64,000 nt of DNA from assembly GCA_963705105.1 (NCBI GenBank), contig CAVPIW010000009.1:160001-224000 (forward strand). Reading direction: 5' to 3'. Positions within the stretch are counted from its first letter, which is position 1; every line of letters starts with the position of its first letter. Of the stretch, positions 1 to 64,000 are shown one piece after another. A program made the position numbers and the translations under genes. This DNA is from an uncultured Nitrospiraceae bacterium (lineage in GTDB: Bacteria > Nitrospirota > Thermodesulfovibrionia > Thermodesulfovibrionales > Dissulfurispiraceae). The notes beneath the pieces are model-generated. The model ran no database searches, was not told the origin of the DNA, and was given only the letters and a program-made list of their open reading frames with translations.

Positions 1-1
1 C

Positions 2-136
2 CTCCTGTCATTCCAGGACCAGCGCGCCGTGAGCGAGGCAGCGGTCACGGCCGATCTCATAAGCCTGTACAAGGCCCTTGGAGGAGGCTGGACATCCCTT
101 GCCCCGGAGGCAACTGAAGCCGGGGCAACACAATGA
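2..136 (+). CDS. C-terminus of NodT/TolC-family outer membrane efflux protein (partial, runs off window start)
   Basis: Frame 2 reads LLSFQDQ...LISLYKALGGGW...*; YKALGGGW is the typical OMF lipoprotein C-terminal motif; lies directly upstream of an MFP gene. Confidence 0.85.
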   Translation, partial: LLSFQDQRAVSEAAVTADLISLYKALGGGWTSLAPEATEAGATQ

Positions 137-147
137 GGAGTCACTTC

Positions 148-1446
148 ATGAAAAACACGGAAACGGAACAGTCGGCGGATGTCGCCACACAACTAAAACT
201 TCAGGGGTCCCCGATGCAGCGCCGGAAACTGAAGGGTCCGTTGATCTGGATCGCCATTATTGCACTCGTGATCGCCGTCGCAGGCATCGCGCTGATCATG
301 AGGAACGGGAACGATAAGGTGCAGTACAAATCGCAGGCGGCGGAGCGAGGAAATCTCGTCGTGACCGTATCTGCAACGGGCACATTGAAACCCACCAACC
401 AGGTGGACGTGGGCAGCGAACTGTCGGGTATCGTGAAAACCGTCGAAGTCCGCGATAATGACCAGGTGAAAGTCGGCCAGGTGCTGGCGCGGCTCGACAC
501 GTCAAAGCTCGAGTCGCAGGTGCTGCAGACGAGATCCGCCCTGGAATCGGCACAGGCGAAGGTGCTTCAGACGAAGGCGAGCGTGCAGGAGACGGAGGAA
601 AAGCTGGCCCGTTTTGCCAGGGTTCGCGAGTTAAGCGGCGGCAGGGTGCCTTCCCAACTGGAGATGGACGCGGCGAAGGCCGCCCTCGAACGGGCCCGGG
701 CCGACGAGGCCGCCGCCAAAGCGGCCGTCTCTCAGGCCCAGGCCACCCTGGACGTCAACCTGACGGACCTTTCGAAGGCGGTGATCCGCTCCCCGATCAA
801 CGGAGTGGTGCTCAAACGGTCCGTTGAGCCGGGGCAGACCGTGGCCGCCTCTTTTCAGGCGCCCGTTCTCTTCACACTGGCGGAAGACCTTGCCGAGATG
901 GAGCTTCACGTAAATGTCGACGAGGCCGACGTGGGAAAGGTGCAGAGCAGACAGGAGGCGACGTTTACCGTTGACGCCTATCAGGACAGGAGCTACCCCG
1001 CCCGCATATCGACGGTACGCTTCGGCTCACAAACGGTCGAGGGCGTCGTGACCTATGAAACCGTTCTGAAGGTGGACAACACGGACCGGTCGCTCCGGCC
1101 GGGGATGACGGCCAACGCCGTCATCACGGTCAACAAAATCGAACAGGCCCTTCTCATTCCGAACGCTGCGCTGCGATTCTCACCGCCGGCGCAGCAACAG
1201 GGCGGGTCTTCCGGCAGAGGAAATCTGGTCTCCAGACTCTTCCCGCGGCCGCCTGCCGGTCCGTCGAAACAGAAAACGGATGAAAATGTGAACAAGGCGC
1301 AGAAACGGGTCTGGATCTTGCGGAACGGACAGTTAGAGCCGGTCACCGTGACAACGGGGGCAACCGACGGTATCATGACCGAAGTGACGGAAGGTCCCAT
1401 CGAACCCGGCACAGCCCTGGTGATCGACACAGTCACCGGGAAGTAA
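148..1446 (+). CDS. MacA-like efflux membrane fusion (periplasmic adaptor) protein
   Basis: N-terminal TM helix; VSATGTLKP..VDVGSELSG, IRSPINGVV and VDEADVG motifs; ATG at 148 follows GAGGAG (ORF track starts at 133). Confidence 0.9.
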   Translation: MKNTETEQSADVATQLKLQGSPMQRRKLKGPLIWIAIIALVIAVAGIALIMRNGNDKVQYKSQAAERGNLVVTVSATGTLKPTNQVDVGSELSGIVKTVEVRDNDQVKVGQVLARLDTSKLESQVLQTRSALESAQAKVLQTKASVQETEEKLARFARVRELSGGRVPSQLEMDAAKAALERARADEAAAKAAVSQAQATLDVNLTDLSKAVIRSPINGVVLKRSVEPGQTVAASFQAPVLFTLAEDLAEMELHVNVDEADVGKVQSRQEATFTVDAYQDRSYPARISTVRFGSQTVEGVVTYETVLKVDNTDRSLRPGMTANAVITVNKIEQALLIPNAALRFSPPAQQQGGSSGRGNLVSRLFPRPPAGPSKQKTDENVNKAQKRVWILRNGQLEPVTVTTGATDGIMTEVTEGPIEPGTALVIDTVTGK

Positions 1447-1451
1447 GGACG

Positions 1452-2177
1452 ATGACATCCACTGACGGAAAAGGGATTCATCCCCTCATAGAGATGAAGG
1501 GGGTGACAAAGGTCTACGGGACGGGTACGGCCGCCATGATGGCGCTGCGTGGCGTCGATCTGTGCATCGAGGAAGGAGAGTTCGTCGCAGTGATGGGGTC
1601 CAGCGGCTCCGGCAAGAGCACATGCATGAACATTCTGGGTTGCCTGGACACCCCCACGGCGGGAACGTATACCTTCAAAGGTGTTGATGTCGGGGGTCTT
1701 TCGCGCGATCAAAGGGCTCTGTTACGCCGCCATTATCTCGGCTTTGTGTTTCAGGGATTCAATCTCCTGAACCGTACTTCGGCGCTGGAGAACGTGGAGC
1801 TGCCCCTGATCTACCGCAACTTTCCTGCGGCGGAGAGACGTGAGCGGGCACGACAGGCCCTGGAAGCGGTGGGCTTGAAAGGCTGGGAGACCCATAGTCC
1901 CGGCGAACTTTCCGGTGGACAACAGCAGAGGGTCGCCATCGCCCGTGCCATCGTCACGCGGCCGGCCGTGCTGCTGGCCGATGAACCCACGGGGAACCTG
2001 GACACGGCCCGCAGCAGGGAAATCATGGACCTGCTCACCTCCTTCAACAGTGATCAGGGGATCACCATCGTCATGGTCACCCATGAGCATGATATGGCCG
2101 CTTATGCGCGGCGCATCGTCCGCTTCGTCGACGGCATGGTGGAAGGGACCGGAAACGACCGGGAGGCTGCCGCATGA
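1452..2177 (+). CDS. ABC transporter ATP-binding subunit (LolD/MacB-type)
   Basis: Walker [39 protein letters not shown]. Confidence 0.95.
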
Positions 2178-3379
2178 TCGGCAATGCCCTGCAACTGGCC
2201 CTGAGGGAAATACGCCGCAATGCCATGCGTTCTTTTCTGACGATCCTCGGCATCGTCATTGGCGTCGCCTCTGTCATCGTCATGGTGACCATCGGCAGCG
2301 GGGCGACGGTCCAGGTGGCGCAACAGATCTCGAGCATGGGAAGCAACCTGCTGATCATCCGGGTGGGACAGAGCATGGGGCCGGGACAGACAGCCGGCGC
2401 CACACCTTTCAAGGAAGGCGATGCCGAGGCGATCAAACGGGAAATCGCCTCGATAAAAGCTGTCGCGCCCTCCTCGTCCCGTTCCCTGATGGCCATATTC
2501 GGGAATGAAAACTGGTCAACGAATGTAACGGGCACCGACAACGAGTTTCTCAGGGCCAGGAACTGGTCGATCAAGGCGGGCCGCGAGTTCACGGGCGGCG
2601 AACTCCGTTCCGGCGCGGCTGTCTGCATCATAGGAGCGACGGTGCGCGAGAAGCTCTTCGGCGGTCAGGATCCCCTGGGCAGGGAGCTCCGCCTGAAAAA
2701 TCTCTCCTGCGAGGTGACAGGACTGCTCGAAGCCAAAGGCCAATCGGCAATGGGGACGGATCAGGACGATATCGTGCTGATCCCGCTGCGCGCTTTTCAG
2801 CGCCGCATTTCAGGCAATCAGGATGTCGGCATCATCCAGGTGTCGGTCATGGACGGTGCGTCAACGGAGAAGGTCCAGAGGGATCTCGAGAGGCTCCTGC
2901 GCGAGCGGCGCCACATCTCTCCCTCGGAGGAGGACGATTTCAATGTGAGGGACATGAAAGAGATCGCAAAAACGCTCACCGGGACAACGCAGGTGCTTAC
3001 CGCCCTGCTCGGCGCCGTCGCCGCCGTCAGCCTCCTCGTCGGGGGCATCGGCATCATGAACATCATGCTCGTGTCCGTCACGGAACGCACCCGGGAGATC
3101 GGCATCAGACTGGCCATCGGCGCATTGGAGCGCGAGGTGCTGATGCAGTTCCTCGTCGAGGCCGTGGCGCTCTCCTCCTTCGGTGGCATCGTCGGCATCG
3201 TGCTGGCCCTTGCCGCATCGGTCGTGCTCACCGGCATGCTGCAGGTCCCGTTTATCTTCAACGCCGGCATCGTCGTCGTCGCATTCCTGTTCTCAGCCGC
3301 CGTGGGCGTCGTGTTCGGCTTTTTCCCGGCCCGCAAAGCGGCGAGACTCAACCCCATCGACGCGCTAAGGCACGAATAA
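2174..3379 (+). CDS. MacB/FtsX-family ABC permease
   Basis: [58 protein letters not shown]. Confidence 0.95.
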   Translation: MIGNALQLALREIRRNAMRSFLTILGIVIGVASVIVMVTIGSGATVQVAQQISSMGSNLLIIRVGQSMGPGQTAGATPFKEGDAEAIKREIASIKAVAPSSSRSLMAIFGNENWSTNVTGTDNEFLRARNWSIKAGREFTGGELRSGAAVCIIGATVREKLFGGQDPLGRELRLKNLSCEVTGLLEAKGQSAMGTDQDDIVLIPLRAFQRRISGNQDVGIIQVSVMDGASTEKVQRDLERLLRERRHISPSEEDDFNVRDMKEIAKTLTGTTQVLTALLGAVAAVSLLVGGIGIMNIMLVSVTERTREIGIRLAIGALEREVLMQFLVEAVALSSFGGIVGIVLALAASVVLTGMLQVPFIFNAGIVVVAFLFSAAVGVVFGFFPARKAARLNPIDALRHE

Positions 3380-3504
3380 AAAAGGGGGCACACCGATGTG
3401 TCCCTGTTTCTAACTGTAAGGTGTACCTAATGACAAGCATATGGATAGACTTGACCCTGACCCCTTGTCGAGGTTAACAGGATACACAATTTATACGTTG
3501 AATG

Positions 3505-3527
3505 ATGATAGCAGATAATGCTATCAT
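3505..3527 (+). promoter_or_regulatory. Palindromic operator overlapping the putative hicAB promoter
   Basis: ATGATAGCA-N5-TGCTATCAT perfect inverted repeat just before the hicA start. Confidence 0.6.
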
Positions 3528-3529
3528 GA

Positions 3530-3787
3530 TTGATGAAGGCAAAACATCGGCACGTGCTCGAAGCCATCTTCTCGACTCCCACCCGAAGCGGAATTGTGTT
3601 CTCTGAAATAGAGGCGCTCATTGTCTCCCTGGGCGGCGAAGTGCGGGAAGGGGAAGGCTCACGGGTCGTCTTTGAGATAAAGGGCGGCCGGCAGTATATG
3701 CATCGCCCCCACCCGGGGAAGGAGGCGAAGAAATATCAGGTGGAAGAACTGCGAGCGTGGTTCGTTAAGCTGGAGGTCAAACCATGA
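3530..3787 (+). CDS. hicA: HicA-family toxin
   Basis: 85 aa with EGEGSRV...HRPHPGKEAKKYQV; overlaps the start of hicB. Confidence 0.85.
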   Translation: MMKAKHRHVLEAIFSTPTRSGIVFSEIEALIVSLGGEVREGEGSRVVFEIKGGRQYMHRPHPGKEAKKYQVEELRAWFVKLEVKP

Positions 3788-4125
3788 TGAACGTCATGAC
3801 ATACAAGGGATACAAAGCCCGTGTTGAATTCGATCCGCGGAACAGTATTTTCGTGGGGCGAGTTTTGGGAATGGAGGACAGCATCAGTTTCCATGGTGCG
3901 ACGGTCGCCGAGCTGAAAGAGCGTTTTGTTGCAGCGATAACCCACTATATAGCCGACTGCAAGGCAACGGGGCGCAAGCCTGAAAAACCGGCCTCGGGCA
4001 AGGTGCTGCTCCGCATCCCGCCCGAAGTCCACGCCAAGGCCCTCATTGTGGCCCGGGCATCAGGCAAGAGCTTGAACCAGTGGGCTTCCGAGGTCTTCGC
4101 AAAGGCTGCTCACTCTGCCAGATGA
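3784..4125 (+). CDS. hicB: HicB-family antitoxin
   Basis: [11 protein letters not shown]...ISFHG...[13 protein letters not shown]...GKSLNQW (RHH C-terminus). Confidence 0.9.
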
Positions 4126-4155
4126 GCTGAGATGTCCAATAGGGTCCTGGGCGCC

Positions 4156-4249
4156 CCTGTTCTCGGCCGCTGTGGGGGTCGTGTTCGGCTTCTTCCCGGC
4201 CCGCAAAGCGGCGAGACTCAATCCCATCGACGCACTGCGGCATGAATAG
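4156..4249 (+). repeat. Second copy of the last 94 nt of the ABC permease gene (direct repeat of 3286-3379)
   Basis: Codon alignment gives the same peptide [30 protein letters not shown] with 10 synonymous differences. Confidence 0.95.
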
Positions 4250-4320
4250 ACACATCGCTTCGTCTAAAAAATGGGGACAGCGCCCAATAAAAAGAGGTCG
4301 AACCCCCAATTTAAATGGTC

Positions 4321-4382
4321 GCTGTCCCTAATTATTTCAGGTCTCTTACCCGCTGTCCCTAATTATTTCAGGTCTCTTACCC
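4321..4382 (+). repeat. Perfect 31-bp tandem duplication
   Basis: GCTGTCCCTAATTATTTCAGGTCTCTTACCC twice. Confidence 0.95.
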
Positions 4383-4516
4383 GAGGGCGGCCCCCCTCTC
4401 TCTATCGCCCGGCTGATCGTCTTGGGATGCACCCCAAGCTCCGCGGCGATGTCCTTGATATAGACGCCCTTGTCCCTTTGTGTGGTAATATCCATCCAGT
4501 CCTCCTTGTTGAGCAT
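4383..4516 (-). pseudogene. N-terminal fragment of IS21-family transposase (IstA HTH)
   Basis: MLNKEDWMDI...GVYIKDIAAELGVHPKTISRAIERGGPP resembles IstA N-termini; truncated at the tandem repeat. Confidence 0.7.
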
Positions 4517-4595
4517 CCGGCACCTCCTTCGCAGAAGGTACCTTACCATGCCCGGCTTGGAGGACATCTTAGTCCGGCGTTTTGTGGACTATATC

Positions 4596-4995
4596 ATTCG
4601 GCGCTGACACCGATTGGGTGTTGGGCCAGTTCGGCAAGAGGAGAAACAGGGCGCAGAGGGAGTATCAGCAGTTTGTTCATGCGGGAATCGGTCAAAAGAC
4701 CATCTGGAGCGATGTCCGTCGCCAGGCAATCCTGGGGGAAGATGGCTTCATTGACACAATGACGGAGTACCTCAACAGGCACAGGGACATCGCCGATATC
4801 CCCCGCAGTCAGCGATTTGCGAACCGGCCGTCTTTAGAGGCGATATTTGATGAGTCGACGATACCTGGCAGGCGGGAACGGGACTCTGCGATTGTTAAGG
4901 CTGTCGAGGAGTACGGATACCGCCAGCGTGAGGTGGCTGATCACCTGGGCATGTTCTTCACGTCGATAAGCCGTATCCTGAAGGCCAAAAAATGA
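4596..4995 (+). pseudogene. C-terminal fragment of a REP-associated/Y1 (IS200-like) tyrosine transposase with HTH tail
   Basis: TDWVLGQFG..R..AQREYQQFV..G...QAILGEDGF...IPRSQR...YGYRQREVADHLG..SISRIL; the HUH catalytic N-terminus is absent. Confidence 0.65.
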
Positions 4996-5114
4996 AATGG
5001 GCAATCAAAGGGACGTTCCCGTCGCTGCTATAGAGCAATCGTCAAGATCGAGGATCTCCTTCTTTTCGTGTCTCTTCGGGCGCGGTATAATTCAAAAATG
5101 TTAAACTGCATATT

Positions 5115-6414
5115 ATGGGAACATCATTGAAAACTATCCATAAAATAGTTCACGGTGACAGCAGGCAGATGAACCTGCTGGCTGATAAATCGGTCCATCT
5201 GGTCATCACTTCACCCCCATACTGGCAACTAAAGGACTACGGCACAGAGGATCAGATCGGCTTTCACGAAAGCTATGAGAGCTATATCAATAATCTGAAT
5301 CTTGTATGGAAAGAATGCCATCGGGTATTGCATCCGGGGTGCCGGCTTTGCATCAACATCGGCGACCAGTTCGCCCGATCGGTCTATTATGGCCGATACA
5401 AGGTGATACCCATAAGAACCGAGATCATTAAATTCTGTGAAACCATAGGATTCGACTATATGGGCGCCGTCATCTGGCAGAAAGTTACCACGTGCAATAC
5501 GACCGGCGGCGCCACAATAATGGGAAGTTTCCCCTACCCCCGAAACGGCATTTTAAAGCTGGACTATGAATTCATTCTCCTTTTCAAGAAACAAGGGGTT
5601 CCGCCGGTCCCGACGAAGGAACAAAAAGAACATTCCGTAATAACGACAGAAGACTGGAACACGTATTTTGCAGGGCACTGGTACTTTGCCGGGACAAAGC
5701 AGGACGGTCACATTGCCATGTTTCCGGAAGAATTGCCTGCGCGTCTGATAAAGATGTTCTCCTTTTGGGGGGAGATCGATTTTGGACCCGTTTCTGGGCA
5801 GCGGCACGACGTCGCTTGCCGCCCGCAATTTAGGCCGCAACTCCGTCGGCTACGAAATCAACCCGGGATTCATTTCAATCATCAGAGAGAAGCTGAATGT
5901 CGATCAGCCGGACCTTGCAGGCACAGAATACGTGTTTCAAAATGACAGAGTAAAAACCGACCTGAATGAAGAAATTGAAAAGCTTCCCTTCATTTTCAGA
6001 GACCCTCATAAACTCGACAAGAAGATTGACCCGAAGAAGCTTCAGTTCGGGTCAAAGATTGATAGGGACAGCGGCGACAGGGAAGTCTATTATTCCGTCA
6101 AAGAAGTGATCAGTCCCGAGTTGCTGAAACTGAACAACGGCCTGGTTATTCGGCTTATCGGGGTAAAGGAAAAACAAACCGCAAACGGGCAGGCTATCGA
6201 TTTCCTGACTGAGAAAACAAAAGGGCAAAAGGTGTTCATGAAGTTTGATGATCAGAAATATGACGACAGAAACAACCTGCTCTGCTATCTTTACCTGAGC
6301 AATAAAACGTTTATCAATGCCCATTTGATCAGGGACGGCTTGGCGGATGTTGACGTCTCATCCGATTTTCGATACAAAGACAAGTTTCTGAAGCTCGGAG
6401 CACAGAATGGCTAA
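5115..6414 (+). pseudogene. N4/N6 DNA methyltransferase (beta class) with C-terminal thermonuclease-like domain, split by a frameshift near 5770-5780
   Basis: Motif IV TSPPY in ORF 5115-5945; motif I LDPFLGSGTT in ORF 5782-6414; C-terminus IRLIGV...LLCYLYL..TFINAHLIRDGLA is SNase-like. Confidence 0.8.
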
Positions 6415-6526
6415 AGAGTGGATTCTGAATAGCGCGATGAACCGTTTCCAATTGAATTTCAAACGGAACGTCGGCCCGACATCCGAAAGCATACGGCAAT
6501 GCTCACCGCAATGTTGCTTCTCATAG
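6407..6526 (+). pseudogene. N-terminal stub of a type II restriction endonuclease (MjaI-like)
   Basis: MAKEWILNSAMNRFQLNFKRNVGPTSESIRQCSP then an early stop; start overlaps the MTase stop; family recalled, not searched. Confidence 0.55.
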
Positions 6527-6535
6527 CTACACAAA

Positions 6536-6862
6536 TCAAGCGTTCAGTAATCGCCGCTGAAGGAGCGACTGCATGTCACGACGGCCGTCGACAATCAGCA
6601 GGACAAAGACATTCTTATCAATAACGCGGTAAATAATGCGGTAGGGTTTGAAAAAAATCTCCCGGTATTCGCGAATCCCTAGCGCGAGAAGTTCCTTGGG
6701 GTAAACACCCCCGTCCGGGAATTCGGACAACCGGGAAAGAGCTTTTTCGATTTGTGTTAAGACGTAGTCGGCCTTTCGGGGCGTATCATGCAGAGCGATG
6801 TAACCATAGAGTTCCTCAAGATCACGTGCTGCATCGCCGGTCAGCAAAACAATGAAGGGCAT
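6536..6862 (-). CDS. RelE/ParE-family toxin
   Basis: VLLTGDAARDLEELYGYIA...REIFFKPYRIIYRV...DGRRD. Confidence 0.85.
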   Translation of the reverse strand: MPFIVLLTGDAARDLEELYGYIALHDTPRKADYVLTQIEKALSRLSEFPDGGVYPKELLALGIREYREIFFKPYRIIYRVIDKNVFVLLIVDGRRDMQSLLQRRLLNA

Positions 6863-7137
6863 CAGCGCATCTCCCACCGCTCCCGAAGACGCTTTATCAC
6901 ATCCTCAGCCGGCGAAACGCTGCCTTCTTCAACCTGCCGCATCCCGAGTGCCAGGATTTTCAGGAGGGCCATTGTCTGCTGGGTTTGCTCGTAGCTGTCG
7001 ATGTCTTGTATGACCACCTTGGCTTCGCCGTTCTGGGTAATGATCATCGGCTCCTGTTGTCCGGCAAGGCTCCGTACGATTTCTGCGGCGTGGGCCTTCA
7101 GGTAGCTGATGGGCCTGATCTGGCGTGACAGTTTCAT
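6862..7137 (-). CDS. Phd/YefM-family antitoxin
   Basis: IRPISYLKAHAAEIV...PMIITQNGEAKVVIQDIDSYE; coupled to the RelE/ParE gene. Confidence 0.9.
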   Translation of the reverse strand: MKLSRQIRPISYLKAHAAEIVRSLAGQQEPMIITQNGEAKVVIQDIDSYEQTQQTMALLKILALGMRQVEEGSVSPAEDVIKRLRERWEMR

Positions 7138-7445
7138 GAGAGCGCCTCCATTTCCGAAGTATGACATAATTTAGTCCATAAACAGGTCGTCTGTCAAGGA
7201 CAGCTTTGCATTCTGCAAGAACCTGCTCCTTCGGCTGTTTTCCCAACGGGATGATGTTCGGACTTCTTGAAAAGGGGGCGCGGGAGCCGGGCAGGCGGGC
7301 CTACACGTCGATCAAGACCCATCCGCAGAAAACAAAGGTGCGTCTTTCGGGCCGTGTTGTCATGAAGCGGAAGGAAGGCTTCGCCGAGTGGCAACTGCTT
7401 GAGGACAACGGGAATTGGAATAGGAAAAATACAACCCATCCCATC

Positions 7446-7757
7446 TCAAATGTCGAGGGCAAAGCGGATTGCGCGGCCGACGTCGGCCATTTTTGCACGC
7501 GGCAGGGAAGCGATCAACGCACCTATTTTCGTCTTCGAAACCGTCTGCAGGTGATCACAATTGACAGCACAATCCTGGGGCATGCCCTCGGCTTTCGAGA
7601 GAAAGACTTCAGACGGTATATTGCGGACCGTCGTTGTGACGGGAGCCACGGTCACCTCACCGAGGTATTCCAACACGGAATCCCGCGTCAGTATGAGAAC
7701 AGGACGTTTCTTATCGGGCGCCCGGAATTTGTACCAGCGTATTTCGCCGTGTTTCAT
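7446..7757 (-). CDS. MazF/PemK-family toxin
   Basis: GEIRWY..PDKKRPVLILTR...VTVAPVTT...AVNCDHLQTV. Confidence 0.9.
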   Translation of the reverse strand: MKHGEIRWYKFRAPDKKRPVLILTRDSVLEYLGEVTVAPVTTTVRNIPSEVFLSKAEGMPQDCAVNCDHLQTVSKTKIGALIASLPRAKMADVGRAIRFALDI

Positions 7758-7987
7758 TCATCACCCCAGGCCTGCTCAGCCTCCCAGAGGGAAAACTCAT
7801 CGTCGGTTGTCGGGTATCGTTCATACCCGCGGCGATGCTTGCGCTCAAGCTGCTCAAGGCTATAACGGGCGAGCGCGTCGCGAAGCGCCTTTCTTGTGAA
7901 AGCAGAGCGGCTTGTGCGGAGTTCCTTTGAAACCCGGTCGACCGCCTTAACAAGATCATCATCAAGGGTCATCTGAACGGTCTTCAT
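7754..7987 (-). CDS. Ribbon-helix-helix (CopG-like) antitoxin
   Basis: MKTVQMTLDDDLVKAVD...SRSAFTRKALR; overlaps the mazF start. Confidence 0.85.
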   Translation of the reverse strand: MKTVQMTLDDDLVKAVDRVSKELRTSRSAFTRKALRDALARYSLEQLERKHRRGYERYPTTDDEFSLWEAEQAWGDE

Positions 7988-7996
7988 ATCGCACCT

Positions 7997-8047
7997 CGCA
8001 ATGTGGCTTCTTATAGCTATAATATTCCACATTGCGGGGCCTGTCAA
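7997..8047 (-). promoter_or_regulatory. Promoter and operator of the RHH/MazF pair
   Basis: TTGACA on the minus strand and an inverted repeat CGCAATGTGG...CCACATTGCG. Confidence 0.55.
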
Positions 8048-8122
8048 ATAGTTTTGACAGCAGGAGGGTCAGGAAACACGGACGGACGGGCAGACTGAAA
8101 CGATTCTTCGCTTTCATCGGAA

Positions 8123-8314
8123 TTACAAAATCTCCTTTACGCGTCCTACCTCGCCGCTTTCAAGGCGGACCTTGATCCCGTGCGGGTGGGCCGGTGAATT
8201 CGTCAGAATGTCTCTTACGATCCCCTCCGTCAGTTTCCCTGTCCGCTGATCCTTTTTCATGACGACCGAAACACGAAGTCCCGGTCTTATGTCGCACCTT
8301 TTCGTTCCATCCAT
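8123..8314 (-). CDS. YwbE-family (DUF2196) small protein
   Basis: KKDQRTGKLTEGIVRDILTNS..HPHGIKVRL..GEVGRV. Confidence 0.85.
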   Translation of the reverse strand: MDGTKRCDIRPGLRVSVVMKKDQRTGKLTEGIVRDILTNSPAHPHGIKVRLESGEVGRVKEIL

Positions 8315-8448
8315 ACAATAGTCTCCTGCCGTGAGAAGTCCTTCTGATTATACACCGATAGGAAAAATAGCAGCAGCAAAAAAGGGGCAGCGTCCAATAA
8401 AAAAATCCGGCGCCAATCAAACGTGGGGTGTCCCTTTTTTGGGTACTC

Positions 8449-9633
8449 CTACCCCGTGTCGGGATCGGGCAGATATCTGAGAGAATGGAGGATCTGTGCG
8501 ACACTTAATGCCGTCAGAATCCCCAGGATCGCAATCCCGCTGAGAACGGCGCCAAGGGCGCCGACTGCGACGGCAAGGAAAGCCAGGGCGTAGTGCGGAA
8601 GGGCGAAACGCAATGCCTCACGAGGCGGCTTGCCCGGGTATGAGGAGAGAAAGATCGTATTCAGCGAAAACATGCAAACCCCGGCAGAGGCGCAGACAAT
8701 CCATGCCTCCTGGGCAGGCATCATCTCACGAGGCGCCAGCAGCATCAATTTCTTGATACCGACAGCCACGGAGGCGATGCCCATGGTCAGCGGCAAGTGT
8801 GAGTAAAGCCATTGCTGATACGCCCTGACATGATTTCTCGAGGTGAGTTGTCTCGTTCCGGCGCCCCTGACTCCCTCAAAGTATCCCCACCAAAGGGTGA
8901 AGGCGATAATCAATCCCATGACCCCGGAAGCGCCGACGACCAGCGTCAACCGGTCCGCTCCGATGCCCATGACGACGCCGACCACGGCTTCCCCGATGAC
9001 GATGATGGTAAAGAGACCGAAACGCTCGGGGAGGTGCATAAGATGGGGAGGGAACCTGGCATGGAGTTGTCCGGCTGTAACAGGGGCCAGGAAATCGACG
9101 GCCATCGCCAGATACCACATAAGGAAGCGGTGCGGCGCCGGTATCAGAACCGATGCCGCCCACAGGGTGGCTGCGCCCCCGAAGCCGATCATGTACCGGT
9201 TGATGAGGGGGCGGACATGGGGTATGTGCCTTCCGGCCCGAAAGTATTCGGCCACCAATATGTAGCGCACCGCTGCATAGGACAGGGCGAAGCCTGCCGA
9301 GCTTTTGCCGAGGGCATCGGGCAGGTGCACAATGAGCGACGCGACGGCCACGATCTGCAGCATGGTGATAAGCCTGTGCACGAGGTCGTCGGAATCGAAA
9401 CGGGTCAGATAGAAGGTGTGGCCGACCCATGCCCACCAGACCGGTACGAAGAGAATGGAGAAATGCAGCAGTCCCGTCGGTGAGTAGTCTCTGTGCAGAT
9501 TCCCGGCGAGCTGTGAGACGGCCGCGACAAAGACAAGGTCATAGAAGAGCTCCAGCCATGTCGCGTGGCGTTCACTTGCCTCGCCGGCTGCGGTCCTCAG
9601 CCTCGGCGGTCTGATGAGTCCCTTCCTCAGCAT
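8449..9633 (-). CDS. Low temperature requirement protein A family membrane protein
   Basis: ERHATWLELFYDLVFV and HLPERFGLFTIIVIGE motifs; multiple TM helices. Confidence 0.9.
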   Translation of the reverse strand: MLRKGLIRPPRLRTAAGEASERHATWLELFYDLVFVAAVSQLAGNLHRDYSPTGLLHFSILFVPVWWAWVGHTFYLTRFDSDDLVHRLITMLQIVAVASLIVHLPDALGKSSAGFALSYAAVRYILVAEYFRAGRHIPHVRPLINRYMIGFGGAATLWAASVLIPAPHRFLMWYLAMAVDFLAPVTAGQLHARFPPHLMHLPERFGLFTIIVIGEAVVGVVMGIGADRLTLVVGASGVMGLIIAFTLWWGYFEGVRGAGTRQLTSRNHVRAYQQWLYSHLPLTMGIASVAVGIKKLMLLAPREMMPAQEAWIVCASAGVCMFSLNTIFLSSYPGKPPREALRFALPHYALAFLAVAVGALGAVLSGIAILGILTALSVAQILHSLRYLPDPDTG

Positions 9634-9665
9634 GTCAGTTTATTGTATGTTCTCTTTGTTCTCTG

Positions 9666-10535
9666 TCATTTCGGTGATTTGACGACGCCGAACGGGTCAG
9701 GCACGACCTTCTGGTTGGCGTTGCTCCAGAAGTTATCCATCGTCAACCCGTATTCCGGCAGGTGGTCGTGAAAAATAGCCCCCGCAGCTTCAGCGGTAGG
9801 CCGCTTCCAGTCATACTGCAATTCCGCCAGAAGGGAAAAAACGCTCACCAATTCGGCTCCTGCGCGAGCCATCCTGCTCATGGCGGCTTCTGCTTCGTAC
9901 CTGCTCCAGGCGCCCGTGGCATCCACGACGGGGAACACCTTATAGCCGTCCTGAAGGAGGGATAGAGTGGGGAATGCGGTGCAGGTGCCGATGGTGACAC
10001 CGGCGATGATGATATGATCGCGACCTGTCTTCGTGACCAGCTCCTGCAGGGTCTTCCGGACCGTCGGGTCCTCGTATGCGTTGATGATCCCCGTGCGGCG
10101 GTAAATCGGCTCGTTGGGAAAGAGTGCTTTCAGCTCGGGGAGCAGGTCACCGTTTTGCCACTGAGCGTTGCTGGTCGTCAGGAGAACCGGGATGGCGAAG
10201 GTTTTCGCGAACCTGCCGAGGGCCACCACGTTGTTCTTGTACTCCGCGAGGGAGGTATAGTCCCGTGCGCCTGACATGAGACCGACCTGGTGGTCGATGA
10301 GGAAAAGAATCGAATTCTTCGGCGTTGGACGATCGTAAACGTAGCGGCCGAGTTTGTGTGCTTCGGCAGCAGCCGTCACCGGTGGAACCGGCTCCGTCGT
10401 CGTCGGGCTGACAATATCCGCGGGCCGCTGTTGAGCCTGTGTTTGCTGGCCAATCGCCGTCCCGTTGAATGGGGCCAGCAACATACAGCTTAGAAAAATG
10501 ACAATAAGTGATGCCATCGATGCAAAGCGTTTCAT
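9666..10535 (-). CDS. Isochorismatase-family (YcaC-like) cysteine hydrolase with signal peptide
   Basis: LIDHQVGL, IPVLLTTS, IINAYED, AGVTIGTCTAFP; hydrophobic N-terminal leader. Confidence 0.8.
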   Translation of the reverse strand: MKRFASMASLIVIFLSCMLLAPFNGTAIGQQTQAQQRPADIVSPTTTEPVPPVTAAAEAHKLGRYVYDRPTPKNSILFLIDHQVGLMSGARDYTSLAEYKNNVVALGRFAKTFAIPVLLTTSNAQWQNGDLLPELKALFPNEPIYRRTGIINAYEDPTVRKTLQELVTKTGRDHIIIAGVTIGTCTAFPTLSLLQDGYKVFPVVDATGAWSRYEAEAAMSRMARAGAELVSVFSLLAELQYDWKRPTAEAAGAIFHDHLPEYGLTMDNFWSNANQKVVPDPFGVVKSPK

Positions 10536-10670
10536 GGTCTTCCTCCTTCGTGATGTCTCCCAAAGCCGGAGGGGCTCACCCTCCCTTTCCGGCCATAGGG
10601 AATGCTGTTTTCTGCCTGTTTCAATACCCACGGTATGGTTTTATCCATGCCGTATCCCCCCTCTGATCTT

Positions 10671-11450
10671 TCAGTGAAAAGCATAGGCATCCATGGCAAG
10701 AACGCCGTAGGCATAACTCCTGTGCAGCGTGGCGGAACCCCCGCCGTTTCCTGCGCCCATGGCGACAAAGAGGGGCATGAAGTGCTCCGGAGTCGGATGA
10801 TTCCTGGCAGCGTGAGGGAGGAGTTCCCGCCACCGCACAAGATCCCCGGCACGGCCGGCGGCAAGCCATCTCTCCACCCTGTCCGCAAAGGCTGAAACAT
10901 ACGGCGGAGACTCGCTGTCTATCGGATACATCCCGAACTCACCAAGGTTATGCGTGAGCCCGCCCGATGCGAAAATGAGCACGCCGCGCTCCGTCAACGG
11001 TCTGAGGGCCTTCCCGATTTCCAGGTGCCGTTGTGGATCCATGTGGGCGTTGATGGTCATCGAAACAATGGGGACATCGGCATCCGGGTACATCAGACTC
11101 AGAGGGATCCACATCCCATGGTCAATGCCCTTTTGAGAAGATCTCTCCACGTCGATGTGCGCGTCCTCAAGCAATTCTATCACCGTCTCGGCGACGGAGG
11201 CTGAGCCGGGAGGTTCGTAACGGATGTCATAGAGCTGTGACGGGAAGCCCCAGAAATCGTAGACCTGATGGAGTTTCTCCGCGCTGCTGACGACAACCCC
11301 GTCCGAAACGGAGTGTGCCGAGAACGCAATGATCGCTTCAGGCCTCCCGAGGCTCTTTCCGGCCTGTGTCAGAAAGGTTCGAACGGGCAGGTCCTCGATG
11401 AGGAGTGTCGGTGCGCCGTGAGAGACGAATATGCTTGACACCGGTTTCAT
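10671..11450 (-). CDS. DODA/YgiD-type class III extradiol dioxygenase
   Basis: FVSHGAP, SAH, DHGMWIPL, SGGLTHNL, NHPTPEHFMPL. Confidence 0.9.
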   Translation of the reverse strand: MKPVSSIFVSHGAPTLLIEDLPVRTFLTQAGKSLGRPEAIIAFSAHSVSDGVVVSSAEKLHQVYDFWGFPSQLYDIRYEPPGSASVAETVIELLEDAHIDVERSSQKGIDHGMWIPLSLMYPDADVPIVSMTINAHMDPQRHLEIGKALRPLTERGVLIFASGGLTHNLGEFGMYPIDSESPPYVSAFADRVERWLAAGRAGDLVRWRELLPHAARNHPTPEHFMPLFVAMGAGNGGGSATLHRSYAYGVLAMDAYAFH

Positions 11451-11581
11451 GGCTTGTATCCTCCTCTTCATTCCGAAGTCTGCGGTCGGTCACGGCATCA
11501 GCCGATACGACCTTCTTCCTTTCTACTATAACCCCCGGAGTGAGCGAAGCGGTAACAACTATGCGCAAAAAACTGGTACTT

Positions 11582-12397
11582 TCAGGCCCGAAAGGCCTCT
11601 CTCTTGAAGGCGCTCGGCGTGAGGCCCGTGAATCTCCTGAATACCCTGGTGAAATAGGAATGCTCCTCATACCCGAGATCAAAGGCGATTTCCTTGATGT
11701 TCATATCGGAATAGAGAATCAGCCGCTTTGCCTCGAGAATGCGGCGCTCTTCAATCGCCTCAGCGGCAGTCTTGCCGAGAAAAGCCTTGACGATCTGATT
11801 CAGCTTGCGCAGCGAAATCCCCAACTCGCGGGCATAGAATCCGGTGGAATGATTGTCCCGGTAATGCTCTTCGACGGCGGCGTTCAACTGTTCCCATAAT
11901 TTCCACTTGCCGGTAACGGCGGGATGCCGCTTTTCGAGGGCGGCATAGGTGAGTTCCTCGATCTTTGCTGCGAGTGCCTGCACGATAAACCTGATGGTTG
12001 TTCTGTGATGCTGGTTGAAGTTCACGTATTCCTTTGCTATGAGAGAGAAGAGACATTCAATAAACGGTATCTCCCCTTCAGGCGCCGTGACGCGTGAAGG
12101 CCCGAAAAACTGACTGAACAGAATAGAAGACTCGGCCGGCAGGAAACTGTCATGAAAGCGGGCGACGCAACACTGCACTTCTTCAGACGGGTCGAATCGG
12201 TGCATCCGACCCTTTGGGACGATGAGTAACGTGTTCGCCCGGATTTCTACCCTGTCGTCATCCAGAAGGTGATGCGCCGTCCCTTTTCTCACCCATATGA
12301 TCTCCTGGTATTCGTGGCGGTGCGGCGGATTGGCGCCTGCCAGGATGCCTGCAATGCCTTCCCGGTCAAGGAACAAATACTGAAAATCACCCTCCAT
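11582..12397 (-). CDS. AraC-family transcriptional regulator
   Basis: Cupin PHRHEYQEI; C-terminal IKEIAFDLGY...YFTRVFRRFTGLTPSAF. Confidence 0.92.
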   Translation of the reverse strand: MEGDFQYLFLDREGIAGILAGANPPHRHEYQEIIWVRKGTAHHLLDDDRVEIRANTLLIVPKGRMHRFDPSEEVQCCVARFHDSFLPAESSILFSQFFGPSRVTAPEGEIPFIECLFSLIAKEYVNFNQHHRTTIRFIVQALAAKIEELTYAALEKRHPAVTGKWKLWEQLNAAVEEHYRDNHSTGFYARELGISLRKLNQIVKAFLGKTAAEAIEERRILEAKRLILYSDMNIKEIAFDLGYEEHSYFTRVFRRFTGLTPSAFKREAFRA

Positions 12398-12521
12398 TTG
12401 CTCGCGGTCCGGCGGTGCTTCCGAGAGCGCGGGGGGGTGCCTTCTGGACCTTCTTAGTTCTCCCGGTCATTATTTCAATAATATCATAATGCTATAGGGA
12501 CACATCGATGCGTCCCTATTT

Positions 12522-12715
12522 TTATGCGTACTGCCCGGCGACGTATCCGGAGGACCAGGCCCACTGGAGGTTGAACCCGCCCAACGGGCCGTCACGTCCG
12601 CGACCTCTCCGACGAAGAAGAGACGGGGACCTTCTTCGCCTCCATGGTCTTGAAAGCTCGTCCGTGTCGATCCCACCGATTTTGACCTCAGCCTTCTGAT
12701 ACCCCTCCGTTCCGC
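12522..12715 (-). pseudogene. Frameshifted C-terminal scrap of an HI0933/YhiN-family flavoprotein
   Basis: Minus-strand pieces GTEGYQKAEVKIGGIDTDELS / KTMEAKKVP / LFFVGEVADVT / GGFNLQWAWSSGYVAGQYA* across frameshifts. Confidence 0.75.
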
Positions 12716-12898
12716 GGGGAAAGGCGGGGCGAAGCGCTCTGAAAAACAGTGTCAGAGTGAGTGTCGGTAAAAAGGCTCACTTTCTCGACTATCGGCCTGA
12801 AACGCAGTCTTTGTCCCGCCACAGGTGTCGCCGCAGCAAGGTTTTCGGCGCATTCACCCCAGCCCTGCCTTTCCGGAATGCGTATGCAGCGATAAGGT
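12701..12898 (-). repeat. Long-hairpin intergenic repeat, copy 1 (type B)
   Basis: Shared core GCGCCGAAAACCTTGCTGCGGCGACACC, GACACT tract and CGCCCCGCCTTT. Confidence 0.9.
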
Positions 12899-12902
12899 TT
12901 GA

Positions 12903-13412
12903 TCAGTTCAAGCGGTCCGAAATCCGATTGATGCCCACCTGGGCGCACTCGTCGTCGATATCCGCCCCCGGTGCGCCTCCCACGCCGATGCCGCCGATCA
13001 CCTCGGTGCCTGAGCGAATGGGGAGCCCCCCGCCAAGGATGAGCACGTCGGCAAAGTCGCGGAGACCCTCGACTGTGGGGTCAGCGGCAATACGCTGGGA
13101 AAGCAGGAGCGTGCTTGACCGGAATGTGACGGCCGTCAGGGCCTTTCTCCTGCTCCCGTCAGGAGTACCAGGTCCCGCGCCGTCGTCCCTGATGAGGACC
13201 TTCGTGATGCCTGACCTGTCGACAACGGCCACGGAAACGCTGAACCCCCTTGCGATACAATCCTGCATTGCCGCCACGGCCGCCTCGGCGGCGAGAGCGA
13301 GTGAAATCTGCTTTTCGTTCAGCACCTGCGCCCCCGCAGGAGAGACCGACATGAGGATGAGGACTGTAAGCAGGCAGACAGGAACGGCAAGACTTTTCAG
13401 GAATCTTTTCAT
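12903..13412 (-). CDS. GlcG/HbpS-family heme-binding exported protein
   Basis: VSVAVVDRSG...RDDGA...RRKALTA...GGGLPI...IGGIGVGGAPG..DDECA; signal peptide. Confidence 0.88.
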   Translation of the reverse strand: MKRFLKSLAVPVCLLTVLILMSVSPAGAQVLNEKQISLALAAEAAVAAMQDCIARGFSVSVAVVDRSGITKVLIRDDGAGPGTPDGSRRKALTAVTFRSSTLLLSQRIAADPTVEGLRDFADVLILGGGLPIRSGTEVIGGIGVGGAPGADIDDECAQVGINRISDRLN

Positions 13413-13715
13413 CGTAAACCTCCCCCAAAATCTATATTGCGAGCCGTTAACAACGGCTTCTCTCATTATAGCCTTCCCCGGACGGAGCCGCAAGAGACAC
13501 GTCCGGCATCTGCCGGTCTTTGCGGAAAGATGACCAACACCGGCGTGACATGCGTAACATCTCGACCTGCATGGAACATTTGAATCAATTGTGTATCACA
13601 TATCATTCAGGAGTGCGATGGTCGAGAGTGCAAAATGCAATAATATCAAGTGGTTGAAAATGTGGTATGTATCTTGATAAGATATCACAAACGTTTTTCG
13701 AAGGGGAATCACAGA

Positions 13716-14033
13716 GTGCCTCCGGTGAAACATGTAACGGCGTGGCTGGCTTGCATCATGATCCTGTTTTCGGGCTTGCCGCTTCATATTGCCGTCCAGC
13801 CCGACGGCGACGGAACAGCGACGCGCATCTTGACTCTCGACGTCTGCCGCGCGTCCGGCTCGGTTTTTCATGAAAGCCCGGATATCACCTGTCTCAATGA
13901 GATACAGATCGATCTGACGGCATTCATCAGCGAATTCCCTTTGAATGAAGCGTTAAATACAGTCTGTATCCCTCTCCATGCCCGCCGTATAGAGCATCCA
14001 CCCCGTTTTCTGACCTCATTCCTCCAGGCATGA
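13716..14033 (+). CDS. Small hypothetical protein (hydrophobic N-terminus, LDVC, C-terminal IEHPPR)
   Basis: GTG after AAGGGG; lies directly upstream of the peroxidase. Confidence 0.5.
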   Translation: MPPVKHVTAWLACIMILFSGLPLHIAVQPDGDGTATRILTLDVCRASGSVFHESPDITCLNEIQIDLTAFISEFPLNEALNTVCIPLHARRIEHPPRFLTSFLQA

Positions 14034-14124
14034 CTTGAGTCATCAGGACTTTGAGGGCCTTGCCCCAATTGTCCGCGATACCGCTGCGTATCGATTTCAG
14101 AAAAGCCGTTTTTCATGGAGGATT

Positions 14125-15213
14125 ATGATGAAGAAAATGTGGTGTATCGTTCTTGCAGCCGTCGCCGCCCTTGTGCTGGCTGCTGCGGTCGATTCGGAGG
14201 CTCTCACGTCAAAAGAACTGTTAGGCCGGTTTCTGTATTTCGATGAAAATCTTTCGAACCCCGCCGGACAATCCTGCGCATCCTGTCATCATCCGAGGGC
14301 CGGCTGGGCCGATCCCGACAAGTCCCTGCCCGTGTCAGAGGGCGTGATACCAGGCCGATTCGGGACCCGGAATGCCCCGACGGCGTCCTATGCGGCCTTC
14401 AGTCCCGGTTTCGGTTTCGATGCGGTAGAAGGATTGTGGGTCGGCGGCCAGTTCTGGGACGGAAGGGCGAAGGATCTCGTGGAGCAGGCGAAGGGACCGT
14501 TCCTGAATCCCGTGGAGATGAACAACACAAAGGATGGCGTCGTCAATGCCGTTCGCGTTTCTCATTACGCGTGGCTCTTCAAGCAGGTGTACGGCCGCAA
14601 TGCATTGAAGGATGTCACGACGGCCTATGACTTCATCGCCGATGCCATCGCCGCCTTTGAGAAGACCGATCAGCTCAACAGGTTTACATCCAAATTCGAC
14701 TACTTTGTCAAGGGCAAGGTGCAGCTAACGGCCCAGGAGCTGAACGGCCTCAACCTGTTCAACGATCCTGCCAAAGGAAATTGCGCCGCCTGTCATCCCA
14801 GCACATCAGCAGACGGCATCACCCCGGCGCTCTTTACAGACTTCACCTATGACAACCTGGGCATACCGCACAATGACGAGATCGACCAGCTCGTGGGATC
14901 TGTCGTCCCACCCGATCTCGGGCTCGGCGTCACAGTCAACGACCCAGCAGAGAACGGCAAGTTCAAGGTCTCGACCCTGAGAAATCTGGCAAAGACGGCT
15001 TCCTATGGACACAACGGGTATTTCAAGACGTTGAAGGAGATCGTCCATTTCTACAATACGAGGGACGTCGCTGCGTGGCCCCCCGCTGAATACCCCGATA
15101 CGGTCAACAACACCGAGTTGGGCAACCTCGGGCTGACCCCGGCGGAAGAGGACGCGATCGTGGCTTTTCTCATGACACTGACGGACGGGTATTTCTGTAC
15201 GACCTGCCGGTAG
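14125..15213 (+). CDS. Di-heme cytochrome c peroxidase (CCP/MauG family)
   Basis: CASCH and CAACH; LGRFLYFDENLS, RNAPT, QFWDGRA, GKFKVSTLRN, YGHNG; signal peptide. Confidence 0.92.
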   Translation: MMKKMWCIVLAAVAALVLAAAVDSEALTSKELLGRFLYFDENLSNPAGQSCASCHHPRAGWADPDKSLPVSEGVIPGRFGTRNAPTASYAAFSPGFGFDAVEGLWVGGQFWDGRAKDLVEQAKGPFLNPVEMNNTKDGVVNAVRVSHYAWLFKQVYGRNALKDVTTAYDFIADAIAAFEKTDQLNRFTSKFDYFVKGKVQLTAQELNGLNLFNDPAKGNCAACHPSTSADGITPALFTDFTYDNLGIPHNDEIDQLVGSVVPPDLGLGVTVNDPAENGKFKVSTLRNLAKTASYGHNGYFKTLKEIVHFYNTRDVAAWPPAEYPDTVNNTELGNLGLTPAEEDAIVAFLMTLTDGYFCTTCR

Positions 15214-15224
15214 AGTGACAACGG

Positions 15225-15254
15225 ACGGGGCATGTCTCTCCGGGCATGCCCCGT
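15225..15254. terminator. Hairpin between convergent genes
   Basis: ACGGGGCATG...CATGCCCCGT. Confidence 0.55.
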
Positions 15255-15258
15255 GTTC

Positions 15259-15693
15259 TCAAAAATATTGCAGTCCTGACTCGAATGCCTCCTTCGTGAT
15301 CGTGAACGTCCCGTTTTGCCTGCTGCCCTTCAGACGGATCGGGTAACAGCCGCCCAATCCCGTCTTCAGGTCCTCGATGGGGTAACTCACATTGCAGTAT
15401 TTGCACACCATGCGCCCGTTTTCGTAACGAAAGCCGAGTCTTTTCCTGTAGCACTGCTTGCAGGCGTCGAAATAGGACCGGACGTCATCGCCGATTCTGA
15501 TCAGGAAGAAATCGACCCTCGTGTTTTCGATCGTCACGGAATAAAAGGCGGGATCCCTTTCGGGAAGTCCGCTCACATCGATCGTCGCTCTCGATCCATC
15601 ATATGGCGCCGGCGTGTAGCCCTTCCTGTTGCTGCAGGACAAGGTCAGGAAGGGGATCATAAGGACAAGAAAAATGCGAACGGTGAGATTCAT
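15259..15693 (-). CDS. DUF2318-like Fe-S-binding lipoprotein
   Basis: FDACKQCY, VCKYCN, GGCYPI cysteine pattern; lipobox-like LTLSC. Confidence 0.75.
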   Translation of the reverse strand: MNLTVRIFLVLMIPFLTLSCSNRKGYTPAPYDGSRATIDVSGLPERDPAFYSVTIENTRVDFFLIRIGDDVRSYFDACKQCYRKRLGFRYENGRMVCKYCNVSYPIEDLKTGLGGCYPIRLKGSRQNGTFTITKEAFESGLQYF

Positions 15694-15770
15694 GACTCAT
15701 TGTAAATCACTTGTTCGCCCCCTAGCAACGGGCGGGACGCATCAACGTCGTCGTCGCCACCGCAGGATTC

Positions 15771-15957
15771 ACCGTATCGCTGCAATAGGACACCCGGAAA
15801 GGCGGGGCGTATGCGTCGAAAACCTTGCTGCGGCGGCACCCTTGCCTTGCCATGAAGATAATTTCGAGCCGACGGCTGAAAAAATTGCTGACACTCACAC
15901 TGACACTGACACTGTTTTTCAGAGCGCTTTGCCCCGCCTTTAAAGCAACCGAAAGGT
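15771..15957 (+). repeat. Long-hairpin intergenic repeat, copy 2 (type B)
   Basis: ACCGTATCGCTGCA...AAAGGCGGGGCG...GACACT tract...GCCCCGCCTTT...GCAACCGAAAGGT. Confidence 0.9.
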
Positions 15958-15971
15958 AACGCCTTTGAAGT

Positions 15972-17645
15972 TTACATCTTCGCGGGCGCTTTGACGCCGA
16001 GGATGGCCAGTCCGTGGCGGAGGACAATGCCGATGGCGGAACAGAGGGCGAGGCGCGCTTTCGTCAACTCCCCGTCGTCGGTGATGACCCTGTGTTTGTG
16101 GTAATAGGGATGGAACATGCCCGCCAGTTCCTGCAGGTAGAAGGTAATCTTGTGCGGCTCGTGAGACAGGGCGGCGTTTTTAAAGACAAGGGGGTAAAGG
16201 AGGAGCTTCTTGACGATCCGCATTTCCTCGTCGTTGAACAGTTCTCCGTTGAAATCAGTTCCCGCTGATTGGCGACCGCCGGTTGCCGGCTGTCCTTCCG
16301 TCTCCCGGCTTTTTTCAAAGATGCTGTTGATCCGCGCATGGGCATACTGGACGTAGAAGACGGGGTTCTCCTGGGACTGGGCCTTCGCGACATCGATATC
16401 GATATCGAGATGGCTGTCCGAGCGGCGCGTCAGGAAGAGAAACTTCGTCGTGTCAGCGCCGATCTCGTCCATCACCTCCCGCAAAGTGATGAACTCGCCG
16501 GCCCGCTTGGACATCTGGACGGGCTTGCCTCCCCTCAGGAGGGACACCATCTGGGCGAGAAGCACCCGGAGCTTTTCCCTGGGGTGGCCGAGGGCCTGGA
16601 TGACGGCCTGGACCCTCGGGATGTAGCCGTGATGGTCAGCCCCCCAGATATCGACGATCTCGTCGTAGCCCTGGTCCACCTTCCTGCGATGGTAGGCGAT
16701 ATCGGAGGCGAAATACGTGTACTCACCGTCCTGCTTGACGACGACCCGGTCCTTGTCGTCGCCGAAGGCCGTAGAGCGGAACCACGTGGCGCGTTCCTTT
16801 TCATACATATACCCGCTCACCGTGAGGTCCTCGATGGCCTGGCTCACTTCGCCCCTCTCGAACATCTCCCGCTCGCTCTGCCAGACGTCGAAGGTGACGC
16901 CGAAATCGTCGAGATCCTGCCTGATAGTATCGAGCATCCGCGTGTAGGAGAAGTCGATGACGAGGCCGGATATCTCTTCGAATCCCCTCTCGACGAGGGC
17001 GTTGCCGTGCGCCTGGATGAGTTCCCGCGCCAGGTCCTCGACGTAATCACCCCGATACCCGTCTTCAGGAAAGGGGTATTCGATGCCCAGGAGTTCGTTG
17101 TACCGGGCGAAGACGGATTGCCCGAGCAGGCGCACCTGTCGGCCTGCATCGTTGATATAGAATTCCTTCGTGACGTCATATCCGGCCTCTTTCAGCAGGT
17201 TCGACAGGGCGGACCCCAGGGCCGCACCCCTGCCGTGACCGAGGTGGAGCGGGCCCGTCGGATTGGCGCTGACGAACTCGACCTGAATTTTTCTGCCCTG
17301 GCCTATGTCCTCGAAGATGAAGGCATCCTGCTCGGAGAGGAGTCTTTTCAGTTCGCCGGAAAGGAAAGAACGTGTGAAGGCGACGTTGATAAATCCAGGC
17401 CCTGCAATCTCAACCTTTTCGAACATCCCGGCATTGTGCATCGCAGCGACGATGTCCGCGGCGATCTTCACAGGAGGCCTCCTGAGAGTCCTCGCAAGAC
17501 CCATGGCGAGAGGGGTCGACAGATCGCCGAAGCTCTCCTCCTTGGGGATCTCGATGCCCGCTTCCCAGGTCCCTTTTTCGACGCCTGCCTGCTCGAAGAC
17601 CCGCTCCAGCGCCTCCCGTAGAACCGCCCTGAATGCCCTTTCCAT
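15972..17645 (-). CDS. argS: Arginine--tRNA ligase
   Basis: VEFVSANPTGPLHLGHGRGA (HIGH), WGADHHGY, MSKRAG, NPVFYVQYAHAR. Confidence 0.97.
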   Translation of the reverse strand: MERAFRAVLREALERVFEQAGVEKGTWEAGIEIPKEESFGDLSTPLAMGLARTLRRPPVKIAADIVAAMHNAGMFEKVEIAGPGFINVAFTRSFLSGELKRLLSEQDAFIFEDIGQGRKIQVEFVSANPTGPLHLGHGRGAALGSALSNLLKEAGYDVTKEFYINDAGRQVRLLGQSVFARYNELLGIEYPFPEDGYRGDYVEDLARELIQAHGNALVERGFEEISGLVIDFSYTRMLDTIRQDLDDFGVTFDVWQSEREMFERGEVSQAIEDLTVSGYMYEKERATWFRSTAFGDDKDRVVVKQDGEYTYFASDIAYHRRKVDQGYDEIVDIWGADHHGYIPRVQAVIQALGHPREKLRVLLAQMVSLLRGGKPVQMSKRAGEFITLREVMDEIGADTTKFLFLTRRSDSHLDIDIDVAKAQSQENPVFYVQYAHARINSIFEKSRETEGQPATGGRQSAGTDFNGELFNDEEMRIVKKLLLYPLVFKNAALSHEPHKITFYLQELAGMFHPYYHKHRVITDDGELTKARLALCSAIGIVLRHGLAILGVKAPAKM

Positions 17646-18103
17646 AACTAACAAGTTTACGGGTCCCCTTCTCCCGTTGTCAACCGACGACAATTTGCCC
17701 TATCCTTGCACCGGTCCGCGGAAAAGGGGGAGCGAAGAAGCCGCAGCACAGGTCATTAGTCATTGAGTCGTTATCAAGCCATCAGCCGGCAGTCGGAGCA
17801 AGGCCGGGAACAGCCGGGCGGGAAGGCTGATGTGGTGAAAAGCCTTTCCGCATCTTCTGATTTCGGGCGTTCTGAGAGCGGTTTCTGCGATACCTTTCCC
17901 TTTAAAGAGGGGGATGCAGGGGGGTGTCGTGAGGTTTACAATAAATTTACAATCATTGACTTCACTTTTACTGCATTTACGTTTAGAATTACTGTATCAC
18001 TGTTCCGGGTCCGGATAATACGGTTCATATAAAGGGTTTTCGAGATGGAAAGAGGCGGAGTACACACGTATGGATTTGTCACAATGCTCAGCAGGAGGTG
18101 AAT

Positions 18104-19756
18104 ATGGGCAAGCGGTTTTACCTGGCACTCATGGTTTTCTTCCTTGTCCTGGCGGTCGGACCTTACCAGTCCGCTTTCGGGGCCGCGGAAAAGAAGGCGG
18201 AGCCGAAAAAGGCGGCTGCGGAGAAGCAGGCTGATGTGAACGCCTGTTTCGGCTGCCATGCCGAGATCAAGGATTTTCACGCAAAGGGCAAGCACGCGAA
18301 AGTGAACTGCGTCAACTGTCACGCAGACCTGGACAAACACCTCAAGGACCCGTCGGCGAAGCCGGTGACAAAGATGGACCTCGCGACCTGCGGCACGTGT
18401 CATAAGGAGCAGTATGAATCCTTCGTCGCCATGAATCTCGAGTCGAAGGCGAGGGTGGAAAAGTCGACCTTCAAGAGCAGGTCTCCCCTCTTCGACAAGC
18501 TCATGATGCCCCACGGCTTCACGAAGGAGCATTCCGAGCCGAGGAGCCACGTCTTCATGCTCTTCGACCACCTCATCGTCGACAGGGCCTTCGGCGGGAG
18601 ATTCCAGCCCAAGGACTGGACGAAGATGATCGATGCAAAGGGCGCCGAGACGTCGCTCTGGACGGTCCTTGTCGACAAGGAACCGTCGAGCTCGGATCAA
18701 AAGGTCTTCATGCCGCAGACGGCCACGGCAGCCAACCCGGTCTGTCTCAACTGCAAGACCATGGACCACATTCTCAAGTGGAAGTACATGGGAGACAAGG
18801 ACCCCGCAGCGAAGTGGGACAGGACCTCCAAGGTCGTCGATTTCGTCAGGGACCTCAAACACCCCATCAATTGTTTCATGTGCCATGACCCTCATTCCAC
18901 CCAGCCGCGCGTCGTCCGCGACGCCCTCATCGAGGCCGTCGTCGACAGGGGCGAGGGCACCTACCCCTATGACAAGGAGAAGAGCAAGAAGACGACGATC
19001 AAGAAGGTCATGTTCCGCGACTTCAGGGCCATAGGGCTCCTCAGCCGGCCGGATTCGGTCTTGATGTGCGCCCAGTGTCACGTCGAGTACAACTGCAACC
19101 CGGGACATAACCCGGAGACGGGCGAGGCCGTCGGCATGGCGGACAGGAGGACGAACCTCTTCCAGTGGGTAAACGTCTTCGATTACAACAGGAAGATGGA
19201 GCAGTTCAAGTTCAAGGACTTCAAGCATGCCGTAACGGGCGCCTCCCTCTCCAAGATCCAGCACCCCGAGACGGAGACCTTCTGGGGGAGCAAGCACGAA
19301 CGGGCGGGAGTCGAGTGCAAGGACTGCCATATGCCGAAAGTGAAGAAGGGGGCCAAGTCTTACACCTGGCACGGCCAGCGCAGCGCGCGGTACATGAAGA
19401 AGGATACCTGCGTGAAGTGCCATCCCAAGTGGACGGACCAGGAGGCTGAGTACCAGATCGACGCCATCCAGAACTACATCCGCGGCAAGCTGAACAAGGC
19501 GGAGTTCTGGCTCGGCCAGTTCATCGATGCGTACGCAAAGGCGAAGAAGGCGGGCGTCCCCGAGGACACCCTCAAGGAGGCCCGGAAACTCCACGACACG
19601 GCCCAAACATACTGGGAATGGTGGACGGCGGAGAACTCCGACGGGTTCCACAATCCCGAAGCGGCGCGGGAATCGCTGACGCGCTCCATCGATGCGTCCC
19701 AGAAGGGCATCAAGCTCCTCACCGACGCCATGGCGCCGAAGGCTGCAGCGAAATAA
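18104..19756 (+). CDS. Octaheme ammonia-forming cytochrome c nitrite reductase (ONR/NrfA-related)
   Basis: Seven CxxCH plus one CxxCK (CLNCK); [24 protein letters not shown]; signal peptide. Confidence 0.92.
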
Positions 19757-19767
19757 TCAATCGAAAA

Positions 19768-19790
19768 GAGGCGGGGCCTGTCCCCGCCTC
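19768..19790 (+). terminator. Putative terminator hairpin after the nitrite reductase
   Basis: GAGGCGGGG-cctgt-CCCCGCCTC. Confidence 0.5.
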
Positions 19791-19933
19791 GATCGCTTCT
19801 GTCGGTCTGCCTGCGCGTCTGAGCCCGCCGGTTGCACAATGAAGTTTTTTTGACTGCCGACTCCCGACAATCGACTCAGTCCTGACCGACACAGACGCCG
19901 ACGCTATCAAATGAAGTACAATAAGAAGCCTCC

Positions 19934-22900
19934 ATGCTCATGAAGCCGGAACATCGATTCTTCATCGCCATTGTGCTCGGGTCTGTCGCGGTACTTGCAC
20001 TGCTCGCTCACATCCTTCTGCCCGTTTTCATCGATTCCGATGCGCTCAAGAGTGCAATCGAGAAAGCCCTGCTCGGGGGGACCGCCGGGCAGGTCAGCTA
20101 CAGAAACCTCACCGTCGGCCTCCTCCCCTACCCGAACCTGTCCGTCACACGGGCGCGCATCAGCATCCCCGGTGAGGCCGAGGGATCGATCCAAAAGGTC
20201 ACCGTCGCCCCAAGAATTCTTCCCCTTCTGTCCGGAAAAATTCAAATACGCTCTCTGAGTCTTGACCGTCCTGTCTTCCGCGTCCATCTCCCCGAAGAGG
20301 ACGAGGAACCTCTGACGCGTGACGCCCTGGAGCGGAAGCTCCGCAATGTGCTCGGTCTCCTGTCCGCCAGAGTACCCCGCGCATCCCTCTCCATCTCCGG
20401 CGGAGACATTGAACTGTACAGGACGAAAAAACGGCTTGTCGCACTCCGTGACATGGATGCGGATCTCCGGTTACCGCCGGAATACCTAACCATACGCCTT
20501 TCGTGCAAACCTGAACCGTCAGGACAGGTCGTCCTGGATCTCCGGCTGAACGCGCAGGACCTGTCGGCGGAAGGGCACCTGTCGGCGACGGACATCCCCT
20601 ATCACGATATGTTGAAAGATCATCTCCCGTCAGGCCGTTGGAAGATCGGCAGGGCGACGGGAGACGTGGAGGTGAAATTCAGCTCAAAGGGCATGCAGGC
20701 CGTCACAGCGGTCATCACGGCAAAGAACCCTCACCTCGATCTGACAGGCGGTGAGGAGGGCGTGACGATACGCGGGATCATCCTCAGGAGCGCCGTTCAC
20801 GTCAGCGGTGACGATGTGTCGGTCACCGTTGATGAACTGGATCTTCAGGAACCGTCCCTCAGGGTTGCAGGGCGACTGATCTCCGATGCTCAGGGATCGC
20901 GCCTCGAACTGAACGGAGCGGACGTCGATGTGCAGGCTGTCCGGACCGCAGCGTTGTCCCTGGCGGCAGACGTGCCGGCGACGCAGAACATCTTCCGCAT
21001 CCTCAGGGGAGGACAGGTGCCGCGAATCAGCTTTAAGACCGACGGCCCTTCGATCTCCGCCCTGGGCGCGACGGAAAACATCTGGATCGAGGGGTCCCTG
21101 AGGAACGGGAAAATCTCCGTCCCCGACGCAAAGCTCGACATGGACGAGGTGAACGGAGAAGCCCTGATATCGGGCGGCATCCTGAAGGGAACGAAGCTGC
21201 GGGCCCGTCTCGGGACCGCCCTCGGCAGCGACGGGACACTTCGACTGGGACTCAAAGGTGAAGATGCCCCCTTCCATCTCGACATCCGCGTCGAGACCGG
21301 CATGACGGAACTGCATGCCCGCCTGATGCAGTTCGCCAGGGATCCGGCATTCAGGCAGGAACTGACCCTCATCAGACCTCTGTCGGGCAAAGTGCGGGGA
21401 AGGCTGATCCTCGGCGACAGCCTCCTGACGATGGAACCGGTTGTGCATGCGGAGGCATTTGATGTCGCCGCCGCATATGACCGTGTTCCCTATGCACTGG
21501 CGGCACAGGGAGACACAGTATCCTACACGGGCAAATCCCTGACCGTCGGAAACGTGAAGGCTTCGATCGGCAAGTCATCCTTCAGCGGCGTTTCAGCCAC
21601 CTTCGGTCTGAGCGGAAAGAAGGCCTTTTCCCTTTCGACGGGTCCCTCGTCCGTCAGTTGCTCCGAGATCTTCCGCTGGATTTCTGCAGAATGGGCGAAG
21701 GATCTTCCCGTGAAAAATCTGACCGGCAGGATCAGAATCGACGAGGGTCACGTTGAGGGGGAAATCGACACACCCGGGAAATGGCGCTATGATCTGAAGG
21801 GCACGGCCGAAGAGGTGACAGTCGACGCGGAGGACCTGCCCTCCGCCCTGACCCTTGTCAGCGGGGCGTTTCACGCCGACAATGCATCGCTCCGGTTTAC
21901 GGATGCAGCGATCCGCAGCGACGATTCCTCACTGAAACTGACGGGCCTCTTCAACGGTTACCGGGACGGGCTACAGGGCGTGGATATCAAAACAGAAGGG
22001 ACCCTGGGAGAGGAGTCGACGGCCTGGATCGAAAAGACCATCGGTATGCCGGCTGCGTTCCGTCTTCACGGGCCATTGACGTTCACGCCCAGCCGCATTG
22101 CATGGGAACGGGACGAGAGCGCGGTCTTTGACGGATCATTCGTTGTGAGGGGTGGTCCGCAGGTCAGGCTCGATGTCGCATGGCAACCGGAGCGCCTTGC
22201 CGTTAAGACACTCGCGATCCGTGACGGGCAATCCGATGCGCGCCTATCCGTCGATCACAGCGGGGATTCTCTCAATTTCTCCTTCGCGGGACTGCTCACC
22301 GGGAAAACCGTCGATGCCCTCCTGCAGGAAAACCCTTATCTCACGGGGAAGATCAAGGGAGACCTGAAAACCCGCATCCCCTGGGGAGACTACCAGTCCG
22401 CCTCGGTGACGGGGAAGATCGAGGGGGACGGCATCGTCCTTCCTGCGGGTAAGGACATCAGGACGTCCATCGACTCGATCGCCGCGGAGGGGTCCGGCGG
22501 GAGCATCTCCGTTTCTTCGGCAAGGATCACCGTGAACGAAAAACCGGTCTCCCTGAGCGGCAGCATCAGCGCTTCTGAAAGAGGGTTCGTCACCGACCTG
22601 GATGTTTCGACCCCCGCCATCAACTGGAAGGAAGTACAACACCTCTTTTCCGCGGAGAGAAATCAGGTGAACGCCTCCGGGGACAAGAGAACGAAAATCC
22701 CTCCCGTCCTCGGAACGGTGCGGTTCAGCACCGGCAGGGCGACCTTCGGCTGGCTCGATGTGGCCCCCCTGAAGGCATCGGTTTTCATGGATGAAGAGCA
22801 TACCCGCATCAGGACCGCTGAGGCTGTCGTCTGCGGACTCTCCGTCACCGGCGGCGCCGATGTCGGTTCCTCCGGGATCTCCTTCGACGCCGTCATCGAT

Positions 22901-23539
22901 GCAAAGGGCGCCGATCTCCACAGGACCGTCACCTGCCTCTCCAGGGAGAAGTCCGATATGATCGGCACATTCGATCTCTCGGCCCGCCTGAAAGGATCGG
23001 GCAAGGCCGATGAGCTGGCCCGTTCCCTGCGGGGTGACCTGATCTTCGAGACAAACAGGGGAAGGATCATCGCTTCACAGGTCCTGTCGCGCGTGCTGGC
23101 CCTTCTCAGCGTGACCGAGGTCTTCAGGGGCAGGATCCCCGGCCTGGGCGGCAATGGGCTGGAATATAACTCTTTCACAATAAGGGGCAACATCGGGGAC
23201 GGCAATCTCATTATCACGGAGGGAATCATGGACGGAAAAACGCTGGATATCGTCGGCACGGGGACGGTCGGTCTCGTGGAGGGCGACCTTGATATCCTGA
23301 TCCTGGCGGCGCCGCTCAAAACAGTCAACGCCGTCATCGATAAAATACCGATCATCAGGGAACTCCTCGGCGGGACGGTCCTGTCCGTCCCCATAAAGGT
23401 GACCGGCTCTTACGGAGACCCTCAAACCGCCCTCGCCCATCCCACAGCCGCGACGGGACTCGCCGGTCTCCTGATAAAGACCGTCACCCTGCCCGTCAAA
23501 ATTCTCGATCTCCTCACGCCGGACCGGAAATCCCCGTAA
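19934..23539 (+). CDS. AsmA/YhdP-like protein
   Basis: 1201 aa; N-terminal TM; beta-rich; C-terminal PLKTVNAVIDKIPII..LLGG...PIKVTG...DP. Confidence 0.8.
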   Translation: MLMKPEHRFFIAIVLGSVAVLALLAHILLPVFIDSDALKSAIEKALLGGTAGQVSYRNLTVGLLPYPNLSVTRARISIPGEAEGSIQKVTVAPRILPLLSGKIQIRSLSLDRPVFRVHLPEEDEEPLTRDALERKLRNVLGLLSARVPRASLSISGGDIELYRTKKRLVALRDMDADLRLPPEYLTIRLSCKPEPSGQVVLDLRLNAQDLSAEGHLSATDIPYHDMLKDHLPSGRWKIGRATGDVEVKFSSKGMQAVTAVITAKNPHLDLTGGEEGVTIRGIILRSAVHVSGDDVSVTVDELDLQEPSLRVAGRLISDAQGSRLELNGADVDVQAVRTAALSLAADVPATQNIFRILRGGQVPRISFKTDGPSISALGATENIWIEGSLRNGKISVPDAKLDMDEVNGEALISGGILKGTKLRARLGTALGSDGTLRLGLKGEDAPFHLDIRVETGMTELHARLMQFARDPAFRQELTLIRPLSGKVRGRLILGDSLLTMEPVVHAEAFDVAAAYDRVPYALAAQGDTVSYTGKSLTVGNVKASIGKSSFSGVSATFGLSGKKAFSLSTGPSSVSCSEIFRWISAEWAKDLPVKNLTGRIRIDEGHVEGEIDTPGKWRYDLKGTAEEVTVDAEDLPSALTLVSGAFHADNASLRFTDAAIRSDDSSLKLTGLFNGYRDGLQGVDIKTEGTLGEESTAWIEKTIGMPAAFRLHGPLTFTPSRIAWERDESAVFDGSFVVRGGPQVRLDVAWQPERLAVKTLAIRDGQSDARLSVDHSGDSLNFSFAGLLTGKTVDALLQENPYLTGKIKGDLKTRIPWGDYQSASVTGKIEGDGIVLPAGKDIRTSIDSIAAEGSGGSISVSSARITVNEKPVSLSGSISASERGFVTDLDVSTPAINWKEVQHLFSAERNQVNASGDKRTKIPPVLGTVRFSTGRATFGWLDVAPLKASVFMDEEHTRIRTAEAVVCGLSVTGGADVGSSGISFDAVIDAKGADLHRTVTCLSREKSDMIGTFDLSARLKGSGKADELARSLRGDLIFETNRGRIIASQVLSRVLALLSVTEVFRGRIPGLGGNGLEYNSFTIRGNIGDGNLIITEGIMDGKTLDIVGTGTVGLVEGDLDILILAAPLKTVNAVIDKIPIIRELLGGTVLSVPIKVTGSYGDPQTALAHPTAATGLAGLLIKTVTLPVKILDLLTPDRKSP

Positions 23540-23601
23540 CAAAATCACCATAATGACAGTGCCAGCGCGAGTGTCAATGTCGGTTCAATGAAAAAGACTT
23601 A

Positions 23602-23815
23602 ACCGTGTCGTTGCATAAGCCCACCGGAGAGGCGGGGCGTATGCGCCGAAAACCTTGCTGCGGCGACTCCTGTATCATAACGAAAGACGAGCTATACGCC
23701 AATGGTCGATGACACAAAGAGCGGAATCCTGAATGACGAACCTGACGAGGCTCATCGTCGCCTTCAGCAAGGCTTTGAGGCGCTTCGCGCCGCCTTTTCA
23801 TGCAACAGATAAAGT
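23602..23815 (+). repeat. Long-hairpin intergenic repeat, copy 3 (type A)
   Basis: Core plus GCCAATGGTCGATGACACAAAG...TCGTCGCCTTCAGCAAGGCTTTGAGGCG. Confidence 0.9.
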
Positions 23816-24143
23816 TAACCTGTCCGCCTGCACAACGAAGGCAGATGCGTGAAACGATAAGGGTTAAAGTGACTACCGGCAAAAGTGAATGATTATCCAT
23901 GCTCACGTAACACCCTGAATTTATGATATTGTTTCGGGCAAGCCGCTATCGGCCACAAGAAACATGTCCCGCGACCCATACAATCGCCCCATATCCGGCA
24001 GGGGGAGGAGAAGTTCACCAGGGACAGGTTCTTGCTCACATTTTCAGCCAGTTACGTCCTCACCGGAGTGTTTGGCATCTTTCTTGAATGGAAAGTCCCG
24101 TCTGAAGATCTGAAGACAATAGATCGAAGATCAGGGAGGTAAC

Positions 24144-25221
24144 ATGAGAAAAAGAGCATTCAGCATCCTTATTGTCCTGTGTCTTATCATGGGACTGGCC
24201 GGCAGCGCCTTCGCAGTCAGCAGCTATGTGACGCCCCTTTCGAACCTGTATGGCGTCAGCGCCTGCACCACCTGCCACACCTCTGTCCCGGCATTGAATG
24301 CCTACGGGCAGCAGTTCGCAGCAGTGCCCAATCACAGCGCAAACGCGACAGCGGCATTGACCCAGATCGGGCCGCCTCCGGGAGTAACACCACCACCGCC
24401 GCCGCCACCGGCAGCCTGCACCTATACATATTCTGCATGGGGCGCCTGTGACGCCGGAGGCACGCAGACAAGAACGGTGATCTCCTCGACACCGGCGGGA
24501 TGCACGGGCACTCCTGTGCTGAATCAGGCCTGTACACCACCGGCTCCGACGCCGACGCCGACGCCAACCCCGACGCCGACGCCAACGCCGACGCCAACCC
24601 CGACGCCGACGCCGACCCCAACACCGACCCCGACTCCTGCTCCTGAGCCTCCGCCCGTAGGCGCCAAGATGCTCGTGCCGACGCAGAAGGCGGTGTTCTT
24701 CCATTCGCCCGTCGTTGAGCCGCTTCTCAGTGACACCCCGAGCGCCGCGAAGCCCATAGGAATCGGGCCAGTAGCCATCAGGCGGCGACACACTGGAGAT
24801 CAGGCTCGGACTGGCCGACTTTGCGGGGCCTGTCGACATCTCCTTTGGGATCTATGCGCTTGCCGTCGATCCCATCGATGTCTTCTTCCTGGATAACCGG
24901 AAGAGCTTCAATCGCATTTCACGGAGCCTCCTCGAGGCCGCCCTCGATGTGAACACCGCCGCAAGGACAGGTGCAGGCAGAGAAGACGAAGATGATGATG
25001 GCGACGTTGATGAAGACGATGACGATGAGAAAGTGAAGAACGAAGCGCACAAGCGGATGGTGTGGATGTCCGGTGTCACATCTCTCGATGAGAGCATCTT
25101 CGGAGCGATACCGGTCGACAATCTGCCCGAAGGGCTCTACACACTGTTGCTCAAGGTGTCGCCTGCAGGCAGGCAGAACGCCTATTACCTTTGGGCTACG
25201 GCCTTTGTGATCAACAAGTGA
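24144..25221 (+). pseudogene. Secreted c-type cytochrome-domain protein with Cys-rich segment and (PT)n linker, frameshifted near 24780
   Basis: Signal peptide, [24 protein letters not shown] repeat; a +1 shift at 24780 gives [11 protein letters not shown]... in frame with ORF 24949-25221. Confidence 0.7.
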
Positions 25222-25239
25222 AGAGACAGTAAAGATTGG

Positions 25240-25277
25240 AACAGCAGAGAGGGGGCCCCAGGGCCCCCTCTCTGTTT
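25240..25277 (+). terminator. Rho-independent terminator
   Basis: CAGAGAGGGGGCCC...GGGCCCCCTCTCTG followed by TTT. Confidence 0.65.
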
Positions 25278-25343
25278 GTGACCCCAGGGCTCTATCGCTA
25301 TTTCAACTGCCGGGATTCAACCGGATCAAGTACCCCACACGTT

Positions 25344-25531
25344 ACCTTATCGTTGCAATACACGCCCGGGAAATGCGGGGCGTATGCGGCGAAAACCTTG
25401 CTGCGGCGACACCTTAACCGTCCCATGAGAATCATTTCAGGCCGACGGTTAAAGAAGTGAATCTTATACTGACACTCACACTGACACTGTTTTTCAGAGC
25501 GCTTCGCCCCGCATTTCCATGCAACAAGGGT
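25344..25531 (+). repeat. Long-hairpin intergenic repeat, copy 4 (type B)
   Basis: Core present; stem AAATGCGGGG/CCCCGCATTT carries a compensatory change. Confidence 0.92.
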
Positions 25532-25539
25532 TATTCAGT

Positions 25540-27264
25540 TCACGCATCCGGAGAGTCCTTCCGCCCCTCATTCTCGGGCTTTACGCCTTCCTTCTCCAGC
25601 CTCTCCGCAGGCGCGTCGAACCAGTGTTCCTTCGGGACGAAGGTGGCCTTGCTCCGATCAGCCTCATAGTGCGGCGACATGATCTGGACGCCGTACTCAT
25701 TGAAGGCGTCCTGGATGTTCTTGTGAAGAGCGGAATAGAGACGATTCATTCCTTCGGTCTTGTCGGTGTAGACGTTGAGCTCGTATGACACAAAAAAGTC
25801 GTCGAGCGATGTCTGGAGGACGAAGGGCTCCGGCTGCCTCAGCAGGCCCGGTGTCCGGTCCGCCGCCAGCAGCAGCAGGCCATGCACCTGACGCCACGGA
25901 GTGTCGTAGCCGATGGTGACGGAGGTGTGGAGGATGAGCCCCTTCTCCTTCGCCAGGGTGCTGTAATTGATCACGGCGCTGTTCAGGATGACGCCGTTCG
26001 GCACGGCGACCTCCTCGTTCTTGACGGTCCGCAGGCGCGTGACGGCCATCTTCATTTCCGTCACATCGCCGACGATGTCGCCGATCTTCACCCTGTCGCC
26101 GATCTTGAAGACCCTCCGGTACGTCAGCGCAACGCCTGCAATGACATTGGCGATCGCCGACTGGGACCCCAGAGAGAACAGAATGCCGACGAATATCGAT
26201 ATGCCCTTGAATGCAGGGGTATCCGAACCGGGTATATAGGGAAAGGCGATGACGGCGACGAAGGCGAGGACGACGAAACGGGCAAGCCTGTATGTCTGCT
26301 GCGCCCATTCGGGATAGAACCCCGCGATTGTGATGGTCCCCTTCTCGACGCCGGAAAAGAAGATCTGCATGAGCTTAAAGACATACCGCGTGATGACGAT
26401 GAGGACGGCCAGGAATATGACGTTCGGGATATGGGCGAGGATGCCGTTGCCGATCACCTTCAGCGGGATGAGCACATATCCGAGAAGTTTTGCCGAAATA
26501 GGCCTCGTCCACGGAAAGAAGCTCAGAACGGTATTGAGGAATACATACACGGCAAGGACGATCAGGGTTATGCGGATCAGGCGGACAGCCGATACGAGAA
26601 GCTCTGCGAGTCGTTCCGCCTGCACGAGTTCGAGGGATTTGATATGGATCGAGCCGATCCTTGCCTTGTACCTGGTTTCGATGACACTATCGATCTTTCT
26701 GAAGAGCTTCCTTATGACAACGATGGCAGCAAAGAGAACCAGGGCCGCAATGACTGTATAGAGCGCGCCGTAGAGGATGCTTTCACGACTGTAGGATTTC
26801 CTGTAATTATCGACTGCGCTCCTGATCTTCTGCGCGTATTCCAACGCGAGATCGGGCCTCGCACGGCCAACTGCACGGGCATCCCCGTCTGTGACAGCGA
26901 GGACGTGCTTGTCTCCAAACAAAATATCACTGCTGATATCGGACTCTTCGATGATGATTGCGCCGGGATCGAGTGTATAGTCTTCGGCATACCTGTGCAG
27001 GCGCTTGCCGATCTCCTTTGCGCGTTCCTCGGGCGTGTACCCCTTTATGCCGCTGTAAATGAGCAGGACTTCCCTGTCCTCGAGTATGACAGGCACACCT
27101 TTTGTTTTTTCCTCCTCCCGCGGCTGTGCAGTCACATCTTTCTGGGGGGCATACCTTCTTGCGGCCTCAAGGGGCCCATGAGGGACAGCCGTCACTATGA
27201 TACAGACGATCAGAACCCGCAACAGGACCGCACTCGCTACAGACATCCATTCTGTCGTTCTCAT
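25540..27264 (-). CDS. MscS-family mechanosensitive channel
   Basis: SLGSQSAIANVIAG, FKIGDRVKIG..GDV, VPNG..INYS, VTIGYDTPW, IQDAFNEYGVQIMSPHY. Confidence 0.9.
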   Translation of the reverse strand: MRTTEWMSVASAVLLRVLIVCIIVTAVPHGPLEAARRYAPQKDVTAQPREEEKTKGVPVILEDREVLLIYSGIKGYTPEERAKEIGKRLHRYAEDYTLDPGAIIIEESDISSDILFGDKHVLAVTDGDARAVGRARPDLALEYAQKIRSAVDNYRKSYSRESILYGALYTVIAALVLFAAIVVIRKLFRKIDSVIETRYKARIGSIHIKSLELVQAERLAELLVSAVRLIRITLIVLAVYVFLNTVLSFFPWTRPISAKLLGYVLIPLKVIGNGILAHIPNVIFLAVLIVITRYVFKLMQIFFSGVEKGTITIAGFYPEWAQQTYRLARFVVLAFVAVIAFPYIPGSDTPAFKGISIFVGILFSLGSQSAIANVIAGVALTYRRVFKIGDRVKIGDIVGDVTEMKMAVTRLRTVKNEEVAVPNGVILNSAVINYSTLAKEKGLILHTSVTIGYDTPWRQVHGLLLLAADRTPGLLRQPEPFVLQTSLDDFFVSYELNVYTDKTEGMNRLYSALHKNIQDAFNEYGVQIMSPHYEADRSKATFVPKEHWFDAPAERLEKEGVKPENEGRKDSPDA

Positions 27265-27384
27265 CACGATCCTCCTTCGCCGGCGTGTGTCCGTCATTAT
27301 ACCCAAACCTTCATCCTGCAGGGAACAAAGAAGAAATCAATGAAAGACAATTTTCTGGTGAAGACGCCAATTTGAGTCCCTATC

Positions 27385-27444
27385 TGTCATCCCGGCTCGT
27401 CCGGGATCCCTCTTAAAGAAAGATTCCCGACAAGCGGGAATGAC
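27385..27444 (+). repeat. REP-like double-hairpin element
   Basis: TGTCATCCCGG...CCGGGAT...ATTCCCG..AAGCGGGAATGAC; a reverse-complement relative lies at 31246-31306. Confidence 0.7.
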
Positions 27445-27625
27445 GTGAAAGGGAGAGGGCACCAAAATATGGCTACCGGCTCCTTCAACGACACTGTCAC
27501 TGACACTATTATTCATCTGATATAATGGACGAGCGGAAAGGGGAATAAAGGCTTTGCGTGAGAAAGCAGTTTATGCAGTGGCATGGTATGCAACTCCACG
27601 AGGACTATGACGCAAGGAGGGGAAC

Positions 27626-30367
27626 ATGACGCAGGGCGAACAGGGAGCGGAACGGAAGAGGCTCGCTGAATCGTCGGACAGGGAGGTGCCCTGGAAGATG
27701 TGGGGCCCCTATCTGAGCGAGCGCCAGTGGGGAACGGTCAGGGAAGATTACAGCGACAACGGTGACGCCTGGAATTACTTCACCCATGACCAGGCGCGGT
27801 CCCGTGCCTACCGCTGGGGAGAGGACGGCATCGCCGGCATCTCCGACGACAAACAGCAGCTCTGCTTCGCCCTCACCCTCTGGAACGGCAGGGACCCCAT
27901 CCTGAAGGAGCGGCTTTTCGGCCTCACCAATACCGAGGGGAACCACGGCGAGGATGTGAAGGAATGCTATTTCCACCTCGACAGCACACCGACCCACTCG
28001 TACATGAAATACCTCTACAAGTATCCCCAGGCCGCCTTCCCCTATGACGACCTCGTCCGCGTCAACCGCGGCAGGACGCGCCTCCAGATGGAATACGAAC
28101 TTATCGACACGGGGGTTTTCGATGACGACCGCTACTTCGACGTCTTCATTGAATACGCGAAGGAATCGCCCGAAAACATCCTCATCCGTATCACCGCCGT
28201 CAACAGGGGACCCGACCCGGCGGCACTGCGCCTGCTTCCCACGCTCTGGTTCCGGAACACCTGGCACCGCACACCCTATGCCGAACCGCCCGTCCTGACC
28301 GGTCTCAGGGGGATCAGGGGAGGCCAGGCGGTCTCGGCTCGACACCCCCGCCTGGGAGAGCGGTTTTTCTACTGCGAGGTGGCGGATTCGCTGCTCTTCA
28401 CGGACAACGAGACGAACAACGCCCGCCTCTTCGGGACACTCAACACTTCGCAATATGTCAAGGACGGGATCAACGACTTCATCATCAGAGGGAATGAAAA
28501 AACGGTCAACCCCGACAAGACGGGCACGAAATCATCGGCCCTGTACCTCCGTGAAATCGCTGCCGGTGAAAAGTTGGTAGTGCGCCTTCGCCTCAGCGAC
28601 AGGTCATATCATGAGAGAGATGAAGACCCCTTCGGCGCCGCCTTCGACGACCTGTTCCCGCTCAGGATCGCTGAGGCGGACGAGTTTTACCGGTCCCTCA
28701 CGCCTCCCTCATTGAGTGACGACGCCGCGCAGGTTATGCGGCAGGCCCTGGCGGGCATGCTCTGGACCAAGCAGTATTATTATTTCGACCTCGACATATG
28801 GCTCGAAGAGCACGACGCAAACCCCCTTGCCGGAGGCAGGCATCCGAACATCCGGAACAGGCAATGGTTCCACATGATGAACGACGACATCATCTCCATG
28901 CCCGACAAATGGGAATACCCCTGGTATGCCGCCTGGGACCTCGCCTTCCACAGCATCGCGCTCAACATCGTTGACCATGACTTCGCCCGCGAGCAGCTTG
29001 ACCTGATGCTCCGGGACCTCTACCTCCACCCGAGCGGACAGATTCCCGCCTATGAGTGGAACTTCGGCGACGTCAACCCACCCGTGCATGCCTTTGCGAC
29101 GCTCGTGAACTACTTCGTGGACAAGGAAAGGTCCGGCATCGGAGACGTCAATTTTCTCAAGAGCGCCTTTCAGAAACTGCTCATGAATTTCACATGGTGG
29201 GTGAACCGGAAAGATCCCGAGGGCAGGAACATCTTCAACGGCGGTTTCCTCGGTCTCGACAACATCGGCGTGTTCGACAGGAGCGCACCCCTGCCGACGG
29301 GCGGCCGCCTCGAGCAGGCCGACGGGACGGCATGGATGGCCATATTCTGCCAGAACATGTTCGAGATCGCCCTCGAGCTTGCCGTCCACGAACCTTTCCA
29401 TGAAGACATGGCCCTGAAATTCCTCGAGCACTTCCTCATCATCGCCGGGGCAATGGACAGGGTCGGCATTCACGGCGACGAACTCTGGGACGAGGAGGAC
29501 GGGTTCTATTACGACGTGCTCCGCATGCCCGACGGCACGGCGCACCGCATCAAGGTGCGGTCCCTGGTGGGCCTCCTGCCCCTCTGCGCAACAACAGTCG
29601 TATCGGCAGACATCGCCGAGCGGTTTCCCCGTCTCGCCGAGCGGGTCAAACATTTCATCACCAGGCACCCCGAGCTCACGGCGAACATCGCAAAGCTGGG
29701 CCGCAAAGGTGTGAAAGGCCGGCGCCTCATCGCCGTTCTCAATGAAGAAAAGCTGCGCCGTGTCCTCGCGCTCATGCTCGATGAAAACAAGTTCCTGAGC
29801 CGATACGGGATACGGTCGCTGTCACGGCATCATCTCGACAATCCCTTCACCTTTGACGTGCAAGGTCAGAGGTATGAAGTCCGGTACCTCCCGGCGGAGT
29901 CCGACACGGGCATGTTCGGCGGCAACTCCAATTGGCGCGGCCCCATCTGGTTTCCCGTGAACATCCTCATCCTCCGGGCCCTCATGCAGTTCTATTCATT
30001 TTACGGAGATGACTTCAAGGTTGAGTGTCCCACCGGGTCAGGCAGGATGATGACGCTTTTCGAAGTGACCAGGGAGATCACGACGAGGCTCGTCAGCATC
30101 TTCGTCCGCGATGAAACGGGGAGAAGGGCGGTGTACGGAGGAACAGCGAAATTCCAGACCGACCCGCACTGGCGTGATTGCATCCTCTTCTACGAGTACT
30201 TTCATGGCGACAACGGCGCAGGCCTCGGTGCGAGCCACCAGACCGGATGGACCGGTACGGTGGCTCGCCTGATCCAGATGCTCGGCTCCCTCGACGCAAA
30301 GGCGGTGCTGGAAGGCGGGTTCCGGCCCGGAACGGGGATGTTCAGACGCGACACGGAAGGGCAGTAG
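27626..30367 (+). CDS. GH63-like (MGH1) glucosidase
   Basis: WGPYLSERQWGTVREDYS, SMPDKWEYPWYAAWDLAFH, GGFLGLDNIG, EYFHGDNGAGLGASHQTGWT. Confidence 0.92.
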   Translation: MTQGEQGAERKRLAESSDREVPWKMWGPYLSERQWGTVREDYSDNGDAWNYFTHDQARSRAYRWGEDGIAGISDDKQQLCFALTLWNGRDPILKERLFGLTNTEGNHGEDVKECYFHLDSTPTHSYMKYLYKYPQAAFPYDDLVRVNRGRTRLQMEYELIDTGVFDDDRYFDVFIEYAKESPENILIRITAVNRGPDPAALRLLPTLWFRNTWHRTPYAEPPVLTGLRGIRGGQAVSARHPRLGERFFYCEVADSLLFTDNETNNARLFGTLNTSQYVKDGINDFIIRGNEKTVNPDKTGTKSSALYLREIAAGEKLVVRLRLSDRSYHERDEDPFGAAFDDLFPLRIAEADEFYRSLTPPSLSDDAAQVMRQALAGMLWTKQYYYFDLDIWLEEHDANPLAGGRHPNIRNRQWFHMMNDDIISMPDKWEYPWYAAWDLAFHSIALNIVDHDFAREQLDLMLRDLYLHPSGQIPAYEWNFGDVNPPVHAFATLVNYFVDKERSGIGDVNFLKSAFQKLLMNFTWWVNRKDPEGRNIFNGGFLGLDNIGVFDRSAPLPTGGRLEQADGTAWMAIFCQNMFEIALELAVHEPFHEDMALKFLEHFLIIAGAMDRVGIHGDELWDEEDGFYYDVLRMPDGTAHRIKVRSLVGLLPLCATTVVSADIAERFPRLAERVKHFITRHPELTANIAKLGRKGVKGRRLIAVLNEEKLRRVLALMLDENKFLSRYGIRSLSRHHLDNPFTFDVQGQRYEVRYLPAESDTGMFGGNSNWRGPIWFPVNILILRALMQFYSFYGDDFKVECPTGSGRMMTLFEVTREITTRLVSIFVRDETGRRAVYGGTAKFQTDPHWRDCILFYEYFHGDNGAGLGASHQTGWTGTVARLIQMLGSLDAKAVLEGGFRPGTGMFRRDTEGQ

Positions 30368-30374
30368 ACGGCAG

Positions 30375-30575
30375 TCAGTGCGTTGCAGTGAATGAAGAGG
30401 CGGGGCGAAGCGCTCTGAAAAACAGTGTCAGTGTGAGTGTCAGTAAAAAGGCTCACTTTTTCGACCATCGGCCTGAAACGCAGTCTTTATCCCGCCAAAG
30501 GTGTCGCCGCACCAAGGTTTTCGGCGCATTCACCCCAGCCCCGCCTTTCCGGGGGCTCTGCTTCAACGATAAGGA
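30375..30575 (-). repeat. Long-hairpin intergenic repeat, copy 5 (type B, close to copy 1)
   Basis: Inner sequence nearly identical to 12701-12898. Confidence 0.9.
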
Positions 30576-30579
30576 GTAG

Positions 30580-31101
30580 TCAGTCCCGAATCGTCACCAT
30601 GATCCTCTCGCTCACGGGTTGTCCGTCCACGCGGAGGGAAAGACCGATGCCGTTATCGCCCTTCGGGATGAGCCCGCAGTTGATGCCCTTCTTCCCGGGC
30701 CTGACGCTTTCCTCTCCGATGGGCGCATAGCTTATGAGTTTGGCGGGGCAGATGTTCCTGGAGAGCGATTTCCCGGCCTCGATGATGTCGTTGGGTATGG
30801 TCTTGCTCTTGATGCTCTTGGGGTCGATTTTCTCGTAATAAAAGAGCCCCTTCGTCTTTCCATCATGGATGTACCGTGTCTTGTTCCAGTCGATTTCGAC
30901 GGATTTTGCGGACTTATTGGTCACGGTCAGCCGGAATCCGTCGAAGATGGTCTCATCGCTCTTCGTCGGCTCGAACTCGATGGTGTAGGACGGCTTGTCG
31001 ATCTTTCCGATTTCGGGCGAGCTCGTCCAGGTTTTCGACTTCGCATAGACGGGAATGATCGTGAGGAAGACGCACAGCGTGCAGGCCATCAACGTTCTCA
31101 T
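30580..31101 (-). CDS. Hypothetical exported protein
   Basis: Signal peptide ending VYA; RBS GAGGA; uninterrupted ORF. Confidence 0.7.
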   Translation of the reverse strand: MRTLMACTLCVFLTIIPVYAKSKTWTSSPEIGKIDKPSYTIEFEPTKSDETIFDGFRLTVTNKSAKSVEIDWNKTRYIHDGKTKGLFYYEKIDPKSIKSKTIPNDIIEAGKSLSRNICPAKLISYAPIGEESVRPGKKGINCGLIPKGDNGIGLSLRVDGQPVSERIMVTIRD

Positions 31102-31245
31102 AGATTCCTCCTTCGGACGCAACATTGTTCAGTCAATTATTCATTATAGAATAAACCTGCAAAAGAAATAGTGGCAGTGTCTGTGTCGGTGTCAATGAAG
31201 GAATCGTTTTCCTCATCGATAGGAACCTCGCTGCTTCCCCGTCCG

Positions 31246-31306
31246 TGTCATGCCCGCCTGACGGGAATCACTCTTCAGGAGAGATCCCGGACAAGCCCGT
31301 ATGGCA
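31246..31306 (-). repeat. REP-like double-hairpin element, second copy
   Basis: Reverse complement resembles 27385-27444. Confidence 0.65.
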
Positions 31307-31421
31307 GATCCCGACGTCTGTATTCATTAGACTGACGCAGACACTGCCGTTCGACTGCCTCAGCGTTGCCCCTTTCTTTACGACTGTATTATACTCATGA
31401 ACTAACTTAAAGGAGGAGTAA

Positions 31422-31907
31422 ATGGTAAAGAATCTCGTTTCTATTCTCTGTTCCGCTTTTATCGCGATTGTAATGGTCTTAACGGCTGTCCCCGTATTTG
31501 CCGAGGACAAGCCCGCCGACAACATGGACATCGTCAGGGAGAAGATACGGGCCGACAAGAAACTGCTCGTCTCGGAGGTCATGGAACTGACGGAAAAAGA
31601 GGCCGCCGCGTTCTGGCCCGTCTACGACGCCTATCAGAAGGACCTTCAGAAGATCAACGACCGGACCCTGGCACTCATCGACGTGTACGCGAAAAACTAC
31701 AAGACAATGACGGACGACATGGCGAAGAAACTCCTCGATGACATGATGAAGATCGAGGCGGACCGCCAGAACATGAGGAAAGCACATCTTCCGAAGTTCC
31801 AGAAGGCCCTCTCGGCCAAGAAGGTTGCCCGCTATTATCAGCTCGAAAACAAGATCGAAGCGGTGGTGAAATACGAACTGGCGAAGGCCATTCCGCTGAT
31901 GAAATGA
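31422..31907 (+). CDS. Hypothetical exported all-helical protein
   Basis: Signal peptide; MELTEKEAAAFWPVYDAYQ...ARYYQLENKI; RBS AAGGAGG. Confidence 0.8.
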   Translation: MVKNLVSILCSAFIAIVMVLTAVPVFAEDKPADNMDIVREKIRADKKLLVSEVMELTEKEAAAFWPVYDAYQKDLQKINDRTLALIDVYAKNYKTMTDDMAKKLLDDMMKIEADRQNMRKAHLPKFQKALSAKKVARYYQLENKIEAVVKYELAKAIPLMK

Positions 31908-31973
31908 CGACGGTCTCGCACTAGACTGCACAAGGTCGCCCTCCCCCTCGAAGGGGGAGGGTACCATCAATAG

Positions 31974-32186
31974 ACCTTATCGTTGCAACACACTCCCGGG
32001 AAAGGCGGGGTGTATGCGCCGAAAACCTTGATGCGGCGACACCTGTATCGAAAGGGCAGAAGAACTATACGCCAATGGTCGATGACACAAAGAGTGGAAT
32101 CCTGAAACACGAAGCTGACGAGGCGTATCGTCGCCTTCAGCAAGGCTTTGAGGCGCTTCGCCCCGCCTTTAAATACAAATACGGGG
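31974..32186 (+). repeat. Long-hairpin intergenic repeat, copy 6 (type A)
   Basis: Core and A-type inner sequence; 3' terminus degenerate. Confidence 0.9.
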
Positions 32187-32278
32187 GAGATTCTCTCCCT
32201 TTGGGGGAGAGGGTTGGGAAAGGGTATCCGTGAATTCTGTTTTGACGATAACGGCGCATGAAAGGGGGATTAGGGAAA

Positions 32279-33598
32279 ATGAACCTGCATAACCGTTGTA
32301 TCCATCTTTTGATCTGGATCATCACCGTCCTGATGATCGTGCCTCCCGGGGTGATGGCACAGACGGGCGGAGGCGCTCCGGCCGCGACATTCACTCAGGC
32401 AGAACTGGACCAGATGCTCGCTCCGATCGCGCTATATCCCGACTCCCTGCTGACCGAAGTGCTCATGGCGTCCACGTATCCCCTGGAGATCGTTCAGGCG
32501 AGCCGCTGGGCAAAGCAGAACAAGAACCTCAAGGGCGATGCCCTGACAGCCGCTCTCGAAAAACAGGACTGGGACCCGAGCGTCAAGGCCCTCGTGAATT
32601 TCCCCGACGTGCTGGACATGATGAATGAGAAGCTGGACTGGACCCAGAAGCTGGGCGATGCATTCCTCGCCCAGCAGAAAGACGTGATGGCTTCCGTCCA
32701 GAGGCTGCGGGCCAAGGCCGAGGCGGCGGGCAACCTGAAGACGACGAAGGAACAGACAGTGATCGTCGAGAAGGAGACGCAGGTGATCGTGATCGAGCCT
32801 GCAAACCCTCAGGTCGTCTATGTCCCCACCTATAACCCGACCGTCGTTTACGGCGCCTGGGCCTATCCCGCGTATCCGCCCTATTACTATTACCCGCCCG
32901 GATACTATACGGGCGCGGCGTTCTCCTTTGCAGCAGGCGTGGCGATCGGCGCCGCCTGGGGATATGCCTGGGGGCATTCGAACTGGCATGGCGGCAATGT
33001 CGACATCGACGTCAACAGAAATACGAACATCAACCGGAACATCGACCGGGGAAAGCACCAGCAGCAGATGCAGAACAGGGGACAGCTCAACCAGGCGGGA
33101 AAAGGCAACTGGCAGCACAACGCCGATCACCGGAAGGGCGTGGCATACAGGGACTCTTCAACGGCCCAGAAGTTCGGGCAGTCATCGGCACGCACAACAC
33201 AGGCGGGCCGTGATGCCCGGGGATATTCCGGGGACCGCAGGTCCGGGACGCAGGCAGGCGTCTCTGACAGGAGTGCACGAGGCGATTCCGGCAGGGCAGG
33301 CGTTTCAGACCGGAGCACACGGGCCGACTCCGGCAGGTCCAGCGGTCGCGACAGCGCCTTCAGCGGCGGCGACAACGGCAGGTCCGAGCGCATGTCGAGC
33401 CAGCGGGGACAGACGAGCAGGAGCAGCAGCATGGAGCGAGGCGGATCGCGCGGCGGTTCCGGTGGATACAGCAGCAGCGGCTCGCGCGGCGGCTCCGGCG
33501 GATACAGCAGCGGCGGCTCCCGGGGAGGTTCCGGCGGCTTCAGCGGTGGTGGTCGCGGCGGCGGCGGTGGTGGTCGCGGCGGCGGCGGACGGAGGTAG
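32279..33598 (+). CDS. DUF3300 domain protein with Gly/Ser/Arg-rich tail
   Basis: ELDQMLAPIALYPDSLL..VLMASTYP, WDPSVKAL, IEPANPQVVYVPTYNP. Confidence 0.9.
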   Translation: MNLHNRCIHLLIWIITVLMIVPPGVMAQTGGGAPAATFTQAELDQMLAPIALYPDSLLTEVLMASTYPLEIVQASRWAKQNKNLKGDALTAALEKQDWDPSVKALVNFPDVLDMMNEKLDWTQKLGDAFLAQQKDVMASVQRLRAKAEAAGNLKTTKEQTVIVEKETQVIVIEPANPQVVYVPTYNPTVVYGAWAYPAYPPYYYYPPGYYTGAAFSFAAGVAIGAAWGYAWGHSNWHGGNVDIDVNRNTNINRNIDRGKHQQQMQNRGQLNQAGKGNWQHNADHRKGVAYRDSSTAQKFGQSSARTTQAGRDARGYSGDRRSGTQAGVSDRSARGDSGRAGVSDRSTRADSGRSSGRDSAFSGGDNGRSERMSSQRGQTSRSSSMERGGSRGGSGGYSSSGSRGGSGGYSSGGSRGGSGGFSGGGRGGGGGGRGGGGRR

Positions 33599-33682
33599 AC
33601 GATGGACCGGCACAGTATCCCAGGAGAACGTGAAAACCCGACATCACCGGATCTGCCGTATACGAGAAAGGAGCGCATCATA

Positions 33683-34663
33683 ATGCAGTGTTTCCTGAGG
33701 GGCGGAAAAACGTTGTTCCGTTCGATAGTGTGTGCAGTCATCGCGGCTGTCGTGCTCGCAGGCCTCCTATCCTCAGCCGATGCAAAGACAAAGGGACCGA
33801 AGCAGATGACTTTTGCGTCTCCCGATGAGGCGGCCGCCGCCCTTGCGGAGGCGGTCAGGAGCAATGACACGAAAGCCCAACTGTCCGTCCTCGGACCCGG
33901 CGCCACGCGCGTTCTTTCGTCGGGAGACGACGTCGCGGACAGAGCATTGAGGGAATGGTTCGTAAAGACCTTCGAGGAGTCGCATAGGATCGAACAGGAA
34001 AGCCCGGACAAGGCGGTTCTGATTGCGGGCAAAGAGGAATGGCCCCTCCCCATCCCGATTGTCAGAAAGGGGGACCGGTGGCTCTTCGACACGAAGGCCG
34101 GCAGAGAAGAGATCATCAACAGGAGGATCGGCAGGAACGAGCTGCATGTCATCGAGTTCATGCAGGCCTATGTAGATGCCCAGCGTGAATACATCGGTAA
34201 GGACTGGGACGGTGACGGGGTCCGTGCCTACGCACAGAAGGTCCGCAGCACGCCCGGCAGGAAGAACGGCCTGTACTGGGAAGCGATGGATGGGGAGCCC
34301 GAAAGCCCCTTTGGTCCCCTAGTTGCTCAGGCAGCAGCAGAAGGGTACGACGGGAAAGCGAAAAGCGGCAAGCCCTCTCCTTTTCGCGGATACTATTTCC
34401 GGATCCTGAAAGGACAGGGCAAACACGCACCCGGAGGCGCCTATGACTACGTGGTCAGGGGGAACATGATACTCGGCTTCGCGATCGTCGGCTACCCTGC
34501 GAAATACGGCTCCTCAGGGATCATGACCTTCATCGTCAACCAGGGAGGCGTGGTGCACCAGAAAGACCTGGGCGGGAACACGACAAAGACGGCACGGTCG
34601 ATGAAGCTTTACGATCCTGATGCGACATGGAAAAGGGTGGAGGAACCGGCTGAGCAGAAATAG
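33683..34663 (+). CDS. DUF2950 domain protein
   Basis: WPLPIPIV..W.FDT.AG.EEI..RRIGRNEL, YVDAQREY, GLYW, YGSSGIMTFIVN; usual partner of DUF3300. Confidence 0.9.
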   Translation: MQCFLRGGKTLFRSIVCAVIAAVVLAGLLSSADAKTKGPKQMTFASPDEAAAALAEAVRSNDTKAQLSVLGPGATRVLSSGDDVADRALREWFVKTFEESHRIEQESPDKAVLIAGKEEWPLPIPIVRKGDRWLFDTKAGREEIINRRIGRNELHVIEFMQAYVDAQREYIGKDWDGDGVRAYAQKVRSTPGRKNGLYWEAMDGEPESPFGPLVAQAAAEGYDGKAKSGKPSPFRGYYFRILKGQGKHAPGGAYDYVVRGNMILGFAIVGYPAKYGSSGIMTFIVNQGGVVHQKDLGGNTTKTARSMKLYDPDATWKRVEEPAEQK

Positions 34664-34869
34664 ACATTGCATGAAAAGGCGGGACGAGTGCCTCAAAGCC
34701 TTGCTGATAGCGAGCATGATCATTTGAAATTGGACATTCGGGATTCCACCCGACCTGTCATCAACCGTCAGCCTGAAATGATCCGTATGGGAAGGCAAAG
34801 GTTTAGCAGCACCAAGGCTTTTCGGCATCTTCGCCCGCCTTCCCGAAAGTCCTGTTGCAACGATATGGT
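34664..34869 (-). repeat. Long-hairpin intergenic repeat, copy 7 (diverged B/A chimera)
   Basis: Minus strand ACCATATCGTTGCA...ATCATTTCAGGCTGACGGTT...GGAATCC...CAGCAAGGCTTTGAGGC...CCCGCCTTTTCATGCAA. Confidence 0.8.
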
Positions 34870-34898
34870 ATACATTGCTGTTGTATGAGGAGGCGGAC

Positions 34899-35966
34899 AT
34901 GTTAGACAAAATAACCGCACTGTTGGGAGATGAGTCGAAATTCCTCCTGGATCATGTGACAAGAACGATCCCGAAGGAGCAGATACATTTGCCCGGTCCC
35001 GATTTCATCAACCGCGTCTGGGCGCATTCGGACCGCAAGACAACGGTCCTGAGAAACCTGCAGTCGCTGTATGGAACAGGGAGACTGGCGCATACGGGCT
35101 ACCTGTCGATCCTCCCCGTCGACCAGGGCATCGAGCATTCGGCGGCGGCATCTTTTGCGCCGAATCCCGCCTATTTCGATCCCGGCAACATCGTCAAGCT
35201 CGCCGTCGAGGGCGGCTGCAACGCCGTCGCGTCCACCTTCGGCGTTCTCGGGGCCGTGGCACGTCAATATGCGCACAGGATACCTTTCGTCGTGAAGATC
35301 AACCACAACGAGTTCCTGACCTATCCGAACAAATTCGACCAGATCCTCTTCGGCACCCTGAGGGAAGCAAGGGAGATGGGCGCCGCGGCGGTGGGAGCGA
35401 CGGTCTACTTCGGCTCGGCCGAGTCGGGCCGGCAGATCGTCGAGATCGCCCAGGCCTTCGATATGGCCCACGACCTCGGCATGGCCACCATCCTCTGGTG
35501 CTATCTCAGGAACAACGCCTTCAAGACAGGCGGGGTTGACTACCACCTCTCCGCCGACCTGACGGGCCAGGCCAACCACCTCGGCGTCACCATCCAGGCA
35601 GATATCATCAAGCAGAAGCTGCCCGAGAACAACGGGGGATTCAGGGCCGTCAGCTCGAAGGAAAACCCCTACGGCAAGACGGACGAACGCATCTACTCGG
35701 AGCTGACGAGCGACCACCCCATCGATCTCGTGCGCTACCAGGTCGCCAACTGCTACATGGGACGGGTCAGCCTCATCAACTCCGGCGGACCTTCGGGAAA
35801 GAACGACTTCGCCGAGGCGGTCCGCACCGCCGTCATCAACAAGCGGGGCGGAGGCGCCGGGCTCATCTCGGGCAGAAAGGCATTCCAGCGGCCCATGGCC
35901 GAGGGGGCGGCGCTGCTGCAGGCCATCCAGGACGTCTATCTCTGCGGGGACGTCACCGTCGCATAG
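34899..35966 (+). CDS. fbaB: Class I fructose-bisphosphate aldolase
   Basis: [66 protein letters not shown]. Confidence 0.95.
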
Positions 35967-36088
35967 CGCACGAGGCATGCACTGGAACGGAGGAGGCTTG
36001 CGTATCGCGGAGCTCACTCCTATCTTTCAAGGATGACCTCCGTCGCATGAACGAGGAGGAAACAGATGAAGACCAAAGGAGAAGAGCC

Positions 36089-38512
36089 ATGAAACGCAAT
36101 GCCATCAACATGACTATCGGCGTTACCCTGACGGCGGCCTGCGCAGCGACAGCCGCCGCGCAGACAATGCCGGACCGCACGGTGCTGCCGATCCAGGAAC
36201 CGAAACGGCCACTCTACACTGAGCTCGATGCCCGGAATGTGAAAGCACCGCCTCACTTCGAGGTCAAGGCTCCAGCAGGCGCTCCCAACGTCGTGATCAT
36301 ATTGATCGACGATCTGGGGTTCGGCGCCACAGAGACCTATGGCGGCCCGATCACCACGCCGACGCTTGAGCGCCTGGCCAGGAACGGACTGATATACAAC
36401 AATTTCCACACAACCGCTCTTTCCTCACCGACGCGGGCTGCGCTCAAGTCGGGCCGCAACCATCACACGGTGAACATGGGTTTCATCACCGAGATGGCGA
36501 CCTCGTTCCCCGGCGCCACCGGCCAGATACCCAATGCGACGGCCCCGCTGGCGGAGATGCTGCGCCTGAACGGTTACAGCACGGCGGCTTTCGGCAAGTG
36601 GCACGAGACCGCCGCATGGGAAGCCAGTGTCTCCGGCCCCTTCGACCGCTGGCCGACGCACCAGGGCTTCGACAAATTCTACGGTTTCATCGGCGGCGAG
36701 ACGACCCAATGGGCGCCCTTCCTGTACGATGGCGTCGCTCAGGTCGAGCTGCCGAATGACCCGAACTATCACTTCATGACCGACATGACCGACAAGGCGG
36801 TCGCCTGGATCAAGTACCAGAAGGCCTTGACGCCCGACAGGCCATTCTTCATCTATTTCGCTCCAGGGGCCACCCACGCGCCGCACCACGTGCCCAAGGA
36901 TTGGATCGCCAAATGGAAAGGCAAGTTCGACCGGGGATGGGACAAACTGCGCGAAGAAACCCTGGCCCGGCAGATCAAGATGGGCGTGGTGCCTGCCGGC
37001 ACGAAACTCGCGCCCAAGCCTGAGGCCATCAAGGACTGGGACAAGCTGACCGCTGACGAGAAGCGTCTGTTCAGCCGTCAGGCTGAAGTTTTCGCCGCTT
37101 ATCTGGATTACACCGATCACGAAATCGGCCGGATGCTCAAGGCCGTCGAGGCGACCGGGCAGGCTGACAACACCCTTGTGTTCTATATCGCCGGCGACAA
37201 CGGCGCCAGCGGCGAAGGCGGCCAGAACGGCGTGTTCAACGAGTACACCTACTTCAACGGCGTCCACGAGAGGGTCGAGGACATGCTGAAGATGGCCGAC
37301 AAGTGGGGAGGCCCCGAGACCTATCCTCACATGGCCGCCGGCTGGGCTGTGGCCTTCGATTCCCCCTTTGGCTGGATGAAGCAGGTGGCCTCGGATTTCG
37401 GCGGTACGCGCAACGGCATGGTGGTCCACTGGCCGAATGGGATCAGGGCGAAGAACGAGATCCGCTCCCAGTTCAGCCATGTGATTGACGTTGCGCCGAC
37501 CGTCCTGCAGGCCGCTGGACTGCCGGAGCCCAAGTCGGTGAACGGCACGCCTCAGATCCCGATGGAGGGCACGAGCCTGATGTATTCCTTCGACGACGCC
37601 AAGGCTAAGGAGCGCCATGTCACGCAGTACTTCGAGATCGCCGGCAATCGCGGCATCTACCACGATGGCTGGTTCGCCCGCACTCTCCACCGGGCGCCGT
37701 GGGAGCCCAAGGGACGCCATCCGCTGGACAAGGACGTCTGGGAGCTGTATGACACGCGAACCGACTTCAGCCTGGCCAACGACCTCGCCACGAAGAACCC
37801 GGAAAAGCTCGCGGAGATGCAGGCCATCTTCATGAAGGAGGCCGAGAAGCACCACGTGTTGCCCATCGACGATCGCGTCTTCGAGCGACTCGATGGCAAA
37901 TCGGTCGGGCGGCCGGACCTGATGGCGGGCCGCACGTCGCTGACCCTTGCCGAGGGCATGACGGGTATGATGGAGAGCGCCTTCATCAACGTGAAAAACA
38001 GGTCCAAAACCATCACGGCCGAGATCGACGTGCCGGCCAGCGGAGTGAACGGCACAATCCTCGTCCAGGGCGGACGCTTCGGCGGCTGGTCGCTGTACGT
38101 GAAAAACGGCCTCCCCGCCTACGACTACAACTTCCTCGGCCTCCAGCGCAGCTCAGTCGCCGCTGCCAAACCGCTCGTCCCCGGCAAGGCGACGATCCGC
38201 TTCGACTTCGCCTATGACGGAGGCGGCCCCGGCAAGGGGGGCAAAGGAACCCTGTACGTGAACGACGAAAAGGTTGCGGAGGGTCGGATCGAGCATACAC
38301 AGGCCGGAATATTCTCGGCCGATGAGACAGCCGATGTGGGTATTGACCTCGGCACACCCGTGGTCGAAGCCATCGGGGCTGAACGCGCGTCGAAGTTCAC
38401 CGGCAAGATCCACAAGGTCACCATCGAAGTGAAAGAGACGAAGATGCCTGACAAGGCGGAGGATGACAAGGCCCGCGCGGTCGCCGCTCGTAAAAAAGCG
38501 CTGTCGGACTGA
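36089..38512 (+). CDS. Arylsulfatase (Ser-type active site)
   Basis: PNVVIILIDDLGFG, HTTALSSPTRAALKSGRNHH (SxPxR), FGKWHE, GDNG; signal peptide. Confidence 0.93.
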   Translation: MKRNAINMTIGVTLTAACAATAAAQTMPDRTVLPIQEPKRPLYTELDARNVKAPPHFEVKAPAGAPNVVIILIDDLGFGATETYGGPITTPTLERLARNGLIYNNFHTTALSSPTRAALKSGRNHHTVNMGFITEMATSFPGATGQIPNATAPLAEMLRLNGYSTAAFGKWHETAAWEASVSGPFDRWPTHQGFDKFYGFIGGETTQWAPFLYDGVAQVELPNDPNYHFMTDMTDKAVAWIKYQKALTPDRPFFIYFAPGATHAPHHVPKDWIAKWKGKFDRGWDKLREETLARQIKMGVVPAGTKLAPKPEAIKDWDKLTADEKRLFSRQAEVFAAYLDYTDHEIGRMLKAVEATGQADNTLVFYIAGDNGASGEGGQNGVFNEYTYFNGVHERVEDMLKMADKWGGPETYPHMAAGWAVAFDSPFGWMKQVASDFGGTRNGMVVHWPNGIRAKNEIRSQFSHVIDVAPTVLQAAGLPEPKSVNGTPQIPMEGTSLMYSFDDAKAKERHVTQYFEIAGNRGIYHDGWFARTLHRAPWEPKGRHPLDKDVWELYDTRTDFSLANDLATKNPEKLAEMQAIFMKEAEKHHVLPIDDRVFERLDGKSVGRPDLMAGRTSLTLAEGMTGMMESAFINVKNRSKTITAEIDVPASGVNGTILVQGGRFGGWSLYVKNGLPAYDYNFLGLQRSSVAAAKPLVPGKATIRFDFAYDGGGPGKGGKGTLYVNDEKVAEGRIEHTQAGIFSADETADVGIDLGTPVVEAIGAERASKFTGKIHKVTIEVKETKMPDKAEDDKARAVAARKKALSD

Positions 38513-38561
38513 GTGTGCCATGTATGCGCCCAGAAAGAACATGAGGAGAAAGGAGACGAAC

Positions 38562-39407
38562 ATGAAAATGAACAAGTGCGCGTTGTTCGTTGCGGCGCTG
38601 GCCGCAGTCATATTGATAGCGCCTGATAGTAGCATGTGCCAACAGCCGACCGCCGCGGAGCGGGTAGCGGCCCTTGCGGCAGCGCCGGCCACCGCAGAGC
38701 CGAAGGGAAGCGATGCGAAGTCCATCCTCAAGGCCATGGCAGACTATGTAAGCAGTCAGAAGACAATAGAGCTCACATTTGACAGCGATATCGAGGTCAT
38801 CACGCCGCAACTCGAGAAGATCCAGTTCACCAATTCCGGCGAGGCGCTGTTGAGCCGCCCGGACAAGCTACGCGCTCACCGGGTCGGCGGCTATGCGGAT
38901 GTGGCGCTCTACTTCGACGGCAAGACAGTCACCATCTATGGCAAGAGCATCAACGGCTACGCGCAGTTCGAGGCTTCGGGGACCGTGGACCACCTGGTCG
39001 AAGCCTTGAGGGCCGGCCACGGTGTCTCACTGCCGTTCGCCGACCTTATCCTGTCGAATTCATACGACGTCCTCGTGGCCGGGGTCAGGGAAGCCAAGCA
39101 TATCGGCCGCGGCGTCATCGATGGCCGGGAATGCGAGCACCTTGCCTTCCGCAACGCCGATACGGACTGGCAGATCTGGGTGGAGGCGGGCAAGACGCCT
39201 GTTCCGCGCAAAATGGTGATTACGAGCAAGACCATGAACAGCGCGCCGCAATATACTCTTCGCGTCAAGAGCTGGAAAACGGGCGTCCAGCCGGCGCCTG
39301 ATGCATTCACGTTCACACCGCCGGCGGGAGCGAAAAAGCTCAGCCCGGACGCTCTGATCGATCTCGACGAATTACCGCAGAGTGCACAGGAAGGAGGAAA
39401 TCAATGA
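38562..39407 (+). CDS. DUF2092 (LolA-like) periplasmic protein
   Basis: RPDKLRA, FDGKT, CEHLAFR...DWQIWVE.G..PVPRKMVIT. Confidence 0.85.
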   Translation: MKMNKCALFVAALAAVILIAPDSSMCQQPTAAERVAALAAAPATAEPKGSDAKSILKAMADYVSSQKTIELTFDSDIEVITPQLEKIQFTNSGEALLSRPDKLRAHRVGGYADVALYFDGKTVTIYGKSINGYAQFEASGTVDHLVEALRAGHGVSLPFADLILSNSYDVLVAGVREAKHIGRGVIDGRECEHLAFRNADTDWQIWVEAGKTPVPRKMVITSKTMNSAPQYTLRVKSWKTGVQPAPDAFTFTPPAGAKKLSPDALIDLDELPQSAQEGGNQ

Positions 39408-39772
39408 AACATGTCATAATCAGGTCCATACTCATACTTGGTATAGCTGCTGCCGCGTGGCTTTGGAGTGGCGAAATCTGGCCGGACTACGGTGGAGATC
39501 TGGTTGACACCGCGGAAGCTGTCGTCGGTGCACCGGCGACACCGGTCAGCTATGCCGGCGTGGCCCGACGCTCCACCGTCGGGGCAGGAGCGCCCGGTGT
39601 GGGTGTTACGCCGGGAGTCGGGGCGGGGGCGCCCGGCGTTGGTGTTACACCCGGAGTCGGGGCGGGGGCACCCGGCGTTGGTGTTACGCCCGGAGTCGGG
39701 GCAGGGGCGCCGGGTCCGGGAGCTGCGCCCGCGAACCGGGGCGGACCCGTGAACAGGGCCGGGGTGCGCTAA
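39404..39772 (+). CDS. Small exported protein with TPVSYAGVARR motif and GVGAGAPGVGVTP repeats
   Basis: Signal peptide; 39-bp tandem repeats at about 39578-39715. Confidence 0.75.
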   Translation: MKHVIIRSILILGIAAAAWLWSGEIWPDYGGDLVDTAEAVVGAPATPVSYAGVARRSTVGAGAPGVGVTPGVGAGAPGVGVTPGVGAGAPGVGVTPGVGAGAPGPGAAPANRGGPVNRAGVR

Positions 39773-39790
39773 GCTCACGCCTATGAGCCG

Positions 39791-40273
39791 TTGGACGCTA
39801 CAGTGAATGTGAACCCTACTATTATAGAAGCCACAGGCAGGAACCCCGGAGGTTTGATCCGCGGGGTGTTCGTTTCAGTGGCCGCTCTACTCATGCTGTT
39901 CGGCACGTCAGTCACGCCCGATGCACTGACTGCAGCCGCTGATGCGGCACAGTCAGTGCCCAAAGGTGACGAAAAGCGTCTGATCGGGCGCTGGGAAAGA
40001 CCTGATGGGGGCTATATCCTCGAACTGAAGGAAATAGGAAAGAACGGCACCCTGAAAGCGGCTTATTTCAATCCACGGCCGATCAACGTCTCCAGGGCTG
40101 AACTGAAGCGCAAGAACGGGGTGCTGACGGTATTCATCGAGTTGCGCGATGTCAACTACCCCGGTTCGACATACAATCTTCGGTACGATCCGAAAGCAGA
40201 CCGGTTGATCGGGACTTATTTCCAGGCTGTGGCGCGGGAAACCTATGACATTGAGTTTGTGAGGGCCAAGTGA
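39791..40273 (+). CDS. Hypothetical exported protein
   Basis: GRWERPDGGYILE...AAYFNPRPINV...ELRDVNYPGSTY; start uncertain. Confidence 0.7.
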   Translation: MDATVNVNPTIIEATGRNPGGLIRGVFVSVAALLMLFGTSVTPDALTAAADAAQSVPKGDEKRLIGRWERPDGGYILELKEIGKNGTLKAAYFNPRPINVSRAELKRKNGVLTVFIELRDVNYPGSTYNLRYDPKADRLIGTYFQAVARETYDIEFVRAK

Positions 40274-40347
40274 TGAGCACTCTCTCACAGGTTTACTCTG
40301 TCGAGGAAGTGCAAGGGAAAATTCTCCGACAGACGATTTGAAAATCA

Positions 40348-41637
40348 ATGGCTGCTGAAGAAAACACACATAGGCAGCGAGAAGGTGCCGGCCAGGGAAT
40401 CCACGTGGTGGCGAAGCCCATCGGCCCGGTCTGCAATCTCAACTGCGAGTACTGCTTCTACCTCGAGAAACAGGCCCTGTTCGGCCCCGGCGAGCAGTAC
40501 CGCATGTCCGATGAGGTCCTTGCCGCATTCATCGCCAACTACATTTCATCGCAGCCGACGCCTGTCGTCGAGTTCGTCTGGCAGGGCGGGGAGCCGACAC
40601 TCCTGGGGATAGACTTCTTCAGGAAGGTCATCGAGTTGCAGAGACCGTTCGCAGGGACAAAGACGATCACCAATTCCATCCAGACCAACGGGACGCTGCT
40701 CACCGATGAGTGGTGTGCCTTCCTGAGGAATCACGATTTTATGGTGGGCATCAGCCTCGACGGTCCCAGGGAAGTGCACAACCGCTACCGCCGTGACCGT
40801 AAAGGCAGAGGGACTTTCGACAAGGTGATGAAGGGGCTCAGACTCCTGCAAAAGCACAACGTCGAATACAATGTGCTGGCCTGTGTCGCCCGTGAGACCG
40901 CCCGGTATCCGCTTGAGGTCTACCGTTTCTTGAAGGGGGAAGGAGTCGAGTTCATCCAGTTCACCCCGGTTGTAGAACGTATGCCCGATGCCTGCAGCAG
41001 GCGGCACGGCCTGCGCCTCGCCGGCCCGGCGGCGCTGGACAAAAAAAAGCAGGAGACTGAAGTCACTCCCTGGTCGGTCATCCCCGGGGACTACGGAGAC
41101 TTTCTCATTGCCGTGTATGAGGAATGGGTGCGTCACGATGTGGGCAAGACCTTCGTCATGAACTTCGAGTGGGCGCTCAATGCCTGGATCGGCAACCCAT
41201 CGCCGGTCTGTATCCACGCGAAACAATGCGGCCGGTCCGTCGTGCTGGAGCATAACGGCGATGTCTATGCCTGTGACCATTGTGTCTATCCGGAGCAGCG
41301 ACTCGGGAGCGTCGTTCACGACAGCCTGGCGGCCATGGCCTCAAAGTCGAGACAGTCCGGCTTCGGCGTCACGAAGGAGACCGCCCTGCCCCACTGGTGC
41401 AGGGAATGCGAGGTCCTGGCAGCCTGCCGGGGCGGCTGCTCGAAGCAGCGCTTTGAAGTGACACCATATAACGAACCGGGGCTCCACTATCTCTGCAGCG
41501 GATACAGGAAATTTTTCCTCCACATCCGCAAGTATTTGCGTGCCATGACCCAATTGCTCGAAAACGCTCTCCCGGCATCGTACGTTATGGATGCGGTCAA
41601 AGGACCACTGGTGATAAAGCTCGTGGATAGACAATGA
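40348..41637 (+). CDS. Anaerobic sulfatase-maturating radical SAM enzyme (anSME/AtsB)
   Basis: KPIGPVCNLNCEYCFY, WQGGEPTL, QTNG, ISLDGP, SPASM cysteines (ACDH, CRECEVLAACRGGC, YLC). Confidence 0.93.
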   Translation: MAAEENTHRQREGAGQGIHVVAKPIGPVCNLNCEYCFYLEKQALFGPGEQYRMSDEVLAAFIANYISSQPTPVVEFVWQGGEPTLLGIDFFRKVIELQRPFAGTKTITNSIQTNGTLLTDEWCAFLRNHDFMVGISLDGPREVHNRYRRDRKGRGTFDKVMKGLRLLQKHNVEYNVLACVARETARYPLEVYRFLKGEGVEFIQFTPVVERMPDACSRRHGLRLAGPAALDKKKQETEVTPWSVIPGDYGDFLIAVYEEWVRHDVGKTFVMNFEWALNAWIGNPSPVCIHAKQCGRSVVLEHNGDVYACDHCVYPEQRLGSVVHDSLAAMASKSRQSGFGVTKETALPHWCRECEVLAACRGGCSKQRFEVTPYNEPGLHYLCSGYRKFFLHIRKYLRAMTQLLENALPASYVMDAVKGPLVIKLVDRQ

Positions 41638-41693
41638 CAGCTCGACAGTCATCAAAGAGACTGCGCCTCTGAAAGGATGCAAGAGAGTGATGT

Positions 41694-44216
41694 ATGCCTG
41701 AACGTATGAGAGGCCTTGCCGTCCTGACTGCAGTGATGATCCTTGCAATGGCAGTGCTGCTCATTGCGGCCCCCGTACAGACGGCGGAACAGAAAGCGCC
41801 TGAGCCCCGGAAGACAGATGCTCCCGCAACCGCGACTGCAGACCAGCCCGCATCCACTCCATCCGGCCCGGCGGTCATCCCGGTGACGGAGGTCGCGAAA
41901 CAGGCGACAGAGGTGTCGAATCTCCTGCGCACCCTCATGGATAAGTCCGCAAGAAGTCCCGCAATTACAGAGATCTGGAAATCTCTTCCCGATGTCATGG
42001 CACACACGGACAGAGAACTTGAGGAGACATTGAGGCTCCTTCAGCGGCAGATGGCCCTCCCCAAGCTACAGGCACAACAGCATCAGTGGGAGCAGAGGAA
42101 GATCAGATATGCGGGATGGCTGGCTGCGTTGACGAAGAGATCCAACGAACATCAGGAAAATCTGAATCGCCTGGAGAACCTGAAGACAACGTGGATAATG
42201 ACCTTTGACGCGGCAAAGGCTTTGAGCGCTCCCGGATTTATCCTTCAGCATATCAGTGACACGATTGAGAGTATCAGCGCTGCGGAGGTCTCCGTGAGAG
42301 AGCGGCTCACCGTTGTCCTCGACCTTCAGGGCAGGGTCGGCAATGAGGTTGCAAGGTGCGAGACGGTCCTGGCAAAGATCGCCCGGATGCAGGAGACATC
42401 CATGTCTGGTATCCTGGTGCAGGACAGCGTGCCGATCGTAAGTCCCGAGCTGTGGACTGATGCGGCGAAAGCGATGCCGTCATATGTCCGCACCACTGCA
42501 TCCTCCTTTTGGGGAGACATCAATAATTATGTTATGTATCCCTCCAGGCGCATGTCGCTGCATGCCGGGATTTTTGCGGTGCTGACGATCTTGTTTTTTT
42601 CAGCCCGATACTGGGTTCGCAGGCGAACAGCCGCGGGTGAGACTCTTTCGCCGGTTGTGAGGGTCTTCGACCACCCCTTCGCGGCTGCCTTGGCCATGAC
42701 TCTGTTCATTGTCGCATCTCCCGCCTGGTTGTCGATGCCGGCAGCGATAAGGGACACCTTTCAGGTTTTTGCGTTTGTGCCGATGATCATCCTGATCCGG
42801 CCAGTTGTCTCAACAGTTCTGGCCTACGGACTCTTTGCGCTCGGACTCCTGTTTGCAGTAGATGCGATGCGGGAAATCTTTTCCGGGCAACAGCTTATAG
42901 GACAGGGCGCACTCATTCTTGAATCTTCCGCCGCCATGGCGGTCATGATCTGGTTCCTGCGAAACCTCCGTCCGGCCTTTGGAGACGCGACCGGGTCCTC
43001 CCGCCTGCTCTTGCTTCAGTCAGGGGGTGTCGTCATTCTTCTGATCCTTGCCGCAGGTTTTGCGGCCGCTGCCACGGGATATGTGCGCCTTGCCGGCCTT
43101 ATGACCCCCGGGGTACTTGCCGGCGGTGTGCTGGCGATAGCGGTCTATGCGTCCCTGCGTGTCGTCATCGCTCTTGTCGCTATTTCCCTCCGCATCTGGC
43201 CGTTACGGACGCTCCAGATGATACAACACCACCGCGACCTGCTGGAGAGCCGGATCTGTCGCATTTTGATCTGGTCGGCGATTGCAGGATGGACGATACG
43301 GTATCTCAGCTACATCGGCCTCCTGGAGCCGTTTCTGTCCTTCTGGAAGGCTGTTCTGACCGCAAAATTCGAGAGAGGCCCGATCAGCATCTCTCCCGGC
43401 GACGTCCTGGAATTCTTTCTCACCGTCTGGGTCGGATATCTGCTGTCGGCCTTTATCCGCTTTGTGCTGCGGGAGGACGTGTATCCCCGGATCGGGATCA
43501 CACCCGGCAAGTCGTACGCCTTATCGAGCCTGCTTCATTATTTCCTCATCGCTCTCGGGTTCGTAGTGGGGATGGCGGTGTTGGGGATAAATCTCACGAA
43601 GCTTACCGTTCTCACCGGCGCCCTCGGGGTCGGCATCGGCTTCGGACTGCAGAGTGTGGTGAACAACTTCGTTTCCGGCCTGATCCTGCTCCTTGAGCGT
43701 CCTATAAAGGTAGGCGACACGGTCGAGGTCGGCGACCTCCTTGGCGCCGTTCGGCGGATCGGCATACGGGCCAGCACCGTCCGAACCTTGCAGGGGGCTG
43801 ACATTATCGTCCCTAATGCGCAGCTCGTCACTGAGAAGGTGACCAACTGGACCCTCGGCGATCAATTGCGGCGCATCGACCTGTCTGTCGGCGTCAGTTA
43901 CAGCTCGGCGCCGAAGGAAGTGATACAGGTTCTTGAAAAAGTTGCGATCGATCACCCGCATATATTGGCAAGCCCGCCGCCTCAGGCCCTCTTCACGGGT
44001 TATGGGGACAGTTCGATCGACTTCGAGCTGAGGGCATGGACAGACCGGTTTGAGGACTGGGCTCGGATACGAAGCGAATTGGCCACGGCAGTCTTCGACG
44101 CCGTGCGCGCTGCCGGCATGTCGTTCCCCTTTCCGCAGCGCGAGGTGCGCCTGCTGCGCGATGCCGAAAGTGCGAAGGCAGCGGCTCACGGCCAGCCGGA
44201 GGCGGGAAAAGGTTGA
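41694..44216 (+). CDS. Large MscS/MscK-like mechanosensitive channel
   Basis: GALGVGIGFGLQSVVNNFVSGLILLLERPIKVGD, IIVPN, FPFPQREV. Confidence 0.9.
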   Translation: MPERMRGLAVLTAVMILAMAVLLIAAPVQTAEQKAPEPRKTDAPATATADQPASTPSGPAVIPVTEVAKQATEVSNLLRTLMDKSARSPAITEIWKSLPDVMAHTDRELEETLRLLQRQMALPKLQAQQHQWEQRKIRYAGWLAALTKRSNEHQENLNRLENLKTTWIMTFDAAKALSAPGFILQHISDTIESISAAEVSVRERLTVVLDLQGRVGNEVARCETVLAKIARMQETSMSGILVQDSVPIVSPELWTDAAKAMPSYVRTTASSFWGDINNYVMYPSRRMSLHAGIFAVLTILFFSARYWVRRRTAAGETLSPVVRVFDHPFAAALAMTLFIVASPAWLSMPAAIRDTFQVFAFVPMIILIRPVVSTVLAYGLFALGLLFAVDAMREIFSGQQLIGQGALILESSAAMAVMIWFLRNLRPAFGDATGSSRLLLLQSGGVVILLILAAGFAAAATGYVRLAGLMTPGVLAGGVLAIAVYASLRVVIALVAISLRIWPLRTLQMIQHHRDLLESRICRILIWSAIAGWTIRYLSYIGLLEPFLSFWKAVLTAKFERGPISISPGDVLEFFLTVWVGYLLSAFIRFVLREDVYPRIGITPGKSYALSSLLHYFLIALGFVVGMAVLGINLTKLTVLTGALGVGIGFGLQSVVNNFVSGLILLLERPIKVGDTVEVGDLLGAVRRIGIRASTVRTLQGADIIVPNAQLVTEKVTNWTLGDQLRRIDLSVGVSYSSAPKEVIQVLEKVAIDHPHILASPPPQALFTGYGDSSIDFELRAWTDRFEDWARIRSELATAVFDAVRAAGMSFPFPQREVRLLRDAESAKAAAHGQPEAGKG

Positions 44217-44304
44217 GGTATTCAAGGATTCGCTGAAAGCTGTTTCGGTCAAGAGTGCAGGCAGATCAAAGTCAGAGGATGAGTATAATCAAAGGAGGAT
44301 GATT

Positions 44305-45087
44305 ATGAGATGTGGCAAATGGCGTATTACCTTGTTTTGCGTGACTGTTCTCGCGTTGCTGGTTATGACGGGCTTACCTGCTGACAGCAGCGCTCAGTCG
44401 GCTGCGGTCGATCCCAGGGCCGATCAGCTCCTGCGGAAAATGAGCGACTACTTGGGTGGCCTGCAGCAGTTCAGTGTTCAAACGGAGAACACCCTCGAGG
44501 TAGTCCTCAGGTCCGGCGAGAAGATCCAGTACGTCAACCCGGCTGAGCTCTCCGTGCGGCGCCCGAACAAATTGCGCGCTCACCGGGAGGGAGATCTCGT
44601 CAACCAGGTGTTCTACTACGACGGCAAGACCCTGACGCTCTATAGCCCTGACCACAAATACTATGCCACCGTCGATGCGCCCCCGACGATCGATACAATG
44701 ATGGATTTCGCCAGGACGGCCCTTGATGTGTTTGCACCCGGAGGCGATCTCGTTTACAAGAACCCGTACGACATCCTTACCGAAGATGTCGTATCGGGTT
44801 TCTACGTCGGCATGAGCGTCATTGGCGGCATTAAATGCCATCATCTCGCTTTTCGGGGCAATGAGGTCGACTGGCAGATTTGGATAGAGGACGGCGACAG
44901 GCCTCTGCCCAAGAGATTCATTGTCACGACGAAATGGATGACCGGGGCACCTCAGTTTACGGCCACTACAAGTAACTGGAACTTGTCACCGAAGCTCACG
45001 GACGATGTGTTCACCTTCGCGGCCCCGAAGGATGCCCAAAAAATCGATTTCATACGCCTCACCACCGGCGGCGTGTCGACACGATAG
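44305..45087 (+). CDS. DUF2092 periplasmic protein, second paralog
   Basis: LLRKMSDYL, RPNKLRA, YDGKTLT, CHHLAFR..DWQIWIEDG..PLP. Confidence 0.88.
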   Translation: MRCGKWRITLFCVTVLALLVMTGLPADSSAQSAAVDPRADQLLRKMSDYLGGLQQFSVQTENTLEVVLRSGEKIQYVNPAELSVRRPNKLRAHREGDLVNQVFYYDGKTLTLYSPDHKYYATVDAPPTIDTMMDFARTALDVFAPGGDLVYKNPYDILTEDVVSGFYVGMSVIGGIKCHHLAFRGNEVDWQIWIEDGDRPLPKRFIVTTKWMTGAPQFTATTSNWNLSPKLTDDVFTFAAPKDAQKIDFIRLTTGGVSTR

Positions 45088-45108
45088 ATAGACAAAAGGA
45101 GAGAAGCC

Positions 45109-45612
45109 ATGAAAAAGTTATTCAGTGCATTCGTGCTTGTCAGCTCGCTGTTGTGTATGGTTAGTCTGGACCTGACCTGTCAATCCTCCCCGGACGTGGG
45201 CCTTGTGGGGACGGCAGAGGCGATCGTCGGTGCTCCCCTGACGCCCGTAAGTGCTGCCGGTGTTGCACGGCGCACAACGCGAAGAGTGGTAGCCACCGAG
45301 GCGACAGTGGCAACCACTGCGGCAGCCAGTTCGCAACAGCAGCAGGCGACTGCCCAGCAGCAGGCCGCGACAGCTCAACAGCAAGCCGCAACGGCTCAAC
45401 AACAGCAAGCAATCGCGCAACAGCAGGCAGCGGTTGCCCAACAGCAGGCCTCACCAGTTCCGGTTGGAACGGTTATTCCAAAATTACCCGGCGGTTGCAC
45501 CTCGATCACTGTTCAAGGGGTGAACTATTCAGACTGCGGGGGGGCTTTCTACAAGGCGGCGTTCCAGGGCAACAACCTGGTCTACGTCGTAGTGGAAAAA
45601 CCCTTCAAGTAA
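45109..45612 (+). CDS. Small exported Gln/Ala-rich protein with TPVSAAGVARR motif and C-terminal Cys pair
   Basis: Signal peptide; QQQAATA repeats; LPGGC...YSDCGGAFY. Confidence 0.75.
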   Translation: MKKLFSAFVLVSSLLCMVSLDLTCQSSPDVGLVGTAEAIVGAPLTPVSAAGVARRTTRRVVATEATVATTAAASSQQQQATAQQQAATAQQQAATAQQQQAIAQQQAAVAQQQASPVPVGTVIPKLPGGCTSITVQGVNYSDCGGAFYKAAFQGNNLVYVVVEKPFK

Positions 45613-45817
45613 TGAGGCTTGGCTACACGTGAACCGAGGCTGTCCGGGATGACGGTGGCTCGGGGCGCTCCGGGACCTCGCGGATTGGCAGATCCACGGA
45701 AAGTGGCGGACCCAAGGGGCGCTGACGCCGTGGACCTTTCGATCAGCGTTAGCCTATAATGTGCGAAGCGATCGACGCCCTTTGGGCGCATATCAGATCA
45801 GACCGGAGGAGTGAAAG

Positions 45818-46648
45818 ATGAACGACCTTGTTCTGCGAAGCATCTCACGGGTTGTCGCAGTACTGCTTGTATCAGTTTTGTTGCTTGCAGGCGCCGCCGA
45901 TGTGTATGCGGCAGACGCCAAAAAGGATGACGGCTGGCATTTCACGCTCGTTCCCTATATCTGGCTGCCCTCGATAGACGGATCGATGAATGTAAACCTT
46001 CCGAGGCGAGAGGTCACCGGCACCGCTGACCTGAGTGATGACGACTATCTTGACAGCCTGCAGTTTGCCTTAATGCTGTCGTTCGAAGCGGAGAAGGGCA
46101 GGTGGTCTATCCTGACGGACTTCGTGTACGTTTCTTTCGAAAACGAAGAAACGACGACGAAATTCCCGAATCTACCCAGCGGCGGACTCCAGATCAAGTC
46201 CAACAACGAACTTCAGGCCGTGGCCTTTGAGATAGCCCCGGCCTATGCCTTGTACCACAGTGAAAGTGTAAAGTTCGATGTCCTTGCGGGGATACGGTAC
46301 ATAGGGATAGATGCCGATGTCACCCTGAATCCCAGCACGGCATTGCCTGTCAGCATCCCGTCCCGGACTTTTTCCGAAAAGAAGGATTACTTCGACCCGA
46401 TCATCGGTTTCAAAGGGAGGTTTGAGCTGGGCAAGGGATGGTTTCTGCCCTATTACGCCGATATCGGCGGCTTCGGCATCAACAACGAGATGAACTGGCA
46501 GCTCTTCGGGGGGATCGGGTACCGTTTCAGCAAGCTCTTCTCGATGACGCTCGGCTACCGCCACCTGGAGTATGATTTCGACGATGATGAACCTTTCAAC
46601 GATCTGTCCCTGAGCGGCGGACAACTGGGCTTTGTTTTCAGGTTCTGA
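45818..46648 (+). CDS. Outer-membrane beta-barrel protein
   Basis: WHFTLVPYIWLPSIDG, DPIIG, YADIGGFG, GYR; C-terminal F. Confidence 0.8.
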   Translation: MNDLVLRSISRVVAVLLVSVLLLAGAADVYAADAKKDDGWHFTLVPYIWLPSIDGSMNVNLPRREVTGTADLSDDDYLDSLQFALMLSFEAEKGRWSILTDFVYVSFENEETTTKFPNLPSGGLQIKSNNELQAVAFEIAPAYALYHSESVKFDVLAGIRYIGIDADVTLNPSTALPVSIPSRTFSEKKDYFDPIIGFKGRFELGKGWFLPYYADIGGFGINNEMNWQLFGGIGYRFSKLFSMTLGYRHLEYDFDDDEPFNDLSLSGGQLGFVFRF

Positions 46649-46656
46649 CCGGTCGA

Positions 46657-46749
46657 AGAAAGGCATTCCAGCGGCCCATGGCCGAGGGGGCGGGGCTGCT
46701 GCAGGCCGCACAGGACGTCTGTCTCTGAGGGGATGTCACCGTCGCGTAG
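46657..46749 (+). repeat. Decayed copy of the last 93 nt of fbaB (direct repeat of 35874-35966)
   Basis: [29 protein letters not shown] versus [30 protein letters not shown]. Confidence 0.93.
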
Positions 46750-46805
46750 CACAAAGGAGCACGACCAGCCGTGACGTATCGTGATCTGCGAGGAGGTCAA
46801 TAAAG

Positions 46806-47762
46806 ATGAGCAAACCGGGCATCAATGATTCATCGGGAATTTCAGACGGCTATGCGGGCAGCCGGGTCGGCAGCGTCAGCAGTGCGTGTGTCATCATCGC
46901 TATGGCAGTCATCATTGCCTTCAGTGCCTGTCAATCGCCGGCAGCCGGGGCGCAACCAGCTGCCGGCACGGCTTCAGGGATGCTCACCATTAACGGGAAA
47001 GGCATCCCGCTGAAGTATTCCTATGCGATGGAACAGCCCAATACCTTTGATGCCGCCAAGAACGACATCGCAGTCTTGTTGACCGAAAATCCCCTCCCCG
47101 AAGAAGCGCTCACTGGCATCGCGGACCTGAGAGACGCCACCCGGAAGCAGCATGGCTGGGCCTTCTTCAAGATCAACAGTGTCGGGAAACCGATCTATGA
47201 GGTGATCGACCATCCCTCGACCAACGGTCAAATCTCGATGTCGGGTTTCACCCACGCAGGTTTCAGTGCGAGGGAAATGGGAAAGGACCGGGTGACGGGA
47301 TCGTTTGCGACCTCGAAGCCCGAAGACTTCATGACGTACAAATACGAGATCAAGGCGGAATTTTCCGCGCCTCTCCTGAAGGCAACGCTGCCGGAGCCTC
47401 TGCCGGATGCAAAGACCGGCAAGGCGCTCCCCGCCGGCGGGGGGGAGCCGGGCAAAGCCTATAACGCGCATCGCAAGGCCATAAGGGACAAGGACGTCGC
47501 AGCAATTCGCAGGACGGCTCCCTCCTCACAGGCTAAGGATATGTCAGACAGCGACCTGGAGAACATGATCGATTTCATGACCACCATATCCCCCGGCGCA
47601 CCGAAGATCACCAAAGGCTATGTGAAGGAAAACAGGGCTGTCCTCTATGTCGAGGGGGTTCACGAAGGTGAGATGCGATATGCAACAGTGGAGTTGGCAA
47701 GAGAGGGAAAGAAGTGGTATGTCGTAGAAGAAAAATGGAGCAATACACCGCTTAAGAAATAA
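46806..47762 (+). CDS. Hypothetical exported protein/lipoprotein
   Basis: 318-aa ORF, RBS GGAGG, hydrophobic leader ending FSAC. Confidence 0.7.
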   Translation: MSKPGINDSSGISDGYAGSRVGSVSSACVIIAMAVIIAFSACQSPAAGAQPAAGTASGMLTINGKGIPLKYSYAMEQPNTFDAAKNDIAVLLTENPLPEEALTGIADLRDATRKQHGWAFFKINSVGKPIYEVIDHPSTNGQISMSGFTHAGFSAREMGKDRVTGSFATSKPEDFMTYKYEIKAEFSAPLLKATLPEPLPDAKTGKALPAGGGEPGKAYNAHRKAIRDKDVAAIRRTAPSSQAKDMSDSDLENMIDFMTTISPGAPKITKGYVKENRAVLYVEGVHEGEMRYATVELAREGKKWYVVEEKWSNTPLKK

Positions 47763-47820
47763 AGGACAGCCGACGTTTCCCTTCCCGGACCGAAAATCCT
47801 TGAGGGAAAGCCTCAGGTCT

Positions 47821-48096
47821 CCCTTTAGTTGCATTGAAAGGCGGGGCGAAACGCTCTGCAATACAGTGTCAGTGACAGTGTGAGTGTCAGCAAAAAGTTC
47901 ACCTTTTTCAGCCGTCGGCCTGAAATAGCTTCATCGATGTCGGGCCGTTCGGGGAACGGCCCTTACAGGATTCCACTCTTTGTGTCATCGACCATTAGCG
48001 TATAGTTCATCTTTCGTTTTGATGCAGGCGTCGCCGCAGCAAGGTTTTCGGCGCATACGCCCCGCCTTTCCCGGGCGTGCAGTGCAACGATAAGGG
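47821..48096 (-). repeat. Long-hairpin intergenic repeat, copy 8 (A/B chimera with inserted REP-like palindrome)
   Basis: A-type 5' half, GGGCCGTTC...GAACGGCCC hairpin, B-type 3' half. Confidence 0.88.
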
Positions 48097-48288
48097 TCTC
48101 TCTAATTTCGGAGAGAGGTCATACAGATCGAAAATGTCCTTCCCATCCGCTTCATCCACCTGCTAACACGCAAGATCGTTAACCCGTCAGTAATGTTGAT
48201 TCTGTGAAGAAACCTACTTGACTGCAATGGAAGCCAGCTGAAGAACCCCCCCCAAAAAATTCCCCCTTTTTTCGCCTAAGATGACAGC

Positions 48289-48317
48289 TTGACACTTGTA
48301 ACCTGACCGGTTACACT
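48289..48317 (+). promoter_or_regulatory. sigma70 promoter with palindromic operator for higBA
   Basis: TTGACA-17-TACACT, with TGTAACC-N5-GGTTACA overlapping the spacer and -10. Confidence 0.7.
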
Positions 48318-48331
48318 ATAAACAATGAGGG

Positions 48332-48610
48332 ATGATCAAGACCTTCACACATAGAGGACTTGAAGACTTCTTTTATGATGGAAACAAAAAGGGTATCCAA
48401 GCCGTGCACGCGCAGAAACTCGCGGACATTCTGGACAGGCTCGATGCCTCATCCGTGGTGGAGGACATGAGATATCCCGGTTCCGACCTGCATCAGCTGA
48501 AAGGACCTCTGAAGGGATTCTGGGCTGTGAAGGTGTCCGGCAACCGGCGGGTGGTCTTCACATTCAGGGAGGGCAACGCCTACCAGGTGAACTATATCGA
48601 TTATCACTAA
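48332..48610 (+). CDS. higB: HigB toxin (RelE family)
   Basis: MIKTFTHRGLEDFF..G...LHQLKG...WAVKVSGN.RVVF.F...YIDYH. Confidence 0.9.
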   Translation: MIKTFTHRGLEDFFYDGNKKGIQAVHAQKLADILDRLDASSVVEDMRYPGSDLHQLKGPLKGFWAVKVSGNRRVVFTFREGNAYQVNYIDYH

Positions 48611-48623
48611 TAATGGTGAAGAC

Positions 48624-48914
48624 ATGAGAACGCGAAAGAGAACACCCACCCATCCGGGCGGCATTTTGAAGAGACAGTATATGGAGCCTTTGTCCCTGAC
48701 GGTTTCCGATCTCGCCGTTACCCTCGGAGTGTCGAGGAAGACACTCTCGAAAATCGTGAATGAGCGGGGCGCAGTGACCCCGGACATGGCGCTTCGTCTC
48801 TCCAGGGCCTTTAATACCACACCTGAACTGTGGCTCAACCTGCAGCGCTGTTATGATCTCTGGGAAGCTGCGCACAAGTCGGATGACTGGAAACTGGTCG
48901 AGGCGATAGCTTGA
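48624..48914 (+). CDS. higA: HigA antitoxin (Xre HTH)
   Basis: PTHPGGIL...LGVSRKTLSKIVN...VTPDMALRLS..F.TTPELWLNLQ. Confidence 0.92.
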   Translation: MRTRKRTPTHPGGILKRQYMEPLSLTVSDLAVTLGVSRKTLSKIVNERGAVTPDMALRLSRAFNTTPELWLNLQRCYDLWEAAHKSDDWKLVEAIA

Positions 48915-49010
48915 TGAGGTGTCCTTATCGTTGCTGAGTTTCCTGCTTGAAAGTTCTTCGACCTGATATTTCTTCGCCTCCTAGGGAGGTAAAAAGGGAC
49001 AACCCTATTT

Positions 49011-49212
49011 ATTGACAACCTGAGGGCTTTGTTGTGTTGTGCCGACTCGCCCAGGGACTGAGCCTTGTATGCGGTTTCTGTTCCCCGGATCAGGTCCGGG
49101 GCAGGCTCTTGCCTTCGGTCCGTACTCGTGATAGCATCCATCAGTATGAACACTTTCAGGTTCTCGTACAGGGGACTTTCACCCCATAAGCTCACGCCCA
49201 TGCCGGGCGTAC
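49011..49212 (-). mobile_element. 5' remnant (domain I) of a bacterial group II intron inserted in an attC site
   Basis: Minus strand begins GTACGCCCGGCATGGGCGTG...GGGGTGAAAGTCCCC, as in class C/E intron 5' ends. Confidence 0.75.
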
Positions 49213-49318
49213 ACGAATCGCTGAAACCAACCAAGAAATGCGGTCGGAAAAATCAGGTGGTTGAGTTTTAGTTTGGAGTTTGCCCGCCTTTCTTGGCGGC
49301 TTATCTTGATCGTTATGC
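49213..49318 (+). other. Integron attC recombination site (R'' interrupted by the intron)
   Basis: AC-GAATCGCTGAAACCAACCAAGAAATGCGG ... CCGCCTTTCTTGGCGGCTTATCTTGATC-GTTATGC, an imperfect inverted repeat ending in a GTTRRRY-like core. Confidence 0.7.
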
Positions 49319-49381
49319 TATGATTAAGAAGATGGGGAAAAACTGAATAATATTGAGCGAAACAAGAAAGGAGAAGACATT

Positions 49382-50191
49382 ATGAAACAGACAGTAATCA
49401 GTTTCAGCATCCGAATAGCGCTTGCAGCATTACTGATGGCCTTAGTCGTACCATGCGCAATTGCACAACAAGCGCCTTCGGCTGAAAAATCGGCGATAAT
49501 TTTAAAAGCTTATGGTCCAGGCGGTCCCGCCCCGGCAATGCGCGAAGCTGCGAAGGTATTCGGAGCCAAAAAAGGAACTATGGTGGAGATAACTGCCGGC
49601 CCGACACCGACTTGGAAAGATCAAGCAATGAAGGATGCAGACCTGATTTTCAGCGGTTCCGAGTATATGATGACTGATTTCGTGCGAAAGGATGTTCCCG
49701 GACTAATCGACACTTCAACAATCCGAACCCTTTATCTGCGACCTTCGGCTATTCTCGTCCGCCCGGGTAATCCTAAGGGTATCAACGGCATTAAAGACCT
49801 TGTCAAACCGGGCATTAAGATTCTTGTGGTTGAAGGAGCCGGACAGGTCGGAATGTGGGAGGATGTGGCAGGTCGAACAGGCAGTGTCAAACTTGTTGAC
49901 GGCATACGCCGCAACATCGGTTTCTTCGCAGCCAATAGCGCCGAAGCAAAGAAGATATGGAACAGCGATATGAGCTATGATGTTTGGCTCATCTGGACTA
50001 TTTGGCAGAAGGAGAGTCCCGCGTCTGCCGACCTTGTCAACACCGAGCCTGAAAACACGATTTATCGCTCATGCGGTATTGCACTAACAAATCGATCAGA
50101 ACAAAAGGCATTGGCTAAGGAGTTTGCCGATTTTCTGCAGTCGGCTGAGGGGAAAGGAATTTTTGTAAAATGGGGCTGGATTGCACCTTAG
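49382..50191 (+). CDS. AcfC-like periplasmic substrate-binding protein (gene cassette)
   Basis: YGPGGPAPAMREAA..F, ADLIFSGSEYMM, LYLRPSAILVRPGNPKGI, GAGQVGMWED; lower GC than flanks. Confidence 0.85.
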   Translation: MKQTVISFSIRIALAALLMALVVPCAIAQQAPSAEKSAIILKAYGPGGPAPAMREAAKVFGAKKGTMVEITAGPTPTWKDQAMKDADLIFSGSEYMMTDFVRKDVPGLIDTSTIRTLYLRPSAILVRPGNPKGINGIKDLVKPGIKILVVEGAGQVGMWEDVAGRTGSVKLVDGIRRNIGFFAANSAEAKKIWNSDMSYDVWLIWTIWQKESPASADLVNTEPENTIYRSCGIALTNRSEQKALAKEFADFLQSAEGKGIFVKWGWIAP

Positions 50192-50252
50192 ACGTCACTT
50201 TTGCCCCATTTTCCTGATTTAGGAACTGTTTTTACCGGAAGTGCTTGGCCTA

Positions 50253-50445
50253 ATCGGGTAAGGGACGGCAGCTAACCGTCCCTGCCCACACCACCCATCG
50301 AACGGGTCCGTAATGGGCGGTTCGCGGAAATTATCGGGCCGTAGCCGGATAGTGAATCCCTATCCACAGTGATCGTATCGACAGAAGTCCCTGTCTTGCC
50401 AGAAACTCATTGCCCAAGCCGCAATTCGCAGCAGTAGCAAAAGAG
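50253..50445 (-). mobile_element. 3' remnant of a group IIC intron: maturase C-terminus plus domains V/VI
   Basis: Minus strand GAACCGCCCATTACGGACCCG...GGTGGTGTGGG (DV, CGC triad), GGGACGG..CCGTCCC-TTACCCGAT (DVI); preceded by NEFLARQGLLSIRSLWIGIHYPATAR*. Confidence 0.85.
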
Positions 50446-50463
50446 CAAAAGGGACAACCCCCT

Positions 50464-50631
50464 ATTTTGACCTCGATCGCCTGCGGGGATACCAACCGTG
50501 CGATCGCTGAGAAGCTGCGGATCAGCGAAAAGACCGTTGAGACCCACCGCAGCAGGATGATGCAGAAACTCGACATCCACCGCCTTGCCGACCTCGTGAG
50601 ATTCGCCCTGGCCGCGGGACTTGCGCCTTAA
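50464..50631 (+). pseudogene. C-terminal LuxR/NarL HTH scrap
   Basis: ILTSIACGDTNRAIAEKLRISEKTVETHRSRMMQKLDIH..ADLVRFA; no N-terminus. Confidence 0.8.
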
Positions 50632-50802
50632 CGGCATACCCGCCTGCAGCAGCAGCACGACAAAGAATCCCTATTCCCCTCAAGGACTTTTATCTCCCCT
50701 GCCTGCCGTCTACAAAAAAGCCTCTACAGACAAAACTGTACAAAATTACATGGTTCTCCCGACTAACTTTTCTCCGATTCTCTGGTATTTAACAGATAGG
50801 AA

Positions 50803-50885
50803 CACACGATAAAGCCAAACCATCCGCAAGGGTGGGACGGAAAGCAACGAGTCTCGCAAGAGACGGCCGGGCTGCCGAAGAAAAT
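50803..50885 (+). promoter_or_regulatory. Cyclic di-GMP-I (GEMM-I) riboswitch
   Basis: CCAAACCATCC-GCAA-GGGTGGGACGGAAAGC...GTCTC-GCAA-GAGACGGCCGGGCTGCCGAA matches GEMM-I P2/P3 architecture; about 200 nt upstream of ORF 51080. Confidence 0.85.
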
Positions 50886-51079
50886 CTGTAATCTGTGCAT
50901 GTTCGGCCTTTCTTATCGACGGCCAACCGTTGATGGAGAGGGAAGGAGGCAGCGTCTATGACGTAGGGGGATCATGTAGGATTCACATTGGATGAGGAGT
51001 TGACGTATGGAGTCAGTGAATGACGTTTTTATGTTCAACGACACATGCATGGTAGAACTACTACCCCAGGGAGGTTGTC

Positions 51080-51859
51080 ATGAGAAGCTATCTGAAGAAT
51101 GTGTGCTGTGTCATCGCAGCAGTCATCCTCATCGCAGGGTTCGTGGCAGGGTCTGTATCGCAAGTGTATGCGCAGGCTAACCCCCGTGTCATACCGCCGA
51201 ATGCCCATGCGTACGGCATGACGTACGGCGAATGGAGCGCAGAATGGTGGAAATGGCAATTTATCTTACCCTCTGCCGGCCATCCTGCCTTCGATTTCAC
51301 TGGTGAGAACTGCGGTGCGGGACAAGAGGGCAAGGTATGGTTTCTGACAGGCGCGTTTCAGAACGAATTTCCCAACAACGAATTCTTCACAATCGTTCGT
51401 GAGTCGTGCTCCGTGCCGGCCGGCAAGGCCATCTTTTTCCCGATCATCAACAATGAATGCTCGACTTTAGAAGGTTACCCCTGGGACCTGATACTATCAG
51501 GGGAATACCAGAATGTGGACACCTGTGCGGCAAGGTTCTTCGATGGTACTGTTACAGTAGTAAAAGATCTTTCTGTCACAATAGACGGCAGGTCCTTGAA
51601 AAACCTGGAAGCCTACCGTATCCAGTCAGAGGTGTTCACATTTAGTTTGCCCGACGACAACATTCTCGGAATAGATTGCAACACAGCAAATTGTGTTGAT
51701 CCGCTTTCGGTGTCTGATGGCTATTGGATTATGCTCGCACCTCTATCAGTGGGCAAGCATACGATCAGGTTTACCGGTAGCTTCAGATATCCAAACGACG
51801 ATCTAAACTTTGGTTTGGATGTTACGTATGTGCTGACTGTAGTCGGAGGCATGAAGTAG
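51080..51859 (+). CDS. Hypothetical exported Cys-containing protein
   Basis: Signal peptide; YGEWSAEWWKW, VWFLTG, CSVPAGKAIFFPIINNEC, SDGYWIMLAPLSVGKHTIRF. Confidence 0.8.
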   Translation: MRSYLKNVCCVIAAVILIAGFVAGSVSQVYAQANPRVIPPNAHAYGMTYGEWSAEWWKWQFILPSAGHPAFDFTGENCGAGQEGKVWFLTGAFQNEFPNNEFFTIVRESCSVPAGKAIFFPIINNECSTLEGYPWDLILSGEYQNVDTCAARFFDGTVTVVKDLSVTIDGRSLKNLEAYRIQSEVFTFSLPDDNILGIDCNTANCVDPLSVSDGYWIMLAPLSVGKHTIRFTGSFRYPNDDLNFGLDVTYVLTVVGGMK

Positions 51860-52020
51860 TCAGGTGCGAGGTGACTCCGCAAGAGTTCTGATCGAGCCCC
51901 CCAATAAGGCTCCCCGCCGGGAGGCGGGGAGCCGGGGAATACTGAAACAGAGATGTCTTAGAACATGCCCGGCCTTTCTTGTTGACAGAAACGCTGTCGA
52001 TCCAGAAGAAAGGAAGTAGT

Positions 52021-52560
52021 TGATAACGTTCAGGACATCGTTTACTCAAAGAATGGTCACGACATCGTTTATCGCTTTGATCGGATGTATTTTACGATGT
52101 CGTGACTCATCACCAGTTATCGCATTTGATAGTTGTATTCTTCAACCTGGATCTTATCCAGAAAGAGTTTTAATTTTTGCTCTTTGACATCGACAGTAGC
52201 CACGACGTATTCATATTGGGTTTCCGGAGGAGCGGGAAACATTTCCCCAAAAATGTTCAGCCGGCAATCACTTCGGATGAATCGGACGAAGTGGTAGTAA
52301 CCCTCTTCTGGCTTATCCAAGGGGTGCCTGGGGACATCCCTCTTACTCGGGAAGATCAACTTCCTTCGTGTGTCAGTCAAGGCTTTGAGAGGAGTTTTCC
52401 CCTTGATCTTACTATAGCGATACGTGCTGTTATGCCTATGCTCGAACACCAGCGACTCCTGTCGAAGCTGATCCCCGGAGGCCATCTTTACTTTGGCGAG
52501 AAACTTCTGCCCATAGTGGTCATTGAATTTTTCAACGACGCCGTTGCGCCGTCCCTCCCC
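52021..52560 (-). mobile_element. 3' remnant of an IS481-like integrase-core transposase with terminal repeats
   Basis: GVVEKFND...RHN..YRYSKIKGKTP on minus strand; GACATCGTTTA repeated at 52034 and 52061 and inverted near 52094. Confidence 0.6.
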
Positions 52561-52796
52561 ACACCACTACCATGCGGGTCCGCCGACATTGCAATGTTAC
52601 GACCGGAAATCGTGCGTCGGAGCTGATCGCCAGCTTCGAGTGTTAGCGGCTTAACCACGCGTTCACAGCCTGACTGGAAAAGCATTAGTTCGGATCAACT
52701 CCGCAGCGTTATTGAGTTCCCGCCGCACGCGGACTTCTGTGAGAAAATCACTGTCTCTTCATCGCAGAGGGGAAGTAATAAGCCGCAGACATTCGA

Positions 52797-53231
52797 TCAG
52801 CCGACGAGGGGATTGCGGACCTGCAGATCAGGAAAGCGGCCGAAGTCCCTGTCGGCCGTCCACAACTCGGTGACGCCGTGGTGCTTGCATAGAGCGGCAA
52901 CGCGCGTATCGTGAACTTGAGGTCCACAGATCCTCCCGGTTTGAAGAAGGGACCGCAATTGTTGCCAGTAGTCCTCGGATTCCGAGAGAAGCAGAAGGCT
53001 TGGGGATTCCAGCCAGGCGTCAACCTGCGATACGGCAATCTCTATAGGAGTCGGCGGATCGTAGATCCTTGGGTGTGTCACGATAGCAAGAAATTCATGG
53101 ATGCACGGCCATGGTATCGCCCACGGCGCCTGTCCTTCGGCCAGTTCGGAAATGCGGGCATAGGCCGCATCGTGCCATGGAGAGTCTTCGCGATGAGCAT
53201 ACACAAGCAGGTTGGTGTCGACGGCGATCAT
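52797..53231 (-). CDS. VapC PIN-domain toxin
   Basis: IAVDTNLLVYAHR, IHEFLAIVT, VHDTRVAALC, WTADRDF. Confidence 0.92.
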   Translation of the reverse strand: MIAVDTNLLVYAHREDSPWHDAAYARISELAEGQAPWAIPWPCIHEFLAIVTHPRIYDPPTPIEIAVSQVDAWLESPSLLLLSESEDYWQQLRSLLQTGRICGPQVHDTRVAALCKHHGVTELWTADRDFGRFPDLQVRNPLVG

Positions 53232-53473
53232 CCGCCGCGGCCCTCATAGCTCGCATCGCGAAGCCTGGCCCAGGAGGCGCCTTGAAAGTCGGGGTGCAGC
53301 CCTTTGCCTTTGAATGTCGCCTTGCGGAGTCTGAAGCGCTCACGCTGCCTGCGTTCGGAAATGACCCGCCTGAGACCGGCCTCGATAAGGGCTTTCATAG
53401 TTGTGCGCTCCTCCCTGGCCAGCTTTTGCGCTTCTTTGAAAAGGCTATCAGGTATCTGGACGGTCGTCTTCAT
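53228..53473 (-). CDS. VapB-type antitoxin
   Basis: MKTTVQIPDSLFKEAQK.A...TTMKALIEAGLR; overlaps the vapC start. Confidence 0.85.
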   Translation of the reverse strand: MKTTVQIPDSLFKEAQKLAREERTTMKALIEAGLRRVISERRQRERFRLRKATFKGKGLHPDFQGASWARLRDASYEGRGG

Positions 53474-53554
53474 ATGGTTAACAATATCGCTTTATATGGC
53501 AATATGTCAAGGATGACTGGGTGACGGATGTGCCTGTTGACAAGCGGCGCCTTA

Positions 53555-53767
53555 ACCTTATCGTTGCATACGCTTTCCGGAAAGGCGGGGCGTATGCGCC
53601 GAAAACCTTGCTGCGGCGACACCTGTATCAAAAGGAAAGACGAACTATAAGCCAATGGTCGATGACACAAAGAGTGGAATCCTGAAACACGAAAATGACA
53701 ATGCGTATCGTCGCCTTCAGCAAGGCTTTGAGGCGTTTCGCCCCGCCTTTTTGTGCAACTACAGGGT
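53555..53767 (+). repeat. Long-hairpin intergenic repeat, copy 9 (type A)
   Basis: Full termini ACCTTATCGTTGCA / TGCAACTACAGGGT. Confidence 0.92.
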
Positions 53768-53780
53768 TAACAGCACCCCA

Positions 53781-54092
53781 GGGCGTTCCGGGACATCGAG
53801 GGGCGGCAGATCTTCGGGGAGTGGCGGACCCAAGGGGCGTTGCTGACCACGTGGACCTTTCGATCCACATTAGCCTATAATGTGCGAAGCGATCGATGCT
53901 CGTCGGGCGTCTATCAGTTCAGACCGTAAGAGTGAAAGATGAAACGACCTTCCCGAATCTACCCGGCGGAGGACTTCAGATCAAGTCCGATAACGACCTT
54001 CAGGGCAGCGGCCGTTGAGATAGCCCGGCATACGCCTTGTACCACACTGAAAAAGCAAGATTCGATGTCCCTGCGGGGACACGGGACATCGG
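53781..54092 (+). pseudogene. Decayed, internally deleted duplicate of the OMP gene 45818-46648 with its upstream region
   Basis: Matches 45663-45829, then jumps to about 46165-46305. Confidence 0.85.
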
Positions 54093-54132
54093 CTGATAGC
54101 CCCTGTTTTCAGACTCCCCGTCACAGGAGCGT

Positions 54133-54738
54133 GTGATTTCTTGCATGAGAGAAGACGAAAAACTGAGACAGTTGATTGAGGAAGCGGAAAAATCGGGAGC
54201 GACAGAGCTTGCGATTATTTCGACAGGGAGCATCGCCATTGATGACGAACAGACCGTCAGGTGCCTGAAACCGCGATGTGAGAATTACGGGCTGTCAAAG
54301 AGCTGCCCTCCTCACGTGCCGGGAATTTCCGTGTTCAGGAAAAAACTTGAGGACTTCAGTCAGGCGCTCTTCGTGAGAATCGACGTTCCCCCTGAAGTGC
54401 TGTATTCCAGCGACGGCAGGCAGGTCTTTCAACTGCTCCATGAAGTGGTATCCGGCATCGAAAGGAATGCCGTCACCATGGGATTTACAGGCGCACAGGC
54501 GTACGCGGGAGGTTCGTGCAAGAAGATCTTTTGTCATGACCATCCTGAATGCCGGGCCCTTTCGGAGGACGGAGAATGCAGGAATCCTGAATACGCAAGA
54601 CCATCCATGTCGGGATTCGGGATCAGTGTGGCAAAGCTCTATGAGACCGCCGGGTGGACCATGGGAGAAGCGACTCATGACGTCGCGTCAAAGGGAGAAA
54701 AAACGGCAAGCGTGTGCGGCCTGGTGTTGATCTTTTGA
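54133..54738 (+). CDS. DUF2284 Cys-rich metal-binding protein
   Basis: C..PRCENYG.SKSCPP, GGSCK..FC...C, CRNP..ARPSMSGFGI. Confidence 0.85.
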   Translation: MISCMREDEKLRQLIEEAEKSGATELAIISTGSIAIDDEQTVRCLKPRCENYGLSKSCPPHVPGISVFRKKLEDFSQALFVRIDVPPEVLYSSDGRQVFQLLHEVVSGIERNAVTMGFTGAQAYAGGSCKKIFCHDHPECRALSEDGECRNPEYARPSMSGFGISVAKLYETAGWTMGEATHDVASKGEKTASVCGLVLIF

Positions 54739-54916
54739 CCTTCTTTCCGGCAAAAGCAAGGTTCTTCGCAGAAATCATCAGCACCCGGCAGCATTAGCCC
54801 TCTCTGCCCCCGCATGCGGAGAGCACTCCCCCGGACGCAAGGGCGTAAGAGGGATGATCCTTGGCTATTCTCTCCCTGAAATGCTGTCGATTGGTACCGT
54901 GGTCCCGCCCGATTTT

Positions 54917-55112
54917 ACCTTATCGTTGCAATACACTTCCGGGAAAGGCGGGGCGTATGCGCCGAAAACCTTGCTGCGGCGACACCATAACCGTCCCATG
55001 AGGATCATTTCAGGCCGACGGTTAAAGAAGTGAATCTTATACTGACACTCACACTGACACTGACACTGTTTTTCAGAGCGTTTCGCCCCGCCTTACTACG
55101 CAACTGCAAGGT
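54917..55112 (+). repeat. Long-hairpin intergenic repeat, copy 10 (type B, close to copy 4)
   Basis: Inner sequence nearly identical to copy 4 with one extra GACACT unit. Confidence 0.92.
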
Positions 55113-56447
55113 TTATCTTCTTCCCGCTCCGGCAACCAGCCTGTTCGTTTCCATGCGGCAGCTCTGCTCAAAGTCGTCCCTGCGGAGATACCGTCCCGCG
55201 CTGACGGACAACAGGCTCCCCAGTCCCGTGCGGGGGCGTATGATCCTCTTATAGATGGAGCGCAGGGAGTTGAATTTCCTGTACGCATAAATATACCCAT
55301 CAAAGAGCTGTTCTCCCGTCAGTTTCGGATGACTGATGACCACCCGGTTACAGTCATACATATCCCACCGCTCGGTAAGCAGACGGCCCTCAGCCTTGTA
55401 TCGCTCATGAAGCTTGGTTCCCGGTAAGGGGGTGAGAATGTAAAAGTTGGCCAACTCCAGCTTGTTCTTTATCGCAAAATCCACGGTGCGGTCGAAGGCG
55501 GTCTCGTCGTCGTTGTCGAGTCCGAAGATGAAGGAACCGACAAGGTTCACTCCGGCCTTATGCAATATGTCGAAGGCCTCCTCAAACTCGATGGCCTTCC
55601 TGTTCCAGGCCTTGCCCACGTCCGCGAGGTTCTCGGCAGACGGTGATTCAACGCCTATGAACAGCCACCGTAGTCCGGCCCTGATCGCAAGTTTCAGAAG
55701 TTTGGGATTCCTGGCGAGGGTTATGTCTCCCTGGGCGCCGAAGGTCTTCTTCAACGGTATCATCGCTTCAAAAAGCTCCTCTGCGTGCCTGCGGTGCCCG
55801 TATATGTTGTCATCCACAAACTGGATGAAGTCGCCCCTGAGCTGTCTGACCTCCTCAATGACTTCCTCCACTGGTCTCGTCCTGATCCTGCCGCCCCAGA
55901 AGCTCGTCACGGAACAGAAGGCGCAGTCGTGAGGGCACCCCCGTGTGGTCATCACGACGTTCTGCATGGTGTATCCACCAGGCTTCAGAAGATCGCGCCT
56001 GGGGGTGGGAAGCCCGGCGAGGTCATGGAATGATTCCGTCGAATAGATGCTCTGCGTCGTTCCTGACTTGAAGTCCTTCAGGAAACGGGGCCAGCTCACC
56101 TCAGCCTCGCCCACGACCACGGTATCGGCGTGCGCGCCGGCCTCCTCGGGGAAAAGAGATGCGTGGATTCCGCCTATCACGACACAGACTCCTCGCTTGC
56201 GGAACTCGTCACCTATCTGATATGCCCTGAAGGCTGTGGACGTCATGGTTGTAATTCCCACCAGGTCGGCCTGAGCGTCGAAATCGATATCTTCGATGTT
56301 TTCATCGATGATGCGCACCTCGAAATCGCCGTCCGCGTAACCCGCAAGAAGGGGCAGGTTGATCTGGGCCATTGACGAGCGCGTTCGACGTTTCGACCCG
56401 AAACGGTTTTTATCGGGCGAGGGATGGATAAGGAATAGCTTCAGCAT
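55113..56447 (-). CDS. B12-binding radical SAM protein
   Basis: DLVGIT, VVIGGIH, VVVGEAE, TRGCPHDCAFC, FVDDN. Confidence 0.9.
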   Translation of the reverse strand: MLKLFLIHPSPDKNRFGSKRRTRSSMAQINLPLLAGYADGDFEVRIIDENIEDIDFDAQADLVGITTMTSTAFRAYQIGDEFRKRGVCVVIGGIHASLFPEEAGAHADTVVVGEAEVSWPRFLKDFKSGTTQSIYSTESFHDLAGLPTPRRDLLKPGGYTMQNVVMTTRGCPHDCAFCSVTSFWGGRIRTRPVEEVIEEVRQLRGDFIQFVDDNIYGHRRHAEELFEAMIPLKKTFGAQGDITLARNPKLLKLAIRAGLRWLFIGVESPSAENLADVGKAWNRKAIEFEEAFDILHKAGVNLVGSFIFGLDNDDETAFDRTVDFAIKNKLELANFYILTPLPGTKLHERYKAEGRLLTERWDMYDCNRVVISHPKLTGEQLFDGYIYAYRKFNSLRSIYKRIIRPRTGLGSLLSVSAGRYLRRDDFEQSCRMETNRLVAGAGRR

Positions 56448-56457
56448 CCTGGAAGTG

Positions 56458-56817
56458 TTACACGTAGGCAATGGCGATCTCGTATGCAACATGGGCCGGA
56501 CAGGCTTTCGGCTCTACGCCATAGCAATCGAGTTCTCCCGTTCCGGCACAACTGCGGCTTCCGATCATCTCTGTGATGAGCCGGCTCATATCGAACCCTC
56601 CGTTGACACAGTGCTTCGACAAGCAACTCATCTTGAAAAAGGCGAAGCTGGAGGGATGGAACCAGCGATTCCTTACGACCGATCTGATGCCGCGCTGCCA
56701 GTGGGTCATCGTGACGATAATCTTTTCAACCTCAGGAAACTTGTCAGCCAAAGTGCCTGCCTCGCGCTCCTCCTGGATCCATGCCTGCCTTGCCTCTGAA
56801 TGCCTGCTGTTGATCAT
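56458..56817 (-). CDS. Hypothetical Cys-containing small protein
   Basis: RBS GGAGG; FFKMSCLSKHCVNGGFD...GELDC. Confidence 0.65.
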   Translation of the reverse strand: MINSRHSEARQAWIQEEREAGTLADKFPEVEKIIVTMTHWQRGIRSVVRNRWFHPSSFAFFKMSCLSKHCVNGGFDMSRLITEMIGSRSCAGTGELDCYGVEPKACPAHVAYEIAIAYV

Positions 56818-56872
56818 GGTTGCCCTCCGGAAGAGAAGGCCCCTCCCGAGGAAGGGCCTTGTTGTGGGGTGA

Positions 56873-57073
56873 TTAGAGTTTGACGACGTTCGTAGCTTTG
56901 GGGCCTTTCGGACCCTTTTCGATGTCGAAGCTGACCTTGTCACCCTCGGCGAGGCTCTTAAAGCCACTGCCCTGGATGGACGTATGGTGGACAAAAACAT
57001 CAGTCTGATCTTCACTGGTGATGAAGCCGAAACCCTTGCTGTCGTTAAACCACTTCACAGTTCCTTGCGGCAT
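56873..57073 (-). CDS. Cold-shock protein
   Basis: [38 protein letters not shown]. Confidence 0.97.
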
Positions 57074-57171
57074 GTTGGTTATCTCCTTTTCTTAAACTAA
57101 AATCTCAGAAGCAGCAAACAAAAAAGGGCCACCATATTAAAAGTTTTGTGGCCCGTTATGAACGCAAAAAC

Positions 57172-58639
57172 TCTCCCGCGCCGGCAGTGTCGTGTTCGTC
57201 CTGAGGACCCACTTGCCGTCATACCGTCCCTCCGCCTTGATCTTGTCCTCATCGATCCCGAACCTCTGCCCCGTCGCCTTGAGGTACTTCCGGTACCCCT
57301 TGTTGCCCACCAATGTCTTGTGTCCCTGCTGCAGTTTGTCCCGCAGGGAGGCAACGATACTCTGCCGGTCAAGAGCGTCTTTCTTGGCCTGATCCTCGTT
57401 GTAACAGACGACGTACCGTCTGTCGTCAACACGCACGTCCTTGACTTTCAGCGGTGAGGGCGCTTTGCTGTCCGCACCCTTGGGATACACTTCCTCATAC
57501 CTGCCCGCCCGGCTGAGCACCTCCTGGGTGACCTCTTTCTGTCTCCTCATCCGGGCGCCCAGGATGTACGGGACCTCCCCCGTCTGCAACTCCTTGACCG
57601 TCGCCGCGCTGATCATCCCCCGGTCCGCCACGACACAGACCCGCTGGATCCCAAACCGCTTGCGTAATCTCTCGGTGACGGGAAGAAGGCTCTTGACGTC
57701 CGTCGTGTTGCCCGGCCACAACTCACAGCACAACGGCCGACCCGCGCTGTCGATGATCACACCCACCACCATCTGCAGAAGGTCAGGCCGGTGGTCCTTG
57801 CTGTTGCCCAACTGCCCGATCTCCTCTCCCCCATTTCCTTCAAAATAGATGCTCGTGGTGTCAAAAAACACCAGGGTGAGATCTGTAAACAGGTCCCTCC
57901 GGCGCTCAAAGATCCCTTCTTCGATCAGGTCCTTCGTGCACCGGCAGGCAAAGGGTGTCGCCCCTTCCTGGTCGTCCTCCGGCAACTCCTCCCCTAACCA
58001 TGCCATCGCCCGGTACAGGTGGTGCAGCTCGATCCCCTCCGCCGCCTCAATCCGGTAGTCGTCCTTCCACTTGTCCGCCGCCCTGTCAGAGCCCGATGCG
58101 CTGAGCCGGTGCAGCACCGTCAGATAGATCGCCCTCTCCACGGCAAACTGATACTTCCTCTGCGACAGCACGCGGGTGATCACGTCCGGGATGCCGAGTT
58201 CCTTCCATAGTCGGCCAAACACCAGAGGCAGTCCGATCTTTTGCTGTCCCACAGACGGAACCTCTCCCTTGTCATAGGCATCAAGCAGGGCAAGCTTTTC
58301 TGAAAACCGCGCCCCCGAGCGTACGAGGCTGTCCAAAGCTCCCGATTCCCGGAGTTTATCGACACGCCCCAGGGTGGCGATGACTTTCTGGCGGACCTTG
58401 CCGTTTTCCCATCGGCTTTCAACGATCTGCAGATAGGAGCGGGGGCCGGATGGTTTGATTCTGATGAACATGACATTAATATTATACCCATTCTAATCCC
58501 TATTGGCAAGCTTATAATGGCTATGACGTGGCACTATGTTTTGAGCTTCTTTCCAATTCCTCTCCTCATATCACCCTGTTTCTCATAGATTCTTATGTCT
58601 GATTCGGAGCGCTTTTCGGGTCCAACTGTAGAAGATGGG
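57172..58639 (-). mobile_element. IS1634-family element, 3'-truncated (transposase ORF 58471-57137)
   Basis: YLQIVESRW..GKVRQKVIATLGR, LVFFDTTSIYFEG, GNSKDHRPD, VADRGM; ends after VLRTNTTLPARE without the final catalytic region; probable end CCCATCTTCTACAGTTGG. Confidence 0.85.
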
Positions 58640-58769
58640 TCTAAGACTTATATTTAAAAAATACCACACCCCGACTCAATTTGACAAGGAGCGATACGGA
58701 CCTGCCTGCTGCCGTCGGCACGTCAGCCAGGATCGTCGGGAGAAATGACCGGAAGAATCCGGTGCTTCC

Positions 58770-58820
58770 TTGATTTTGCCGCTCCCATGGGGGATAATTA
58801 TACGAGGAGGAGAAGGCATG
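58770..58820 (+). promoter_or_regulatory. Promoter/RBS block of pgl, duplicated at 63903-63953
   Basis: TTGATT-17-GATAAT...GAGGAGG...ATG; 43/51 identical to the second copy. Confidence 0.7.
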
Positions 58821-59516
58821 CTACAGATCATCGAGGAAAGAGACCAGGACAGGCTTCTGCAGACGGCGGGACTGAAGCTCTGCGAAAAGATCAGGGGGGC
58901 GCTGGCCGCGCGGGAGAGGGTGAATCTGGCGGTGCCGGGCGGACGAAGCGTTGCGAAGATATTCCAGGTGATGCAGCGTGAGCAGCTCGACTGGCAGCGG
59001 GTGCACTTCTTTATCATCGACGAGAGGCTGGTGCCCGTCGATCACCCCGACAGCAACTACAAGCTCCTGCAGGACAATTTCATTACACCCCTGGCTCAGG
59101 CAGGAAGGATCGCCCCCGGCAACGCCCATCCCTTCATCCTGGACCCGGCAAGCGCCGATCGCGGGGCGAAGCGCTATGAGAATGTTCTTGTCGAATACGG
59201 TTTCCGCTATGACATCATCCTCCTGAGCTCCGGCGAGGACGGCCACGTGGGCGCATTGTACCCGCACCATCATTCCGTCGAAAACAGGCACCACGGCTTC
59301 ATCGTAATGAGCGATTCTCCCAAGCCTCCTCCGGAGAGGATGACGTCATCCCTGTCGCTGATGCAGACCGCAGACGTCGCCATGATCCTCTTTACCGGCG
59401 AGGCGAAGCGTGAGGCTTATGAGAAATTCAACGATCCTGCCAGCCCCATCGCCGCCTGCCCGGCGAAGCTGGTGCTGGCGATCAGGGATGTCACAGTATG
59501 TACGGATCTGCTTTAA
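58818..59516 (+). CDS. pgl: 6-phosphogluconolactonase
   Basis: LAVPGGRS, DERLVP.DHPDSN, GEDGHVG.LYP, DSPKPPPERMT, GEAK. Confidence 0.9.
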   Translation: MLQIIEERDQDRLLQTAGLKLCEKIRGALAARERVNLAVPGGRSVAKIFQVMQREQLDWQRVHFFIIDERLVPVDHPDSNYKLLQDNFITPLAQAGRIAPGNAHPFILDPASADRGAKRYENVLVEYGFRYDIILLSSGEDGHVGALYPHHHSVENRHHGFIVMSDSPKPPPERMTSSLSLMQTADVAMILFTGEAKREAYEKFNDPASPIAACPAKLVLAIRDVTVCTDLL

Positions 59517-59616
59517 CCGTATCGTTGCAATCACCCCTGTCAAAAATATTTTGCAGCCGGACTTTGAAAACGAGGATAGGCCTTTTCTTGGTCGCAAAAG
59601 AGAAAACCAAGAATAT

Positions 59617-59645
59617 TCTCACGCAAAGCCGCAAAGAGCGCAAAG
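59617..59645 (+). repeat. Short tandem (CGCAAAG)x3 with 9-nt period
   Basis: TCTCACGCAAAGCCGCAAAGAGCGCAAAG. Confidence 0.6.
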
Positions 59646-59648
59646 TAA

Positions 59649-59862
59649 ACCTTATCGTTGCATACGCCTTCCGGAAAGGCGGGGCGTATGCGCCGAAAAC
59701 CTTGCTGCGGCGACACCTGTATCGAGACAATAGAAGAAATTATAAGCCAATGGTCGATGACACAAAAGATGAATTCCTGAAACACGAAGCTGACAATACG
59801 TATCGTCGCCTTCAGCAAGGCTTTGAGGCGCTTCGCCCCGCCTTTGCATGCAACTGGAAGGT
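59649..59862 (+). repeat. Long-hairpin intergenic repeat, copy 11 (type A)
   Basis: Full termini ACCTTATCGTTGCA / TGCAACTGGAAGGT. Confidence 0.92.
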
Positions 59863-59922
59863 AAAGATAAAGACCTTTACAGGGTTACCTAATTTGTCGC
59901 AAACGCAAAAGGGAGGAGCTAC

Positions 59923-61374
59923 ATGAAACCATGTGATTTGGTCCTGTTCGGCACCCAGGGAGATCTTGCGAGGCGCAAGCTCTTACCCTCACTGTACCAG
60001 CTCGAAAAAGCGGAGCTCATCGCCCCGGAAACCACCATCATCGGCGTTTCCAGGGGGGAGGCCACCGACGGGGAATATATCGTCCAGGTGCGCGAGAGCC
60101 TGGAAACTTTCATGAAGGAGCCCATCGACAGTACGGTCTGGGAGCGCTTCTCGCGGCGGCTGCGGTATGCGAAGATCGACCTCTCCCAGCCGGACCAGTA
60201 CGCCATCCTCCGTGACAGGGTGGACCAGGCACAGCGCGAGACGGTCAATTACTGCGCCGTGGCGCCTGCCCTGTTCGGCCCGATCTGCCAGGGGCTCGCG
60301 GCAGCGGGGCTTGCCACGGATCGGTCGCGGGTGGTGCTGGAAAAGCCCATCGGCACGGACCTCGCCTCCTCCCGGGTCATCAACGACGCCGTGGGCGCCT
60401 TCTTCCACGAAGGTCAGGTCTACCGCATCGACCACTATCTCGGCAAGGAAACGGTGCTGAACCTCCTGGCGCTTCGCTTCGCCAATTCCATTTTCACCAC
60501 CAACTGGGACCACAATACGATCGACCACGTCCAGATCACGGTGGCCGAGGAGGTCGGGATCGAGGGGCGCTGGGGGTACTTCGACCAGTCCGGTCAGCTC
60601 CGCGACATGGTGCAGAACCATCTCCTGCAGATCCTGACCCTCATCGCCATCGAGCCGCCCGTCGCCCTGGACAGCGACAGCATCCGCAATGAAAAGTTGA
60701 AAGTGCTGAAAGCGCTCCGGCCCATCACACGGGACAACGCAGAGGAGAAATCTGTGCGGGGCCAGTACACCGCCGGTTTTCTCAAGGGGGGGCCGGTCCC
60801 CGGGTATCTCGAAGAGGAAGGGGGCAATCCCCGGAGCGACACCGCAACGTTTGTCGGACTGCGTGTGGACATCGACAACTGGCGGTGGGCCGATGTGCCC
60901 TTTTATCTGCGGACGGGCAAACGCATGACGACCAAACGCAGCGAGGTGGCGATCCACTTCAAGCGCCTGCCTCACAATATTTTCAAGGGGAGCTACAAGA
61001 AGCTGCCGGCCAACCGGCTCGTCATCAAGCTCCAGCCCGATGAAGGGGTGGAAATCGAGGTGCTGAACAAGGTGCCCGGCCTGAGCAAAGGCGTGCAGCT
61101 GCAGAAGACCATGCTGGACCTCAGTTTTTCAGAGACCTTCAGGGGCGAGAGGATCGCCGACGCCTACGAGCGGCTGCTGCTGGAGGCGATGCGGGGCAAC
61201 CAGGCCCTGTTCATACGGCGCGACGAGGTGGAGCAGGCCTGGACATGGATCGATTCCATTCAGGACGCCTGGCAGGCACAGAATGAGCCGCCCAAACCCT
61301 ATGCCGCCGGGACGTGGGGCCCCGTCGCCTCGGTGGCCCTGCTCGCCCGCGACGGCAGGGAGTGGGATGAGTGA
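59923..61374 (+). CDS. zwf: Glucose-6-phosphate 1-dehydrogenase
   Basis: FGTQGDLARRKL, EKPIG, RIDHYLGKE, RDMVQNH, PFYLRTGK. Confidence 0.97.
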   Translation: MKPCDLVLFGTQGDLARRKLLPSLYQLEKAELIAPETTIIGVSRGEATDGEYIVQVRESLETFMKEPIDSTVWERFSRRLRYAKIDLSQPDQYAILRDRVDQAQRETVNYCAVAPALFGPICQGLAAAGLATDRSRVVLEKPIGTDLASSRVINDAVGAFFHEGQVYRIDHYLGKETVLNLLALRFANSIFTTNWDHNTIDHVQITVAEEVGIEGRWGYFDQSGQLRDMVQNHLLQILTLIAIEPPVALDSDSIRNEKLKVLKALRPITRDNAEEKSVRGQYTAGFLKGGPVPGYLEEEGGNPRSDTATFVGLRVDIDNWRWADVPFYLRTGKRMTTKRSEVAIHFKRLPHNIFKGSYKKLPANRLVIKLQPDEGVEIEVLNKVPGLSKGVQLQKTMLDLSFSETFRGERIADAYERLLLEAMRGNQALFIRRDEVEQAWTWIDSIQDAWQAQNEPPKPYAAGTWGPVASVALLARDGREWDE

Positions 61375-61396
61375 GGTTTATAAAAGGAGCACGATC

Positions 61397-63256
61397 ATGA
61401 ACCAGACAGTACGAGACGTCACGGAACGGATCATCAGCCGCAGCCGCAAAAGTCGCACCAGATATCTGCAGAACATGGAGGAGGCTCTGTCTGCAGGGCC
61501 GTCCCGGCACCGGCTCCCCTGCAGCAATCTTGCACACGCCATGGCGGTTTGCCGGGGCCTGGATGCGGAGAGGATGCGCGACGAGCATTCGCCCCACATC
61601 GCCGTCATAACTTCATACAACGATATGCTCTCGGCCCACCACACCTACGAAGACTTTCCTGCCACCATTAGAAAAGCGGTGGCTGCCGCCGGCGGTGTGG
61701 CCCAGGTGGCGGCCGGCGTGCCCGCCATGTGCGACGGCGTGACCCAGGGTGAGCCGGGCATGGACCTGAGCCTTCTCAGCCGCGACGTCATCGCCATGTC
61801 CACGGTGATCGGCCTGTCCCACGACGTCTTCGACGGGGCGCTGCTGCTCGGCATCTGCGACAAGATCATGCCCGGGCTGATCATGGGGGCGCTGCAGTTC
61901 GGACACCTGCCCATGATCCTGGTGCCTGGCGGCCCCATGCGCACGGGGCTGTCCAACAAGGAGAAGGCCCACGCACGGGAGCTCTTCGCCGAGGGCAAGA
62001 TCGGCCGGGATGAGATGCTGGAGGTGGAATGCAAATCCTACCATAGCACCGGGACATGCACTTTTTACGGCACGGCCAACAGCAACCAGCTCATCGCGGA
62101 ACTGCTGGGGCTGCATCTGCCGGGCGCCTCCTTCGTCAATCCCGACGACCCCCTGCGGGAGGCCTTCACCGTCGCCGCCGCTGCCCGGGTCACCGGCATG
62201 ACCCATCTGGGAGGGGCCTATAGCCCCATCTGCCGGATTGTCAGCGAAAAAGCGGTCGTGAACGCCATAGTCGGGGTGCTCGCCACGGGAGGCTCCACAA
62301 ACCAGACCATGCACCTCGTGGCAATAGCCAGGGCAGCGGGCATCCGCATCAACTGGGACGATTTCTCGGACCTCTCCACTGCTGTGCCCCTGCTGGTCCG
62401 GATCTATCCCAACGGGCCCGGGGACATCAACACCTTTCAGGACGCGGGCGGCATGGCGGCGCTCATTGCCGAACTCCTGGACGGCGGCTTCGTGCACAAC
62501 GATGTGCAGACCGTGGCGGGACAGGGCATGGAAGCCTATGCCCGCAAACCTCTGCTGGACGGGGACTCCCTGACGTGGAAGCCGGAGCCGGAGCGGTCGG
62601 CGGACCTCTCGGTGATCGCTGACCTGCAGAAGCCCTTTTCAGCGACGGGTGGACTCAAGGTCCTCTCGGGCAATCTGGGCAGGGCCGTCATCAAGGTGTC
62701 ATCCCTGGCCGACGGCGCAGACACTGTCATCGAGGCCCCGGCGGTGGTCTTCCATACCCAGGAAGAACTGAACGCCGCTTTCCGTGAGGGCCGGCTGAAC
62801 CGCGATTTCATCGCCGTGGTGCGCTTCCAGGGGCCCCAGGCCACAGGCATGCCGGAACTCCACAAACTGATTACGCCGCTATCCGTCCTTATGGACCATG
62901 GGTACAAAGTGGGCATGGTGACGGACGGCAGGCTGTCCGGGGCCTCCGGCAAGGTGCCCTCGGCCATCCACGTGACGCCGGAGGCGCTCTGCGGGGGATT
63001 GCTCGCCAAGGTGCAGGACGGCGACCCGATCCGCATCGATGTCAGGACGGGCAGACTCGATCTCCTGCTGGACGAGGCGGTGATCAAGGCGAGGGAGTAT
63101 GCCGATCCTGACTTGAAAAAAGCGCGCTACGGCACGGGCCGCCAGATCTTCGCCCCCCTGCGCAGCAGTATGCTGAGTCCCGAGGAAGGCGCGAGCTCGC
63201 TCTTTACCTATGTCCTTGAGAAGTGCCAGGTGCATCTGCCCTATCAGGAGGAGTGA
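61397..63256 (+). CDS. edd: Phosphogluconate dehydratase
   Basis: [51 protein letters not shown]. Confidence 0.96.
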
Positions 63257-63906
63257 TGGAAACGAAAAGGCATTGGAACGTCCAACCCGAAGAGATACTG
63301 CGCCAGGGGCCGGTCGTGCCGGTCATGGTCATCAGGAACCTGGAACATGCGGTGCCCCTGGCACGGGCGCTGATGGCCGGCGGCATCAGCGTGCTCGAAA
63401 TCACCCTGCGCACCCCGGTGGCCATGGAGGCTATCAGGGCCATCAGCCGGGAGGTTCCCGGCGCCATCGTCGGCGCCGGCACGGTGACTCGCAACGAGGA
63501 GCTTGCCGCTGTTGCAGAAGCCGGCGGCGTCTTCGCCATCAGTCCGGGCCTGACCGTGGAGCTGCTCGATGCGGCCAACCGGGGGCCCATACCCCTGATT
63601 CCCGGCATAGCCACGATCTCGGAGCTGATGACCGGCATGGCACGAGGTTACAGCCACTTCAAATTTTTCCCCGCCGAGGCTGCGGGCGGAGTGAAAATGG
63701 TCCAAGCCATCGCCGGACCCTTTCCGCAGATCACCCTTTGCCCGACGGGTGGCATCACCCCTGCCAACTACAGGGAATATCTCGCCCAGAAGAACGTCGC
63801 CTGCGTCGGCGGCTCCTGGGTCGCGCCGCAGGGGGCGATGGATCAGGGGGACTGGGCGCGGATCACCGCGCTCGCCCGGGAAGCCATAGAAAAATCGGGA
63901 CGTTGA
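63256..63906 (+). CDS. eda: KDPG/KHG aldolase
   Basis: [38 protein letters not shown]. Confidence 0.96.
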
Positions 63907-63953
63907 TTTTACCTTTCCCATAGGGGATAATCATACGAGGAGGTGAGGGGATG
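63903..63953 (+). repeat. Second copy of the pgl promoter/RBS block
   Basis: TTGATTTTACCTTTCCCATAGGGGATAATCATACGAGGAGGTGAGGGGATG. Confidence 0.75.
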
Positions 63954-64000
63954 ATCTCTGCAGGATGCGCCGACGTGGTCAGGGGAAGGTCCTATCCGCT

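Follow-up and report, generated by a model that had tools for sequence, protein, structure and literature searches.

The 64,000-nucleotide stretch of DNA analysed here (the window) carries eleven complete copies of a short non-coding element, whose family is very probably a MITE family derived from one subclade of the IS1380-family DDE transposases and mobilised in trans by it. The copies are flanked by a 4-bp target duplication, paralogous empty sites hold the duplicated 4-mer only once, and the termini match those of the IS1380 subclade; taken together, these observations indicate DDE transposition of the ordinary kind, acting in trans. They bear out the proposal, made from the sequence alone, of a non-autonomous, MITE-like mobile element, while the further labels attached to it (new mobile RNA, REPIN-like, structure-dependent) found no support.

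Copies in the window

The sequence-only reading had described eleven copies, a lone left end and a common frame of nested pairings, all of which were recovered where it had placed them, and nhmmer profiles of both ends detected exactly these eleven complete copies and no twelfth. Only the outermost pair of the frame has to be revised: in ACC/GGT, the A and the T are part of the 4-bp target duplication, which had been missed, so that the element runs CC…GG, one base further in.

Type A copies lie at 23603..23814 (+; 212 bp, TTAA/TTAA flanks, the right end being called by eye and placed one base earlier by the script), 31975..32186 (+; 212 bp, TAGA/GAGA duplication with one mismatch), 53556..53766 (+; 211 bp, perfect TTAA/TTAA) and 59650..59861 (+; 212 bp, perfect TAAA/TAAA). 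At its right end, the last copy matches the left terminus of an IS1380 element of genome G404 (locus L105) over 14 identical nt. An older type A subfamily, A2, is present at 34664..34868 (−), with a truncated right end. Type B copies were found at 15772..15956 (+; 15 nt after the argS stop, duplication eroded to TTCA/TAAC), 25345..25529 (+; right terminus 3 nt short, GTTA/GTTA flanks read by eye where the script made no call), 30375..30574 (−; right end eroded, in a convergent gap) and 54918..55111 (+; 194 bp), whose perfect TTTA/TTTA duplication overlaps the stop codon of a minus-strand radical-SAM gene. The copy at 12702..12897 (−) has a type B right half, an eroded right end and no intact duplication, and that at 47821..48095 (−) is chimeric (275 bp; type A on the left, type B on the right) and flanked by a perfect AGAC/AGAC. 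The lone 13-bp terminus (59517..59529, +) directly follows the pgl stop codon and is itself followed by an unrelated dispersed repeat; it is probably the remnant of an older truncated copy.

The inner pairings proposed for type A were recovered on folding. Compared with shuffled sequences, a type A copy (53545-53777) gave z-scores of −6.35 as RNA and −4.30 as DNA, and a type B copy (54907-55122) −3.08 as RNA. No copy in the window overlaps a called gene, in agreement with the earlier remark that no intact gene is interrupted, and 10 of the 11 lie 0–132 nt beyond the stop of a called gene, although for copy 53555 (53556..53766 as redefined here) this position hangs on an ORF dropped by the gene caller. 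Gene calls came from a dicodon model built for this analysis (3,530 genes, 77% coding), which missed some short genes. The density of 1 copy per 6 kb was likewise confirmed; the genome mean is ~1 per 9.4 kb, so the window is somewhat denser.

A large intergenic family

Throughout the assembly under study (G000; 4.23 Mb, 19 contigs, 99.36% complete), the family comprises at least 450 complete copies, which make up 2.4% of its length; 450 non-overlapping ones are spread over 17 of the 19 contigs. Complete copies mostly measure 185–215 bp and end in 13–14-bp imperfect terminal inverted repeats accompanied by subterminal arms. Mosaic copies and nested composites of 330–400 bp also occur. The copies have no ORF of their own, as first proposed: both a transposase and a conserved ORF are absent, and no more than a single frame tends to be open in the 212-bp copies (26/52).

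Only 5 of the 450 copies overlap a called gene, every one at the gene edge, and none lies inside one. Frame-preserving insertion into genes was considered and rejected: length plus 4 is divisible by 3 in 101/225 copies, yet none of them lies inside a called gene. The claim that orientation is independent of neighbouring genes also stood, with 132 copies in the same and 159 in the opposite orientation in tandem gaps (p=0.13). Neighbour co-orientation was absent (232/433, p=0.15). Orientation was mildly biased with GC skew (198/315 copies).

Target duplication, empty sites and age

A perfect 4-bp duplication flanks 116 of 206 doubly anchored copies, compared to 12.7 when flank pairs are shuffled, and the duplicated 4-mers are mostly T-W-W-A. 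The duplication persists among copies with an outer base other than A (14/20) or other than T (14/21), which rules out a 2-bp reading. Moreover, of 225 strict copies, 34 have a junction-spanning paralogue, and among the 16 of these that aligned well on both sides, 14 empty sites carry a single 4-mer. In public runs (4 of 22), no clean empty-site joint was seen for the four copies in 44500-64000 among the 15 of 58 joints listed; the source sample may be X1.

The family inserted recently. The share of perfect duplications rises from 6/31 in the most diverged class to 47/72 in the youngest, a neighbour at ≥99% exists for 24 of 355 copies, and one identical 212-bp pair sits in unrelated flanks.

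The termini match one IS1380 subclade

The reference transposase, P0001, belongs to the IS1380 family by NCBIfam NF033539 (223.9 bits against a cut-off of 180) and by PF13701. At P0001-clade loci, both termini reached at least 11 bits under the MITE end matrices in 12/12 scored cases and at least 14 bits in 11/12, these loci coming from 7 related genomes and hence not being independent. By comparison, both termini matched at none of the 22 loci scored from other IS1380 clades and at none of 13 DDE loci of the assembly under study; a single high-scoring end was found in 2 of the 22 control loci (L123, 14.8 bits; L129, 15.5 bits). The correspondence is crossed, the right end of the sequence-only reading being the IS left end and its left end the IS right end.

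The subclade shares with the MITE its CC…GG ends, matching 13–14-bp termini and an equal left/right asymmetry. Its full-length elements also produce a 4-bp T-N-N-A/T duplication, perfect in 7 of 8 (G591, 4/4; G219, 3/4). The IS left end and the MITE right end are colinear to about position 55; one G219 row of alignment A3, with wrong coordinates, was left out. Locus L108 matches the MITE at 17/31 of positions 20–50, a value reached by 16/100,000 shuffles but optimistic, since L108 is the best of several loci. The full-length elements differ from the MITE in measuring ~1.5–1.65 kb and carrying the transposase. They also differ in their ends: the MITE has a GC-rich subterminal inverted arm on both sides, no full-length IS1380 element examined has one, and the right end of the cognate IS is a short, armless one.

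No element name is attached to any of the 120 P0001 homologues listed. The named members ISEcp1, IS1247 and ISPme1 are distant, ISEcp1 being only 25% identical to P0001. For IS1247, PMC3281130 gives a 5-bp duplication.

Distribution and the helper transposase

Besides G000, one genome from the same taxonomic family (G004) carries a 212-bp sister family, and a scan of GTDB with the type A right-end motif gave 5 loci, all in that genome. In JGI metagenomes, the left-end pattern had no match and the right-end pattern matched 1 contig. Viral contigs contained neither the MITE motif nor P0001; phages gave no match, and plasmids a single 32-bp match, by chance. The sequence-only reading had said that a hit to a described IS-derived MITE would remove novelty; in substance this is the outcome, although neither a named ISfinder element nor a published account of this MITE family came to light.

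Neither a PF13701 search nor tblastn nor protein searches revealed an IS1380 transposase or a remnant of one in G000, though the copies look recent. Given this absence from the assembly, the helper may have been recently lost, may be unassembled, or may have been supplied transiently. In G004, the only IS1380 belongs to another clade (24% identity), and a partner-clade transposase was not found. A search of G000 for an autonomous copy, as end pairs 0.5–4 kb apart with a 4-bp duplication, returned five candidates enclosing no transposase recognisable by eye. As possible parents, 32 long repeated regions, contig ends, and DDE, IS701-like and Y1 loci were rejected, as their ends differ.

Alternative explanations

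With IS1380 absent and 15 PF01609 matches in the genome, several of them recent identical copies, a MITE of IS1380 ancestry could now be moved by a different resident DDE enzyme (IS1634, IS4, IS701/ISH3-like or IS1182), and IS1634 ends likewise begin with CC. We consider this highly improbable: the termini of 13 resident DDE loci score at most 8.1 bits under the MITE matrices, active IS1634 duplicates 5 bp at three sites (by eye), and IS1634 inserts into MITE copies, its ends not being common to both. Hardly credible at all are two further readings, in which a Y1 (RAYT-type) transposase moves a REPIN/BIME-like element or a tyrosine recombinase moves an attC-like site. The genome does have four Y1 genes, the MITE halves are mosaic, and we take the MITE ends to be superficially like attC geometry. 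However, the short motifs that border the Y1 genes are unrelated to the MITE ends, G004 carries the family without any PF01797 match, and the genes flanking copies include housekeeping genes, not cassettes. To our knowledge, a variable 4-bp target duplication is expected from neither mechanism; the duplication and empty-site results largely refute both.

That the repeats are a multicopy structured RNA, or are retained for a role at the RNA level (mRNA stability, termination), would agree with the strong folding relative to shuffles, the nearly gap-free 212-nt length, the gene 3' ends that adjoin most copies, the changes on both sides of 5/23 consensus pairs that separate the G000 lineage from that of G004, and the excess of G-U over A-C (245 to 88) on the strand first described. 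Yet the double changes represent essentially one lineage split, and 5 such pairs were reached by 170/500 shuffles; the G-U excess was traced to three adjacent columns fixed in subfamilies, the terminal stem giving 48 vs 59; and no consensus structure emerged for the core that the arms enclose. Orientation is unlinked to neighbouring genes, and Rfam 15 gave no match at gathering or E-value thresholds, in line with the first impression that this is no known RNA family. Published bacterial MITEs as a rule fold into long stem-loops, according to PMC2229807. We see no good sign of RNA-level selection, and an RNA role is very unlikely.

Proposed mechanism and relation to known elements

If the family indeed derives from the IS1380 subclade, its transposase would bind both MITE ends, cut out or copy the unit, and reinsert it with a 4-base stagger. 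The 60–70-nt subterminal inverted arms may serve as additional sites for protein binding or bending; the long hairpin would be a by-product of these inverted ends. Copies landing in genes would be purged, leaving intergenic survivors, and the TAA/TTA contained in the T-W-W-A target would help put copies at stop codons. Half-to-half recombination and capture of an older sister element could have produced types A and B and the 330–400-bp composites.

Compared by description, on the basis of PMC2229807, PMC4133298, PMC9330008 and PMC3281130, the family resembles Correia/NEMIS (Neisseria), RUP (Streptococcus), ERIC and TIMEs (Pseudomonas), which are short, non-coding and mostly intergenic, with IS-like terminal repeats, target duplication, a long stem-loop, up to hundreds of copies and ~2% of the genome. 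As far as these sources go, Correia/NEMIS, RUP and ERIC mostly duplicate TA and TIMEs 5–6 bp, in contrast to 4 bp here, and the partner elements are IS630 for RUP and Tn3 for TIMEs, whereas the present GC-rich family is tied to IS1380. A likeness by description also exists to the piggyBac superfamily, for which PMC10813416 gives a 4-bp TTAA-type duplication with variants and a C-rich 5' end, with IS1380 transposases as prokaryotic outgroup. That superfamily is eukaryotic, whereas the present element is bacterial and non-autonomous and has a looser target. The layout of the MITE ends (13-bp terminus, unequal spacers of 3 and 13 nt, 19–20-bp subterminal repeat) is presumably like that of piggyBac.

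It is conceivable, though rather unlikely, that the symmetric subterminal arms are functional, with a folded single-stranded or cruciform form used in an IS1380-type reaction at the replication fork. This idea is based on the both-side arm changes between two genera, the fixed 212-bp length and the orientation with GC skew (198/315). If true, a short element could outdo its parent IS, survive it and supply older elements with new ends, and it would offer a minimal substrate of natural origin for the bacterial relatives of piggyBac, which have been little studied.

As an IS1380-derived MITE, the family shows cleanly how the ends and the target duplication can identify the parent IS clade. Its insertion sites, in their hundreds, define which targets an IS1380 subclade prefers and what it requires of the ends. 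A large MITE family, unnamed until now, occupies ~2.4% of the genome of an uncultured bacterium and has reshaped its intergenic DNA; its importance would grow if the arms were needed for transposition or regulated adjacent mRNAs.

A MITE family occupying 2.4% of the genome

The dispersed hairpin repeats of the window are a real and abundant MITE family, tied to an unnamed IS1380 subclade by its ends and target duplication. All 11 copies claimed by the sequence-only reading are present, as is the lone end at 59517, and end profiles built from the window copies recovered the same 11 and no additional complete copy in the window. The genes near these copies include argS, pgl, zwf and those for mechanosensitive channels and radical-SAM enzymes. 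When folding was compared with that of shuffled sequences, a type A copy formed a single long imperfect hairpin (RNA z -6.35, DNA z -4.30) and a type B copy a weaker fold (RNA z -3.08). No Rfam family matched the copies, whether the window was scanned at gathering thresholds or five loci were searched at E values up to 1.

Using nhmmer at E 0.01, we found 667 left-end and 621 right-end matches in the 4.23-Mb assembly, counts that contain some cross-hits to the opposite end. Pairing of the ends yielded 450 non-overlapping complete copies (100.8 kb, 2.4% of the genome), a lower bound that leaves out nested, interrupted and eroded copies. According to the right-half motif, 258 of the 450 are type A (mode 212 bp) and 135 are type B (mode ~195 bp), while 57 carry neither motif; mixed combinations of left and right halves were also found. 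Copies of 330–400 bp contain a 170-nt cassette which, because it aligns with the interior of type A and of the element of G004 (a genome of the same family), appears to be an older sister element enclosed by more recent ends.

Several variants were observed. In one long copy (C11:29013-29351) the interior runs opposite to the outer ends, an arrangement expected from recombination between the two subterminal arms. Members of a subfamily that is shortened at the right end occupy the same position within one other repeat (C7:106499, C19:47229, C14:123922 and about ten more), and element and repeat may have been propagated together as a composite. Hexamer tandem tracts, such as that at 27491-27515 of the window, gave 164 matches inside type B copies and 181 free in the genome, some of them in long arrays; these tracts were apparently captured by type B. 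Contigs C1 (5.3 kb, 45.5% GC) and C3 (9.2 kb, 67.2% GC), possibly contaminants or mobile DNA, hold no MITE copies; the rest of the assembly has 57% GC.

Ends, target duplication and empty sites

With the boundary set at CC…GG, a perfect 4-bp direct repeat flanks 116 of 206 doubly anchored copies and one with a single mismatch flanks 53, against 12.7 with shuffled flank pairs. TTAA (21), TAAA (21) and TTTA (14) are the most frequent duplications, and the flank profile is symmetric: T-W-W precedes the left end and W-W-A follows the right end. The ends proposed earlier, ACC…GGT, would predict the same empty site if combined with a 2-bp repeat, but outer bases other than A (14/20) or other than T (14/21) are still duplicated, and we therefore moved the boundary inwards. 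Of the 11 window copies, four have duplications scored as perfect by script and two more have duplications that look perfect by eye; a further copy shows one mismatch.

Many copies are inserted within other repeats, which makes an empty-site test possible inside one genome. A junction-spanning paralogue was available for 34 of 225 strict copies, and 16 of these aligned at ≥19/24 on both sides; the paralogous empty site has a single copy of the 4-mer in 14 of the 16, a 5-bp overlap in one and a 13-bp gap in one. Moreover, younger copies are richer in perfect duplications, the share rising from 6/31 to 47/72. The median nearest-neighbour identity of copies is 92.5%, and one identical pair is surrounded by unrelated flanks.

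Relationship to IS1380 elements

Examination of the transposase loci of the assembly revealed none with MITE ends, and PF13701 (IS1380) had no match there. CC ends together with a 4-bp duplication suggest IS1380, and we therefore searched 151 genomes of the class for this family: 49 matched, and MITE-like termini were seen at three of 30 loci examined. The transposases of these three share 61–68% mutual identity. One of them, P0001, scores above the NCBIfam IS1380 cut-off; its homologues at E 1e-80 number at least 5,332. Among 301 genomes of the order, 34 gave a match to it at E 1e-20 (13 at ≥60% identity, some as fragments), as did 6 among 401 genomes of the phylum at 1e-60.

The left/right asymmetry of the partner IS elements is kept in the MITE. 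Its right end, read as CCTTCCAGTTGCAT on the minus strand at 59861, has the same sequence as the left terminus of the IS in G404; its left end, CCTTATCGTTGCA, shows a single mismatch to the right termini of the IS copies in G527 and G219. Under the MITE matrices, both ends reached ≥11 bits in 12/12 scored loci of the P0001 clade from 7 genomes, compared with 0/22 other IS1380 loci and 0/13 DDE loci of the assembly; two control IS1380 loci each had a single high-scoring end. Three loci without a scorable ORF lay outside this comparison. Complete IS copies are flanked by TTAT, TTTA, TTAA and TTTA in G591, and by TCAA, TTAA, TTGA and one duplication with a mismatch in G219. Colinearity between the left end of the IS and the right end of the MITE extends to about position 55, and a motif around positions 37-46 may correspond to part of an IHF site. 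Two observations weigh against this relationship: the GC-rich subterminal arm of the MITE is absent from all full-length IS elements examined, and neither the assembly nor G004 has a P0001-clade transposase.

Distribution in other genomes and public reads

G004, which belongs to another genus, carries a diverged 212-bp sister family of the same layout. One internal motif of this family has 36 matches there, and copies whose ends are intact show 4-bp duplications. Among 401 genomes of the phylum, 2 contain the type A right-end motif; the left-end motif occurs in 1 of 251 genomes of the class, and one JGI metagenome contig carries a type A copy. For the four copies in 44500-64000, the Logan contigs of three public sequencing runs (X1, X2 and X5), of which X1 is possibly the sample of origin, add up to a depth of ~300-1,200; the flanks mostly have 5-25. 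From the left end of the copy at 54917, 10, 27 and 13 contigs, respectively, extend into unrelated sequence. An X5 contig with ~91% identity to 58765-59560 has an element end attached at a site without one in our assembly, a weak hint of presence/absence variation. In a full-text search of openly accessible papers, no title or abstract described this family or an IS1380-derived MITE in the lineage.

Other repeats and RNAs

A second, REP-like double-hairpin family (27382-27453 and 31238-31309; ~59 matches genome-wide) is a frequent insertion site of MITE copies; at C5:60772 the end of an IS110 is located in one of these repeats, with a MITE copy next to it. A 3'-truncated IS1634-family element occupies 57137-58639 (-), and full 1,953-bp copies occur at four other places; one of these is inserted into a MITE copy, at C10:241130, and another sits at the end of a MITE, at C6:934050. 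Two more dispersed repeats fill the space between pgl and the MITE (59530-59648), one of ~100 bp (14 motif matches) and the other a short tandem motif rich in purines (61 matches). Further repeats of 80-100 nt, present in two copies and unrelated to the MITE, lie beside genes (45646-45822/53764-53943 and 35874-35970/46657-46753). A riboswitch of the c-di-GMP-I-GGC family, which exceeds the gathering score of Rfam, lies at 50805-50880 (+) and precedes an ORF without Pfam match (51080-51859). A weak match to group II intron D1-D4-3 (49003-49083, -; 35.6 bits), in a region of raised public-contig depth, is probably an intron 5' remnant.

Placement, orientation and subterminal arms

Based on our own gene calls, only 5 of the 450 copies overlap a gene, each by 39-66 nt at its edge. 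The 415 scored gaps depart from expectation (p=7e-4): 73 are divergent (107 expected), 291 tandem (266) and 51 convergent (43), and the shortage of divergent gaps fits selection against promoter disruption. A stop codon lies at the duplication in 60/450 copies, as is favoured by a target containing TAA or TTA. Orientation is indeed independent of neighbouring genes (p=0.13). It follows local GC skew in 198/315 copies (block sign-flip p=0.0005; 28/43 blocks above half, 7 below). The skew is weak; orientation may be linked to replication.

An alignment of 18 sequences (copies from the assembly, locus L056 and G004) gave 23 consensus pairs, confined to the subterminal arms, of which 5 change on both sides. 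Double-change cells exceeded all shuffles, while the number of double-change pairs was reached by 170/500; the double changes trace to the split between two lineages. The G-U excess on the strand read earlier (245 vs 88) arises from three neighbouring columns varying by subfamily. Concerted change of two putative binding sites for one protein explains the arm changes as well as RNA pairing does. For NEMIS, PMC2229807 proposes an effect on mRNAs reading into a copy, and by analogy the MITE may possibly have a similar effect.
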